Of a stretch of DNA of 64,000 bases, positions 1 to 64,000 are shown in pieces. Numbering within the stretch: the stretch's first letter is position 1; each line of letters begins with the position of its first letter. The notes below the pieces were generated by a model, which saw only the letters and a program-made list of their open reading frames with translations, had not been told where the DNA came from and made no database searches. This stretch comes from Azolla caroliniana (lineage: Eukaryota; Plantae; Polypodiophyta): NCBI GenBank assembly GCA_043228905.1, contig JBHGNT010000012.1:9858001-9922000 (forward strand), read 5' to 3'. Position numbers and translations under genes: made by a program.

Positions 1-160
1 TACGGGGAGGTAAGCGTGAAGGAAGAACCGAAGCCGACGGATCAAACCGGCAGTGAGCCAGGATGCGGATTACGGAAGACCGGTTTCTCACCGGCCGAAA
101 TCTCTCACCCTTCACCGGATTTGGCACGTACCGGTGGACGTGCGATTAGGTGGGGGCAGA

Positions 161-965
161 TATCGTGAAGAATTTCGGCCAGAGGCAGAAACCAGGAAAC
201 ATTGGCTACATCAGCGGGGTGCAGCATGTGTGCTCACCCGTGTACATTTAGTGTGAATAACGAGGGCACCTTTATGGCGCCGAAGAGTAGTCAAGTCGGG
301 ACAGACGATCCCATGTAAGTCGGGATTTATCCCACATTATAACACATCCCTCTCCTTGTTCTATAAAAGGAAGGGAGCACCCTTTGTGAAAGGGGTTGCC
401 CATTTTGTGTTAGAGGGTATACCGTTAGATTTAGGGTTAGTTACATTTCTTCTTCTTCTTCTTCTTCTTCTTCTTCTTCTCCCCCTTCGTGTTCGCTTAG
501 GGTTTGCTTCAGCTCGTCTCCTGCGCAAGACCCCGCTTGGCGCGACAAGCCCGTGAGCTCCCCGACCGAGTGCTTGGCAGCTGACGACTACTGTAACCTA
601 CCTTGGTCCAGCTTGGAGCCGGGAATGTATTCTTCCTCTTATATATATACATTTGCGTCTGTCTGTGTATATTCGCGTCTTTGTTGGTGTCGGGTGCTTC
701 CCCTTTCCGGCGTTTCCTATACATAAGGGCGTGAGCCGGGTCGGCCGGTGTGTGTGTGTGTGTATGTGTGTGTGCATGCGTGTGTGTGCGTGAGTCGGCG
801 TTAAGCGCGCACTCCCTCTCTTTCTCTCTCTCCCTTCGGTTGCTTCCGGTGTGCTTCTGGAATGGCCCGGAAACGGTGAAGTACGACTTCCTATGCTCCG
901 TCACTCCCTAGTCCAAGACCCCCGTGGTCCCGCCTTTCTCCACGCATGCGCGTAACAACGCGACA
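161..965 (+). mobile_element. 3' LTR of a Ty3/gypsy element of the X/Y/Z (tRNA-Trp-primed) family; body lies left of the window
   Basis: Preceded by the family PPT AGGTGGGGGCAGA. Starts TATCGTGAAG (other copies TGTCGTG) and ends GCGTAACAACGCGACA like the LTRs ending at 33398, 36105, 41155 and 55602. Contains (CTT)n and (GT)n microsatellites. Confidence 0.8.
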
Positions 966-1374
966 ACGGATTCGACAGCTCAAGCGAAGGCCGGAGGACG
1001 TGGAACGGGCCACGAAGAAGCTTCGGTTGGCAAGGTTGAAGAACAAAGGGTGGTTTGACCGGACTCACCGACTGCAACCGAAGAAAATTGAGGAAGGCGA
1101 CTGGGTCCTAGTGTATGACAGTAGCCTCGACAACCAGCACAGGGCAACGCGGAAGTTTACAAGGAGGTGGTTCGGGCCTTACGTGGTGACAGGCACCAAC
1201 GACAACGAGACCTACCATCTTGCGGAGCTCGACGGTACGAGGATAGCAATACCAGTAGCGGGGAAGAGGGTCAAAGCATTTAAGAAACGACATGAGTGCA
1301 AGCCGGATCCGGAAAGCATGGACGGCGACGACGGGCGGTCCAAGGCGGATGACGAACTGGAAGACGGGGAGTAA
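966..1374 (+). pseudogene. Gypsy integrase C-terminal fragment, interrupted at 965 by a same-family element
   Basis: RIRQLKRRPEDV...GDWVLVYDSSL...RRWFGPYVV...YHLAELDG, homologous to 54430-54839. Confidence 0.85.
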
Positions 1375-1449
1375 AGCAAGGACCGGTTTTCTCCAGCAAA
1401 GGCCCAATTTTGGCGCATACTGGTGGATGCGCGGTTAGGTGGGGGCGGA

Positions 1450-2106
1450 TGTCGTGAAGGAAACTACCCCTAGGCGGAAACCGAGTTTAGCGTGTGGAAA
1501 CCAGCCCTTACATGCGAGCACACCTTCCATTTTATAGTAAGTAGGTAGGTACAAGTCGGCTGAGGTGAAATCCTACGTAGCACAAATTCAATAGGGAGAA
1601 GTTAATGTGATGTAACGAGTGATAACGACCTCCCTCCTTGGGCTATAAAAGAGAGGGAGAAGAATGGAAAAGATATCGCGCGTTAGAGAGGACGCAGTGC
1701 TGCCGGACTAGGACCGAGCCCTTCTCCTCTGCCACTCTCCAGATCCATTTTGGCGCAGGTTCTCGGGAGGCTGACTCTGCTCCGTGGAACGCCCGTGTGC
1801 TTCCGACAGAGTCTCCATCTCGCTCTTGTGCGTGCGAGTGAACAGGCGTCAGTGTTCTCCTTGCCGGCTTGTTAGTTGTAAACGTCTTGATATACATATA
1901 AATTTATATACATATGTGTTCTTATACACCGGCTTCTAGTCGTCTCGTTTACTGTGTTGTTGGACTGTGATTCCTGTGTGCTCCTGTGTCCCTGCGTGTG
2001 CAAGTGCGTTCGTTGCCGTTCCGTTCTCCACCTTCTCAGTTATTTCTCGGTCCAGGACCCCGGTGGTCCCGCCTCGTTCTCCACGCACGCGCGTAACAAC
2101 ATGACA
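1450..2106 (+). mobile_element. 3' LTR of a Trp-family gypsy, inserted into the anticodon stem of a tRNA-His gene
   Basis: PPT AGGTGGGGGCGGA, then TGTCGTG...GCGTAACAACATGACA. The flank continues directly as tRNA-His sequence. Confidence 0.85.
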
Positions 2107-2138
2107 AAGTGGAGTTCTAACCACTAAACTACAACCAC
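2107..2138 (-). pseudogene. tRNA-His 5' half, truncated by gypsy LTR
   Basis: + strand AAGTGGAGTTCTAACCACTAAACTACAACCAC matches array tRNA positions 1-32. Confidence 0.85.
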
Positions 2139-2832
2139 CGAGTTTGTGTTGCCAAATTGGAACAAAGTCTTCACAACTACAACATGGAGTTGTAACCACT
2201 AAATATTGCCTTCCCCTGTTGCATGCATAAATTCATACGTACACTCTATATAGCATATTAGGGAAGTCTCCATAAAGGCATCCATAAATACGGACTTCTA
2301 ATCACTAAGACTTCACTTCGTATGTGGCTTGAATAAATTCATGTACACAATCTATATGACATATGACTCAAGTCTCGATTAAGCCATGGACAAATACATG
2401 TGACCATTCTATATGAAATATGAGCCAAGATTGCACTCGTGAAATTATTGTGCAATGTGGAAAATGAAAACTAATGATATGCCAACTTCATACGTAATAT
2501 GGGTTAAGTCCCTCAGACAATAATGTATAATGCCAAGCGGACTGTTTGTTGAGCTTGGGTCTCCATGACCATAACATGAAATTCTAACCACTAAAGGACA
2601 ACCATCAAATGCTTTTGAATTGAAAACAATGTTGGCTGGGACGAATATTTGAAAGGAACCTTTGTTGGGGATGGTGGGACGAATATTTGAAAGGAACCTT
2701 TGTTGGGGATGGTTGCTTGTAGTTTTTTGCTTAAATTAAATTTGTATGGTTCTTGGTTTTGGCAACCAACGTCCTATCTCAAATCCATTTGGATTCGAAG
2801 CATTTAACAAGTTGATATACACTCACTTTTGG

Positions 2833-2895
2833 TGTGGTTGCTGGGATTCGAGCCCAGGTCTCCACGGCCACAACGTGGAATTCTAACCACTAAAT
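2833..2895 (-). pseudogene. tRNA-His(GUG) 3' portion, split by copia A; 5' end at 8354-8367
   Basis: tRNA sequence runs to ...CCACTAAAT|TGTT (LTR start) and resumes as TAAACTACAACGAC at 8354. Confidence 0.9.
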
Positions 2896-2977
2896 TGTTG
2901 GGAGACAGGTCCCTCCGGATGGGAAGAGAGAAGAACACTGCTGATGAACAAACTCGGCCAAGGCCGATAGGCCGAAA

Positions 2978-3210
2978 CCGGTGAGAACAGGATGAGGAGT
3001 ACCCGGCTACGGAGAGCCGGATGGTGCAAACCCAGTGAGAACCGGATGAGGAGTACCCGGCTACGGAGAGCCAGATGGTGCAGACCTGGTGAGAACGGGA
3101 TGAGGAGTACCCGGCTACGGAGAGTTGGATGGTGCAGACCTGGTGATATCCGGATGAGGAGCACACGGCTACGGAGAGCCGAATGGTGCAGACCCGGTGA
3201 GAACCGGATG
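2978..3210 (+). repeat. 54-bp tandem repeat in copia A LTR (about 4 copies in the 5' LTR, about 2 in the 3' LTR at ~7771-7895)
   Basis: Unit CCGGTGAGAACCGGATGAGGAGTACCCGGCTACGGAGAGCCGGATGGTGCAGAC; 18-aa periodicity in ORF 2992..3264. Confidence 0.9.
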
Positions 3211-3699
3211 AAGAGACATATTCGTAAATATGTTTCTGAGAGTCCATCGAGGCTATATTTGTAAATAGCCGAAAAGTCATATTAGTATAAATATGACTTA
3301 GGGCAAACTTTTAGTTGTTGTTGTTGTTGTCATTCCTGTTTTGCACGAGATTAGAACGCGTAACAGTGTACAGAGAGAGAGAGAGAGAGAGAAAGAGGTC
3401 GCTCCCTCTGTTGTAACCGCCACCTGTGGTGAAGATCGTGAGCACAAGGTCCTTGCCTCCGTGAACTCACTGTTTGTACATTCCAACATAGTGATAGTTT
3501 GCAGCTTGTGGGCTGCCGTGGTTTTTTCCCTTAGTTTGGGTTTTCCACATAAATATCCTGTGTACCTTTTCTCTCCTTTGTGTTGTGAATTTACTTCCCG
3601 TTTTTTGTGTATGATTCTAAGGTCCGTTGTGGCCGAGCGTTGAGCATAAGGAACGACTAGTTCCCGTCAAGTGGTATTAGAGCGAAACGACACAGAAAA

Positions 3700-6600
3700 A
3701 TGGACGAATCGTTTGGCAGCATGTTCAAGCTCACCGGCTCCAACTATTCAGTGTGGAAGTCGAAGATGAGGGACATGCTCGTGTTTAAAGACCTCTGGCT
3801 GCCGGTTCAGTTCGGGGACAAGAGACCGGACAAAATCGACGCCGCGATATGGGAGGTGATGCACATGAAGACAACGGCGTACATACGGTGCTTCATCGAC
3901 ATGAGCCTGTACAACAACTTCAATGAAGAGAGCAAGGCTCATGAGCTCTAGGAGAAGATTGGCATAATGTTTCAAAACAAAAATGTTGTTAATCAGGTTT
4001 CAGTATTCCGGAAGCTAGTAAGACTCCGGTACCAAGATGGCTCCAGCATGGCGGAGCACATGAATGCCTTCTAGGGGCTGATCCACCAGGCAACTTCAAT
4101 GGAAGTACCTCTCGCCGATGAGGTACTAGCGCTACTCCTGCTCGGTTCCCTCCCGGATAGCTGGGAGACGTTGGTTGTCAGTTTGGGCAACGCCGGGCCA
4201 GAAGGAAAACGGTTATCCCTAGCAAGAGTAAAGTCGAGCTTGCTAGATGAGGAGGCGCGTCGGAAAGATAAAGATACGAGCTCCGACTCCAAAGCGCTCC
4301 TTACCGAATCGGAACGCAGAAGACATAGAAATCGTAGTCCCCAGAACCGGGAGAAGTCGGGGACACGGTCAAAGTCAAGGGGGAGGCCCACATTCTATTG
4401 CGGCAAGCCGGGACACTTCCAAAAGAACTGTCGGCATTTCCGAAAAGATAAGGAGACCGACGGTACCGATTCGAAGCGGACCCCGGACCGGAACGGTAAA
4501 GACCGGAGGGGGCCGGACTGGAAGGGAACGACGACAATCGCGGCAAGTGGCGACGAGATTACCTGGGTGGTAGACTCCGGAGCATCGTTCCACCTTACCC
4601 TAGACCGGAAATGCTTCTCATCCTATTCAGCCGGTGATCACGGCTGTGTCCGGATGGGGAATGAAGGTACATGCCGAATTGTCGGCATAGGAGACGTGTG
4701 GCTGTCAACACCAACGGGATGCAAGTTGCTGCTGAAGGATGTCTGACACGTTCCGGAGGTTCGTCTGAACCTGATATCAGCCGGTCGGCTAGATGATGAA
4801 GGCTACACGGGCAGCATCCGGAACGGTGTCATGAAGTTCAGCAAAGGGAGCCTGATTGTGGCTAGGGCCCGGAAGGTCAACACGTTGTACCTGATGAATG
4901 CTCGGTTATGTCCGGAAGAAGTGAACTTGGCATCCGACACTGCCGATGAGCTGTGGCACAAGAGACTATGTCATATGAGCGAGAAGGGGATGAAGAGGCT
5001 TGCAGACGACAATCTCATTCCAGTGAAGAACGTGCACTTGGAGAAGTGCACTGATTGTCTGGCTGGTAAGCAAAACCGGACCTCCTTCCGACCAAGGCCA
5101 CCGATGAGATGTAATGCACCACTGGAGTTGGTGCATACGGATGTGTGTCAAGTAGACACGAAGTGACATGCCGGAGCGCAGTACTTCGTGACGTTCATAG
5201 ATGACCATAGCCGGAAGCTGTGGGCCACACCGCTGAAGACGAAGGATCAGGTGCTATCCGTTTTCAAAGAGCTCCACGCGAGAGTAGAAAGAGAAACTGG
5301 CCGGAAGCTGAAGGCGGTTCGAGCAGATAACGGAGGAGAATACCGGGGGTAGTTCGAGGAGTACTGCCGCTCGAAGGGAATCCAGCTCGAATTTACCGTG
5401 CCGAAGACACCGGAACTAAACGGACTGGCCGAGAGGATGAACCGGACCATAATGGAGAGGGTCCGGAGTATGCTAGCACATGCAAAACTACCCAAGAAGT
5501 TTTGGGCTGAGGCACTGTCGACGGCGACATATGTGATAAACAGATCACCCTCAGTATTCTTGGACGGAGACACGCCACAGAGAGTATGGACCGGTAAGGA
5601 AGTGTCCTACCGGCATCTGAAGGTGTTCAGGTGTCTCGCGTACGTGCATGTAGCTAAGGACCAGAGAGGAAAGTTAGATCCAAAGACCCAGCCATGCATA
5701 TTCCTCGGTTACAGTGACGATGAGTTCAGCTACCGAGTGTGGGACCTGGTCGACAAGAAGGTATTCCGGAGTCGAGATATTATCTTCATGGAGGACAAGA
5801 CGCTCGCCGACTGGGAGTCGGAGAAGAAGATAATGAACTCCGAGTCGACTGGTAAGGATAGATTCTACGATGAGCCGACCCAACCGGCAAGAGATCGGTT
5901 AGCACTCGAGGAACCAGCCGGTTATGGTGAGGATACCGAACCGGCAGAAGAAGAAGTAGAGGAAGCTGAGACCGGAGCCGGCCTAGACCCCGAATTGGAT
6001 TCGGATGAAGAGCAAATGGAGGAGTCGGTTACCGAAGCCCAGAGACGGAGATATCCTCTCAGAGAGAGAAGGCCCCCCCGGAGATTTCCGGATGCAGAGA
6101 ATGTTCTGCTGACCGATGAGGGGGAGCCGGAAAGCTTCGAAGAAGCGAAGGAAGACACCCACAACCGAAAATGGTTAAGTGCCATGCAGGATGAGATGGA
6201 TTCCCTGCATGAGAACCATACGTACAAATTGGTGGAGTTGCCGAAAGGAAAGCAGGCACTCTGAAACAAGTGGGTGTACAAGTTGAAACCGGGAGATGCC
6301 GGCAACCCCCCGAGATACAAAGCCAGGATCGTGGTGAAGGGGTTCCAACAGAAGAAGGGCGTGGACTTCGACGAGATATTTGCCCCGGTAGTAAAGATGA
6401 CCTCCATCCGGACGGTGCTGAGTATAGCGGCAAGCATGGACCTCGAGGTAGAGCAGCTAGACATGAAGACGGCATTCCTTCACGGTGACCTCGAAGAAGA
6501 AATCTACATGCAGCAACCGGAAGGATTCGTGGAGAAAGGGAAGGAGCACCTGGTTTGCCGGTTGAAGAAGAGCCTCTACAGGTTAAAGTAGGCCCCCCGG

Positions 6601-7678
6601 CAATGGTACTGGAAGTTCGACTCCTTCATGAGCGATCAAGGGTACCACAAGACGCGGGCCGATCACTGCGTGTTTGTGAAGAAGTTTGTAGGAGGCGACT
6701 TCCTGATACTCCTTCTGTACGTGGACGACATGTTGATCGTCGGACGGGACCAAGTCAAAATACGGATGCTGAAGAAGGCTCTCAACCGGACCTTCTCAAT
6801 GAAAGACTTGGGTCGGGCAAGACAGATGCTGGGGATGCACATCATTTGGGACCGGTCAGCGAAGCAATTATGGCTGTCACAAAGGGAAGTACATGACAAA
6901 GGTGCTTCACCGGTTCAACATGTCAGATGCGAAACCGGTCGGATCGACACTTCCGACAAACTGCAAGCTATCCAGTAAGCAAAGCCCAAAGACGAAAGCA
7001 GAGAAGGCGGATATGATGAAGATTCCATATGCCTCTGCCGTTGGGAGCTTGATGTACGCAATGGTGTGTACCCAACCGGATATAGGAAACGCAGTCGGAG
7101 TGGTGAGCCGGTTTATGAGCAATCCCGGCAAGGAGCACTGGAACGTTGTCAAATGGATACTCCGGTATTTGAAGGGCACTTCAAATATGTGTCTCCGATT
7201 CGGCTCCGGAAGACCTCAACTTGACGGATTCACCGACTCGGACATGTCGGCTGATGTGGATACCAGCCGGTCTACATCCGGGTATGTAATGACATATGCA
7301 GGGGGAGCTGTTTCGTGGCAGTCGAGGTTGCAGAAGACGGTTGCATTGTCAACCACGGAGGCGGAGTACATGGCGGAAATATTATGGATGAAGGACCTCA
7401 TCGGAGAGCTCAGTATTCGACAAGATGAATACCGGCTCTACTGCGATAGTCAAAGTGCCATCCACCTTGCTAAGAATGCGGCCTACCATTCCCGGATGAA
7501 GCATATCCAGCGAAGGTATCCCTGGATCCAGGAAAGAGTAGATGACCAGGAGTTCGCACTGTCGAAGATCCACACGGTTGAGAACGAGTCAGATATACTG
7601 ACCAAAGTTCTGATACCCGACAAGCTGGATGCATGCCGGAAGCGGATCGGACTGATAAGACACCCCATGCCGGAGTGA
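3700..7678 (+). pseudogene. Copia A gag-pol (Gag/zinc knuckle, PR, IN, RT, RNase H) with stops and frameshifts
   Basis: FYCGKPGHFQKNC, WVVDSGAS, LWHKRLCH, PELNGLAERMNRT, LLYVDDMLI, GFTDSD, STTEAEY. Confidence 0.95.
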
Positions 7679-8337
7679 AGGGGGAGTTTGTTTGGAGACA
7701 GGTCCCTCCGGATGGGAAGAGAGAAGAACAGTGCCGATGAACAAACTCGGCCAAGGCCGATAGGCCGAGACCGGTGAGAACCGGATGAGGAGTACCCGGC
7801 AACGGAGAGCCGGATGGTGCAGACCCGGTGAGATCTGGATGAGGAGTACCCGGCTACGGAGAGGCGGATGGTGCAGACCCGGTGAAAACCAAATGAAGAG
7901 ACATATTCGTAAATATGTTTCTGAGAGTCCATCGAGGCTATATTTGTAAATAGCAGAAAAGTCATATTAGTATAAATATGACTTAGGGCAAACTTTTAGT
8001 TGTTGTTGTTGTTGTCATTCCTGTTTTGCACGAGATTAGAGCGCGTAACATTGTACAGAGAGAGAGAGAGAGAAAGAGGTCGCTCCCTCTGTTGTAACCG
8101 CCGCCTGTGGCGAAGATCGTGAACACGAGGTCGTTGCCTCCGTGAACTCACTGTTTGTACATTCCAACATAGTGATAGTTTGCAGCCTGTGGGCTGTCGT
8201 GGTTTTCTCCCTTAGTTTAGGTTTTCCACGTAAACATCCTGTGTACCTTATCTCTCCTTTGTGTCGTGAATTTACTTCCCGTTTTCTGTGTATGATTCTA
8301 AGGTCGGTTGTGGCCGAGCGTTGAGCATACGGAACGA

Positions 8338-8358
8338 CTAAAACCCTAAACCCTAAAC
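8338..8358 (-). repeat. Short interstitial plant telomere repeat (TTTAGGG)2+ at the copia A 3' LTR/tRNA junction
   Basis: + strand CTAAAACCCTAAACCCTAAAC. AAACCCTAAACCC replaces the LTR terminus GTTCCCGTCA seen at 3660-3669. Confidence 0.85.
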
Positions 8359-9022
8359 TACAACGACGGAGTTTGTGTTGCCAAATTGGAACAAAGTCTT
8401 CACAACTACATCATGGAGTTGTAACCACTAAATATTGCCTTCCCATGTTGCATGCATAAATTCATAGCTCCACTCTATATAACATATTAGGGAAGTCTCC
8501 ATAAAGGCATCCATAAATATAGACTTCTCATCACTAAGACTTGACTTCGTATGTCGCGTGAATAAATTCATCTACACAATCTATATGACATATGACTGAA
8601 GTATCGATTAAGTCATGGACAAATACATGTGCGCATTCTATATGAAATACAAGCAAAGATTGCACTCGTGAAATTATTGTGCAATGTGGAAAACGAAAAC
8701 CAATGCTATGCTAACTTCATACGTAATATGGGTTAAGGCGCTCGGCAATAATGTATAATGCAAGGCTGACTGCTTGTTGAGCTTAGGTCTCCATGACCAT
8801 AACATGAACCTCTAACCACTAAAGTACAACCATCAAATGCTTTGGAATTGAAAACAATGTTGGCTGGGACGAATATTTGAAAGGAACCTTTGTTGGGGAC
8901 GGTTGCTCGTAGTTTTTTACTTCAATTAAATTTGTATGGCTCTTGGTTTTGGCAACAAATTTCCTATCTCAAATCCATTGGAATTCGAAACATTTAACAA
9001 GTGGATATACACTCACTTTTGG

Positions 9023-9094
9023 TGTGGTTGCTGGGATTCGAGCCCAAGTCTCCACGGCCACAACGTGGAATTCTAACCACTAAACTACAACCAC
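9023..9094 (-). tRNA. tRNA-His(GUG), one T-stem G-U variant
   Basis: 72-nt cloverleaf, anticodon loop TT-GTG-GC, followed by CCA. Confidence 0.9.
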
Positions 9095-9750
9095 AAAATT
9101 TGTGTTGCCAAATTGGAACCAAATCTTCACAACCACAACATGGAGTTGTAACCAATAAATATTGTCTTCCCATGTTGCATGCATAAATTCATACCTAGAC
9201 TCTATATAACATATTAAAGATGGCTCCATAAAGGCATCGAAAAATACGGACTTCTAATCACTAAGACTTGATTTCGTATGTGGCATGAATAGATTCAAGT
9301 ACACAATCTATATGACATATGACTAAAGTGTCGATTAACCTATGGACAAATACTTGTGCACATTCTATATGAATTACGAGCCAAGATTGCACTTGTGAAA
9401 TTATTGTGCAATGTGGAAAATGAATACTAATGATATTGCAATTTCATAGGTAATATGGGTTATTGCGCTCAGACAATAATGTATAATGCCAAGCGGACTA
9501 TTTGTTGAGTTTAGGTCTCCATGACCATAACATGAAATTCTAACCACTAAAGGACAACCATAAAATGCTTTTGAATTGAAAACAATGTTGGCTAGGACAA
9601 ATATTTCAAAGGAACCTTTGTTTGGGATGGTGGCTCGTAGTTTTTTGCTTAAATTAAATTTATATGGTTCCTGGTTTTGGCAACCAACTTCCTATCTCAA
9701 ATCCATTTGGATTCGAAGCATTTAACAAGTTGATATAGACTCACTTTTGG

Positions 9751-9822
9751 TGTGGTTGCTGGGATTCGAGCCCAGGTCTCCACGGCCACAACGTGGAATT
9801 CTAACCACTAAACAACAACCAC
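9751..9822 (-). tRNA. tRNA-His(GUG), A9>T variant
   Basis: All stems intact; encoded CCA. Confidence 0.88.
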
Positions 9823-10478
9823 GGAGTTTGTGTTGCCAAATTGGAACAAAGTTTTCACAACTACAACATGGAGTTGTAACCACTAAATATTGCCTTCCCA
9901 TGTTGCATGCATAAATTCCTACCTACACTCTATATAACATATTAAAGATGTCTCCATAAAGGCATCCAGAAATATGGACTTCTAATCGCTAAGACTTGAC
10001 TTCGTATGTGGCGTGAATAGATTCATGTACACAATCTATATGACATATGACTCAAGTGTGGATTAAGCCATGGACAAATACATGTGCACATTCTATAGGA
10101 AAGACGAGCCAAGATTGCACTCGTGAAATTATTGTGCAATGTGGAAAATGAATACTAATGATATGCCAACATCATATGTAATATGGGTTAAGGCGCTCAG
10201 ACAATAATGTATAATCCCAAGCGGACTATTTGTTGAGCTTAGGTCTCCATGACCATAACATGAAATTCTAACCACTAAAGGACAACCATAAAATGCTTTT
10301 GAATTGAAAACAATGTTGGCTGGGACGAATATTTCAAATGAACCTTTGTTTGGGATGGTTGGTCGTTGTTTTATGCTTAAATTAAATTTATATGGTTCTT
10401 GGTTTTGGCAACCAACTTCCTATCTTAAATCCATTGGGATTCGAAGCATTTAACAAGTGGATGTACACTCACTTTTGG

Positions 10479-10550
10479 TGTGGTTGCTGGGATTCGAGCC
10501 CAGGTCTCCACGGCGACAACATGGAATTCTAACCACTAAACAACAACCAC
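10479..10550 (-). tRNA. tRNA-His body with anticodon mutated to GTC (Asp); likely non-functional
   Basis: + strand CCACGGCGACAACATGG = minus CCATG TT-GTC-GC CGTGG; also A9>T. Confidence 0.7.
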
Positions 10551-11206
10551 GGAGTTTGTGTTGCCAAATTGGAACAAAGTTTTCACAACTACAACATGGA
10601 GTTGTAAGCACTAAATATTGCCGTCCCATGTTGCATGCTTAAATTCATACCTACATGTTGTATAACATATTAAAGATGTCTCCATAAAGGCATTCAGAAA
10701 TACGGACTTCTAATCACTAAGACTTGATTTCCTATGTGGCGTGAATTGATTCATGTACACAATCTATATCACATATGACTCAAGTGTAGATTAAGCCATG
10801 GACAAATACATGTGCACATTCTATATGAAATACGAGCCAAGATTGCACTCTTGAAATTATTGTGCAATGTGGGAAATGAAAACTAATGATATGCCAACTT
10901 CATACGTGATATGGGTTAAGGCCTTCAGGCAATAATGTATAATGCCAAGCTGACTATTTGTTGAACTTAGGTCTCCATGACCATATCATGAACTTCTAAC
11001 TAATAACGTACAACCATCAAATGCTGTGGAATTGAAAACAATGTTGGCTGGGAAGAATAGTTGATAGGAACCTTTGTTGGGGATTGTGGCTCGTAGTTTT
11101 TTGCTAAAATTAAATTTGTATGGTTCTTGGTTTTCGCAACCAACTTCCTATCTCAAATCCATTTGGATATGAAGCATTTAACAAGTTGACATAGATTCAC
11201 TTTTGG

Positions 11207-11278
11207 TGTGGTTGCTGGGATTCGAGCCTAGGTCTCCACGGCCACAACGTGGAATTAAAACCACTAAACTACAACCAC
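11207..11278 (-). pseudogene. tRNA-His(GUG) with D-arm and T-stem lesions
   Basis: GAGCCTAGG and GGAATTAAAACC differ from the array consensus. Confidence 0.75.
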
Positions 11279-12203
11279 GGAGTTTGTGTTGCCAAATTGG
11301 AACAAAGTCTTCACAACTACAACATGGAGTTGTAACCACTAAATGTTGGCTTCCCCTGTTGCATGCATAAATTCATACATACACTCTATATAACATATTA
11401 AAGATGTCTCCATAAAGGCATCCAAAAATATGGACTTCTAATTACTAAGACTTGATTTCCTATGTGGCGTGAATAGATTCATGTACACAATCTATATCAC
11501 ATATGACTCAAGTCTCGATTAAACCATGGACAAATACATGTGCACATTCTATATGAAATACGAGCCAAGATTGCACTCTTGAAATTATTGTGCAATGTGG
11601 AAAATGAAAACTAATGATATGCCAACGTCATACAAAATATGGGTTAAGGCCCTTAGACAATAATGTATACTGCCAAGCCGACTATTTGTTGAGCTTAGGT
11701 CTCCATGACCATAACATGAAATTCTAACCACTAAAGGACAACCATAAAATGCTTTTGAATTGAAAACAATTTTGGCTGGGACGAATATTTCAAAGGAACC
11801 TTTGTTTGGGATGGTTTGTCGTAGCTTTTTGCTTAAATTAAATTTATATGGTTCTTGGTTTTGGCAACCAACATCCTATCTTAAATCCATTGGGATTCGA
11901 AGCATTTAACAACTTCCAATATTGCACTCGTAAAATTATTCCGCAATGTGGAAAACGAAAACTAATGATATGCAACATCATAAGTAATACGGGTTAAGGC
12001 CCTCAGGTAACCATCAAATGCTTTGGAATTGAAAACAATGTTGGCTGGGACGAATATTTGAAAGGAACCTTTGTTGGGGACGGTTGCTCGTAGTTTTTTA
12101 CTTCAATTAAATTTGTATGGCTCTTGGTTTTGGCAAAAAATTTCCTATCTCAAATACATTGGAATTCGAAACATTTAACAAGTGGATATACATTCACTTT
12201 TGG

Positions 12204-12275
12204 TGTGGTTGCTGGGATTCGAGCCCAGGTCTCCACGGCCACAACGTGGAATTCTAACCACTAAACTACAACCAC
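12204..12275 (-). tRNA. tRNA-His(GUG), intact consensus
   Basis: GTGGTTGTAGTTTAGTGGTTAGAATTCCACGTTGTGGCCGTGGAGACCTGGGCTCGAATCCCAGCAACCACA followed by CCA; plant-type C54 T-loop. Confidence 0.96.
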
Positions 12276-12931
12276 GGAGTTTATGTTGCCAAATTGGAAC
12301 AAAGTCTTCACAACTGCAACATGGAGTTGTAACCACTAAATATTGCCTTCCGATGTTGCATGTATAAATTCATACCTACACTCTATATAACATATTAAAG
12401 ATGGTTCCATAAAGGCATCCAGAAATACGGACTTCTAATCACGAAGACTTGATTTCGTATGTGGCGTGAATAAAGTCATGTACACAATCTATATCACATA
12501 TGACTCAAGTCTCGACTAAGCCATGGACAAATACATGTGCACATTCTATATGAAATACGAGCCAAGATTGCACTCTTGAAATTATTGTGCAATGTGGAAA
12601 ATAAAAACTAATGATATGCCAACTTCATACAAAATATAGGTGAAGGCCCTCAGACAATAATGTATAATGCCAAGTTGACTATTTGTTGAGCTTAGGTTTC
12701 CATGACCATTACGTAAACATCTAGCCACGAAAGTACAACCATCAAATGCTTTTTACTTGTAAACAATCTTGGCTAGGACGAATATTTGAAAGGAACCTTT
12801 CTTCGGGATGGTTGCTCGTAGTTTATTGCTTAAATTAAATATGTATGGTTCATGTTTTTGGCAACCAACTTCCTATCTCAAATCCATTTGGATTCGAAGC
12901 ATTTAACAAGTTGATATAGACTCACATTTGG

Positions 12932-13003
12932 TGTGGTTGCTGGGATTCGAGCCCAGGTCTCCACGGCCACAACGTGGAATTCTAACCACTAAACTACAAC
13001 CAC
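12932..13003 (-). tRNA. tRNA-His(GUG), intact consensus
   Basis: Identical to consensus; 14-bp deletion in the 5' flank. Confidence 0.95.
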
Positions 13004-13645
13004 GGAGTTGGAACAAAGTCTTCACAACTACAACATGGCGTTGTAACCACTAAATATTGCCTTCCCATGTTGCATGCATAAATTCATACCTAGACTCTAT
13101 ATAACATATTAAAGATGTCCCCATAAAGGAATCCAGAAATATGGACTTCTAATCACTAAGACTTGATTTCGTATGTGGCGTGAATAGATTCATGTACACA
13201 ATCTATAGGACATATGACTCAAGTGTGGATTAAGTCATGGACAAATACATGTGAACATTCTATATGGAAGACGAGCCAAGATTGCACTCGTGAAATTTTT
13301 GTGCAATGTGGAAAATGAATACTAATGATATGCCAACTTCATATGTAATATGGGTTAAGGCGCTCAGACAATAATGTATACTGCCAAGCGGACTATTTGT
13401 TGAGCTTAGGTCTCCATGACCATAACATGAAATTCTAACCAGTAAAGGACAACCAGAAAATGCTTTTGAATTGAAAACAATATTGGCTGGGACGAATATC
13501 TCAAAGGATCCTTTGTTTGGGATGGTTGGTCGTAGTTTTTTGCTTAAATTAAATTTATATGGTTCTTGGTTTTGGCAACCAACTTCCTATCTTAAATCCA
13601 TTGGGATGTGAAGCATTTAACAAGTTGATAAGGACTCACTTTTGG

Positions 13646-13717
13646 TGTGGTTGCTGTGATTCGAGCCCAGGTCTGCACGGCCACAACGTGGAATTCTAAC
13701 CACTAAACTACAACCAC
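13646..13717 (-). pseudogene. tRNA-His(GUG) with T-stem and anticodon-stem mismatches
   Basis: CTGTGAT and GTCTGCACGG variants. Confidence 0.7.
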
Positions 13718-14373
13718 GGAGTTTGTGTTGCCAAATTGGAACAAAGTCTTCACAACTACAACATGCAGTTGTAACCACTAAATATTGCCTTCCCATGTTG
13801 CATGCATAAATTCATACCTAGACTCTATATTACATATTAAAGATGTCCCTATAAAGGAATCCGGAAATATGGACTTCTAATCACTAAGACTTGATTTCGT
13901 ATGTGGCGTGAATAGATTCATGTACACAATCTATAGGACATATGACTCAAGTGTGGATTAAGCCATGGACAAATACATGTGAATATTCTATATGGAAGAC
14001 GAGCCAAGATTGCACTCGTGAAATTTTTGTGCAATGTGGAAAATGAATACTAATGATATGCCAACTTCATATGTAATATGGGTTAAGGCGCTCAGACAAT
14101 AATGTATACTGCCAAGCGGACTATTTGTTGAGCTTAGGTCTCCATGACCATAATATGAAATTCTAACCAGTAAAAGAAAACGAGAAAATGCTTTTAAATT
14201 GAAAACAATGTTGGCTGGGACGAATATCTCAAAGGATCCTTTGTTTGGGATGGTTGGTCGTAGTTTTTTGCTTAAATTAAATTTATATGGTTCTTTGTTT
14301 TGGCAACCAACTTCCTATCTTAAATCCATTGGGATATGAAGCATTTAACAAGTTGATATAGACTCAGTTTTGG

Positions 14374-14445
14374 TGTGGTTGCTGGGATTCGAGCCCAGGT
14401 CTCCACAGCCACAACGTGGAATTCTAACCACTAAACTACAACCAC
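14374..14445 (-). tRNA. tRNA-His(GUG), G31-U39 variant
   Basis: Single C>T in the anticodon stem. Confidence 0.88.
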
Positions 14446-15100
14446 GGAGTTTGTGTTGCCAAATTGGAACAAAGTCTTCACAACTACAACATGGTGTTGT
14501 AACCACTAAATATTGCCTTCCCATGTTGCATGCATAAATTCATACCTAGGCTCTATATTACATATTCAAGATGTCCCCATAAAGGAATCCAGAAATATGG
14601 ACTTCTAATCACTAAGACTTGATTTCGTATGTGGCGTGAATAGATTCATGTACACAATCTATAGGACATATGACTCAAGTGTGGATTAAGCCATGGACAA
14701 ATACATGTGAACATTCTATATTGAAGACGAGCCAAGATTGCACTCGTGAAATTTTTGTGCAATGTGGAAAATGAATACTAATGATATGCCAACTTCATAT
14801 GTAATATGGGTTAAGGCGCTCAGACAATAATGTATACTGCCAACCGGACTATTTGTTGAGCTTAGGTCTCCATGACCATAACATGAAATTCTAACCAGTA
14901 AAGGACAACCAGAAAAAGCTTTTGAATTGAAAACAATGTTGGCTGGGACGAATATCTCAAAGGTTCCTTTGTTTGGGATGGTTGGTCGTAGTTTTTTGCT
15001 TAAATTAAATTATATGGTTCTTGGTTTTGGCAACCAACTTCCTATCTTAAATCCATTGGGATATGAAGCATTTAACAAGTTGATATAGACTCACTTTTGG

Positions 15101-15172
15101 TGTGGTTGCTGGGATTCGAGCCCAGGTCTCCACGGCCACAACGTGGAATTCTAACCACTAAACTACAACCAC
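15101..15172 (-). tRNA. tRNA-His(GUG), intact consensus
   Basis: Identical to consensus, with CCA. Confidence 0.96.
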
Positions 15173-15828
15173 GGTGTTTGTGTTGCCAAATTGGAACAAA
15201 GTCTTCACAACTACAACATGGAGTTGTAACCACTAAATATTGCCTTCCCATGTTGCATGCATAATTTCATACCTAGACTCTATATTACATATTAAAGATG
15301 TCCCTATAAAGGAATCCGGAAATATGGACTTCTAATCACTAAGACTTGAATTCGTATGTGGCGTGAATAGATTCATGTACACAATCTATAGGACATATGA
15401 CTCAAGTGTGGATTAAGTCATGGACAAATACATGTGAACATTCTATATAGAAGACGAGCCAAGATTGCACTCGTGAAATTATTGTGCAATGTGGAAAATG
15501 AATACTAATGATATGCCAACTTCATATGTAATATGGGTTAAGGCGCTCAGACAATAATGTATACTGCCAACCGGACTATTTGTTGAGCTTAGGTCTCCAT
15601 GACCATAACATGAAATTCTAACCAGTAAAGGACAACCAGAAAAAGCTTTTGAATTGAAAACAATGTTGGCTGGGACGAATATCGCAAAGGTTCCTTTGTT
15701 TGGGATGGTTGGTCGTAGTTTTTTGCTTAAATTAAATTTATATGGTTCTTGGTTTTGGCAACCAACTTCCTATCTTAAATCCATTGGGATATGAAGCATT
15801 TAACAAGTTGATATAGACTCAGTTTTGG

Positions 15829-15900
15829 TGTGGTTGCTGGGATTCGAGCCCAGGTCTCCACGGCCACAACGTGGAATTCTAACCACTAAACTACAACCAC
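15829..15900 (-). tRNA. tRNA-His(GUG), intact consensus
   Basis: Identical to consensus, with CCA. Confidence 0.96.
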
Positions 15901-16556
15901 GGAGTTTGTGTTGCCAAATTGGAACAAAGTCTTCACAACTACAACATGGAGTTGTAACCACTAAATATTGCCTTCCCATGTTGCATGCATAAATTCATAC
16001 CTAGACTCTATATTACATATTAAAGATGTCCCTATAAAGGAATCCGGAAATATGGACTTCTAATCACTAAGACTTGATTTCGTATGTGGCGTGAATAGAT
16101 TCATGTACACAATCTATAGGACATATGACTCAAGTGTGGATTAAGTCATGGACAAATACATGTGAACATTCTATATGGAAGACGAGCCAAGATTGCACTC
16201 GTGAAATTTTTGTGCAATGTGGAAAATGAATACTAATGATATGCCAACTTCATATGTAATATGGGTTAAGGCGCTCAGACAATAAGGTATACTGCCAAGC
16301 GGACTATCTGTTAAGCTTAGGTTTCCATGACCATAACATGAAATTCTAACCAGTAATGCACAACCAGAAAATGCTTTTGAATTGAAAACAATGTTGGCTG
16401 GGACGAATATCTCAAAGGATCCTTTGTTTGGGATGGTTGGTCATAGTTTTTTGCTTAAATTAAATTTATATGGTTCTTGGTTTTGGCAACCAACTTCCTA
16501 TCTTAAATCCATTGGGATTTGAAGCATTTAACAAGTTGATATAGACTCAGTTTTGG

Positions 16557-16628
16557 TGTGGTTGCTGGGATTCGAGCCCAGGTCTCCACGGCCACAACGT
16601 GGAATTCTAACCACTAAACTACAACCAC
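16557..16628 (-). tRNA. tRNA-His(GUG), intact consensus
   Basis: Identical to consensus, with CCA. Confidence 0.96.
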
Positions 16629-17283
16629 GGAGTTTGTGTTGCCAAATTGGAACAAAGTCTTCACAACTACAACATGGAGTTGTAACCACTAAATATTGCC
16701 TTCCCATGTTGCATGCATAAATTCATACCTAGACTCTATATAACATATTAAAGATGTCTCCATAAAGGCATCCAGAAATACGGACTTCTAATCACTAAGA
16801 CTTGATTTCGTATGTGGCGTGAATAGATTCATGTACACAATCTATATCACATATGACTCAAGTCTTGATTAGGCCATGGACAAATACATGTGCACATTCT
16901 ATATGAAATACGAGCCAAGATTGCACTCTTGAAATTATTATGAAATGTGGAAAATGAAAACTAATGATATGCCAACTTCATACGTAATATGGGTTAAGGC
17001 CCTCGACAATAATGTATAATGCCAAGCGGACTATTTGTTAAACTTAGGTCTCCATGACCATTACGTAAACATCTAACCACTAAAGTACAACCATCAAATG
17101 CTTTTGAAATTAAAATAATCTTGGCTAGGAGGAATATTTGAAAGGAACCTTTGTTGGGGATGGTTACTCGTAGTTTTTTGCTTAAATAAAATTTGTATGG
17201 TTCTTGGTTTTGGCAACCAACTTCTTATCTCAAATCCATTTGGATGCGATGCATTTAACAAGTTGATATAGACTCAGTTTTGG

Positions 17284-17355
17284 TGTGGTTGCTGGGATTC
17301 GAGCCCAGGTCTCCACGGCCACAACGTGGAATTCTAACCACTAAACTACAACCAC
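17284..17355 (-). tRNA. tRNA-His(GUG), intact consensus
   Basis: Identical to consensus, with CCA. Confidence 0.96.
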
Positions 17356-18010
17356 GGAGTTTATGTTGCCAAAATGGAATAAAGTCTTCACAACTACAAC
17401 ATGGAGTTGTAACCACTAAATATTGCCTTCCCATGTTGCATGCATAAATTTATAGTTACACTCTATATAATATATTAGGGAAGTCTCCATAAAGGCATCC
17501 ATAAATACAGACTTCTAATCACTAAGACTTGATTTCGTATGTGGTGTGAATAAATTCATGTATACAATCTATATGACATATGACTCAAGTGTGCATTAAG
17601 CCATGGACAAATACATGTGCGCATTCTATATGAAATAGAAGCCAATATTGCACTCGTGAAATTATTTTGCAATGTGGAAAATGAAAACTAATGATATGCA
17701 ACATCATAGGTAATACGGTTTACGGCCCTCCTACAATAATGTATAATGCAAAGTTGACTGTTTGTTGAGCTTAGGTCTCCATGACCATAACATGAACTTT
17801 GAACCACTAAAGTATAACCATCAAATGCTTTTGAATTGAAAACAATGTTGGCTAGGACGAATATTTGAAAGGAACCTTTGTTGGGGATGGTTACTCGTAG
17901 TTTTCTGCTAAAATAAAATTTGTATGGTTCTTGGTTTTGGCAACCAACTTCTTATCTCAAATCCATTTGGATGCAATGCATTTAACAAGTTGATATAGAC
18001 TCAGTTTTGG

Positions 18011-18082
18011 TGTGGTTGCTGGGATTCGAGCCCAGGTCTCCACGGCCACAACGTGGAATTCTAACCACTAAACTACAACCAC
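18011..18082 (-). tRNA. tRNA-His(GUG), intact consensus
   Basis: Identical to consensus, with CCA. Confidence 0.96.
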
Positions 18083-18737
18083 GGAGTTTGTGTTGCCAAA
18101 ATGGAATAAAGTCTTCACAACTACAACATGGAGTTGTAACCACTAAATATTGCCTTCCCATGTTGCATGCATAAATTTATAGTTACACTCTATATAATAT
18201 ATTAGGGAAGTCTCCATAAAGGCATCCATAAATACAGACTTCTAATCACTAAGACTTGATTTCGTATGTGGTGTGAATAAATTCATGTATACAATCTATA
18301 TGACATATGACTCAAGTGTGGATTAAGCCATGGACAAATACATGTGCGCATTCTATATGAAATAGAAGCCAATATTGCACTCGTGAAATTATTTTGCAAT
18401 GTGGAAAATGAAAACTAATGATATGCAACATCATAGGTAATACGGTTTACGGCCCTCCGACAATAATGTATAATGCAAAGTTGACTGTTTGTTGAGCTTA
18501 GGTCTCCATGACCATAACATGAACTTCGAACCACTAAAGTATAACCATCAAATGCTTTTGAATTGAAAACAATGTTGGCTGGGACGAATATTTGAAAGGA
18601 ACCTTTGTTTGGGATGGTGGCTTGTAGTTTTTTGCTTAAATTCAATTTGTATGGTTCTTGGTTTTGGCAACCAACTTCCTATCCTAAATACATTGGGATT
18701 CAAAGCATTTAACAAGTCGATATAGACTCACTTTTAG

Positions 18738-18809
18738 TGTTGTTGCTGGGATTCGAGCCCAGGTCTCCACGGCCACAACGTGGAATTCTAACCACTAAAC
18801 TACAACCAC
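18738..18809 (-). tRNA. tRNA-His(GUG) with an acceptor-stem mismatch; CCA changed to CTA
   Basis: + strand TAGTGTTGTTGCTGGG versus consensus TGGTGTGGTTGCTGGG. Confidence 0.75.
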
Positions 18810-19464
18810 GGAGTTTGTGTTGCCAAAATGGAATAAAGTCTTCACAACTACAACATGGAGTTGTAACCACTAAATATTGCCTTCCCATGTTGCATGCATA
18901 AATTTATAGTTACACTCTATATAATATATTAGGGAAGTCTCCATAAAGGCATCCATAAATACAGACTTCTAATCACTAAGACTTGATTTCGTATGTGGTG
19001 TGAATAAATTCATGTATACAATCTATATGACATATGACTCAAGTGTGGATTAAGCCATGGACAAATACATGTGCGCATTCTATATGAAATAGAAGCCAAT
19101 ATTGCACTCGTGAAATTATTTTGCAATGTGGAAAATGAAAACTAATGATATGCAACATCATAGGTAATACGGTTTACGGCCCTCCGACAATAATGTATAA
19201 TGCAAAGTTGACTGTTTGTTGAGCTTAGGTCTCCATGACCATAACATGAACTTCGAACCACTAAAGTATAACCATCAAATGCTTTTGAATTGAAAACAAT
19301 GTTGGCTGGGACGAATATTTGAAAGGAACCTTTGTTTGGGATGGTGGCTTGTAGTTTTTTGCTTAAATTCAATTTGTATGGTTCTTGGTTTTGGCAACCA
19401 ACTTCCTATCCTAAATACATTGGGATTCAAAGCATTTAACAAGTCGATATAGACTCACTTTTAG

Positions 19465-19536
19465 TGTTGTTGCTGGGATTCGAGCCCAGGTCTCCACGGC
19501 CACAACGTGGAATTCTAACCACTAAACTACAACCAC
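19465..19536 (-). tRNA. tRNA-His(GUG), same variant as 18738-18809
   Basis: Shares both substitutions with the adjacent copy. Confidence 0.75.
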
Positions 19537-20178
19537 GGAGTTGGAACAAAGTCTTCACAACTACAACATGGAGTTGTAACCACTAAATATTGCCTTCCCA
19601 TGTTGCATGCATAAATTCATAGCTACAATCTATATAACATATTAGGGAGGTCTCCATAAAGGCATCCATAAATACGGACTTGTAATCACTAAGAATTCAC
19701 TTCGTATGTGGAGTGAATAAATTCATGTACACAATCTATATAACATATGACTCAAGGCTCGATTAAGCCATGGACAAATACATGTGCACATTCTATATGA
19801 AATACGAGCCAAGATTGCACTCGTGAAATTATTGTGCAATGTGGAAAATGAATACTAATGATATGCTAACTTCATATGTAATATGGGTTAATGCGCTCAG
19901 ACAATTATGTATAATGCCAAGCAGACTATTTGTTGAGCTTAGGCCTCCATGACCATAACATGAAATTCTAACCAGTAAAGGACAACCATAAAATGCTTTT
20001 GAATTGAAAACAATGTTGGCTGGGACGAATATTTCAAAGGAACCTTTGTTTGGGATGGTGGCTCGTAGTTTTTTGCTTAAATTAAATTTATATGGTTCTT
20101 GGTTTTGGCAACCAACTTCCTATCTCAAATCCATTTGGATTCGAAGCATTTAACAAGTTGATATAGACTAACTTTTGG

Positions 20179-20250
20179 TGTGGTTGCTGGCATTTGAGGT
20201 TAGGTCTCCACGGCCACTACGTGGAATTCTAACCACTAAACTACAACCAC
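20179..20250 (-). pseudogene. tRNA-His pseudogene, T-arm/B-box destroyed
   Basis: CTGGCATTTGAGGTTAGG instead of CTGGGATTCGAGCCCAGG; U33 also altered. Confidence 0.85.
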
Positions 20251-20604
20251 AAAGTTTGTGTTGCCAAATTGGAACAAAGTCTTCACAACTACAACATGGA
20301 GTTGTAACCACTAAATATTGCCTTCCCATGTTGCATGCATAAATTCATACCTACACTCTGTATAACATATTAAAGATGTCTCAATAAAGGCATCCATAAA
20401 TATGGACTTCTAATCGCTAGGACTTGACTTCGTATGTGGTGGGAATAAATTCATGTACACAATCTATATGACATATGACTCAAGTCTCGATTAAGCAATG
20501 GACAAATACATGTGCACATTCTATATGAAATACGAGCCAAGATTGCACTCTTGAAATTATTGTGCAATGTGGAAAATGAAAACTAATGACATTCCAACTT
20601 CATA

Positions 20605-20771
20605 CCTTGCCGAATTCAAAAACTAATAGTTTTCGCACGTGAATGTCTACTGAATTTCGGGGTTTAGATGGAGATTCATGCGCAAGTCTCGACTGTGACG
20701 ACCTCGAATTTTAACCATTGAGTCGAGTTTTTTGGTCAAATTAACTATTATCGTTGTTTGAATTTTGCATG
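20605..20771. mobile_element. MITE-like insertion (~167 bp) in the array spacer; diverged second copy at ~22596-22750
   Basis: Absent from core units. Imperfect TIRs TGCCGAATTCAAAAAC..TAATAGTT / AACTATTA..GTTTGAATTTTGCA; TA on both sides. Confidence 0.55.
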
Positions 20772-21010
20772 TACACATTCGATACGTAATATGGGTCAAG
20801 GCCCTCTAATAACAATGTATAATGCCAAGATCATTGTTTTCCGCGCTTAGGTCTCCATGACCATAACGTGGACATCTAACAACTAAAGCACAACCATCAA
20901 ATGCTTTTCAATCGAAAACAATTGTGATTGAGGCGAATATTTGAAAGGAACCTTTCTTGGGGGTGGTTGGTCGTAGGCTTTTGCTTAAATTAAATTATTA
21001 TTGTTCTTGG

Positions 21011-21636
21011 TACACCTTTTACACCCATTTGAAACCAATCGGTTAGCAATGTCGGGGAGGATCACCCATGTCCCATGTGTCGTTGGAATCAAGTGCCCGC
21101 ATCTCTTCCTCCATTGCGACATACAAATTCGCGGCTTTTTCCGCCTCTGCATAGCTCTCCGGCTAACGCACTCCGCCACCTTGCTCATGTACGCATAATG
21201 ATGCTCCATGTAGTCATTATACCCATACCATTTGACGGGGTTCTTCTGGCGGGTTGATCAACGTAACTACTCGTTTCCTGATTTTAAGGCTCTCTTTGCT
21301 GACTCAGACTTCGTAACCGAAGGTTCGTCTTCTTTCCTTCTGATTTGACTCGTCTCTACAATTTGTCATTTTCTTCTTCCCTTTTTCTTTGCGCATGAAC
21401 CGTCACCTCAATTCCTTACATCGGGAAAATACAGCCAACTCTCCATTACTCGCCGGCTCTTCATCTCACTGGTCAATCCTACCCAATCACTCATTCGTCC
21501 CAATTAGTAGGAATGAATTCAAACTCTCATCGAGAGTTGCAGACTCTTCTTCTTCGTCTGCTCGGATCGTTTCAGGCTCATTGGCCTCATACTCTGGAAT
21601 TGGTTTGGAGTCGGACATCGGAGTTAGCAGAGCGTA
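21011..21636 (-). mobile_element. LTR-less copia internal fragment (IN-RT linker and RT start; B/D family) replacing about 245 bp of a unit, including its tRNA
   Basis: Minus strand encodes ...YGYNDYMEHHYAYMSKVAE..., homologous to 57092-57301 and 30061. Array sequence resumes near 21637. Confidence 0.8.
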
Positions 21637-22202
21637 CTACCTCTACACTCTATATAACATATTAGGGAAGTCTCCATAAAGGCACCCATAAATATGGAAT
21701 TCTAATCACTAAGACTTGACTTCCTATGTGGCGTGAATAAGTTCATGTACACAATCTATATGACATATGAGGCAAGTCTAGATAAAGCCATGGACAAATA
21801 CATGTGCACATTCTATATGTAATATGACCCAATATTACACTCGTGAAATTATTTTGCAATATGGAAAATGAAAACTAATGATATGCCAACTTCATACGTA
21901 ATATGGGTTAAGGCCCTCCGACAGTAATGTATTTAAATGCCAAGTTGATTGTTTGTTGAGCTTAGGTCTCCATGACCATAACGTAGACTTCTAACCACTA
22001 AAGTATAACCATCAAATGCTCTTCAATTAAAAATAATATTGGTTAGGATGAACATTTGATAGGAACCTTTGTTGGGGTTGGTTGATCATAGTTTTTTGCT
22101 CAAATTAAATAGTTATGGTTCTTGGTATTTGCAACTAACTTTCTATCTCAAATCCATTGGGATTTGAATCATCTTTAGAAGTTGATATAGACTCACTTTA
22201 GG

Positions 22203-22274
22203 AGTGGGTGGTGGGATTCGAGCCCAGGTCTCCACGGCTACAACGTGGAATTCTAACCACTAAACTAGAACCAC
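22203..22274 (-). pseudogene. Diverged tRNA-His pseudogene (anticodon GTA, acceptor-stem lesions)
   Basis: + strand AGTGGGTGGTGGGATTCGAGCCCAGGTCTCCACGGCTACAACGTGG... Confidence 0.8.
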
Positions 22275-23534
22275 CGAGTTTGTATTGCCAAATTGGAACT
22301 AAGTCTTCACAACCGCAACATGGACTTGTAACCACTAAGTACTGCCTTCAAATGTTGCATGCATAAATTCATAGCTACATTCTATATAACATATTAGGCA
22401 AGTCTCCATAAAGGCATCCATAAATATGGAATTCTAATCACTAAGGCATCCAATCTATATGGTATATATGGCAAGTCTCCATAAAGCCATGAACAAATTC
22501 ATGTGCACATTCTATATGAAATAGGAGACATGATTGCACTTGTGACAACATTGTGTAATGTGGAAAAGGAAAACCACTGATATGCCAATTTCATACCCTG
22601 CCGAATTCAAAATTTAACAGTTTTTGCACGTGAATGTACACTGAATTTCAGGGTCCTGAATGCGATTCATGGACAAGTCTCAACTGCGACGACCTCGAAT
22701 TTTAACCATTGAGTCAATTTTTTTGCTCAAATCAATTATTATGGTTGTTTACATTAATATGGGTCAAGGCTCTCCGACGACAATGTATAATGCCAAGCTC
22801 ATTGTTTGTTGAGCCTAGGTCTCCATGAGCATCACCTGAACTTCTAACCACTAAAGTAAACGATCAAATGCTTTTCAATTGAAAACAATCTTGGCGGGGA
22901 TGAACATTTGAAAGGAAATGTTGAGCGAGAAAGCTCAACCAGATCCTGATTGGCTGTAGAAGCCTGAGCCGGATTGGCATCCAGAAGAATGAGCCAAATC
23001 GGTATCCGGATGGTACCGGAAACAACCAGCCAGATCGGGGAGACAGATCGGAGAGCTATATTCGAGCGGGAACCGGAAGCCTAGTAATAGCCTAGACTAC
23101 TAGGTAATCATTGTCTTGTAGTTAGTGTTAGTCGCACGTAGGAATATTGAAGTACCCGTAAGTACTTCTGTCAGTCCTTTATGGACTTGTATAAATAGTG
23201 TTGTTTAGCACGTTGTATGTATAGAGTTGTAGAGTTATTTTGAAAAACGTTTACGTTCTGCTCTCTCTGTCTATCCTGTGTATAGTCTCTCTATGTATTA
23301 AGCTTCTCCATTAAACCTCTTATTCTCTGTTGCTATCCGGCTGATCCAGTTCTATGTAACGCTTCCACACGTTTACATTTACATGGTATCAGAGCTCGAG
23401 GGTTGAGAACCTCTACAACCGACACTTGCTTCCGTAGACAAACTCTAGAACCCTCTGATAACAGATAGAGAGAATACATGGACAGAGGAATTGCGAGTTG
23501 ACTTCTAACAGAGAAGCTCGATTGGAGCAACTAT

Positions 23535-25466
23535 GTGTCCTTGTCATATAAAAGTCACCAGTACCTGTTGGGGCATGGATATTGGAGCTTCCTGGAAGGA
23601 AGACATGAAGTAGCACCGGAGCCGTCACACAAGCTCTTCCCGGTAATGGAGCAAGGAGCGAGCCGAGTATTGTACTGCACGATCAGATGCTGGGCTACAT
23701 CAAGGATGCAAAGACGCCGAAGGAGGCCTGGGGAAATCTGAGGAAGATTTTCGCAGTGAGTACCACAACCTGTAAGTTGCAGCTCCGGCAAGAGCTGAAC
23801 AACATCCAACAAAGAGACATGTCGGTTACGGATTACACCACCAAGATAAAGGAGATTTGCGATGCACTCGAGTCCATCAACATGACGGTGGACGAAGGAG
23901 AGATGGTACAAATCTACCTCGGTGGTCTAGAGCAAAGGTACAGGCCAATCCGGATAGCGATCTGCCCCGATCTGCACCCAGGAGAAACCACCGTCTTTCT
24001 TCGACTTGCAATCGATGTTGATGGTCGAAGAAAACCACACGAGTGGGTCAAGGACCACTCAATCGGACAATCGGATGTTGTACACGGAGATAGATCGGCC
24101 CTATGGATGTGGTGGATGAGGTGGGTCAACATGCAATGGAGGCGGCCGGCAAGAGCCGAACTGAAGGCACATATGGTGTCGAAAGTAGTTCCAGACCCTC
24201 CACAAGTAGGGGGAGTCAAAACAGCGTCGGAAGCCGACAAGGAAAAGCTAACACCGAATGCTGGTATTGTGGCAAAAAAGGCCAAAGGGAAAGCGAGTGT
24301 TGGAAGAAGCGCGCCGATTCAGACAAATCCGGATCCGGCAAGACCGGTCGGGAACACCAGCAACGCTCGTAGTATGCAGAAGGATCGGAACGATCCAGAA
24401 CCGGGAAGAATGGTAAAGGGCCAACCTTCGTGATGAAGCACAAGGCTAACTCGATGAAGAAGACTACTTCCAAATCGGAGGAAGTATGGTACGTTGATTC
24501 TGGAGCGTCCAACCACATGACGAGCCATGAACAGTGGTTCTCCTTCTTGGAAAAACCTGAACAACTGGGGATTGTTGAAACCGGAGATGACACCCCTCAC
24601 CCTATTGTGCATGTCGGAGAAGTCCCTTTAAGCCATGTCGGACAAAAAGGGAAGTTGATGAACGTACTACACGTTCCGACAATCGCAAAGAACCTGGTGT
24701 CGGTTGAACAAATAGTCGACCAGGAGATGCAGGTGCGGTTTACGCACCGTGGGTGCTTCATCGAGGAAGAAGGCCGGATAATCGCGCAAGGGCGTAGAGA
24801 CGGGAGGATGTTAATCCTCAACACCAATGACGTTGGCACCGCTATGTTTGTGAAAGGGCAGAAGGTTGAATCGGACATCGACTTGTGGCACAAGTAGATT
24901 GGCCACGTCAATTATCAAAGGCTTCAAGACTTTCAATCGAAACAAGTTGTTTTCGGTTTGCCAAAATTTAGCGGCCGGAAGGCCAAAATTTGTGAAGCCT
25001 GCCAACTCGGGAAGCAACACCGGCTTCCATTCCCCACCGAACGAAACCGGAGCCATAACAAGCTTGATCTAATACATTCGGATTTATCAGAACCGACACA
25101 AAACGTTAGTCTTGGAGGGAGTCGATACTTCGTCTCCTTCATCGACGACTACAGCCAGCACACATGGATCTACCTCATTAAGAGGAAGGAGGAAGTCTTC
25201 AAATTTTTCTGAAACCGTCAAAGTTTAGTTGAACGGGAAACGGAGAGGAAGACCAAGTGCCTGTAGTTAGATGGTAGAAAAGAATACTTTTCTAACCAAT
25301 TCAACAAGTATCTACAACAGAATGGAATTTGGAGAGAATTCAACTGTAGATACACACCGGAGCAAAACGGTGTGGCCAAAAGGAAGAACCGGTCCATTGT
25401 CGACGCGACAAGGGCAATGCTAGAGGAGAACCCCATTACGCGGTATGGGTAGAATGAGTACATGGC
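23535..25466 (+). pseudogene. Copia B gag-PR-IN fragment
   Basis: ECWYCGKKGQRESEC, WYVDSGASNHMT, IDLWHK, CEACQLGKQ, FIDDYS. Integrase is truncated at ~25430. Confidence 0.9.
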
Positions 25467-28400
25467 TATAAAGAATCAAGAGATGGATTCTTGTGAAGCG
25501 GAAGAGATATGAGTTATGTGTGTATATGTGTGAGAGAGAGAGAGTGAGAGAGACAAGGAGTAAAACACAGAGAATACACAAGGTTAAGTATATTAACAAA
25601 GAAGAAAGACACCACATAATACAAGGTGGGAGGAGGGTGCTTTATGTAGTCACCCTCTCTCCTCATTAACTACAAGGCTCATGGAGCATGGGGAATATGA
25701 AAGCTCATAAGTTATGTGTCATAGAATATGATTTTATGACTCATACTAAATGCTAGAATACAAAGAGGTGACTTAATGGTGACTCTTGACCGTTGGAGTG
25801 TCTATTCACTCTCAAGGTGAGTTCACACACTAGACCAAGCTGAGCTTGATTCTCAACACGCACCCTCAAGCTCAAGTCGGGTCCGTTTCAGACAGTATCC
25901 GAAATCCTCTTTGACTCGCGTTCCGGAGTCTGCGTCGACTCGTGTCGACTCGCTTTATGCCGAGTTGCGGAATCCATGCTCCAGCTTGCGTTGTGCGTAG
26001 TTGCGAAGTCTGTGCTTCGGCTTGCGTCTTTCTTCGCGGCTTCATTGCATGGTTGCGTAATCCACATGTTATTGCATAATGTGCGCGGTTTGCGGAATCC
26101 ACGGGTTATTGCGTAATGTCTTCAGTACTCCCCCTCAAGCTTGGCAGGTCAGGGATCGTCAACCTGAGATCGGTCATGAATTGCCATAGCTTGTCGGCTC
26201 CTAAGGCTTTAGTGAAGATGTTGGCCGTTTGAAGATTGGTGCTAATGTGTTGTAGGTCGACATCACCAGCCAGAACGCGCTCTCGGATGAAGTGATAGTG
26301 CACTTCGATGTGCTTTGTCCGCGCGTGGAACACCGGGTTCCGAGCCAAATAGATACTGCTCATGCTGTCGCAGTAAAGGGAAGTCGGATCCTTGATGGGT
26401 AGGCCCAGATTCTTCAAAATCCTCTTGAGCCATACGGCTTCACACGTAGCTACGGTTGTGCCCCTGTATTCCGCCTCCGTACTCGAAAGAGCGACGATAG
26501 GCTGCTTCTTGCTACTCCAGGATATTGCTCCGCTTCCGAGGGAGAAAACAAATCCGGAGGTTGATCTTCTATCAGCTTTGTAGCCGGCCCAATCGGCGTC
26601 TGTGTACCCATTGTGCCGCTCATGTAGCGTAGAACTCGCTTAGTGCAATCCAAGTGAGTATCACGTGGTGTTTGCATGAACTGGCTAAGGAGACCGACCG
26701 GATAACTAAGATCGGGTCGTGTGATCGTGAGGTAGATGAGACTCCCGATGAGTTGCCGATACTGAGTCGGCTCACACGCTTTGCTGTCGGAGTTCGCATC
26801 TAGTTTGAGATTGCGATCGAGCGGGGTTGCCGCGGATTTGCACTCAGCCATCCCGAACTTGTAAAACAAGTTGAGGATGTAGTACCGTAGAGAGATCAGG
26901 ATTCCGGTCGGAGTCCGAATTACCTCGATGCCGAGGAAGTAGTGGAGCTCCTTCATGCCCGTCATCTCGAACTTGTCGGAAAGGAGGGATTTGACTTTAT
27001 TGATTTCAACGAGATGCTCACCTTCAATGACTAGGTCATCCACATATAAAATGATGACGATCGGACTTGCGGAATCGCTTCGTATGTAGAGGGAGTTGCC
27101 CGATTTTGATATACGGAAGCCAATTTGATGAAGATATTGCGTTATCTTCGAATGCCACGCACGCGGTGCTTGCTTGAGGCCGTAGAGTGGCTTCTTGAGT
27201 CGGCAAACCGCTTTTGGATGGGTGCTCGAGTTGAAGCTGGGTGGTTGTATCATGTACACCTCCTCTTCTAATTCGCCTTGTAGAAAGGTGTTCTTAACGT
27301 CCATTTGATGGAGGTGCCACCCTTTCGCCACGGCAAGCGCAATTACGGTTCGTACCGTCGTCATCTTTGCCACCGGGGCAAAGGTCTCCTCGTAGTCAAC
27401 TCTGTGCGTTTGGGCATAGCCTTTCGCTATGAGTCGCGCTTTGTAGCGGGTGACGGAACCGTCGGCGTTGTACTTCACTTTGCAAATCCATCTGCATCCG
27501 ATCGCCTTTTTGTGTGGTGAGGTGGGAATGAGATCCCACGTCTCGTTCTTGTGTAATGCCTATATCTCCTCGTTCATGGCTTCGATCCATCGCGGATCCT
27601 TGGCTGCTTCAGAGAATGTTTCCGGCTCGCGTACTGTCGCCACCTTCATCATAAAGGCATAGTGATATGCCATGTAGTCGTTGTAGCCGAATTGGCTGAC
27701 CATATTCTTTCCACGGGTGGAGCGACGGAGCTTTTCATTTGCAGAGATGAGGGCTTTCTTAGTTCCGATTGGAACATCGAAGCCGCCGAACTCACTGTCA
27801 AGTGAGTGAGTCGACTCATCGTCATCGAAGTGATCGTCTTCGTATTCCACCATTTTTGCCTTGCCTTTGCCCATCTTCGGGCTAGGCCGTGATGTGCTTT
27901 GATCGCTCAAAGGCTCTTGTGGTCCGCTCAGTCGGGTCGTGATCGGACTTTCTTCGAACATGTGTGTAAGGCGATCTTCATCCTCTATCGTTGGTTTGAC
28001 GGATTCCGGGTCGAGCGGAGTCGGAGTCAGAGTCGTCTCTGGTGCGTACCAGGATGCGGACTCGTCAAATACGACGTCTCGACTTACTCGAGATTTTCGA
28101 GTTGAGGGGTTGTAGCAGTTGTACCCCTTTTTCTCCACTGAGTATCCTACGAGGATACATTTCTCTGACTTCGGGTCAAGCTTTTGACGCTTCTCGTCGG
28201 GGATGTGCACGTATGCTATCGCGCCGAATATCCGGGTGTGCGATAAGTCCGGCTTCTTTCCAAAGTATTTTTTGTGCGGAGTGATCTCGTGCACGTCGGA
28301 TGTTGTGCATCGGTTCATTAGGTAGACGGCCATATTTGCAGCTTCAGTCCAATATGACTTGGGCATATGCTTCTCGTTCATCATGGCTCGCGCTACTTCG

Positions 28401-30060
28401 AGGATGTGCCGATTTTTGCGCTCGGCTACCCTGTTTTGTTGCGGAGTGTGTCGGCAAGTGAATTCTCACCAAATTCCTTCCTTTCGGAGTTACGCCGTGA
28501 AGGCATCCGAGAAGTACTCCTTGCCGCCACGATCTTCGTAGTCGGATTTGTGCCCGTACATTTCGCCACGGTTGGAGTTATGTGCATACATTCCGCCACG
28601 ATCTTCGTAGTTGGAGTTGTGTGCGTAATTCGTGAGTTTTCAGCTTGTGGAAGCCGATTCACGCATCTTCTTTCGGCACTCTTCTTCGTGGTGGCTGAGC
28701 TTTCCGCAATATCCGCATTCGGTTGCGTTTTGATGGCTCGGGCCGGAGTGGAAGCCCCCCCTTCTTGCGAAGGTTCCTCGTTGGCCTCCGTTTTGCGGCC
28801 GAAATTGGGAGTTCTTGTCGTAGGTCAGACCTCGTCTGCCTTGTCCTTGGCCGAATCGGCCTCTCGCTCGTCCGCGTCCTCTTCCTCCATTAGAGTGCGT
28901 GTAAAGCATGTGGCCTTCCGACTCATTGCTCCTTGTACGCACATGGTTTTCTTCGACCAATAGCATTGATTGGAGCTCGAAGAAGGAGGGAGATTTCTCC
29001 TGTGCTAGAACGGCGGTTCGCATCGCGCCAAACCGTGGTGCGAGGCCGCCGAGGCATATTTGCACCATCTCATCATCATCTATACTTACGCTTATTGAGC
29101 GGAGCGAATCGCAAAGCTCCTTGATCTTCAAGGTGTATGTCGTGATGGACATGTCCTTTTGTTGAATGTTGTTCAACTCTTGGCAGAGTTGAAGCTTCCT
29201 CGCGGTCGTGTTGGTGGCGAAAATCTTTCGTAGATTTTCCCACGTTTCCTTCGGCGTCTTGGCTTCTCGAATGTAACCGAGCATGTGGTCGTGAACACAT
29301 GTCGCCAAGCAGTACATCATGCGGCCTGCGGCTTGCTCCCATGTCGCATATCCGGGAGCCGCTTCGGCGGGTCGGTCTTCATGCGCTCCTCTAGTGTAGC
29401 TCCAATAGCCTTGTCCGACAAGGTATTGGTGCATCTTGTACTTCCAAGATGCGAAGTTGTTTCGATCCAACTACTCGGTAGGGAGAGCGCTCCCCATTTG
29501 AGTATTCATTATGTCGATTCTTCTTCTTCTTCTTCTCTCTTCAAATGCGAGCTATATAGCGATGCTACAATAGCTATGAGCCGGTTCTTGGTCGTCGGCG
29601 TAGAGCACAGCACACGATCACGATGAGGCGAATGGGCTAGATCGAGCTACCAAAGCGCTCTGATACCATGTGAAGAATCAAGAGATGGATTCTTGTGACG
29701 CGGAAGAGATATGAGTTATGTGTGTATATGTGTGAGAGAGAGAGAGTGAGAGAGACAAGGAGTAAAACACAGAGAATACGCAAGGTTAAGTATATTAACA
29801 AAGGAGAAAGACTCAACACTCTACAAGGTGGGAGGAGGGTGCTTTATGTAGTCACCCTCTCTCTTCATTAACTACAAGGCTCATGGAGCATGGGGAATGT
29901 GAAAGCTCATAAGTTATGTGTCATAGAATATGATTCTATGACTCATACTAAATGCTAGAATACAAAGAGGTGACTTAATGGCGACTCTTGACTGTTGGAG
30001 TGTCTATTCACTCTCAAGGTGAGTTCACACACTAGACCAAGTTGAGCTTGATTCTCAACA
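25467..30060 (-). mobile_element. Ty1/copia element C, nested in B
   Basis: 392-bp LTRs at 25467-25858 and 29669-30060; iMet PBS 29657-29668; TSD ATGGC/ATGGC. Confidence 0.95.
26106..29470 (-). pseudogene. Copia C gag-pol, with PR and IN N-terminus deleted
   Basis: Gag with CGYCGKLSHHEEEC, IN core, RT (ILYVDDLVI) and RNase H ([11 protein letters not shown]). Confidence 0.92.
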
Positions 30061-30605
30061 ATGGCGCATCCCTATGCATACATAACCAAAGTGGCGGAAG
30101 TGTGTGAGCTGGAGAGCTACGCAAAAACGACAAAGGATGCAAATTGGCATGCCACTACAGAGGAAGAAATGCGGGCACTCGATGCCAACGACACATGGGA
30201 TCTCGTTGATCCTCCCCGACACTGTAAAACGATCGGTTGCAAATGGGTGTAGAAGGTAAAGTACAATGCTAACGGTTCAGTTAACTAGTACAAGGCCCGG
30301 TTAGTGGCGAAGGGATACACATAGACCCACAGAATCGACTACGACAAGACCTTCGCTCCGGTAGCGAAGATGACTACGATTCGTGTGGTACTGGCGATGT
30401 TGCGGCAAGGGGGTGGCATCTTCACCAGATGGACGTGAAGAATGTGTTTCTTCAAGGTGACCTTGAAGAACGGGTCTATATGATCCAACCTCCCGGATTT
30501 CAGTCGGACATGAACAAGTCGGCGGTGTGCCGGCTTAAGAAGTCGTTTTACGGTCTGAAACAAGCCCCCCTAGCTTGGAATGCGAAGATCACGCACTGGT
30601 TGCGT
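30061..30605 (+). pseudogene. Copia B RT N-terminal part
   Basis: [36 protein letters not shown]. Confidence 0.88.
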
Positions 30606-31541
30606 TGTCGTGATGTGACACGTCTAATGGGAGAAAAAGTAAAAAAGTGTGGCTCCATGCACATGGAGAGGGATCAAGGATTGGTGGGGGCGAGTAAAGT
30701 CCTTATGTTCGTAAAGCCAGTTGATCGAAAGGAAAGGAAGGCACTTGGAATCCAACTTGAAGACGATGATGGAGCAAATGGCCTCATTGAGAATTGGGCC
30801 GAAGGTGAAAGAGTATGCCAGCGACATGACAAGAGGAAGATGGGAATCTTGTCGACGTTGTCACGACCCATGAGGGAAGATCGAAAAGGAACTACATGCA
30901 ACAATGCGCCACCACTAAAGGAAGAGAGCTCGAAGTGGGGAGATAGGTCGGTACTCGACATAGAAGCCTTCATAAAGGAGGCATATGAGAGTGTTGAGAG
31001 ACAAGCTCAACATCGGCCAAATCGGTTGAGCAAGCCGAGGACCAGATTGGTTGGGATCGATCGGTTAGGCCGGACTGGTGCGTAAAACGGATACGTAAAC
31101 CGGTATGCAAACCGGTGCGTAACTAGAGGCCATATCGGTGCGTAAACCGAAAGGCCTTTAGAGAGATATTCCTCGTAAAGGAAGAATTTTGGGAGTAAGT
31201 GTCGATGCTTACTTATGAGCACTCATGTACTGTCAGTACTTGTGTCAGCCCGGTTGTCAGGGCTTGTATAAAAGTGCTCACTGAGCACATCCTATGTACA
31301 GAACGAGTATTATTTTTGAATTAAGTTCTTGTTTTTACTCTCTCTCTCTGTCTCTCCCGTGCGTACTGTGCAAACCTAACCTTTCCATTAAACCTGCGTT
31401 TTCTGTTGTGAGGTTTCCTATATTGCTTCCGCACGACATTCTTTTCGTGGTATCAGAGCATGAGGGTTGAGAACCTCTGTACCCGACTTTGCTTGAAGGA
31501 AAAACCAACGAAGAAGAACAAGAAAACCGATGGACTGAGGA

Positions 31542-32719
31542 ATGGCTAGCTCGCTTCGAACGGAGAAGCTCGACAGAATTGACTACGCATCTTGGTCCTA
31601 CAAGATACACCAATACCTGGTCGGACACTGTTATTGGAGCTATGTCGATGGAGCAAATGACACAGCACCCGATTCGACACACAAAGACTTCCCGGCATGG
31701 GAACAATCGACAAGCAGACTGTTGTACTGTTTCGCGTCTTGTGTGGGCAAACAACTGTTAAGCTACGTTTAGGATGCAAAAACGCCGAAGGGTGCGTGGG
31801 AAAATTTGAAGAAGATCTTTGCCGCGAGCACCACAGCCAGGAAGCTTAAGCTTCGACAGGAGTTGAGCAACGTATGACAATGCGATTTGTTGGTGGCTGA
31901 CTATAGCTCGAAGATCAAGGACATATGCGACTCCTTAGCTTCCATCGATGTGAACATTGAGGAAAGCGAGATGGTCTAGGTCTGTCTCGGGGGTCTGGTG
32001 TCAAAGTTCGGAGCGTTCTAAACTACTGTGTGTACCCGGGGGAATACGCCGTCGTTTTTCGACTTACAGTCGATACTCCTTATAGAGGAGAACCACGCGG
32101 GTGCGTCGACAAGCACTCATGCCGACAGCAAGATGTTGTACACGGAGGGAAAGAGGCCCCGTGATCGTGGCGGACGAGGCGAGTCGGTACGCAATGGAGG
32201 CGGCCGACTGGATGAAGGAAGAAGGCACCGAAGTGATGCCGACAGCAACTCCAGACCCTCTGGAAACAGGGGGAGTCGAGGCGACGAGAACCGGCAAGGG
32301 AAATACGCTGCAGAATGCTGGTACTATGGCAAGAAATGCCACAGGGAGAGCGAGTGCTGGAAAAAATGCACCGAGTCGGAGAGGACCGGTTCTGGATCTG
32401 GTTCCAGACATACCGACAAAGGAAACCGGCAGTGATCGCACTACGCCGAAGGATCTGGAAAAGACGAAAAAGGGTTAGTCTTCGTGACGAGACACGAAGC
32501 AAACTCAGTGAAGAAGATCACCCCAAAGTCAGAGGAGGTGTGGTACGTCAACTCCAGCGCATCAAACCACATGACGTGCCATGAGGAGTGGTTCTCATAC
32601 CTTCAGAAACCGATGCAACCAGGAGTAGTCACAACCGGAGACGACACTTCACATCCGATCGTGAATGTCGGTGAAGTTCCCTTGAGCCATGTCGGGCAGA
32701 AAGGGAAACTTATGAACGT
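31542..32719 (+). pseudogene. Copia D gag-PR
   Basis: DRIDYASWSYKIHQYL, ECWYYGKKCHRESEC, WYVNSSASNHMT. Cut at ...KLMNV by gypsy Y. Confidence 0.9.
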
Positions 32720-33442
32720 TGTCGTGGAGAAAACCGTCCCTAGGCGGAAACCGAGTATAACGTTCATAAACCGGCCCTTATACGTGGGCACAAGTTTTGT
32801 TGTATAGTCCGTAGGTAGGTACAAGTCGCCTGAGGCGAAATCCTAAGGAGCATGCATTCAGTAGGGAGGGAATCGAGGCGTATGGGACAGGGAATAAACA
32901 TGATGTGACGGATGGTAACAACCTCTCTCCTTAGGTTATAAAAGAGAGGGAGAGGTATGGAAAAGATATCGCGTTTTAGCAGAGGACGAAGTGCTGCTGG
33001 ACTGGGACCAAACCCTTCTCCTCTCCTTTCCTCCGTCGCCCCTTTAATTGTTCTGTGTAGGTTTGGGAGGCTGACTCTGCTCCGCAGGACGCCCGAGTGC
33101 TACCGGCAGAGTCTCCATCTCGTGTTCTGTCTGTGTGCGTGTGTGTGCGTAGGCGTCAGTGCCCATCACTCGCCGACTTGCCGGTTGTAACACCTTCATT
33201 CATATATATATATGCATAAACATTCGTTCTATCTCCATCTGGCGTTTTGTAGCTAATTACAATTCCTGTGATTCTGTGGGTCTATGCGCGTGTGAATTAC
33301 ATCGTAAGAGTCCTTCCCCTCCCTTCATTCGGTTATTTCTTGGTCCGGGGCCCGGTGGTCTCGCCTCGTTCTCCGCGCACGCGCGTAACAACGCGACATA
33401 TTTGGTGAACCCGATGTGAACAGGCGGCAGAGGAATAGAAAG

Positions 33443-35423
33443 ATGAGAGGGTCGGAACTTGCAGAAGCCATGGCTTTGGCTGTGGATCGGATAGTGAGTG
33501 CGCCTGCGAAGGCACATGCGCCCTCGATAGGGCTATTGAAGCGGTCGTGGGCACAATAGGCCCGTTCGGTGGGAAGGACGCCATGAGCTATCTGGAGGCC
33601 TATCGAGCCGAAATGGTGTTGAGGGACATCCTAGAGGATAGGCAACTGGCCGGATTCCCTCGGGTGGCGATGCTGGGCATCCATGCGGAGGTGCTTGAGG
33701 TACAAGCTGAGAGTTGGACCTAGGAAGAGTTTGAAGGTCGGCTCCTTGAAAAATACGGGCTTGATGACGCGCTCCGGCTGTCGAAGCGGGACTTCATGGA
33801 ATGGGTGGAGACCCCCGAAAAAGGGAGAAACGCGTCGGTGCTCCTTCGGGAGTTTGAAGAACGCTTCGCACGACTTTCGGCGCTGGACCGGACCATGCTG
33901 GACACGAGTCGTGTCCTATTGTTTGTTAAATCGGTGGACGCACGGGACCGGGAGCAAGTGGGCTTCCTGCTGGAGACCGATGACTACCTAACAACCGACT
34001 GGGCCGTGGTAAAGAGAGTCTGCAGCCGCTTTGACAAACGACGTGAGTGGGTCGATAAAGGCTCGACGGGGGCAGGTTCTAATGCGACCAGGAAGGTCGG
34101 GGTACCTCCACCGGCGCGAAGGGAAGAGACCCGAGACAGGCTCGAGATCGGCTCGACTTCGACCGGCATGGTCAAAGGCTCGTCCGGAGGAGTGGCTTTG
34201 GAGGAGCTGACTCAGATGGTGAGGGACCTCCAGATCGCGCAAGCACGGAGGGACGGCGGTGAACAAGTCCATGACCGAAGGCCTCCGGCTGGGAACCGGT
34301 GCTTGTGGTGCGACGCGGTCAGCCACGGCCGAAAGGATTGCGGGGACTTCGCCGAAGCGATAAGAGTTAACGTGGTGTACCTATGGAACGGTCGGGTGCA
34401 CACTAGCGAGACCTGGAGGGCCTTGGATCTGAATGTCGGACAAGGGGGTATGAAACGGCTAATGGAAGAAGCGGCGGCTCGCCACGCGGAGACCGTCCAC
34501 TACTCGGCGTCGGCTGGAATCCGGGTTGGAAGCGATGAGGTCCGGAAGATGAAGGAAGCCGGATTCTGGCCGCTGGTGCTGGAAGGCCTCGCCGGCCTAC
34601 GGCTGAGCAAAGAGGAAGCCGACCGTGTGGAAAGACGGGTCCGGGAGGTAACCGGGTGGAGTGACCTTGTCGAAGAGAAGAGGGGCTTCGTGGAAGCCGC
34701 GTACCAGAACTACAAGGTTCTGGTGGAAGTCAAGCAAGCGGGAAAGACTAGGGGGGCCCAACCCTCGCAATAGTATGAGACCCGGTTCGGGCCGAAGTAG
34801 AGTGATGTGGGTGCATCTGGCGCACCGGACAAGGGCAGGAAGGACGGTTATCGGTTGAGCACGGAGATCGAAAGGTCTTGGAGGAATGAATCCTCGACAA
34901 CAAAGTGGAGCTATCGCTAAGGGAAGTGCTTGGTATCGCCAAGAAGGAGTTCCACGACTCCATCGTAGACTTGGTGAAGCGGAAAAGGTTTTCAACGGAG
35001 CCGGAGCCGGAGAAGCCGGTGGAGGTGCGAATGATGCACCTAGAAGACATGGCCCTGGAGGATGAGTTGGCGGAAAGCCACTACTCGAGGCTACATTGGG
35101 CTAGGGCAACTACAGAAACCCCTGTTCGAATCGGGGACGTTCAGGAGCCGGTGGTAGCGTTGGTAGACCATGGTTCGGAGATAAACTTGATGTCCATGGA
35201 CTTCTACAAGAAGGGAAAGTGGCCAATCAACACCAAGCACGGGTGGAAGATACGGGCAGCAACCCACGCCACAGAAGAGCTACACGGAGCCTGCTCGAAT
35301 GTACGAGTGAAACCCCACAGATGTACTATAGACGAAAGGACTTGTACCATAGGTAGGAAGTTTTGGTTTTCTGATAGCGGTGGTTGTACGGTAGCCGGCG
35401 TAGTTGGCTGAGAAAAGAAATGG
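33443..35423 (+). pseudogene. Gypsy Y gag-protease
   Basis: CLWCDAVSHGRKDC zinc knuckle; ALVDHGSEINLM protease motif. Confidence 0.88.
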
Positions 35424-38400
35424 TGTTGTGAAGAAAACCCTCCCCAAGCCCAAACCGTGTATAGCGTGTGTGAACCGGCCCTTACACGTGGGCACGTCCC
35501 TTGTCGTATAGTTGATAGGTAGGCACAAAGGTTAAATCCTAGGTAGCAATATTCTGTAAGGGAAATCGAGGAGTATCTCTGTCCAAAAGGACAGAGATTT
35601 AATGTGATGTAAACGGGTGAAACGGCCTCCCTCCTAGACCTATAAAAGAGAGGGAGACGGGTGAGAAAAAGGGGGGGCGCGAGAAGGAACGAAGTGCTGT
35701 CAGACTGGGACCGAGCTCTTCTTCTCTGTCGTTCTCCATAGCTTTCTTTTGCGCAAGCTCTCAGGAGGCTGATTCTGCTTCGTCGAACGCCCGTGTGCTT
35801 CCGGCAGAATCTCCATCTTGCTCTCCTATGTGCGTGGGTGATCAGGCGTCGACATCCACCTCACCGACCTGGTCGGCTGTAACCGTTCGATTCATCTGCA
35901 TACATACAAATACATGCCTATATTTACATACACACTCTAGTGTTCTCAACTCGCGTCTCCTGTGTTGTTGTGCCGCGTCCCCGTGCGCTTCTTTGTCTAT
36001 ACGTGAGTGAGTCTCTCTCTCTCTCTCTTTTTCCCCACCTCTTCCTCGGTCCAAGACCCCAGTGGTCCCGCCTTGTTCTCCACGCACGCGCGTAACAACG
36101 CGACATATTTGGTGAACCCGACATGAACAGGCGGCAGAGGAGTAGAAGATGAGGGGGTCAGACCTCGTAGAAGCCATGGCTTTGGCTGTGGACCGTATAG
36201 TGAGTGCGCGCGAAGACACCGGCGCCCTTGATAGGGCTATCGAGGCGGTTGTCGGTACGATCGGCCGGTTTAGTGGGAAGGATGCCATGAGCTACTTGGC
36301 GTCCTACCGGGCTGAGATGGTAATGAGGGACACTCCGGAAGAGAGGCGTCTAGCCGGATTCCCTCGAGTGGCGATGCCGGGCATCCATACGGAGGTGCTC
36401 GAGGTACGGGCCAAGAGCCGGACCTGGGAGGAGTTTGAAGGTCGGCTCCTCGAAAGATACGGGCTTGAAGATACAGACTTCATGGAGTGGGTGGAGACCC
36501 CCGACAAAGGAAGGAACGCGTCAGTGCTCCTTCCGGAGTTAGAGGAATGCTTCGCGCGCCACTCGGTGCTTGACCGGACCGTTCTGGACACAAGCCGTGT
36601 CCTATTGTTTGTTAAGTCGGTTGACGAGCGGGATCGGGAGCAGGTAGGCCTCCTATTGGAGACTGATGACGGGCTGACGGCCACTGGGCTGTGGTGAAAA
36701 GGGTCTGTGGCCATTTCGACAAACGGCGGGAATGGGTTGACAAAGGATCGACAAGGGCGGGCTCTGTCGCAGCAAGGAAGCTCGAGCCAACACCACCAAC
36801 GCGAAGGGAAGAGACCCGAGATTGGCTCGAGACCGGGTCGGCTTCAACCGGCATGGTCAATGGCTCGTCCGGGGGAGCAACTCTGGAGGAGCTAACGCGG
36901 ATGGTAAAGGATCTCCAGATCGCCCAGGCACAGAGGGATGGTGGTGAACAGGCCCGTGACCGACGACCTCTGGCTGAAAACAGGTGCATGTGGTGTGATG
37001 CGGTTGGGCACATCCGGAAGGACTGCGGGGACTTCGCCGAGGCGATGAGAAGCAATGTGGTGTACCAGTGGAACGGTCGGGTGCACGCCAACGAGACCCG
37101 AAGGGCCCTGAACCTGAACGTCGGGCGAGGGGGTATGAAAAGGCTGATGGAGGAGGCGGCGGCTCGTCACGCGGAGACCGTTCACTTCTCGGCGTCAGTT
37201 GGTATTCGGGTCGGAGGTGGCGAGGGTTTAGAGCCGGGTTCTGGCCGACGATGCTGGAAGGCCTCGCCGGCGCACGACTGAGGAAAGAAGAGGTGGACCG
37301 CGCGGAAAAACGGGTCCGGGAGGTAATCGGGTGGAGTGACCCGGTGGAAGAAAAGACGGTGCTCGGGATCGCCAAGAAGGAGTTCCACGACTCCATCGTA
37401 GACTTGTTGAAGAGGAAGATGCTGTCGACGGAGACAGAACTGGAGAAGCCGGTGGAGGTGCGGACGACGCACATAGAGGACATGGCACTAGAAGACGAGT
37501 TGGCGGAGAGCCACTATTCGAGGCCGCACTAAGCCAGAGCGACCACAGAGACCCCTGTGAAGATCGGAGATGTTCATGAACCGGTGGTGGCGTTGGTGGA
37601 CCATGGTTCAGAAATCAATTTGATGTCTATGGACTTCTATAAGAAGGGAAAATGGCCGATCAACACCAAGCACGGGTGGAAAATACGGGCGGCGACGCAT
37701 GCCACCGAAGAACTGCATGGAGCCTGCCCGAACGTACGAGTAAAGATCGGCGATGTCGAGATTGACCAGCACTTCTTCGTGTAGGAGACATCCTCACATC
37801 CGGTTATACTAGGAGAACCGTACATCACGGCAGCACGGATGGAGACCAAGGTGCTGGACAACGGCTCGGCCTATGCAAGGGTCAAGAGCCAGGATGGGCG
37901 TCACTCGGTCCGGTTCCTGACGGTGAGACCGAACCATGAGAGGAACCGCGAGACCCTCGGGGGCGAAAGCCGGGAGGATTTTTGAAGAGGGCTATCAAGG
38001 CGTGGGGCCGCGATAGTCCGGACACTCCGGGAAAACCCCACAAGTGTATGATAGCGAAGAAGACCTGTGCTATAAGTAGGGAATTTTGGTTCTTCGACAA
38101 CGGAGGGTGTACGATAGTCGACGTTGTTGCCGGAAGAAAAGGGCGGAGGAGCGACGTCGGGCATGTGGCATCCTCGACCTCAGAGAGGAAATCAACGGAG
38201 CCGTGGAGGCGGTCTCTTTCATCGATACCTTGGGGGAGCTGCGGGAGGTAGTCGGAGGAGTCCTTAAAGAGGACAAGACGATTCCGATATGTTCGGAAAA
38301 GATGTACGAAGTCATCGCGGACTTCAGTAGAGGGCTCGAGTCGGATCGGACGGCCCGGGTGGACACGAGGTACAAGACTGTGGACCGGAAGGTGAGGCCA

Positions 38401-41039
38401 GTCGCGGCTCCCTTGCCGGAGGGCAGCGAGTTGCGAATAAAGGGGGTTGCGTCGGACCTGAGTTTACGAAATCCGGCCCGCATAGGACACACGTTCACCG
38501 ACATAACGCTGCGCGAGCTCAAAATCGGTGGGGGCGGCTTCCTACTGCTAGCAGAAGAGGACCGTTTTTGGGGAATGCTCGGAAGGCACGGGAAGGCTTT
38601 CGCATTCACGGTACCGCATGTGCCGTGGAGTCTCAAACCGATTCCAGTACACAGAGCTCACATCCCGAAGCTGATGGAGCTGCGAAAGCAAAAGGTCGAG
38701 ATGGGAATCCTCGAACCGTCGAGTGCCCCATACTCAAATCGGTGGTTTACCATGCCAAAGAAGGACGGCACGCTGCGCTTTATTCAAGACTTGCAGCCGG
38801 TCAACAAGGTGACCATTCGAAACGCAGGAATCGGACCGACAATAGACGAGTTCGCGGAGGCCTTCGCCGGAAGGTCGATTTACTCGATCTGTGATCTCTA
38901 CTCGGGGTACGATCAGTTCCAGCTTGCCGTAGAGAGCAGAGACATCACGACAAAGCGAACTCCTCTCGGCATAGTACGAATGTGTACCCTGCCGCAAGCA
39001 GGGACGAACTCGGTGGCTCACATGGTGAACGCAATGAACAAAGTGTTGAGGGATTGTATCCCGGACATCACCATGCCGTTTTTGGATGACGTCCCGATCA
39101 AGGGATGCCCAGTGGAGGAAAGGGACGAGACGGTTGGACCGGACGGATGCAGGAAATTCGTGGCAACGCACATCGATGACTGCGAGAAGTTGCTGCAGAG
39201 GTTGGAGGGCGCGAGGCTCACCTTCTCCGGGGGAAAATCGGCCTTTGGGCAATCAGAGATCATGGCCGTCTCCGGCTAAGGTAGAAGCCATCTCCGCGAT
39301 GAAGAACGACTGTAGCTCGGTCACGGAGGTTTGGAGGTTCTTGGGAGCGTGCGCGTTCTACCACATATGGATCCCGCATTACGCTCACGTCGTGGAGCCG
39401 TTATACGGGTTGCTGAAAAAGGGGCGAAAATTCGAGTGGAGAGACGAGCATACGGAGTTTGTCCGGAAGATGAAGGAAGCACTTGCCGCGGCTCCGGCGC
39501 TCCGAAAGGCTGTCTACGGAAAGAGCACTCCAATTTACGTAACGGTAGACACGAGTCCGACCGGGATCGGATGGGTCATCAACCAAGAGGACGAGGACGG
39601 AGTGCGTTCCCTGATCCGGTTCGGCGCGAAGGTCCTCAGCAAGCGACAACGAGGATACGCCCAGGTTAAACACGAGCTCTGGGGTATCGTTTCGGTGGTA
39701 AAGGCCGATAAAGACTACCTGATCGGGACAGAGGTAATTATCGAGACGGACTGCCTACCGATCCTTGGCATGGTTTCCGGATGCGTGACGCCGGACCTGG
39801 CAATGCTCAGGTGGATAGCGTACATCAAGTCCCTGAATCCGGAAATACGACACATTTCCGGGAAAGACAACGCCATGGCCGACATGCTTTCAAGGGCGAG
39901 GTTCGAAAACGACGGCGCCATGGTTACAGAGGACGAGGAAGTCGGCATGGACTTCTTCGAGGCGGCTCACGTAACAACCGGTAGGGAATGCTCTCCAACT
40001 CTTAACGATTTCGACGAGAGCAAGTATGACGGGGAGTGGCTGCAGATCGGCGGGTTCCTGAAAACAATGACACCGGACGCGGCATGGACAACGGACGAGG
40101 GCGTATCCTGCGAGTCTACGACAGCAGCCTCGACAATTAGCACAGGGCCACGCGGAAGTTTGCGAGGAGGTGGTTCGGGCCTTACGTAGTAACAGGCGCC
40201 CACGGCAATGGGACGTATCATCTCGCGGAGCTCGACGGTATGAGAATGGCGATACTGGTAGCGGGGAAGAGGATCAAAGCGTTCAAGAAACGGCACGACG
40301 GGGAGCCGGAGCTAGGGGGCATGGACAGCAACGACGAGCAGCCCGAGGCGGAGGATGAACCGGTAAACGAGGAATAAAAGCATGGATCGGTTTTCTCCCG
40401 TAGGAACCCAATTATGGCGCATACCGGTGGATGCGCGGTTAGGTGGGGGCGGATGTCGTAAAGAAAACCGTCCCCAGGCGCAAACCGTGTATAGTGTGTG
40501 TGAACCGGCCCTTACACATGGGCACGTCCCTTGTCGTATAGTAGATAGGTAGGCACAAAGGTTAAATCCTAGGTAGCAATATTCTGTAAGGGAAATCGAG
40601 GAGTATCTCTGTCCGAAAGGACAGAGAATTAATGTGATGTAAACGGGTGAAACGGCCTCCCTCCTTGAGCTATAAAAGAGAGGGAGACGGGGGAGAGAAA
40701 GGGGGGGCGCGAGAAGGAACGAAGTGTTGTCGGACTGGGACCGAGCTCTTCTTCTCTGTCGTTCTCCATAGCTTTCTTTTGCGTAGGCTCTCAAGAGGCT
40801 GATTCTGCTCCGTGGAACGCCCGTGTGCTTCCGGCAGAATCTCCATCTTGCTCTCCCGTGTGCGTGGGTGATCAGGCGTCGGCATCCACCTCGCCGACCT
40901 AGTTGGCTGTAACCGTTCGATTCGTCTGCATACATACAAATACATGCCTATATTTACATACACACTCTAGTGTTCTCAACTCGCGTCTCCTGTGTTGTTG
41001 TGCCGCATCCCCGTGCGCTTCTTTGTCTATACGTGAGTG

Positions 41040-41082
<43 letters not shown>

Positions 41083-41155
41083 CCCCACCTATTCCTCGGT
41101 CCAAGACCCCAGTGGTCCCGCCTTGTTCTCCACGCACGCGCGTAACAACGCGACA
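35424..41155 (+). mobile_element. Gypsy Z (same Trp family), nested in Y; integrase core deleted
   Basis: LTRs 35424-36105 and 40454-41155; PBS TGGTGAACCCGACATGAA 36110-36127; TSD ATGG/ACGG. Confidence 0.93.
36149..40377 (+). pseudogene. Gypsy Z gag-PR / RT-RNase H / IN C-terminus
   Basis: CMWCDAVGHIRKDC, VDHGSEIN, YSNRWF, DLYSGYDQ, PFLDDVPI, TVDTSPTGIG. Jumps to the IN tail near 40110. Confidence 0.9.
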
Positions 41156-42095
41156 ACGGGCAGAGGAGTCCTCGGGCCTGAAGAGGAAATCAGCGGAGCC
41201 ATGGAGGTGGTCTCTTTCGACGACACCTTGGGGAAGTTATGGGAGGTGTTTGGAGAAGGCCATAATGCAGACCGGACAATTCCGGTATGTTTGGAAAATA
41301 TGTACGAAGTCATCGCCGACTTCGGTAGTGGAGTCGAGTCGGATCGGACGGCCCGAGTGGATACGAAGTACAAGATTGTGGACCAGAAGGTGAGGCCAAT
41401 CGCGGCACCCTTGCCGAAGGGCAGCGAGTTACAGCTAAAGGGGGTCGTGTCGGACACAAGTCTACAAGATCCAGCCAGCATAGGACACACGTTCACCGAC
41501 ATAACCTTCTGGGAACTCAAGATCGGTGGGGGTGGTTTCCTGCTGCCGACGGAAGAGGAGCGGTTTCGGAGAATGCTCGGGAGGCACGGGAAGGCTTTTG
41601 CATTCTCACTGGAGGAGATCGGGTGCATAGACCCGAAGGTTGTGGAACCAATGTTGATCTTCACGGTACCGCATGTGTCGTGGAATCTCAAGCCGATTCT
41701 GGTACCCATAGCTCACATCGGAAAATGATGGAGCTGCTGAAACAGAAGGTGGAGATGGGCATCCTCGAACCGTCGAGTGCCCCATATTCAAATCGGTGGT
41801 TTACCGTGCCGAAGAAGAACGACACACTGCGCTTCATACAGGACCTGCAGCCGGTCAACAAGGTATCAGACCGACCATCGATGAGTTCGCGGAGGCCTTT
41901 GCACGGAGTTCAATCTACTCGGTCGGGGATTTGTTCTTAGGGTACGATCAGTTCCAACGATCCGTAGAGAGCAGGGATGTCACGACGATGCGGACTCCTC
42001 TCGGCCTAGTTCGGATGTGTACCCTGCCGCAAGGAGGAACGAACTCGGTGGCGCACATGGTGAATGTGATGAACAAGGTGTTGAGGGACTGCATA
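41156..42095 (+). pseudogene. Gypsy Y RT, N-terminal part
   Basis: PSSAPYSNRWFTVPKK, QGGTNSVAHM. Confidence 0.88.
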
Positions 42096-42516
42096 TGTCA
42101 GGAACAATACTAAGACAGAGAAGGAATTAGTACTAAAAGAAGTATTAGTACTAAGAGAGGTGAAGAACTCTCGAGAGAAGGAAAGAGTGAGTGAGAGGGA
42201 GAGAGAGAGAGAGAGAGAGAGAGAAAGATGATAAGAAAAGATATATATTATGTGAAGAGAATGTATAGTAGTAGCTAGGAGGCTTAAGACTGGTGTTGAA
42301 CCGATTTGGTTCGAAATAATGCCTCGTGCCTCCTTTTATAGTGTTCTAAGGAATACTCCTAAAGTTTCTAGAATGTTCCAGAGAAATCTGGAATATACAT
42401 CAATTTTCTATAATAAAACATAAATGAAAATAATATTCTACGTATTATAATGTATAGTCTAATGGTCAAGAGCTCGACCCATGTAGCATAAGGTCATGGG
42501 TTCAAGTCTTGCCATA

Positions 42517-45500
42517 TCATGACACTATCCCCCCTTTAAAACGACGAGTGTAACGAGTCGTTTTGGATTGAGGACCCGGTTTGTCTGGATATTGATGATG
42601 GAAGTCTTCAAGAAGTGCATGAGCATTGGTGACATTCTCTATCGGTTCCCAAGTACACTCACTGGGACTATATCCTAGCCAATCGACTAGATAGTAAAGC
42701 TTGTTGCGAACAATCTTGGAATCAAGGATGGCGGCAACCTCGTACTCAGGTCCATCTTCAAGCTCGATCGGGGGTGGAGGCTGTGTAATACGTCCTGGGA
42801 TGGTGCTCTCTTGATAGAGTTCAAGGAGAGAACTATGAAACACCGGATGTATCCGAAGTTGTGGAGGTAGATCGAGATGAAAAGCGACATCATTAATCTT
42901 TCCTATGATACGGAAAGGACCTAATCGTTGATAATCCAACTTCTCGCATGGGCGAGTAGTCTTGATGTGTCGTTGGAGTAGCCATACCCGATCTCCAATG
43001 TTAAAACTGGATGGGAGTCGATGAAGATCCGCATAAACCTTGTGTGTTTGCTGAGCTTGTTGGAGATGAGTAGATAAAATCCACTTGTATCTTGCGTAAC
43101 CGCTCCAAACGATCCTCCGCGCAAGGATTTGTGGACACCTCTGGGGTTTCAAGTACACACCACCGGGGGTGACATCCCGTAACTCGGCGAAGTGGAGAAT
43201 ATCTGCCCAGTCTTCCTGATGATAGCTGAGAAAGCACCGCAGGTACTGCTCTAGCGTTTGATTTGTTCGTTCGGCTTGGCCGTCGGTTTGTGGGTGGTAG
43301 CCGGAGGAGAGGTTACAAGTGACTTTGAGCAATTTAAAAAGGTGCTTCCAGAATTCTGATATGAACTGGGGTCCACGATAGCTGACAATACTATCGGGAA
43401 GTCCATGATGCCGACATACTTCACGCATGACAATTTCGGCGGTGTCTTCACTGGAGATTTCCTTAGTACAAGGCAAAAAATGAGCCATGTTCGTATATCG
43501 ATCTACCACTGTTAGAATTGCATTGAACCCCTTAGAGACTGGAAGATCTGTGATGAAGTCTAGAGCAATGGATTGCCACGGCTTGCTTGGAATTGGTAAT
43601 GGTTCTAATAAACCATATGGATGATGCCTTGGCATTTTCGCTCTGCAGCATGTGTCACAAGTCCGAACAAAATCTTCGACAAATTGTCGCATACAGGGCC
43701 ACCAGAATGATCATTGTACTAAATCTAATGTTTTAGTACTACCAAAATGCCCAGCTGTATATGTGTCATGACAGTTTTGTACTACTTGAAGGCGGGAAGA
43801 ACCATTAGGAACATACAAAAGTTCTTTAAAGAAGAGTAATCGATCATGGTATTTGAATTGCCGATAGTCCGTACCTGGTGGTTGCGACTGTGAACACGAC
43901 GCTCGAGAGGGATCAATTTGTGCTAGTATAGCTTGGGCGAAAGCATCTGCCTTCAGATCCACACGTATGATATCGATAACGTGGGAATCCATGGGCATGC
44001 CAAAGACCTGTGTTGCTTGCAGTCCTGCCGGTCCCAAGATTACTTGCTTTTGGTTATCAAAAGCTGGCTCGCCGGGACGTGGTGCTAGGAACGAACGCCG
44101 TGATAATGCATCTGCTTTCCCTTGAAGTTTCCCAGGTCGATATGTAATCTTGAAGTCGAAACGCGTGAGAAAATGGGCCCACCGAGCTTGACATCGATTT
44201 AACACACGAGCGTCTTGAAAATAGGCGAGGTTTTTGTGGTCACTGAATACAGTGACTTGATGAGAAGATCCCTCTAGAAAATGCCTCCATTGCATAAAAG
44301 AGTCCACTATAGCCAATAGCTCTTTATCATGAATTTCGTAGTTGATTTCGGCGGTGTCAAACTTGCGTGAGTGAAAAGCCACAGGATGTAGCTTTTCATC
44401 ATTACCTCGTTGTGATAGAATGCTTCCCAATGCAAAATCCGATGTGCCCGCTTCGATGATGAATGGTTTTTCTGGATCAACGTGAGCTAGAATCGGAGCC
44501 GATGTAAATGCCTGTTTAAGATTCTCAAAAGCCATGTCCGCTTCTTCAGACCAAACGAACGATTGTCCCTTCCTAGTAAGTTGTGTAAGAGGCAAAACGA
44601 GCTTTGAGTAATCCTTTATAAACTTCCGGTAAAAATTGGCAAAGCCTAGAAAGCATTGCACATCCCGCACCAAACGCGGAGTCTGCCATTCTACCACCGT
44701 TTTGACCTTAGCTGGGTCCATGGAGATGCCTTCTAAGGAAATGACATAGTCGAGAAATTCCACCTAGTTGCACCCGAAACTACATTTTTCCAGCTTTGCA
44801 TAGAGACCATGTTCTCGAAGTCATTTTAGTACTAACAGTACATGAGAATCATGCTCTTCTTGGGTCTTCGAGTAAACCAGTAGATCATCCAAATAGATGA
44901 TTAGACACACATCTAGGAGATCTCGGAAAATATCATTTGCCATGTGATGGAAGACTGCTAGCGCATTAGTGAGGCCGAACGGCATGACCGTATACTCGAA
45001 GTGCCCATATCTAGTGCGAAACGCGGTCTTCCATTCATCTCCTGGTAGGATCCGTACGAGGTTATAGGCTCCCCGTAAGTCGATCTTCGTGAAGAACCTA
45101 GCACCATTGATCCGTTCTAAAAGACTTGAGATAAGGGGGAGTGCATACCTATTTCGGATTGTAACCTTATTCAAGCCACGGTAATCTACAACGAGCCGAA
45201 GTGAGCCATCCTTTTTCTTGACGAAGAAAATGGGTGCGCCGGCTGGAGATTTCGAATGTCGTATGAAACCATTCTCCAAATTCTCCTCTATATAGGCTCG
45301 AAGGACTTCCAGTTCGGTTGGTGACAAATTGTAGATCGGTCCCCAAGGTGGCTCTTTCCCTGGTTGTAAATCGATGGGGCAATAATATGGTCGATGGTGA
45401 GGAAGCATACTGGCTTGTACTTTATCAAACACATCGGCATAGTGATGATACTTCTCTGGAAGTTGAACGGTGGAATCCTCTTTAGTGGTGCTAGAGGGGT

Positions 45501-46010
45501 TTACTGATATTGCAAAGAGGAACATTTCTTCCTTGCATCCTTCCTTACGCAACTGATGTAGTGAAATCGTTGCAATCTCATGAGTAGACCCTCGGGCTTT
45601 TCGATGCCGGATTTCTCTTGTCCGCCAATCTATGTCTGGGTTATGTAATTCGAACCATGGTAATCCTAAGACAATGGGGTGTTCTGGGATGCTAATTATA
45701 TTAAATGATATGACACATGCTAGATTATCTAGGACAACATTAACGGGCTCTGACTCTTATATGATATTTCCTGAGGCAATGGGACGACCATTGACGACTA
45801 CTACAAGGGGAGTTTTCTGAGAGATATCTGATGAGCTTGGGCAAATTTCCTATCCATGAAGCAAGAATTAGCTCCGGAATCTAGAAGTGCTAAGACATGT
45901 ACTGGAGGAGTACTTTTAGTACTAACTGTTACTTGGGCTACGAACACATTGCTAACTTGCTTAGAGGGAATGGAGCCACTAATGGGCTGCACAGATCTAG
46001 GGCTGTCCAA
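42517..46010 (-). pseudogene. Chromovirus W pol (PR, RT, RNase H, IN, chromodomain), disrupted
   Basis: ALLDSGANS, IYLDDLLV, YHPQTDGQAER, EYEVAAILDS...YLVDWLGY...TWEP. Confidence 0.93.
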
Positions 46011-46036
46011 CCAAACGGCTCCTATTTTGGCTGGAC

Positions 46037-47179
46037 TTAGTCATTTAACTCTTCTTCTAACTGACTAAGGACATCAAATTTGTTCGCTAGATTTGGGCTA
46101 TTAGTACTATTAGGACTATCAGATATCCCTACTGAAATAGACTCGGGTTTAGTACAATCAGAACTAGCAACTATTTGGTTTACCTGCCTTCTTGGCCTAT
46201 GGGGACAGTTTACCGCGATATGCCCTGGTCCACCGCAATAAAGACATAGTCGGTTTGCTCGGCGTCATTGCTTTTCTTCTTCCGATAGCGGTCCACGACG
46301 ACGTGTGGCGTCAATTTCCATCGAAGTTGGAGTAATTGCTGGGGGCGCATTATATGACTCCCTCGGAAAAGGTTTCACTACCACTGAGGCATAGGTAGGC
46401 TCTGATCTTTCCCTCGGAATCTAGAATTGTCGTTCCGAACGTCGTTCGAAGAGGCGGTTGTCGCATCTCACCGCACGACTAATTGCTTCTGTTAATGACT
46501 TTGGCTCTTCGGGGAAGGTCAAGAGTAAATCCTTGACATCGTTGCGTAAGCCATAACGGAATTACTCCATCAATGCGTGATCATCCCAAGGGATATCGGC
46601 AGCGAGTAGGCGGAAATCTGCAGCGTATGCGGAAGCTGGACGATCACCTTGGCGTAATCGCCGGATTTTGTTGATTGCAGTCCTTATGCTGTCAGTATCT
46701 CCAAAACAAGCCTTAAACTCACTTATAAATTCTTCAAAACTGTTTAATAATGGAGAATCCTTTTCCAACAATGGAGCAAACCATGCTAACGCTGAGCCAC
46801 TAAGGAGAGTGCCTACTAGTCCCACTCGTGATGCATCGGTGGGATATCGAGAAGGATGCATTTGTATCACTAAACGTACCTGATTCAAAAACCCTCTAAA
46901 CTGTGATCGGGTCCCATCAAATTTTGAAGGAAGACCGATCTTGGGTTCTTTGTGAATCCCTTGAGCGCTTGATCCTTGTTGTTGTAATGATATGATAGTC
47001 GCTTCGACTTGTTGTACACGTAGTGTCAACTCCCCGTGTTGTTGTTGTTTTTCTAGCGCTATTTGTTGAAGATCCCCCAACAAGCGATGATTTTCTTGTT
47101 CTAGTGCTACAAATTTCTCTTTTAAGCACTGGAGCTCCGAGAAAACAGATTGGTATTCCTGAGCGCTAACAGTTTCCAT
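46037..47179 (-). pseudogene. Chromovirus W gag
   Basis: EPKIGLPSKFDG retrotransposon gag motif and CLYCGGPGHIAVNC; internal stops. Confidence 0.88.
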
Positions 47180-47680
47180 TTTACTAGGGAGGATAAAAGG
47201 ATTAATAAGAAGATAAAAGGAAAAGGAGGAAAGGAAGATCGACCGAAATCGGTTCAAACTGTCAGGAATAGTACTAAGACAGAGAAGGAATTAGTACTAA
47301 AAGAAGTATTAGTACTAAGAGAGGTGAAGAACTCTCGAGAGAAGGAAAGAGTGAGTGAGAGGGAGAGAGAGAGAGAGAGAGAGATGATAAGAAAAGATAT
47401 ATATTATGTGAAGAGAATGTACAGTAGTAGCTAGGAGGCTTAAGACTGGTGTTGAACCGATTTGGTTCGAAATAATGCCTCGTGCCTCCTTTTATAGTGT
47501 TCTAAGGAATACTCCTAAAGTTTCTAGAATGTTCCAGAGAAATCTGGAATATACATCAATTTTCTATAATAAAACATAAATGAAAATAATATTCTACGTA
47601 TTACAATGTATAGTCTAATGGTCAAGAGCTCGACCCATGTAGCATAAGGTCATGGGTTCGAGTCTTGCCATATCATGACA

Positions 47681-48539
47681 GCATCCCGGACATCACCGTG
47701 CCGTTTCTGGACAACATACCGATCAAAGGATGTCCGGTGGAGGACAAGGATGAGCCTATCGGGCCCGACGGTTGCCGGAGGTTCGTGACGGATCACATCC
47801 ATGACTGCGAGAAGGTGCTACAAAGACTCGAGAGCGCGCGACTCCCCTTCTCCAGAGAAAAATCAGCCTTCGGACAGCCGGTAGTCGGACACTTGTGCGG
47901 GCCCTATGGCCGGAAACCGTCCCCAGAGAAGGTAGAAGCCATCTCCGCGATGAAGAGGATGTCTACGGGTCGGTTACCGAGGTCCACAGATTCTTGGGGG
48001 CGTGCGCGTTCTACCACATCGTTCTACCACATCTGGATTCCGCACTACGCGCATGTCGCGGAGCCGCTCTACAGGCTATTGAAGAAAGGGTGTAGGTTCG
48101 AGTGGAGAACGGAGCACACGGAGTCGGTCTGGAGGATGAAGGAGGTGCTTGCTACGGCACTGGCTCTCCGAAAAGCGGTTTACGACAAAGAAGTCCCCAT
48201 CTGCGTGACGGTCGACACGAGCCCAACCGGGATCGGGTGGGTAATCAGTCAGGAGGACAAGGACGGTGTATGGTTCCGGATCCGGTTCAAGGCGAAGGTA
48301 CTGAGCGAGTGACAGCGAGGATACGCCCAAGTTAAGTGCGAGCTTTGGGGTATCCTTTCGGCAGTCAAGGCCGACAAGGACTATCTGATCGGGACAGAAG
48401 TGATCATCGAGACGGACTGCCTACCGATTCTAGGTATGGTCTCCGGATGCGCGACTCCGAACCTGGCGATGCTCAAGTGGATCGTGTACATCAAGTCCCT
48501 AAACCTGGAGATACGACACATCTCCGGGAAAGATGATAC
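47681..48539 (+). pseudogene. Gypsy Y RT C-terminus and RNase H
   Basis: PFLDNIPIKG, TVDTSPTGIG, ETDCLPILG. Confidence 0.87.
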
Positions 48540-48842
48540 TGTGGTGGTCACATGGACCACACCTAGATTAGGCCCCTACCAAGCCCCATGCACCACACAT
48601 AGACCACACCCAAATTAGGCCCCTACCAAGCCTCATGCACCACACCCAAACTAGGCCCCCACCAAGCCCCATAATTAGTAGAGCTAATTGGAGCGGGAGA
48701 ACACCCTCCACGCTAAGAGAGAGTCTATAAAATGTAACGTGAGACATAATGAAACAGAGGCTATTCTTGAGAGCATTTCACATCTTGGTGGAGAAGACGG
48801 GCCAAGCCACCCCAACTCACGACCCCAACAACGCCCGCCACG

Positions 48843-49778
48843 ATGCAACACAACAACAACGACGGCAACGCAAACTCGATGAATCCGGAATTCCTACAAC
48901 ACAATCAAGGACACCAGCCCACATCGCCAATCGACCAACTGGTTCAAGCTCTGTCCAACATCATTTTACAAGTTAACCATACTAACCAAGCCATGTTGTC
49001 CTTTCTTTCAGCACGATCCGAGCCACAACAAAATCTCCCGGACTCTCGAGTTCGCCCAAAACCGTTCTCCGGCCTACCATCGGAAGACATCCTCTCTTGG
49101 CTGGATCATTTCGAAATGGTGGCCAGTTACCACCAGTGGCCACACCCTCGGAAGGCAATGGAGATGAAGACACTCCTCGAGAATATCGCGGCAACATGGC
49201 TTGTACAACAACCCGAAGAGACACGCAATGACTGGGATCTGTTACGGGCAGCCATGATTCGGAATTTTGCTCATCAAGACTCCCGCCAGACGTCCCTACA
49301 ACAACTTGAGTCAATTACCCAACAACCACGCGAACCCATCACCCAGTTCGCGGTTCGTTTTGTGCAGATCCTACGCCGGGCTGACGCCAACATGTCGGAG
49401 GACATGAAGTTGTTTTTTTTCTGGCCGCGTATACGACATGACTTCCGCCGCCGTGTACGCGATCAAGGCCCGACGACACTACACGAAGCCATCCTCACTG
49501 CCCAACGCATCGAAGCTGCAGACGCGCACGACATGCACACACCAGGTAATCTCAGTCATGATCATACAAACACTATACCAGCCGTCACTCCCATGGACAT
49601 CGACATCCAGAACGCGCAATTACGTGCCAAGCGTGCATTGCCCGAACGAGACAGCCAGGGACGCCCCAAATGTTTCTACTGCAACAACTATGGCCACATT
49701 CGGCGTCACTGCCGAAAGTGGCAGAATCACCAACAGAAGCAGAACGTCCAATTGGCTGACGCTGCCTCCCTCTCTTAG
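48843..49778 (+). CDS. Gypsy V Gag
   Basis: 311-aa ORF; PKPFSG, TPMDID, CFYCNNYGHIRRHC. Confidence 0.85.
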   Translation: MQHNNNDGNANSMNPEFLQHNQGHQPTSPIDQLVQALSNIILQVNHTNQAMLSFLSARSEPQQNLPDSRVRPKPFSGLPSEDILSWLDHFEMVASYHQWPHPRKAMEMKTLLENIAATWLVQQPEETRNDWDLLRAAMIRNFAHQDSRQTSLQQLESITQQPREPITQFAVRFVQILRRADANMSEDMKLFFFWPRIRHDFRRRVRDQGPTTLHEAILTAQRIEAADAHDMHTPGNLSHDHTNTIPAVTPMDIDIQNAQLRAKRALPERDSQGRPKCFYCNNYGHIRRHCRKWQNHQQKQNVQLADAASLS

Positions 49779-49792
49779 CTCCCGGAAAACTA

Positions 49793-52700
49793 ATGCGCGG
49801 GGTGCCGCAGGGAGAGCTACCCCCGCACGTCCACGTCTCCATGTCCTCAACTTCTCCCGTTTCTCCCACGATCGAGCCGCCCCCGCACGTCCACGCCTCC
49901 ACTTCATCAACTTCGCCCGTTTGTACCACAATCGCCCGCCTCCAGCACACGACCCAAGAAGTTCTCCTCGACTCCGGCAGCAACATCTCTTCCATCAGCG
50001 CAGATTTAGTCACCCAATTACAACTTCCCACGAGCCACGCACCGCCCATTAAAATCCTCTTCAGCGACCAACAACGGGTGTACCACTCACATACGCAAGT
50101 CAGGTGCATGCTCACCATTAGTTCCGCCCAGATCCACCATCGTTTCTACGTCCTCCCACGCCAGTTGTTCCCAATCACCTTGGGATGTGATTGGTTCCTC
50201 CATAGTCGAGCCTGTCTCGATTTCTCCGCACAACAGCTCATCCTCCCAAATCACATTCCGATCGCGCTCTTCACTACTCCGCGGGATACCACCCACATCA
50301 GCAACACACAGTACCTGATATCACCGGCGGAGCGCATCAACGACATCAGACGGCTCCTCGCCACCTTTCCCTCGTTGTCTACACCACCTGTAAAACCTCC
50401 CTCGGTCCGTTTTCCGATTCACCACACGATTCCTACAGGCAACGCCCACCCCATCAACGCAGCTCCCCGACGTCGCTCGCCTCTCGACCACGAGCGCATC
50501 GACAACGCCGTCAAAACTATGCTCCAACAAGGGATTATCACACCTTCCAAGAGCGAGTGGATCTCGGAGCCACACATGGTAAAGAAAGGGGATTGTTCTT
50601 ACCGCTTTTGTGTCGACTTCCGACAACTGAACCATGTCACCACCCATGACCGATACCCTCTCCCTCGTATCGATGACCTCCTCGACCAGCTTGGCAAATC
50701 AAAGTACTTCACCTCCCTCGATCTAGCCTCGGGATATTGGCAGATCCCGATGAATCCTCACGATGCCCACAAAACTGCATTCCGCACTAGGAAAGGCATT
50801 TTTCAATTCACACAGATGCCCTTTGGCCTATCTGATGCAGGGAGCACATTCCAGCGAATGGCTAATGCCATCTTCGATGATCTCATCACCCGCCGTGTCG
50901 TCATCGTCTATCTAGACGATATTCTGGTACATACAAGCACTTGGGCAGAACACCTTCAAGTCCTTCGGGAGGTCCTAACTTGTGTTCAACGCTATCGATT
51001 GCAACTGCAATGGAAGAAGTGCCGATGGGGTAGTACGTGCCTCCGCTTCCTTGGGTACATCATCTCCTCCGACGGAATACAAATGGACCCGAAGAAGACA
51101 GAAGCAGTCCAAAAATTCCCACGCCCCACCACAGTCAAGCAGCTTCAACGCTTCCTCAGCCTCCTCACGTTCTCTCTTCGTTTCATCCCACGGCTAGCCG
51201 ACCTGTCAGCCCCACTACGCGCGCTCCTACAAAAAGACGCACCCTTCCTGTGGACCGAAGCCTGCGAATCCAGCTTCCTGCAGCTCAAGAGAACACTCCA
51301 AGCCTCTGACCTCCTGGCCCACCCTGATTTCATGAAGCCTTTCCATCTGCAGACGGATGCCTCCAATGTCGGCCTTGGTGCGGTCCTGCTCCAATCCGAC
51401 GACAACGACCAACTCCGCCCGATTGCCTACATCAGTCGGTCACTTACCAAAGCCGAACAAAATTACTCGACAACTGAAAAAGAGTTCCTTGCCATCGTCT
51501 GGGCATTCCATCGTTTCCACCCATACCTTCACGGATCAAATACATCAGTCGAAACCGACCATCAGCCATTGCTCTCCCTCATAAAGAAGGCTCATCCACC
51601 CGGCCGCTTACTTCGTTGGGTTTTGGCGCTACAGGATTACACATTCACTCTGCGCTATCGCCATGGTCCACAAAACATCGTCGCCGATGGATTATCCCGC
51701 ATATCCTTTCAGGCGAACCAGATCACCTCCAACACAATCGATTTCCCCATATCCTCGTCCCAAATGGCCAACATGCAACAACACGACAACAAATCCAAGA
51801 TATCTGCCACCGCCTACGAGCTGAACCGACATCATCCCTCACCAAGCAATTCATGATCCAGGATAATGTCCTACTTTTTTGTCAAGTAGGCAAAGAACCC
51901 CGAGTCTACGTGCCTGAGCAACTACGCCAGTCTTACCTTCGTTTCTTCCACGATCACCCGTTGTCCGGCCACTTGGGTTTTCATAAGGTGCTCGACAAAA
52001 TTCGTCGCAAATTCTATTGGCCTGGGCTACGCCACGAGGTCGCCTCCTACATCAAAGCATGCAACTTATGTCAGGCCATCAAATCACCTCAAGTGGCTCA
52101 AGACCTCTTACATCCGATACAAGTTCAAGCTCCATTTGAAATCGTCGGATGGGACATTATGGGCCCCTTTCCCGAGTCACAAGGAGGGAACAAATTCATC
52201 CTCGTCATCACCGAGTACTTGACGCGTTGGGCTGAGACGGCCGCTATCCCAGATGCAAAGGCTATGACCATCGCCTCCAAACTATTGGAGAAAATCATCT
52301 TCCCCCACGGTTGCCCACTCCAAATCTTGTCCGATCGAGGACCCCAGTTCAACGGTGAGCTCCTACGCCTCGTTTCAACACAACTAGGAATCCAACAGTT
52401 ATTCACGTCACCCTACCATCCGCAAACGAATGGGTTGACGGAGCGCCTCAATCGAACCTTAAAACAACAAATCTCAGCCTACATCGATCCGCTGCACTCA
52501 ACCTGGGACCGAATCTTGCCCTTCGTTACGCATGCCTACAACACAACTGTGCAAGCCTCTACCCGCATTAGCCCATTTCGGGCCCTTTACGGAAGGGACC
52601 CGCGCTTACCCCCAGAAGTGGCAGTCCCGCAACCAACCACACGACTCCACGCTGACGCAGTGTCTTGGTGGTCCCACCTACAACAACTCCAGCCCCTCCT

Positions 52701-53076
52701 CCGCAAAGCCATCACGAGCAACCTGCACCAGGCACAACTACGCCAAAAAAGACAACACGATATAGGCCATGTCGACCATCAATACCACGTCGGTGACAAA
52801 GTCCTCATCTACTTCCCCATCCGTCGTCGCGGTCTCAGCGAATCGCTCATGCACCGATGGATCGGTCCCTTCGAAGTTCAAAAGCAGATACACGACACTA
52901 CATACCTGCTCCGCCACGCCTCCAACAACCGCTCTACCTTTGCTCACCAGTCTCGCATGAAGCCCTTCCATCAACTACCACCGCCCCCGCCCACACTCAT
53001 GCCTACGCCCACGCCCGTGTCATCCCCCCGTCTGGAACCGTCGTCCACGCCTCGTCGCGCTTCGACTGCACAGTAA
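49793..53076 (+). pseudogene. Gypsy V Pol (PR-RT-RNase H-IN) with one frameshift near 51790
   Basis: LLDSGS, LDLASGYWQI, VYLDDILV, QTDASNVGLG, HDHPLSGH...CNLC, YHPQTNGLTER. Confidence 0.9.
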
Positions 53077-53340
53077 CTTTTTTTTACAAGGGGGAATTGT
53101 GGTGGTCACATGGACCACACCTAGATTAGGCCCCTACCAAGCCCCATGCACCACACATAGACCACACCCAAATTAGGCCCCTACCAAGCCTCATGCACCA
53201 CACCCAAACTAGGCCCCCACCAAGCCCCATAATTAGTAGAGCTAATTGGAGCGGGAGAACACCCTCCACGCTAAGAGAGAGTCTATAAAATGTAACGTGA
53301 GACATAATGAAACGGAGGCTATTCTTGAGAGCATTTCACA

Positions 53341-54839
53341 ATACCATGGCCGATATGCTTTCGAGGGCGCGTTTCAGTGACGAGGACGACATGGTTTCGG
53401 ATAACGAGGAAGTCGGCGAAGATTTCTTCGGGTCAGCCAACATAACAACAAGAAAGGGGAGCACTCCAGAGTTTAACAAATTCGACGAGAGCAAGTACGA
53501 CGGGGAGTGGCTCCAGATCGGCAAGTTCCTGAAGACAATGACATTAGACGCAACATGGACGAAGGAAGAGGCCAACCGGATTCGGAAGAAAGCGTACCGA
53601 TTCTTTGTACGCGACGGGAGCATATGGAAGCACCCAAAGAAGAGAGACGGCATCCCACTCTGAGTGGTGGCGAAGGAAGAGGAACAGGAAGACTTGCTGA
53701 CGGCGTACCACGAGAGTCCCTGAGCCGGACACCGCGGGATGTGGGCCACATTCGAGAAGCTAAAGGGGAAGTACTGGTGGCCGAGACTATACCAGGACGT
53801 GCATCAGTTCGTGACGACTTGCGAAAGCTGTCAAGTGCATTCCATAGTCCGACATTGGGACGAGCTCCACCCGACCTACCCTTCGACCATCCACTTCAAA
53901 TGGATGGTGGATCTGGTGACGATGCCGATGGGGGTAGGGCAGATGCGGTATCTGGTGCTGGCTCGGGAGGACTTGACGAACCAGGTGGAAGGCCGAGTGT
54001 TGCAGAGCAAAACGACCGCGGCCGTGTGGCGATTTCTGATCGAAGAAGTGGTATGTCGGTACTGGTGCGTAGGGAAGATCGTGGCCGACCGCGGGGAATT
54101 GGACGCGCAAGAGGCGGAAGAGCTATTTGGACAGCTACGAATTAAACTCTCGTTCACCACAGCGTACAATCCGGAGGCCAACGGGAAGGTGGAGCATGGA
54201 CATGGGCCGATCGTCAAAGCGTTAGTACGGGCATGTGGAGGCCAAGTCGGGAACTGGCTGCGGCTCCTACCCTACGCGTTGTGGGCGGATTGAACCACGC
54301 ACAGTTCGGTAACCGGGTTCATGCCCGCAGAGCTAGGGTAGAAGCCGATCATGCCAACGGAGCAGACAATCTCCTCGTGGGCCACGGTGGATTGGAACAA
54401 CGAGATGAGCCGGGAGGAGCTATTAGCGGCACGGATTCGGCAGCTGGAACGAAGACCAGAGGACGTGGACCGAGCCGCGGAGAAGCTACGGGTGGTGAGG
54501 GTAAAGGACAAAGGACGGTTCGACCGGACTCACTGACTGAGGCCGGGAAAGATCGAGGAAGGCGACTAGGTTGTAGTGTATGACAACAGCCTCAACAACC
54601 AGCACCGGGCAACGCGGAAGTTTGCAAGAAGGTGGTTCGGGACTTATGCGGTGACAAGTGCCAACAACAATGGGACCTACCATCTCGCAGAGCTCGACGG
54701 GACAAGGATGGCGGTACTGGTAGCAGGGAAAAGGATCAAAGCCTTCAAAAAGCGGCACGAGGCTGAACCGGACCCGGGCGACCTGGATGGTGACAACGAC
54801 CGGCTCGGGAAGGATGCCGATCCGGAAGACGAAGGATAA
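53341..54839 (+). pseudogene. Gypsy Y integrase
   Basis: YWWPRLY...CESCQ, VADRGE, YNPEANGKVE, RRWFGTY. Confidence 0.88.
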
Positions 54840-55602
54840 GCGTGGGCCGGTCTTCTCCGGCAGGACTCTCATTTTGGCGCATACCGGTGGATGCGCAGTT
54901 AGGTGGGGGCGGATGTCGTGGAGAAAACCGTCCCTAGACAGAAACCGAGTATAACGTGCATAAACCGGCCCTTACACGTGGGCATAAGTTTTGTTGTATA
55001 GTCCGTAGGTAGGTACAAGTCGCCTGAGGCGAAATCCTAAGTAGCACACATTCAGTAGGGAGGGATTCGAGGCGTACCCCTGTCCGAAAGGACAGGGAAT
55101 AAACATGATGTGACGGATGGTAATGGCCTCTCTCCTTAGGCTATAAAAGAGAGGGAGAGGTATGGAAAAGATATCGCGTTTTAGCAGAGGACGAAGTGCT
55201 GCTGGACTGGGACCAAGCCCTTCTCCTCTCCTCTCCTCCGTTGCCCCTTTAATTGTTCTGTGCAGGTTTGGGAGGCTGACTCTGCTTCGCGGGACGCCCG
55301 AGTGTTACCGGTAGAGTCTCCATCTCGCGTTTTGTCTGTGTGTCTGTGTGCGTAGGCATCGATGCCCATCACTCGCCGGCATGCCAGTTGTAACACCTTC
55401 ATTCATATATATATATGCATAAACATTCGTTCTATCTCCATCTGGCGTTCTGTAGCTAATTGCAATTCCTGTGATTTTGTGGGTCTGTGCGCGTGTGAAT
55501 TACATCGTAAGAGTCCTTCCCCTCCCTTCATTCGGTTATTTCTTGGTCCGAGGCCCCGGTGGTCCCGCCTCGTTCTCCACGCACGTGCGTAACAACGCGA
55601 CA

Positions 55603-58600
55603 ACGTGTTACACGTCCCGACCATCACGAAGAATCTGTTGTCGGTCGGGCAGATTGTCAACCAGGGGATGCAGGTTCGGTTTACACACCTCATGTGCTTC
55701 ATTGAGGAAGAAGGCCGTATTATTGCGCAAGGGCGCAGAGATGGGAGGATGTTCATCCTCGACTCTACTCACGGTGGCACCGCAATGTTCGCGAAGGGAC
55801 AAAAAGTCGAGTTGGACATCGACTTATGGCACAACCGGATAGGCGACGTCAACTACCAGCGGCTTCAAGACCTGCAATCGAAACAAGTGGTGTTCGGATT
55901 GCCCAAATTTATTGGCCGGAAGGCACAAATTTGTGAAGCCTGCCAGGTTGGGAAGCAACACCGGCTTTCCTTCCCCAATGAGTGTAACCGGAGCTGGAAC
56001 AAGCTCGACGTGATACACTTCGATGTGTGGGGGCCGACACAAAATGTTAGTCTTGGCGGGAGCCGATATTTCCTCTCCTTCATCGACAACTACACGCGGC
56101 ACACGTGGATCTACCTCATTGAGAGGAAGAGTGAAGTTTTCGGCTGTTTCCGGGACCTCAAAGGGTTCGTGGAAACGGAAATAGGAAGAAAGATCAAGTG
56201 CCTACGGTCGGATGGCGGAAAAGAATACTTTTCCGGTCAATTCAATGGTTATCTACAACAGATGGGAATTCGGCGTGAATTCAGTTGTAGATACACACCG
56301 AAGCAAAACGGCGTGGCCGAGAGGAAAAATCGGTCGGTTGTGGAAGCGGCACGAGCAATGTTGGAAGAAAAGAGCTTGCCCAAGTTCTATTGGGCCGAGG
56401 CGGTACGAACCGCAGTATACATTCAGAACTGGATCGGAGACGAAGTGTCAGCGCACGAGCTATACTTCGGAACGAAGCCGAACTTGCGACACTTACGAGT
56501 TTTTGGTAGCATTGCGTATGTGCATGTGCCGAAGGAGAAACGGACGAAGCTGGACGCAAAGGCCGAGAAATGTGTCTTGGTCGGTTACTTGGACGAGCAG
56601 AAAGGTTATAAGTGTTATAAACCTCGCACCAAACAAACGTGCGTGACCCGCGACGTTGTGTTTGGCGAGTCCCCGTCTTGGTACTTGCCTCCGACTCCGG
56701 ACCTCACCTCCAATCCGAGTTTTGACGATGACGTCAGCGAGGCCGAGATGCCTCCGGATGAGCCTGAAATCGGGACCCACGAAGAGAGTCCGATTTCGTT
56801 TTGGTTAAGTGGACCAAATGGACGACTGAGTCGGTTCGACCAGTCCAATGAAGAGCCGGCGAGTAATGGAGACTCAGTCGTGCATTCCCCGCGCAGGAAG
56901 CCAGGGAGACGGCTTACGCGCAAAGAGAAAGGGAAGATTCCGGCACGGATAGGAACGAGTCAGACCGACGCGAGTCCGACACCGAGGAAAGCGGTGATGG
57001 GTCTTCAAGAGCGAAGTACGCGTCGGCCGAGAAGACCTCGACATCGGCTACTGACCGATTACGCCAATCTACCCGCTAGAAGAACCCAGTTGTGTGGTTC
57101 GGATACAACGAGTACATGGCGCATCATTATGCGTACATGACTCGTGTAGCGGAAGTGCGTGAGCTAGAGAACTACGCAGAACCGGCTAAGGAAGCGAATT
57201 GGCGCGCCGCGATGGAGGAAGAGATGCACCCATTGTCGGAAAACGAGACTTGGGACCTGGTTGACGCACCGAAGGGTGTGAAGCCGATCGGATGTAGATG
57301 AGTGTACAAGGTCAAGTACAACACCGACGGCTCGGTCAACCGATACAAGGCCCGGTTAGTAGCGAAAGGCTAGGCGCAGAAACACGGCATCAATTACGAT
57401 GAGACGTTTGCGCCGATCGCGAAGATGACGACCGTCCGTGTTTTGCTTGCGGTAGCTGCGGCAAAGGGGTGGTACTTACATCAGATGGATGTAAAGAATG
57501 TGTTCCTGCAAGATGAGCTTGAGGAACAGGTGTACATGGTACAACCCCCCGGATTTCACTCCGGAACGAACACTTCAACGGTGTGTTGATTGAAGAAGTC
57601 CCATTACGGACTGAAGCAAGCCCCGCGTGATTGGAACGCGAAGATCATGCAACAACTGCATCGGATGGGCTTTGCAACGTCCAAATCGGACTCTTCCCTG
57701 TTCATCCAGAAAGGTTGACTCGCTCCGGTTAGTATTTTACTCTATGTTGATGACTTGGTCATCACCGGCGCCGACCTAGGTGAAATCAACCGCGTGAAGC
57801 TCCAGCTTGCGGCTTCGTTCGACATGAAGGATCTGGGGGATCTTCATTACTTCCTCGGGATCGAAGTGGTCCGCACCCCCAAAGGCATACTAATCAGCCA
57901 ACGTCATTACGTGCTGAATATGAACGTCAAATTCAGGATGGCAGACTGTAAGTCCGTCTCGACTCCTCTGGATAGAACCGTCAAGCTTCGCCCCAATTCT
58001 GGAGAGGTATGCGACCTGACGAGGTTCCGACAAATTGTCGGAAGCCTGATCTACTTGACAATCACCCGACCCGATCTCAGTTGTCAGGTCGGGGTGATCA
58101 GTTAGTTTATGGCACGACCTACCGAGGAGCATCCTCAGTGTGGGCGATGCGTACTACGGTACGTAAGCGGCACTAAGGACCGGGGACTGCTATATCGGAC
58201 CGGTACAACCTCGCAGTTGGTCGGCTCCACCGATGCTGATTGGGCTGGCAACGCCGCCAATCGCCGATCGCAGAGCCACGTCCCGATACGCGTTCTCTCT
58301 TGGGAGTGCCGCGATAGCGTGGAGTAGCAAGAAGCAGGTGATAGTTGCGTTGTCGAGCACCGAAGCCGAGTATAGAGGAGCGGCTGTCACGACATGCGAA
58401 GCCATATGGTTCAAGCGGCTACTTAAGGATCTGCAGGTGGAGGTGTCCGATCCAACGACTATCTACTGCGACAACCTCAACAACATCCATCTCGCAAAGA
58501 AACCCGTTTTTCACGCCCGGACTAAGCACATTGTGGTGCACTACCATTTCGTCTGTGAGTGTGTTCTCTCCGGTGAAGTCGAACTTCAATATGTTCCGAC

Positions 58601-58958
58601 GGATCAACAGACAGCCGACATCTTCACCAAGCCTCTTGGACAGGACAAGTTGCGGCAATTTTCGGGTGTGCTTGGGTTGCGTCATCTCGACGTGCCGAAC
58701 TTGAGGGGGAGACAAGACTGCGACGAAAGGGGGAGAGAAAACCGCGACGCCAAGTTGGATGACGAACTCGATTTTGGTTCGGCTGAAGAAGCTGAGGGCG
58801 GATCCACGGAAGAGTCCAAAAGTACCAAAAGGCGAGCAACCGAAAGAAAGAGCTGGAGCCAACCAAGCATGGGGGAAATAACACCGTCAAGGGTGAGAAG
58901 ACCGAAGACGAGTTGGAGACAGCCAACTCGGACGAGAGCGAAAACTGATCGGAGGTAG
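55603..58958 (+). pseudogene. Copia D IN-RT-RNase H
   Basis: LWHNRIG, LRSDGGKEY, QNGVAERKNR, LYVDDLVI, SSTEAEY. Confidence 0.92.
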
Positions 58959-61900
58959 CCGAGTCGGTTCGGATGTTTGATTCGGATATAATGAATCAAC
59001 CGAGGGCCAAGCGGAAAAGGAGGTAGCAGGAGAAGCACCAACACCACGACAACAAGGAAGCTGTGAAGGGCCGTGGGAGCAGACAAGCCGACTGGAAGGG
59101 TCGAAGCGCACGGAGTCAAACAGGCCGAGGAGCGCGAGCGAGGTGTAGAGCCAGGAGGAACCAGAACGGTGATCCGGAAGATCCCGAAGAGCCTCAAGTC
59201 GAGCCTGAGAGGTAGTGTTGAGAGACAAGCTCAACATCGGCCGAATCGGCTGAGCAAGCCGAGGACCGGATCGGTTGGGATCGATCAGTTAGGCCGGACC
59301 GGTGCATAAAACGGATGCGTAAACCTGTACGCAAACCGGTGCGTAACGAGAGGTCGTATCAGTGCATAAACCGAAAGGCCTTTAGAGAGATATTCCTCAT
59401 AAAGGAATAATTTTGGGAGTAAGTGTCGATGCTCACTTATGAGCAGTCGTGTGCTATCAGTACTTGTGTCAGCCCGATTGTCAGGGCTTGTATAAAAGTG
59501 CTCACTGAGCACATCCTATGTACAGAACGAGTATTATTTTTTAATTAAGTTCTTGTTTTTACTCTCTCTCTCTGTCTCTCCCGTGCGTATTGTGCAAACC
59601 TAAGCTTTCCATTAAACTTGCGCTTTCTATTGTTCGGTTTCCTATATTGATTCCGCAGAACATTCTTTTCAGAGAGTTTAAAGGAGCAAGTCAAGGCCAA
59701 AGAGAAGCTTAGAATTGAGCTAAAATTGAGGCAATTGGTGATCGACGAAGAGGAGACCTCCCAACAAATTCAGACTAATGATGCGGCCAATACGAAGGCC
59801 TAGGTTCGGTACAACAGTACCATGGGAGAAGGTGTGAAACAAGCCACCGTCTCGACTTATGGAGGAACGACGGTCAAGAGAAAGGCCGAAGACTCGAGAG
59901 CGGGAAATGCTGCTTTAAGAGTGGATGAGCATTTCGGAACACATGTTGTGTCCGAAATATCGAGTAATGAAGGTGCAAGCATGAGGAAAGCTTGCGTGAT
60001 CAAGGGATGTAAAGAGTGCAAGGTCGACGTAATTGAGACGATAGCCACGAGGAATGACATTGAGTTGCAGATAGCTTTGGAAGAGTCCACGATGGATGAC
60101 CATGTCAAGACTTTCCCAACACTTGATCTAGAAACTTGTGCAGTTGCGTCCGAGAGCCAACATGAGACCCAAGAGACGGAAAGTGGTGGGGAAGCAAATA
60201 TTGAAGACAATGCAAATAACAACGTTGAGTGAAAGATGGCTATGGATGAGAAGACGGTGACTGATGGTGCCGAGGTTCTCCCCACAATTCCGCAGTTGTG
60301 CCCGAGTGCCAACGTGAGACCGGAGAGACGGAAGGTGATGGCAAGAAATCGAAGGAACAAAGCGGCGATGAGGACGATGACCACAGACGAAGGGATCCCT
60401 CCACACCGGTTCCGGAGACTTCGGCAGTTGTGTCCGAGAGCCAACATAAGACCGGAGAGATGGAAGGTGGAAGCGAGGAGATGAGGGTCGAAGCCAGCGT
60501 ATACGGAGGAACGGTGATCAACAAGGATGCCAAAAACAAAGCTACAATAGAGTTCGAGGAAGAGCCAGAGAGGGGCAAGAAAGGACCATCCGGAATACAA
60601 TCCGGATGGAAGATGACGCAGTTGGTATTCCGACCCGAACGGAAGCCGACCCGAATGAGAGTTGATCAACTGGGCCCGACCCAACCGAAAACCGGATGGA
60701 AACTGACCCGGACGAAAGTCGATCGTCTGAGTCCGATTCGGCCGAATGTGAATCGGGACGAAGGCCGACCAAGCCAGAAGCTGATTGGTTGAGTACAATC
60801 TAGACAGAAGTTGAGCCAGCCTAAATGAAGGTCGAAGCTGACGAGCCGTTCCACCCGGTCGAGGCTGGTGAGCATAAGGAAAAGCAAGCATGAGACCGGA
60901 AAGGATGATAAAGGAAAGTTAGGTGACCTAGGAGATGGCCGAGATGAAGGTGGCACATGCACGAGGCATGAAACGTTATGCTCGGGAGGAGCAAAGGGAG
61001 CCATGACAACCAGACATGGCAATAAAAAAGGTGAGCGAATGATATGGTGGATCGGATGGCAACGACAGTTTGGGTAGAAACTAGAGACATGTTCGAAGTA
61101 GACGACAAAAAGACGGTGCGGGCGGGGCGCAAGAAAGGAGGAAATCAAAGACCAACCACCTTTGACCCCACCACATCACTCTTTTCTTCTTGGCACATAC
61201 TGGAGGATGTGCAGTTTGGTGGGGGTGGATGTCGTGATGTTGCACGTCTAATGGGAGAAAAAGTAAAAAAGTGTGGTTCCACGCACATTACACAATTACT
61301 TGTAAAAATGAAAATCCATTAGAAAAAGTAAAAAAGTGTGGTTCCACGCACATTACACAAATACTTGTAAAAATGAAAATAAATCAATAATAAATAATCC
61401 TAGGGCCTAATGACATTGAGTGCATACAGAGGGATGCAAGTAAGATTTGAACCTTGCACCTCCAAAACAAGAGGCAATTAGCTTACCACTAAAGCTACTA
61501 CTGAGTGTTGTAAATTTTTTATATTTCCTTCCCATATTTAGTATTCCATAGGAAACAAACATAGAAAACCGTGTGCACAAAACCATGGTTTTAAGCCCAT
61601 GGTTTTATGCATGTCATAAGCAAAACTGTGTGCACAAAACCATGGTAGTAGCCCATGGTTTTGTGCATGTCACAAGCACGCAGAGACCTATAAAAGCCTC
61701 TGATTGGGCTTGTGTTAAGGGGGGGCTCAATAGGTGATAATCACCATTGTCATCATCATCATCAATATAAAATTCTTCTTATAATTATACTTCTATTGTT
61801 CATCTTCTTTCATCTTTGATACTTCTTATTGTACTTCTTATAATCATCAAACTTTTGATCTTGTCAAGGGTAACATTGTTTCTCGATAACTTGGTAAACG

Positions 61901-61965
61901 TCCTCCCTGGTCAGAGACCCCAGTGGTTCCATTCGAGCGACACATGCACGCGCATCTTCTCAACA

Positions 61966-62940
61966 ACGTAAGATGGGACTCTAAATCCGACTCATTGTTG
62001 TTCATCCGGCAAAATCCGGATGGTCTGGTTTGCATCCTACTTTATGTTGATGATTTAGTCATCACCAAACCCGAACTCAATGAAATCGGTCGAGTAAAGT
62101 CCCAATTGGCGGACGCATTTGAAATGAAGGACCTGGGGGACCTTCATTATTTTCTTGGGATCGAGGTGATCCAAACCCCCCATGGCATATTGCTCTCACA
62201 ACGACACTATGTGTTGAATATGATGTACAAGTTCGGCATGACGGAATGCCGACCTGTCTCCACACCCTTGGACTGGAACCAGAAGCTCCGTCTCAACTCC
62301 GACAAATTTTCAGAAGCCTAATATACTTGATAATCACCCGACCCGATATCAGTTATCCGGTCGGTGTGATCAGCCATTTCATGCAAAAGCCAACCGTGGA
62401 GCACCTTCAGTGCGCGCATCGAATATTGTGGTATGTGAGCGGCACGAAGGACCGGGGACCATTATACCGGCATGGTATAACCGAAGAGCTAGTCTGATAT
62501 ATAGATTCTGAGTGGGCCGGTGATGCATCAGATTGCCGATCCACCTTCGGTTACATGTTTTCTCTAGGTAGCGCGGTTGTTGCATGGAGCAGCAAAAAGG
62601 AGCCAACAGTGGCACTGAGGCTGACTATCGGGGCACTACCAATGCCACCTGTGAAGCCATCTGGCTTCGGAGACTGCTCCGAGATCTCCGGATCGAGGTG
62701 CCGACCCCGATCTTAATCTACTACGACAACATGAGCAACATACAGCTTGCCAAGAACCCTGTGTCCATGCTCAGACGAAGCACATAGAAGTCCACTATCA
62801 GTTTCTGCATGAGCAGGTTTAGGTTTAGACAGATCGGCAAGTTGCTGATATCTTCACCAAACTGCTCGGATCGGACAAGTTGCAGCACTTCACCGAAATG
62901 CTTGGTGTTCAGCATCTCGACGTGCCGCAGTTGAGGGGGA
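61966..62940 (+). pseudogene. Copia B RT C-terminus and RNase H
   Basis: LLYVDDLVI, MKDLGDLHYFLG, TRPDISYPVG, ADIFTK. Confidence 0.88.
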
Positions 62941-63416
62941 GAAAAGGAAAGGGAATGGATGGCACCAGACAAGGAGCTGGAGAGGAAGAAAGAACCACCA
63001 AAGAGGTAGACAAGAGGAATAATGAAGGTGAGTCAACGAAGGAACTTGGCACATCCGAACAAGTCAGAACGAGCGGCAAGAAGGGCAGAGACGACTAGAA
63101 GCCGAAGGCTAAGACCCGGACATGGTCTGATATGGTAAAGGGCCTGAAACCGGAAAATGAGTTGGAGAACACCGACTCGGACAAGAGCCAGAACGAATCG
63201 GGAGCGACCGATAAAGACAAGAGCTAGAACGAATCAAAGGAAACTGATTCGGTTCAAGATTCGGAGAAGCCGGATGACTAAAGGCCAAGCGAACACGGAC
63301 GCAGCAGAAGTCGACGCTAACACGAAGGAACCGATGGGTCGACAAGCGCCGGAGTCACTGCAGCGAGGGAACTGAAATGGGCCGGTTGAGCAGTCAAGTT
63401 GACCGAGGCGGTCGAG

Positions 63417-64000
63417 GCACGCAGTACCTGACAGGTTGCGGGAAGATGAATCGGACCGGATGAGAAGCGCAAGCAAGGCGTGGCGACGCCAGAAGGAGTC
63501 AGGTGGAAGGACCTTCTGCCACGGACACTAACACCATGATCTGACCTCGAGTTGAGCTTGAGGGGGAGTGTTGAGCAAGCAAGCTCAACCGGATCCGGAT
63601 CGGCTAAAGAAGCCTGAGCCGGATTAGCATTCGAAAGGATAAGCCGGATCGGTATTCGGATGGTATCCAGACGAGAAGCGCGAGGAAGCCTTGACGAAGC
63701 CAGAAGGAGTTAGGTGGAAGGATCGGCTGCCACGGGCACGCAGTACCTGACAGGTCGCGGGAAGATGAACTGGACCGGATGAGAAGCGCGAGCAAGGCGT
63801 GACGACGCCAGAAGGAGTCAGGTGGAAGGATCGGCTGCCACGGACACTAACACCATGATCTAACCTCGAGTTGAGCTTGAGGGGGAGTGTTGAGCAAGCA
63901 AGCTCAACCGGATCCGGATCAGCTAAAGAAGCTTGAGCCGGATTAGCATTCGAAAGGATAAGCCGGATCGGTATTCGGATGGTATCCAGACGAGAAGCGC
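63417..64000 (+). repeat. ~319-bp tandem duplication spanning the 3' UTR, PPT and LTR start of copia B
   Basis: GAGGGGGAG|TGTTGAGCAAGCAAGCTCAACC at 63569 and 63888. Confidence 0.85.

Follow-up and report, generated by a model that had tools for sequence, protein, structure and literature searches.

A satellite-like tandem array of tRNA-His(GUG) copies in the fern Azolla caroliniana, probably with partial maintenance of its tRNA segment

Organization of the array

A 728-base unit carrying a tRNA-His is repeated head to tail about 20 times on the minus strand between positions 2104 and 22917 of the window, by which we mean the whole 64,000-nucleotide stretch of Azolla caroliniana DNA analyzed here. 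We consider it reasonably probable that nuclear tRNA-His(GUG) genes of cytosolic type were amplified in tandem at this locus into a cluster much like a satellite in its behavior, and that the tRNA itself has been partly maintained. The array amounts to about 21 unit equivalents, and its copies follow one another at a spacing of 727/728 bp; its main parts and interruptions are as follows.

8368..20250, minus strand: core of the array, 16 head-to-tail units, each beginning with a tRNA-His copy
2139..2832, minus strand: spacer of the left-most complete unit, 90.7% identical to the consensus
20251..22917, minus strand: older, diverged right-hand part, about 3.5 variant units of about 900 bp each, 78-95% identical to the consensus
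20605..20781, minus strand: 177-bp segment found additionally in the variant unit; it matches 22596-22754 at 84.5% identity and also occurs in metagenome contig L004
22596..22754, minus strand: second copy of this additional segment
2895..8352, plus strand: Ty1/copia LTR retrotransposon inserted in the split tRNA-His copy
21012..21642, unstranded: transposon-related fragment at the expected site of one tRNA copy

Of the 16 core units, 13 are 727/728 bp long, which bears out the spacing of about 728 bp originally predicted; two measure 714 bp, and one, with an internal rearrangement at about 11916-12008, measures 997 bp. Within the spacer of the left-most complete unit, 38 bp are duplicated (2637-2713), and the extra segment of the right-edge variant units sits at consensus column 375. 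All copies derive from tRNA-His, share one orientation (minus) and have homologous flanks, with spacers 88-100% identical. Their density of 6-7 tRNA copies per 5 kb, with 17 full-length copies overall, exceeds the threshold of at least five tRNA genes inside 5 kb that defines a plant tRNA cluster (PMC13437025). At the same time the locus has the hallmarks of satellite DNA, namely long head-to-tail non-coding monomers, local homogenization and decayed edges. A coding capacity of the unit was considered and rejected, there being no open reading frame of 77 amino acids or more inside the core.

The unit is itself a composite. Its consensus contains fossil tRNA-like segments at columns 262 (score 72), 653 (47) and 546 (29), where shuffled sequences reached at most 28. 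Besides its one intact tRNA-His, the 728-bp unit holds no fewer than three tRNA-His relics that are older, decayed and oriented the same way.

Retrotransposons both interrupt and delimit the array. The copia element has LTRs at about 2896-3673 and 7689-8340 that are 5-7% diverged, an iMet-type PBS and a 5-bp target duplication (CTAAA at 2890-2894 and 8353-8357); the last ~10 nt of its 3' LTR are replaced by AAACCCTAAACC. On the left, an LTR-type element occupies 1-2103 and ends in the terminus ...AACA, which is followed at the 2103/2104 boundary by a tRNA cut at position 35; on the right, an LTR-type terminus (TGTTGAGC...) begins at about 22919. The fragment at 21012..21642 is 73-79% identical to 30061-30257 and 57059-57264, and the remainder of the window is Ty1/copia and Ty3/gypsy sequence. 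This anatomy agrees with the original prediction of a satellite-like tandem tRNA-His array among LTR retrotransposons, both ends of which are cut by LTR elements.

State of the tRNA copies

Copies were detected with ARAGORN, with the Rfam tRNA model (gathering score 29) and by BLAST with a perfect copy as query. ARAGORN called 16 minus-strand tRNAs in 9020-22274 (14 His-GUG, one with anticodon GUC and one with GUA); Rfam called the same 16 and also picked up the split copy by its 3' part (2841-2896). BLAST added a decayed copy with six mismatches (20179-20250), 15 nt from the 5' end of the split copy (8353-8367) and a truncated copy (2104-2138). The combined tally of 17 full-length, one split and one partial tRNA-His(GUG) copies within 2104-22917 is exactly the one given in the original prediction.

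2104..2138, minus strand: truncated tRNA-His, positions 1-35 (BLAST)
2833..2894, minus strand: split tRNA-His, 3' part, positions 11-72, 62/62 identical (Rfam, BLAST)
8353..8367, minus strand: split tRNA-His, 5' part, positions 1-15, G3>C (BLAST)
9023..9094, minus strand: tRNA-His, one change, C48>U (gives a G-U pair), 61.2 bits
9751..9822, minus strand: tRNA-His, one change, A9>U, 59.9 bits
10479..10550, minus strand: tRNA-His-derived, anticodon GUC (Asp-type) and two more changes, 56.4 bits
11207..11278, minus strand: tRNA-His, three changes (D arm, T stem), 54 bits
12204..12275, minus strand: perfect tRNA-His(GUG), 64.5 bits
12932..13003, minus strand: perfect tRNA-His(GUG), 64.5 bits
13646..13717, minus strand: tRNA-His, two stem-breaking changes, 51 bits
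14374..14445, minus strand: tRNA-His, one change, C39>U (G-U pair), 61.6 bits
15101..15172, minus strand: perfect tRNA-His(GUG), 64.5 bits
15829..15900, minus strand: perfect tRNA-His(GUG), 64.5 bits
16557..16628, minus strand: perfect tRNA-His(GUG), 64.5 bits
17284..17355, minus strand: perfect tRNA-His(GUG), 64.5 bits
18011..18082, minus strand: perfect tRNA-His(GUG), 64.5 bits
18738..18809, minus strand: tRNA-His, acceptor-stem mismatch C69>A, 58.4 bits
19465..19536, minus strand: tRNA-His, acceptor-stem mismatch C69>A as in 18738..18809
20179..20250, minus strand: dead copy, six changes that also affect the B box; missed by both ARAGORN and Rfam
22203..22274, minus strand: decayed copy, anticodon GUA (Tyr-type), 3' acceptor strand broken, 40.3 bits

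Seven copies, with 5' ends at 12275, 13003, 15172, 15900, 16628, 17355 and 18082, are identical over all 72 nt and score 64.5 bits each; these are the seven identical perfect cloverleaves of the original prediction. The Infernal alignment yields a full cloverleaf with the anticodon and the A and B boxes expected of a canonical tRNA gene, and three further copies score 59.9-61.6 bits. Damage was judged by covariance-model scores and manual pairing, minimum-free-energy folding of single copies failing to give a cloverleaf, and it affects nine of the 19 copies, two of which have changed anticodons (GUC and GUA) that would be harmful if expressed and charged. About half of the copies, by these measures, still look usable.

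Divergence of spacers and conservation of the tRNA

Spacers differ visibly between units, as originally claimed, with a mean pairwise identity of 91.0% (range 87.6-100%) that is the same, 91.0%, among the seven units with perfect tRNAs. Neighboring units are 93.3% identical and those at least three units apart about 90%, and two young blocks stand out at 97-98% (13717-16628) and 96.5-100% (18082-19536). The unit spacer of the copy at 19465..19536 is 100% identical to that of 18738..18809, and judged by its spacers this pair is the youngest duplication in the array. The unit multiplied in a single-unit register, leaving the youngest copies adjacent to one another and the oldest, ~900-bp variants at the edge, a pattern expected from unequal crossing-over or replication slippage; LTR retrotransposons invaded and cut the array later.

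Against this background the 72-bp tRNA segment has changed 2-3 times less than the spacer. Of 656 sliding windows the tRNA has the lowest nucleotide diversity (0.032, vs 0.090 for the spacer), and parsimony on the spacer tree assigns 18 steps to the 72 tRNA columns vs 347 to the 655 spacer columns (binomial p = 4e-4), which is the lowest count of 727 circular 72-bp windows (mean 36, sd 8). The comparison of substitution rates proposed along with the original prediction therefore comes out with the tRNA as the slower part (18 vs about 36 steps). From spacer divergence one would expect 63.7 differences in the tRNA copies, where 19 are seen, and 0.57 unchanged copies, where there are seven, so that tRNA and spacer have not diverged equally. 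The perfect copies are, moreover, scattered over the spacer tree, and conservation spans the whole tRNA, beyond the A and B boxes alone. The constraint is nevertheless modest, as other 72-bp windows reach 21-22 steps vs 18, and since a unit holds about 10 independent windows, the rank of the lowest window is by itself weak evidence. The tRNA also has a higher G+C and CpG content than the spacer, from which a higher rather than a lower mutation rate would be expected. We suggest that weak purifying selection on a redundant gene family may keep the tRNA segment; short ectopic gene conversion, for which many other tRNA-His copies could act as donors, would be a less likely means to the same end.

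Independent metagenome contigs contain the same tRNA in the same array family as well as at least three other tandem families, mostly decaying. One of them, L004, from an independent assembly, belongs to the same unit family at 88% identity, with the tRNA 72/72 identical. The short-period tRNA-His arrays in related contigs show strong decay of the tRNA (diversity 0.14 vs 0.23 in the spacer).

Transcription signals

The intact copies are predicted to be transcribable by RNA polymerase III through their internal promoter, yet no run of four or more T occurs within 60 nt downstream in any unit (the earliest is at +64, in most units at +169), which is atypical for efficient Pol III genes. The first 25 nt downstream contain seven T; about eight have been reported for non-flowering plants (PMC13578239). 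Upstream, most units have a CAA triplet at -8 to -6, a motif that boosts Pol III transcription in plants (PMC13578239), and no TATA-like or markedly AT-rich block is found at -35 to -20 of the units. A dicistronic arrangement of tRNA and snoRNA, which would account for the lack of a terminator, was rejected as far as known families are concerned, an Rfam search of two units with E up to 1 having returned nothing beyond the tRNA and a weak chance hairpin.

The CpG observed/expected ratio of the spacers is 0.44, and together with the TE-rich context this would be compatible with silent, methylated surroundings. In Arabidopsis, the Pro and Ser-Tyr-Tyr clusters are silenced, although their reactivation is possible (PMC7544208, PMC12308677). 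By analogy, repression of the array in most tissues is probable, and its predicted contribution to the tRNA-His pool would be conditional or a minor share at most.

Alternative explanations

Several of these observations can be read differently. Of the functions originally proposed, a tRNA reservoir, a TFIIIC boundary or a source of tRNA fragments, none finds support in the sequence. In a passive satellite, all copies would be pseudogenes and the conservation of the tRNA would reflect short ectopic conversion or a locally lower mutation rate, a reading we doubt but take seriously. It would sit well with the absence of a T4 terminator near every copy, with damage, anticodon changes included, in half of the copies, with a copia insertion tolerated long enough for its LTRs to diverge by 5-7%, with decayed edges and a TE fragment in place of one tRNA, and with the extensive decay of related arrays, and donor copies of tRNA-His for conversion are plentiful. 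However, it does not readily account for the tRNA being the least changed window with seven unchanged copies where 0.6 are expected, a lower mutation rate is the opposite of what a G+C- and CpG-rich tRNA should have, and 72 bp would be short for efficient ectopic conversion. That the array serves chromatin rather than tRNA-His supply, as a cluster of TFIIIC/Pol III sites acting in boundary formation or nuclear positioning, or that it matters for the tRNA fragments or small RNAs it yields, strikes us as very improbable. The A-box stretch (TTTAGTGGTTAGAA) is indeed the best kept part in all fossil copies, the 80 bp upstream of the tRNA, themselves a fossil tRNA, are somewhat conserved (0.375 vs 0.55 steps per site, p = 0.02), and an influence of tRNA genes on chromatin is known (cited in 10.1101/2021.12.21.473619); yet the fossil copies have degenerate B boxes, fossil columns 252-288 rank with the most variable ones in the unit, and it is the whole tRNA, not the boxes alone, that is conserved. 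Scarcely credible, finally, is an array inflated from a few copies by misassembly, to which tandem repeats are prone and of which the identical spacers of two adjacent units might be a sign, because the units are about 9% apart, with indels peculiar to single units, rearrangements, a TE insertion flanked by a target duplication and decay that is graded at the edges, and because the same unit family and several sister arrays recur in independent short-read assemblies.

A further possibility concerns the origin of the array and is compatible with the other readings: its ancestor might have been a reverse-transcribed mature tRNA-His, or a tRNA-His SINE, that was then amplified at the DNA level. 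In eukaryotes, both the G at -1 of tRNA-His and the CCA are added post-transcriptionally. In every unit CCA follows the discriminator A73 and is itself followed by AAA, and -1 is a G in the old units at the edges (2138, 22274) as well as in L004 and the contigs of family B. Even so, we judge such an origin unlikely, given that the -1 base is C in the core units and T in family A, that G plus CCA has a chance expectation of 1 in 256 in a pattern spotted post hoc, that a poly(A) or LINE tail and per-unit target duplications are absent, and that the tRNA is a full 64.5-bit cloverleaf rather than a diverged SINE head. The bolder proposal that most or all cytosolic tRNA-His genes of the fern lineage descend from one such G-1/CCA progenitor, a reverse-transcribed mature tRNA, and now persist as several satellite families without canonical Pol III terminators, is more doubtful still; if true, tRNA-His would be supplied from satellite DNA, with long read-through trailers or non-canonical termination.

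Comparison with known systems

The partly maintained tRNA-His cluster that we favor has well-documented counterparts, and the original description of its architecture as unknown was overstated, since plant tRNA homoclusters are amply described (PMC7544208, PMC11700998, PMC12652284, PMC13437025); our literature search found no paper on a His-only array, nor one specifically on fern tRNA arrays. According to surveys, land-plant tRNA genes are mostly dispersed, with clustering limited to Pro, Ser/Tyr, Gln, Ala and Ile (PMC13437025, PMC13578239), and Zhang et al. list tandem tRNA duplicates in 21 amino-acid classes (among PMC11700998, PMC13437025, PMC12652284). The tRNA-Pro homocluster and the Ser-Tyr-Tyr cluster on chromosome 1 of Arabidopsis thaliana consist of dozens of units, each a few hundred bp long and carrying a tRNA gene, in head-to-tail order (Theologis 2000; Hummel et al. 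2020, PMC7544208; Hummel et al. 2025, PMC12308677). As in Arabidopsis, the homocluster has one isotype, probably lies in or beside heterochromatin and has homogeneous flanks; in contrast, the isotype is His, the host is a fern and the unit, at 728 bp, is longer and has fossil tRNA copies inside it. The Arabidopsis Pro cluster also has a conserved downstream poly(T) (PMC13437025), whereas the fern array has none close to the gene, and silencing and reactivation, shown in the Arabidopsis clusters, would be predictions for the fern array. Particular lineages have likewise amplified a single tRNA gene in tandem, with uniform flanks: maize has tRNA-Ile and tRNA-Ala arrays, barley has tRNA-Gln clusters, and in a moss (Cpu) the clusters reach 26 identical tRNA genes (PMC11700998, PMC13437025, PMC12652284). 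Compared with these, the fern array is older, half decayed and interrupted by retrotransposons.

More distant systems share fewer of these traits. Entamoeba has long tandem arrays of tRNA genes in units that combine several different tRNAs with short tandem repeats and take up a large share of the genome, unlike the single isotype and ordinary satellite behavior seen here. With tRNA-derived SINEs and the satellites derived from them, the array shares the many-fold repetition of a Pol III promoter module related to tRNA, and the CCA and A-rich stretch after its tRNA hint at an RNA intermediate, as in such SINEs. An actual tRNA-derived SINE was nonetheless rejected, in view of strictly tandem copies at fixed spacing, a complete canonical tRNA and the lack of a LINE-like tail and of a target duplication for each unit.

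For Azolla, tRNA genes in the thousands and over 10,000 tRNA-like sequences have been recorded, with their organization left unexplained (10.1101/2021.12.21.473619). The array and its sister families in independent contigs suggest that satellite-like tandem amplification is a main source of these tRNA numbers in ferns and that it extends to isotypes of rare amino acids, such as His. With about 20 copies and a neutral spacer as internal control, the locus also offers a clean natural test of selection on a redundant RNA gene. Taken alone, the array is an incremental example of plant tRNA clusters: a fern case, of the His isotype, of tandem tRNA gene clusters already known from plants.

Copies and architecture of the array

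At 9020-22274 on the minus strand, 16 tRNA genes are called by ARAGORN and Rfam alike, Rfam adding a partial match at 2841-2896, and with the copy list completed by BLAST, using the best copy as query, the three sources bear out exactly the counts of the original prediction (17 full-length copies, one split and one truncated). By consensus mapping the locus has a left part, a core and a right part.

Parts of the array and tRNA-His copies (full-length copies named by their 5' ends)
2104-2894: left part, one and a fraction units, with a 5.46-kb insertion between them and the core
8368-20250: core, 16 units (consensus mapping)
20251-22917: right part, older units with 78-95% identity to the consensus (consensus mapping)
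9094, 9822, 10550, 11278, 12275, 13003, 13717, 14445, 15172, 15900, 16628, 17355, 18082, 18809, 19536, 20250, 22274, minus strand: 17 full-length tRNA-His copies (ARAGORN/Rfam/BLAST)
2833-2894 (positions 11-72) and 8353-8367 (positions 1-15): split tRNA-His copy (BLAST)
2104-2138: truncated tRNA-His copy, ending after position 35 (BLAST)

Seven copies have the same sequence across all 72 nt, each scoring 64.5 bits (gathering score 29), and the Infernal alignment gives a complete cloverleaf that has GUG as its anticodon and A73 as its discriminator. To judge damage, base pairs were checked by hand against the Infernal structure. Three copies carry a single mild change (a new G-U pair in two, an altered position 9 in one), an acceptor-stem G-A mismatch is common to the 18809 and 19536 copies, the changes in the 11278 and 13717 copies break stems, the anticodon reads GUC in the 10550 copy and GUA in the 22274 copy, and the 20250 copy is dead. 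The array-specific tRNA variants are A9>U, C39>U, C48>U, C69>A and the anticodon GUC. Judged from sequence, about 10 of the 19 copies would appear usable.

Of the 16 core units, 13 are 727 or 728 bp long, two 714 bp and one 997 bp. The 997-bp unit contains a complex internal rearrangement at 11916-12008, in which consensus columns 1-267 are followed by columns 351-441 and then by a restart at column 92. An identical 14-bp deletion (TTTGGCAACACAAA region, with CAA microhomology flanks) lies at 13004-13020 and 19537-19553, upstream of tRNAs 13003 and 19536; the two units are non-adjacent, with spacers merely 93% identical, and the deletion either arose by slippage more than once or was carried between units by exchange. 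Two right-hand units are lengthened to a variant of about 900 bp by 160-177 bp of additional sequence at consensus column 375 (20605-20781 and 22596-22754, 84.5% mutual identity), and a 631-bp transposon-related fragment (21012-21642) occupies the place of one expected tRNA.

Spacer identity averages 91.0%, with 93.3% between neighbours versus ~90% at a distance of at least three units, and two young blocks stand out at 13717-16628 (97-98%) and 18082-19536 (96.5-100%). This gradient and the decayed edges are what unequal exchange or slippage in single-unit register would be expected to leave.

Divergence of tRNA and spacer

Change has been slower in the tRNA than in the spacer. Equal divergence of the two would have counted against the original prediction, and diversity, parsimony and spacer-distance tests all gave the lower value in the tRNA. 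Nucleotide diversity is 0.032 in the tRNA versus 0.090 in the spacer, the lowest among all sliding 72-column windows. On a parsimony tree built from spacers alone, 18 steps fall in the 72 tRNA columns versus 347 in 655 spacer columns (0.25 vs 0.53 per site; binomial p = 4e-4), again the lowest 72-column window (mean 36, sd 8), and since other windows are as low as 21-22 steps, the effect is about two-fold, not absolute. From each unit's spacer distance to the consensus, 63.7 tRNA differences and 0.57 unchanged copies are expected and 19 and 7 are observed, an expectation that assumes independence and hence overstates the p-values, though no fewer than five distinct spacer lineages are represented among the seven unchanged copies. 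Because the tRNA exceeds the spacer in G+C and CpG content, it would not be expected to mutate more slowly. The 80 bp upstream of the tRNA are mildly conserved too (p = 0.02).

Spacer substitutions in the core (8368-20250) are rich in transversions (Ts:Tv 0.72, 118:160 by variant count). The ratio is 1.8-6 in the LTR/TE duplicate pairs of the window (33351-47687; 291:102 in total) and 0.73 in five tRNA-His arrays of family A that come from independently assembled short reads (metagenome contigs L005, L010, L011, L012 and L017, treated below). The AT-rich spacers (32-35% G+C) may partly explain the excess.

A composite unit with fossil tRNAs

The tRNA was locally aligned with the remainder of the consensus unit, the highest score among 200 shuffles being 28.

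tRNA-His relics in the consensus unit (all on the same strand as the live gene)
column 262: relic of tRNA positions 2-55, score 72
column 653, immediately upstream of the live gene: relic, score 47
column 546: relic, score 29 (shuffle maximum 28)
near column 385: two weaker collinear pieces (local alignment)

These relics are common to all units, which indicates that the 728-bp unit derived from an older, denser tRNA-His array; in that array a single copy would still have been intact at the time the 728-bp unit was amplified. An ORF search of the unit found nothing above 76 aa, and an Rfam scan of the unit no family other than tRNA. A weak Rfam match to a flavivirus stem-loop family on the minus strand (15203-15261 and 15931-15989; 24.6 bits against a gathering score of 38.3) coincides both times with the fossil tRNA just upstream of the live one and almost certainly reflects a fortuitous hairpin.

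Pol III signals

Judged by the textbook consensus, the A (TAGTTTAGTGG) and B (GGCTCGAATCC) boxes are intact in the good copies. Upstream, at -8 to -6, is a CAA triplet; a distinct TATA-like block was not found upstream of the tRNA. The array flank reads CCAAAAGTGAG..., and T4 is absent within 60 nt downstream of the gene in every unit, the first T4 lying mostly at +169. T residues in the first 25 nt number ~14 in angiosperms and ~8 in non-flowering plants (PMC13578239); the array has 7, in runs never longer than two. The missing T4 argues against efficient expression, though not decisively.

Retrotransposon insertion and array ends

Element interrupting the array
2895-8352: LTR element inserted in a tRNA copy, LTRs at ~2896-3673 and 7689-8340, 5-7% different

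This element has a primer-binding site resembling the initiator-tRNA type after the 5' LTR, a polypurine tract before the 3' LTR and a retroviral-polymerase SH3-like domain also encoded by a copia-type integrase ORF at 55605-57140. Together with the LTRs and a 5-bp target duplication, CTAAA, which matches tRNA positions 11-15, these features indicate that the element genuinely integrated into a tRNA copy. The final ~10 nt of the copia 3' LTR (GTTCCCGTCA in the 5' LTR) are swapped for AAACCCTAAACC (8338-8357; compare 3650-3675), about two plant telomere-type repeats, which directly adjoins the CTAAA duplication inside the tRNA, whose own GTTTAGTGG resembles a telomere repeat. Both LTRs contain a 54-bp tandem repeat, in 4.4 versus 2.2 copies (2978-3215 and 7771-7890).

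As originally predicted, LTR elements cut both array ends, the left within a tRNA by an element ending ...AACA and the right at ~22919, where an element starting TGTTGAGC adjoins. The array may continue past the left insertion; consensus mapping found no further unit sequence to the right of the array within the window. The other 41 kb of the window hold Ty1/copia and Ty3/gypsy (chromodomain) genes. A 319-bp tandem repeat at the window end (63416-64000; 1.8 copies, 95%) shares 81-84% similarity with the beginning of the LTR element that cuts the array at its right end (22918-23015).

Related arrays and the founder sequence

An exact 40-nt search of metagenome contigs matched 17 (L001-L017), all from one ENA assembly series (ERZ1034375 to ERZ1034427) and probably containing fern host DNA. 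They comprise at least four distinct tandem tRNA-His families, with periods of ~355-370, 420-440, 728/900 and ~500-600 bp.

tRNA-His arrays in metagenome contigs
L004: ~900-bp variant of the window array unit, 88% identity, tRNA 72/72 identical
L005, L010, L011, L012, L013, L017: family A, 355-370-bp array
L003, L006, L014: family B, 420-440-bp array
L009, L015: fourth family

tRNA-His satellites thus appear to be recurrent in this fern lineage. In family B, the upstream flank and the first ~65 nt past the tRNA are homologous to the flanks of the window array. The first 3'-flank bases (C-N-AAA) are common to families A, B and C, which suggests descent from one progenitor locus. The family A tRNA is much decayed (diversity 0.14 vs 0.23 in the spacer, a comparison biased by exact-match selection). 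Most satellite tRNA-His copies decay, and the window array is among the better kept.

In eukaryotic tRNA-His, G-1 and CCA are both added post-transcriptionally. In every unit A73 is immediately followed by CCA and then AAA, and the old edge units, L004 and family B all have G at position -1, so that a reverse-transcribed mature tRNA-His could conceivably have been the founder. We consider this unlikely, however, since the core units carry C at -1 and the combination of G-1 and CCA, with a chance expectation of ~1 in 256, was noticed post hoc.

Relation to known plant tRNA clusters

Tandemly duplicated tRNA genes cover 21 amino-acid classes (Zhang et al., PMC12652284), and PlantRNA 2.0 gives thousands of tRNA genes and >10,000 tRNA-like sequences for Azolla (10.1101/2021.12.21.473619). 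Neither a His-only array nor tRNA satellites in ferns turned up in our literature search. Conservation of the tRNA is shown, and any expression, silencing or chromatin role of the array would be putative. By the operational definition published in PMC13437025 the locus counts as a plant tRNA homocluster, and in design it resembles the Pro cluster of Arabidopsis and the Ile arrays of maize (PMC7544208, PMC11700998). It departs from the clusters described in having a composite unit with fossil tRNAs and no poly(T) close by, and in its age and state of decay. Taken together, the array is real and belongs with the already known tandem tRNA gene clusters of plants.
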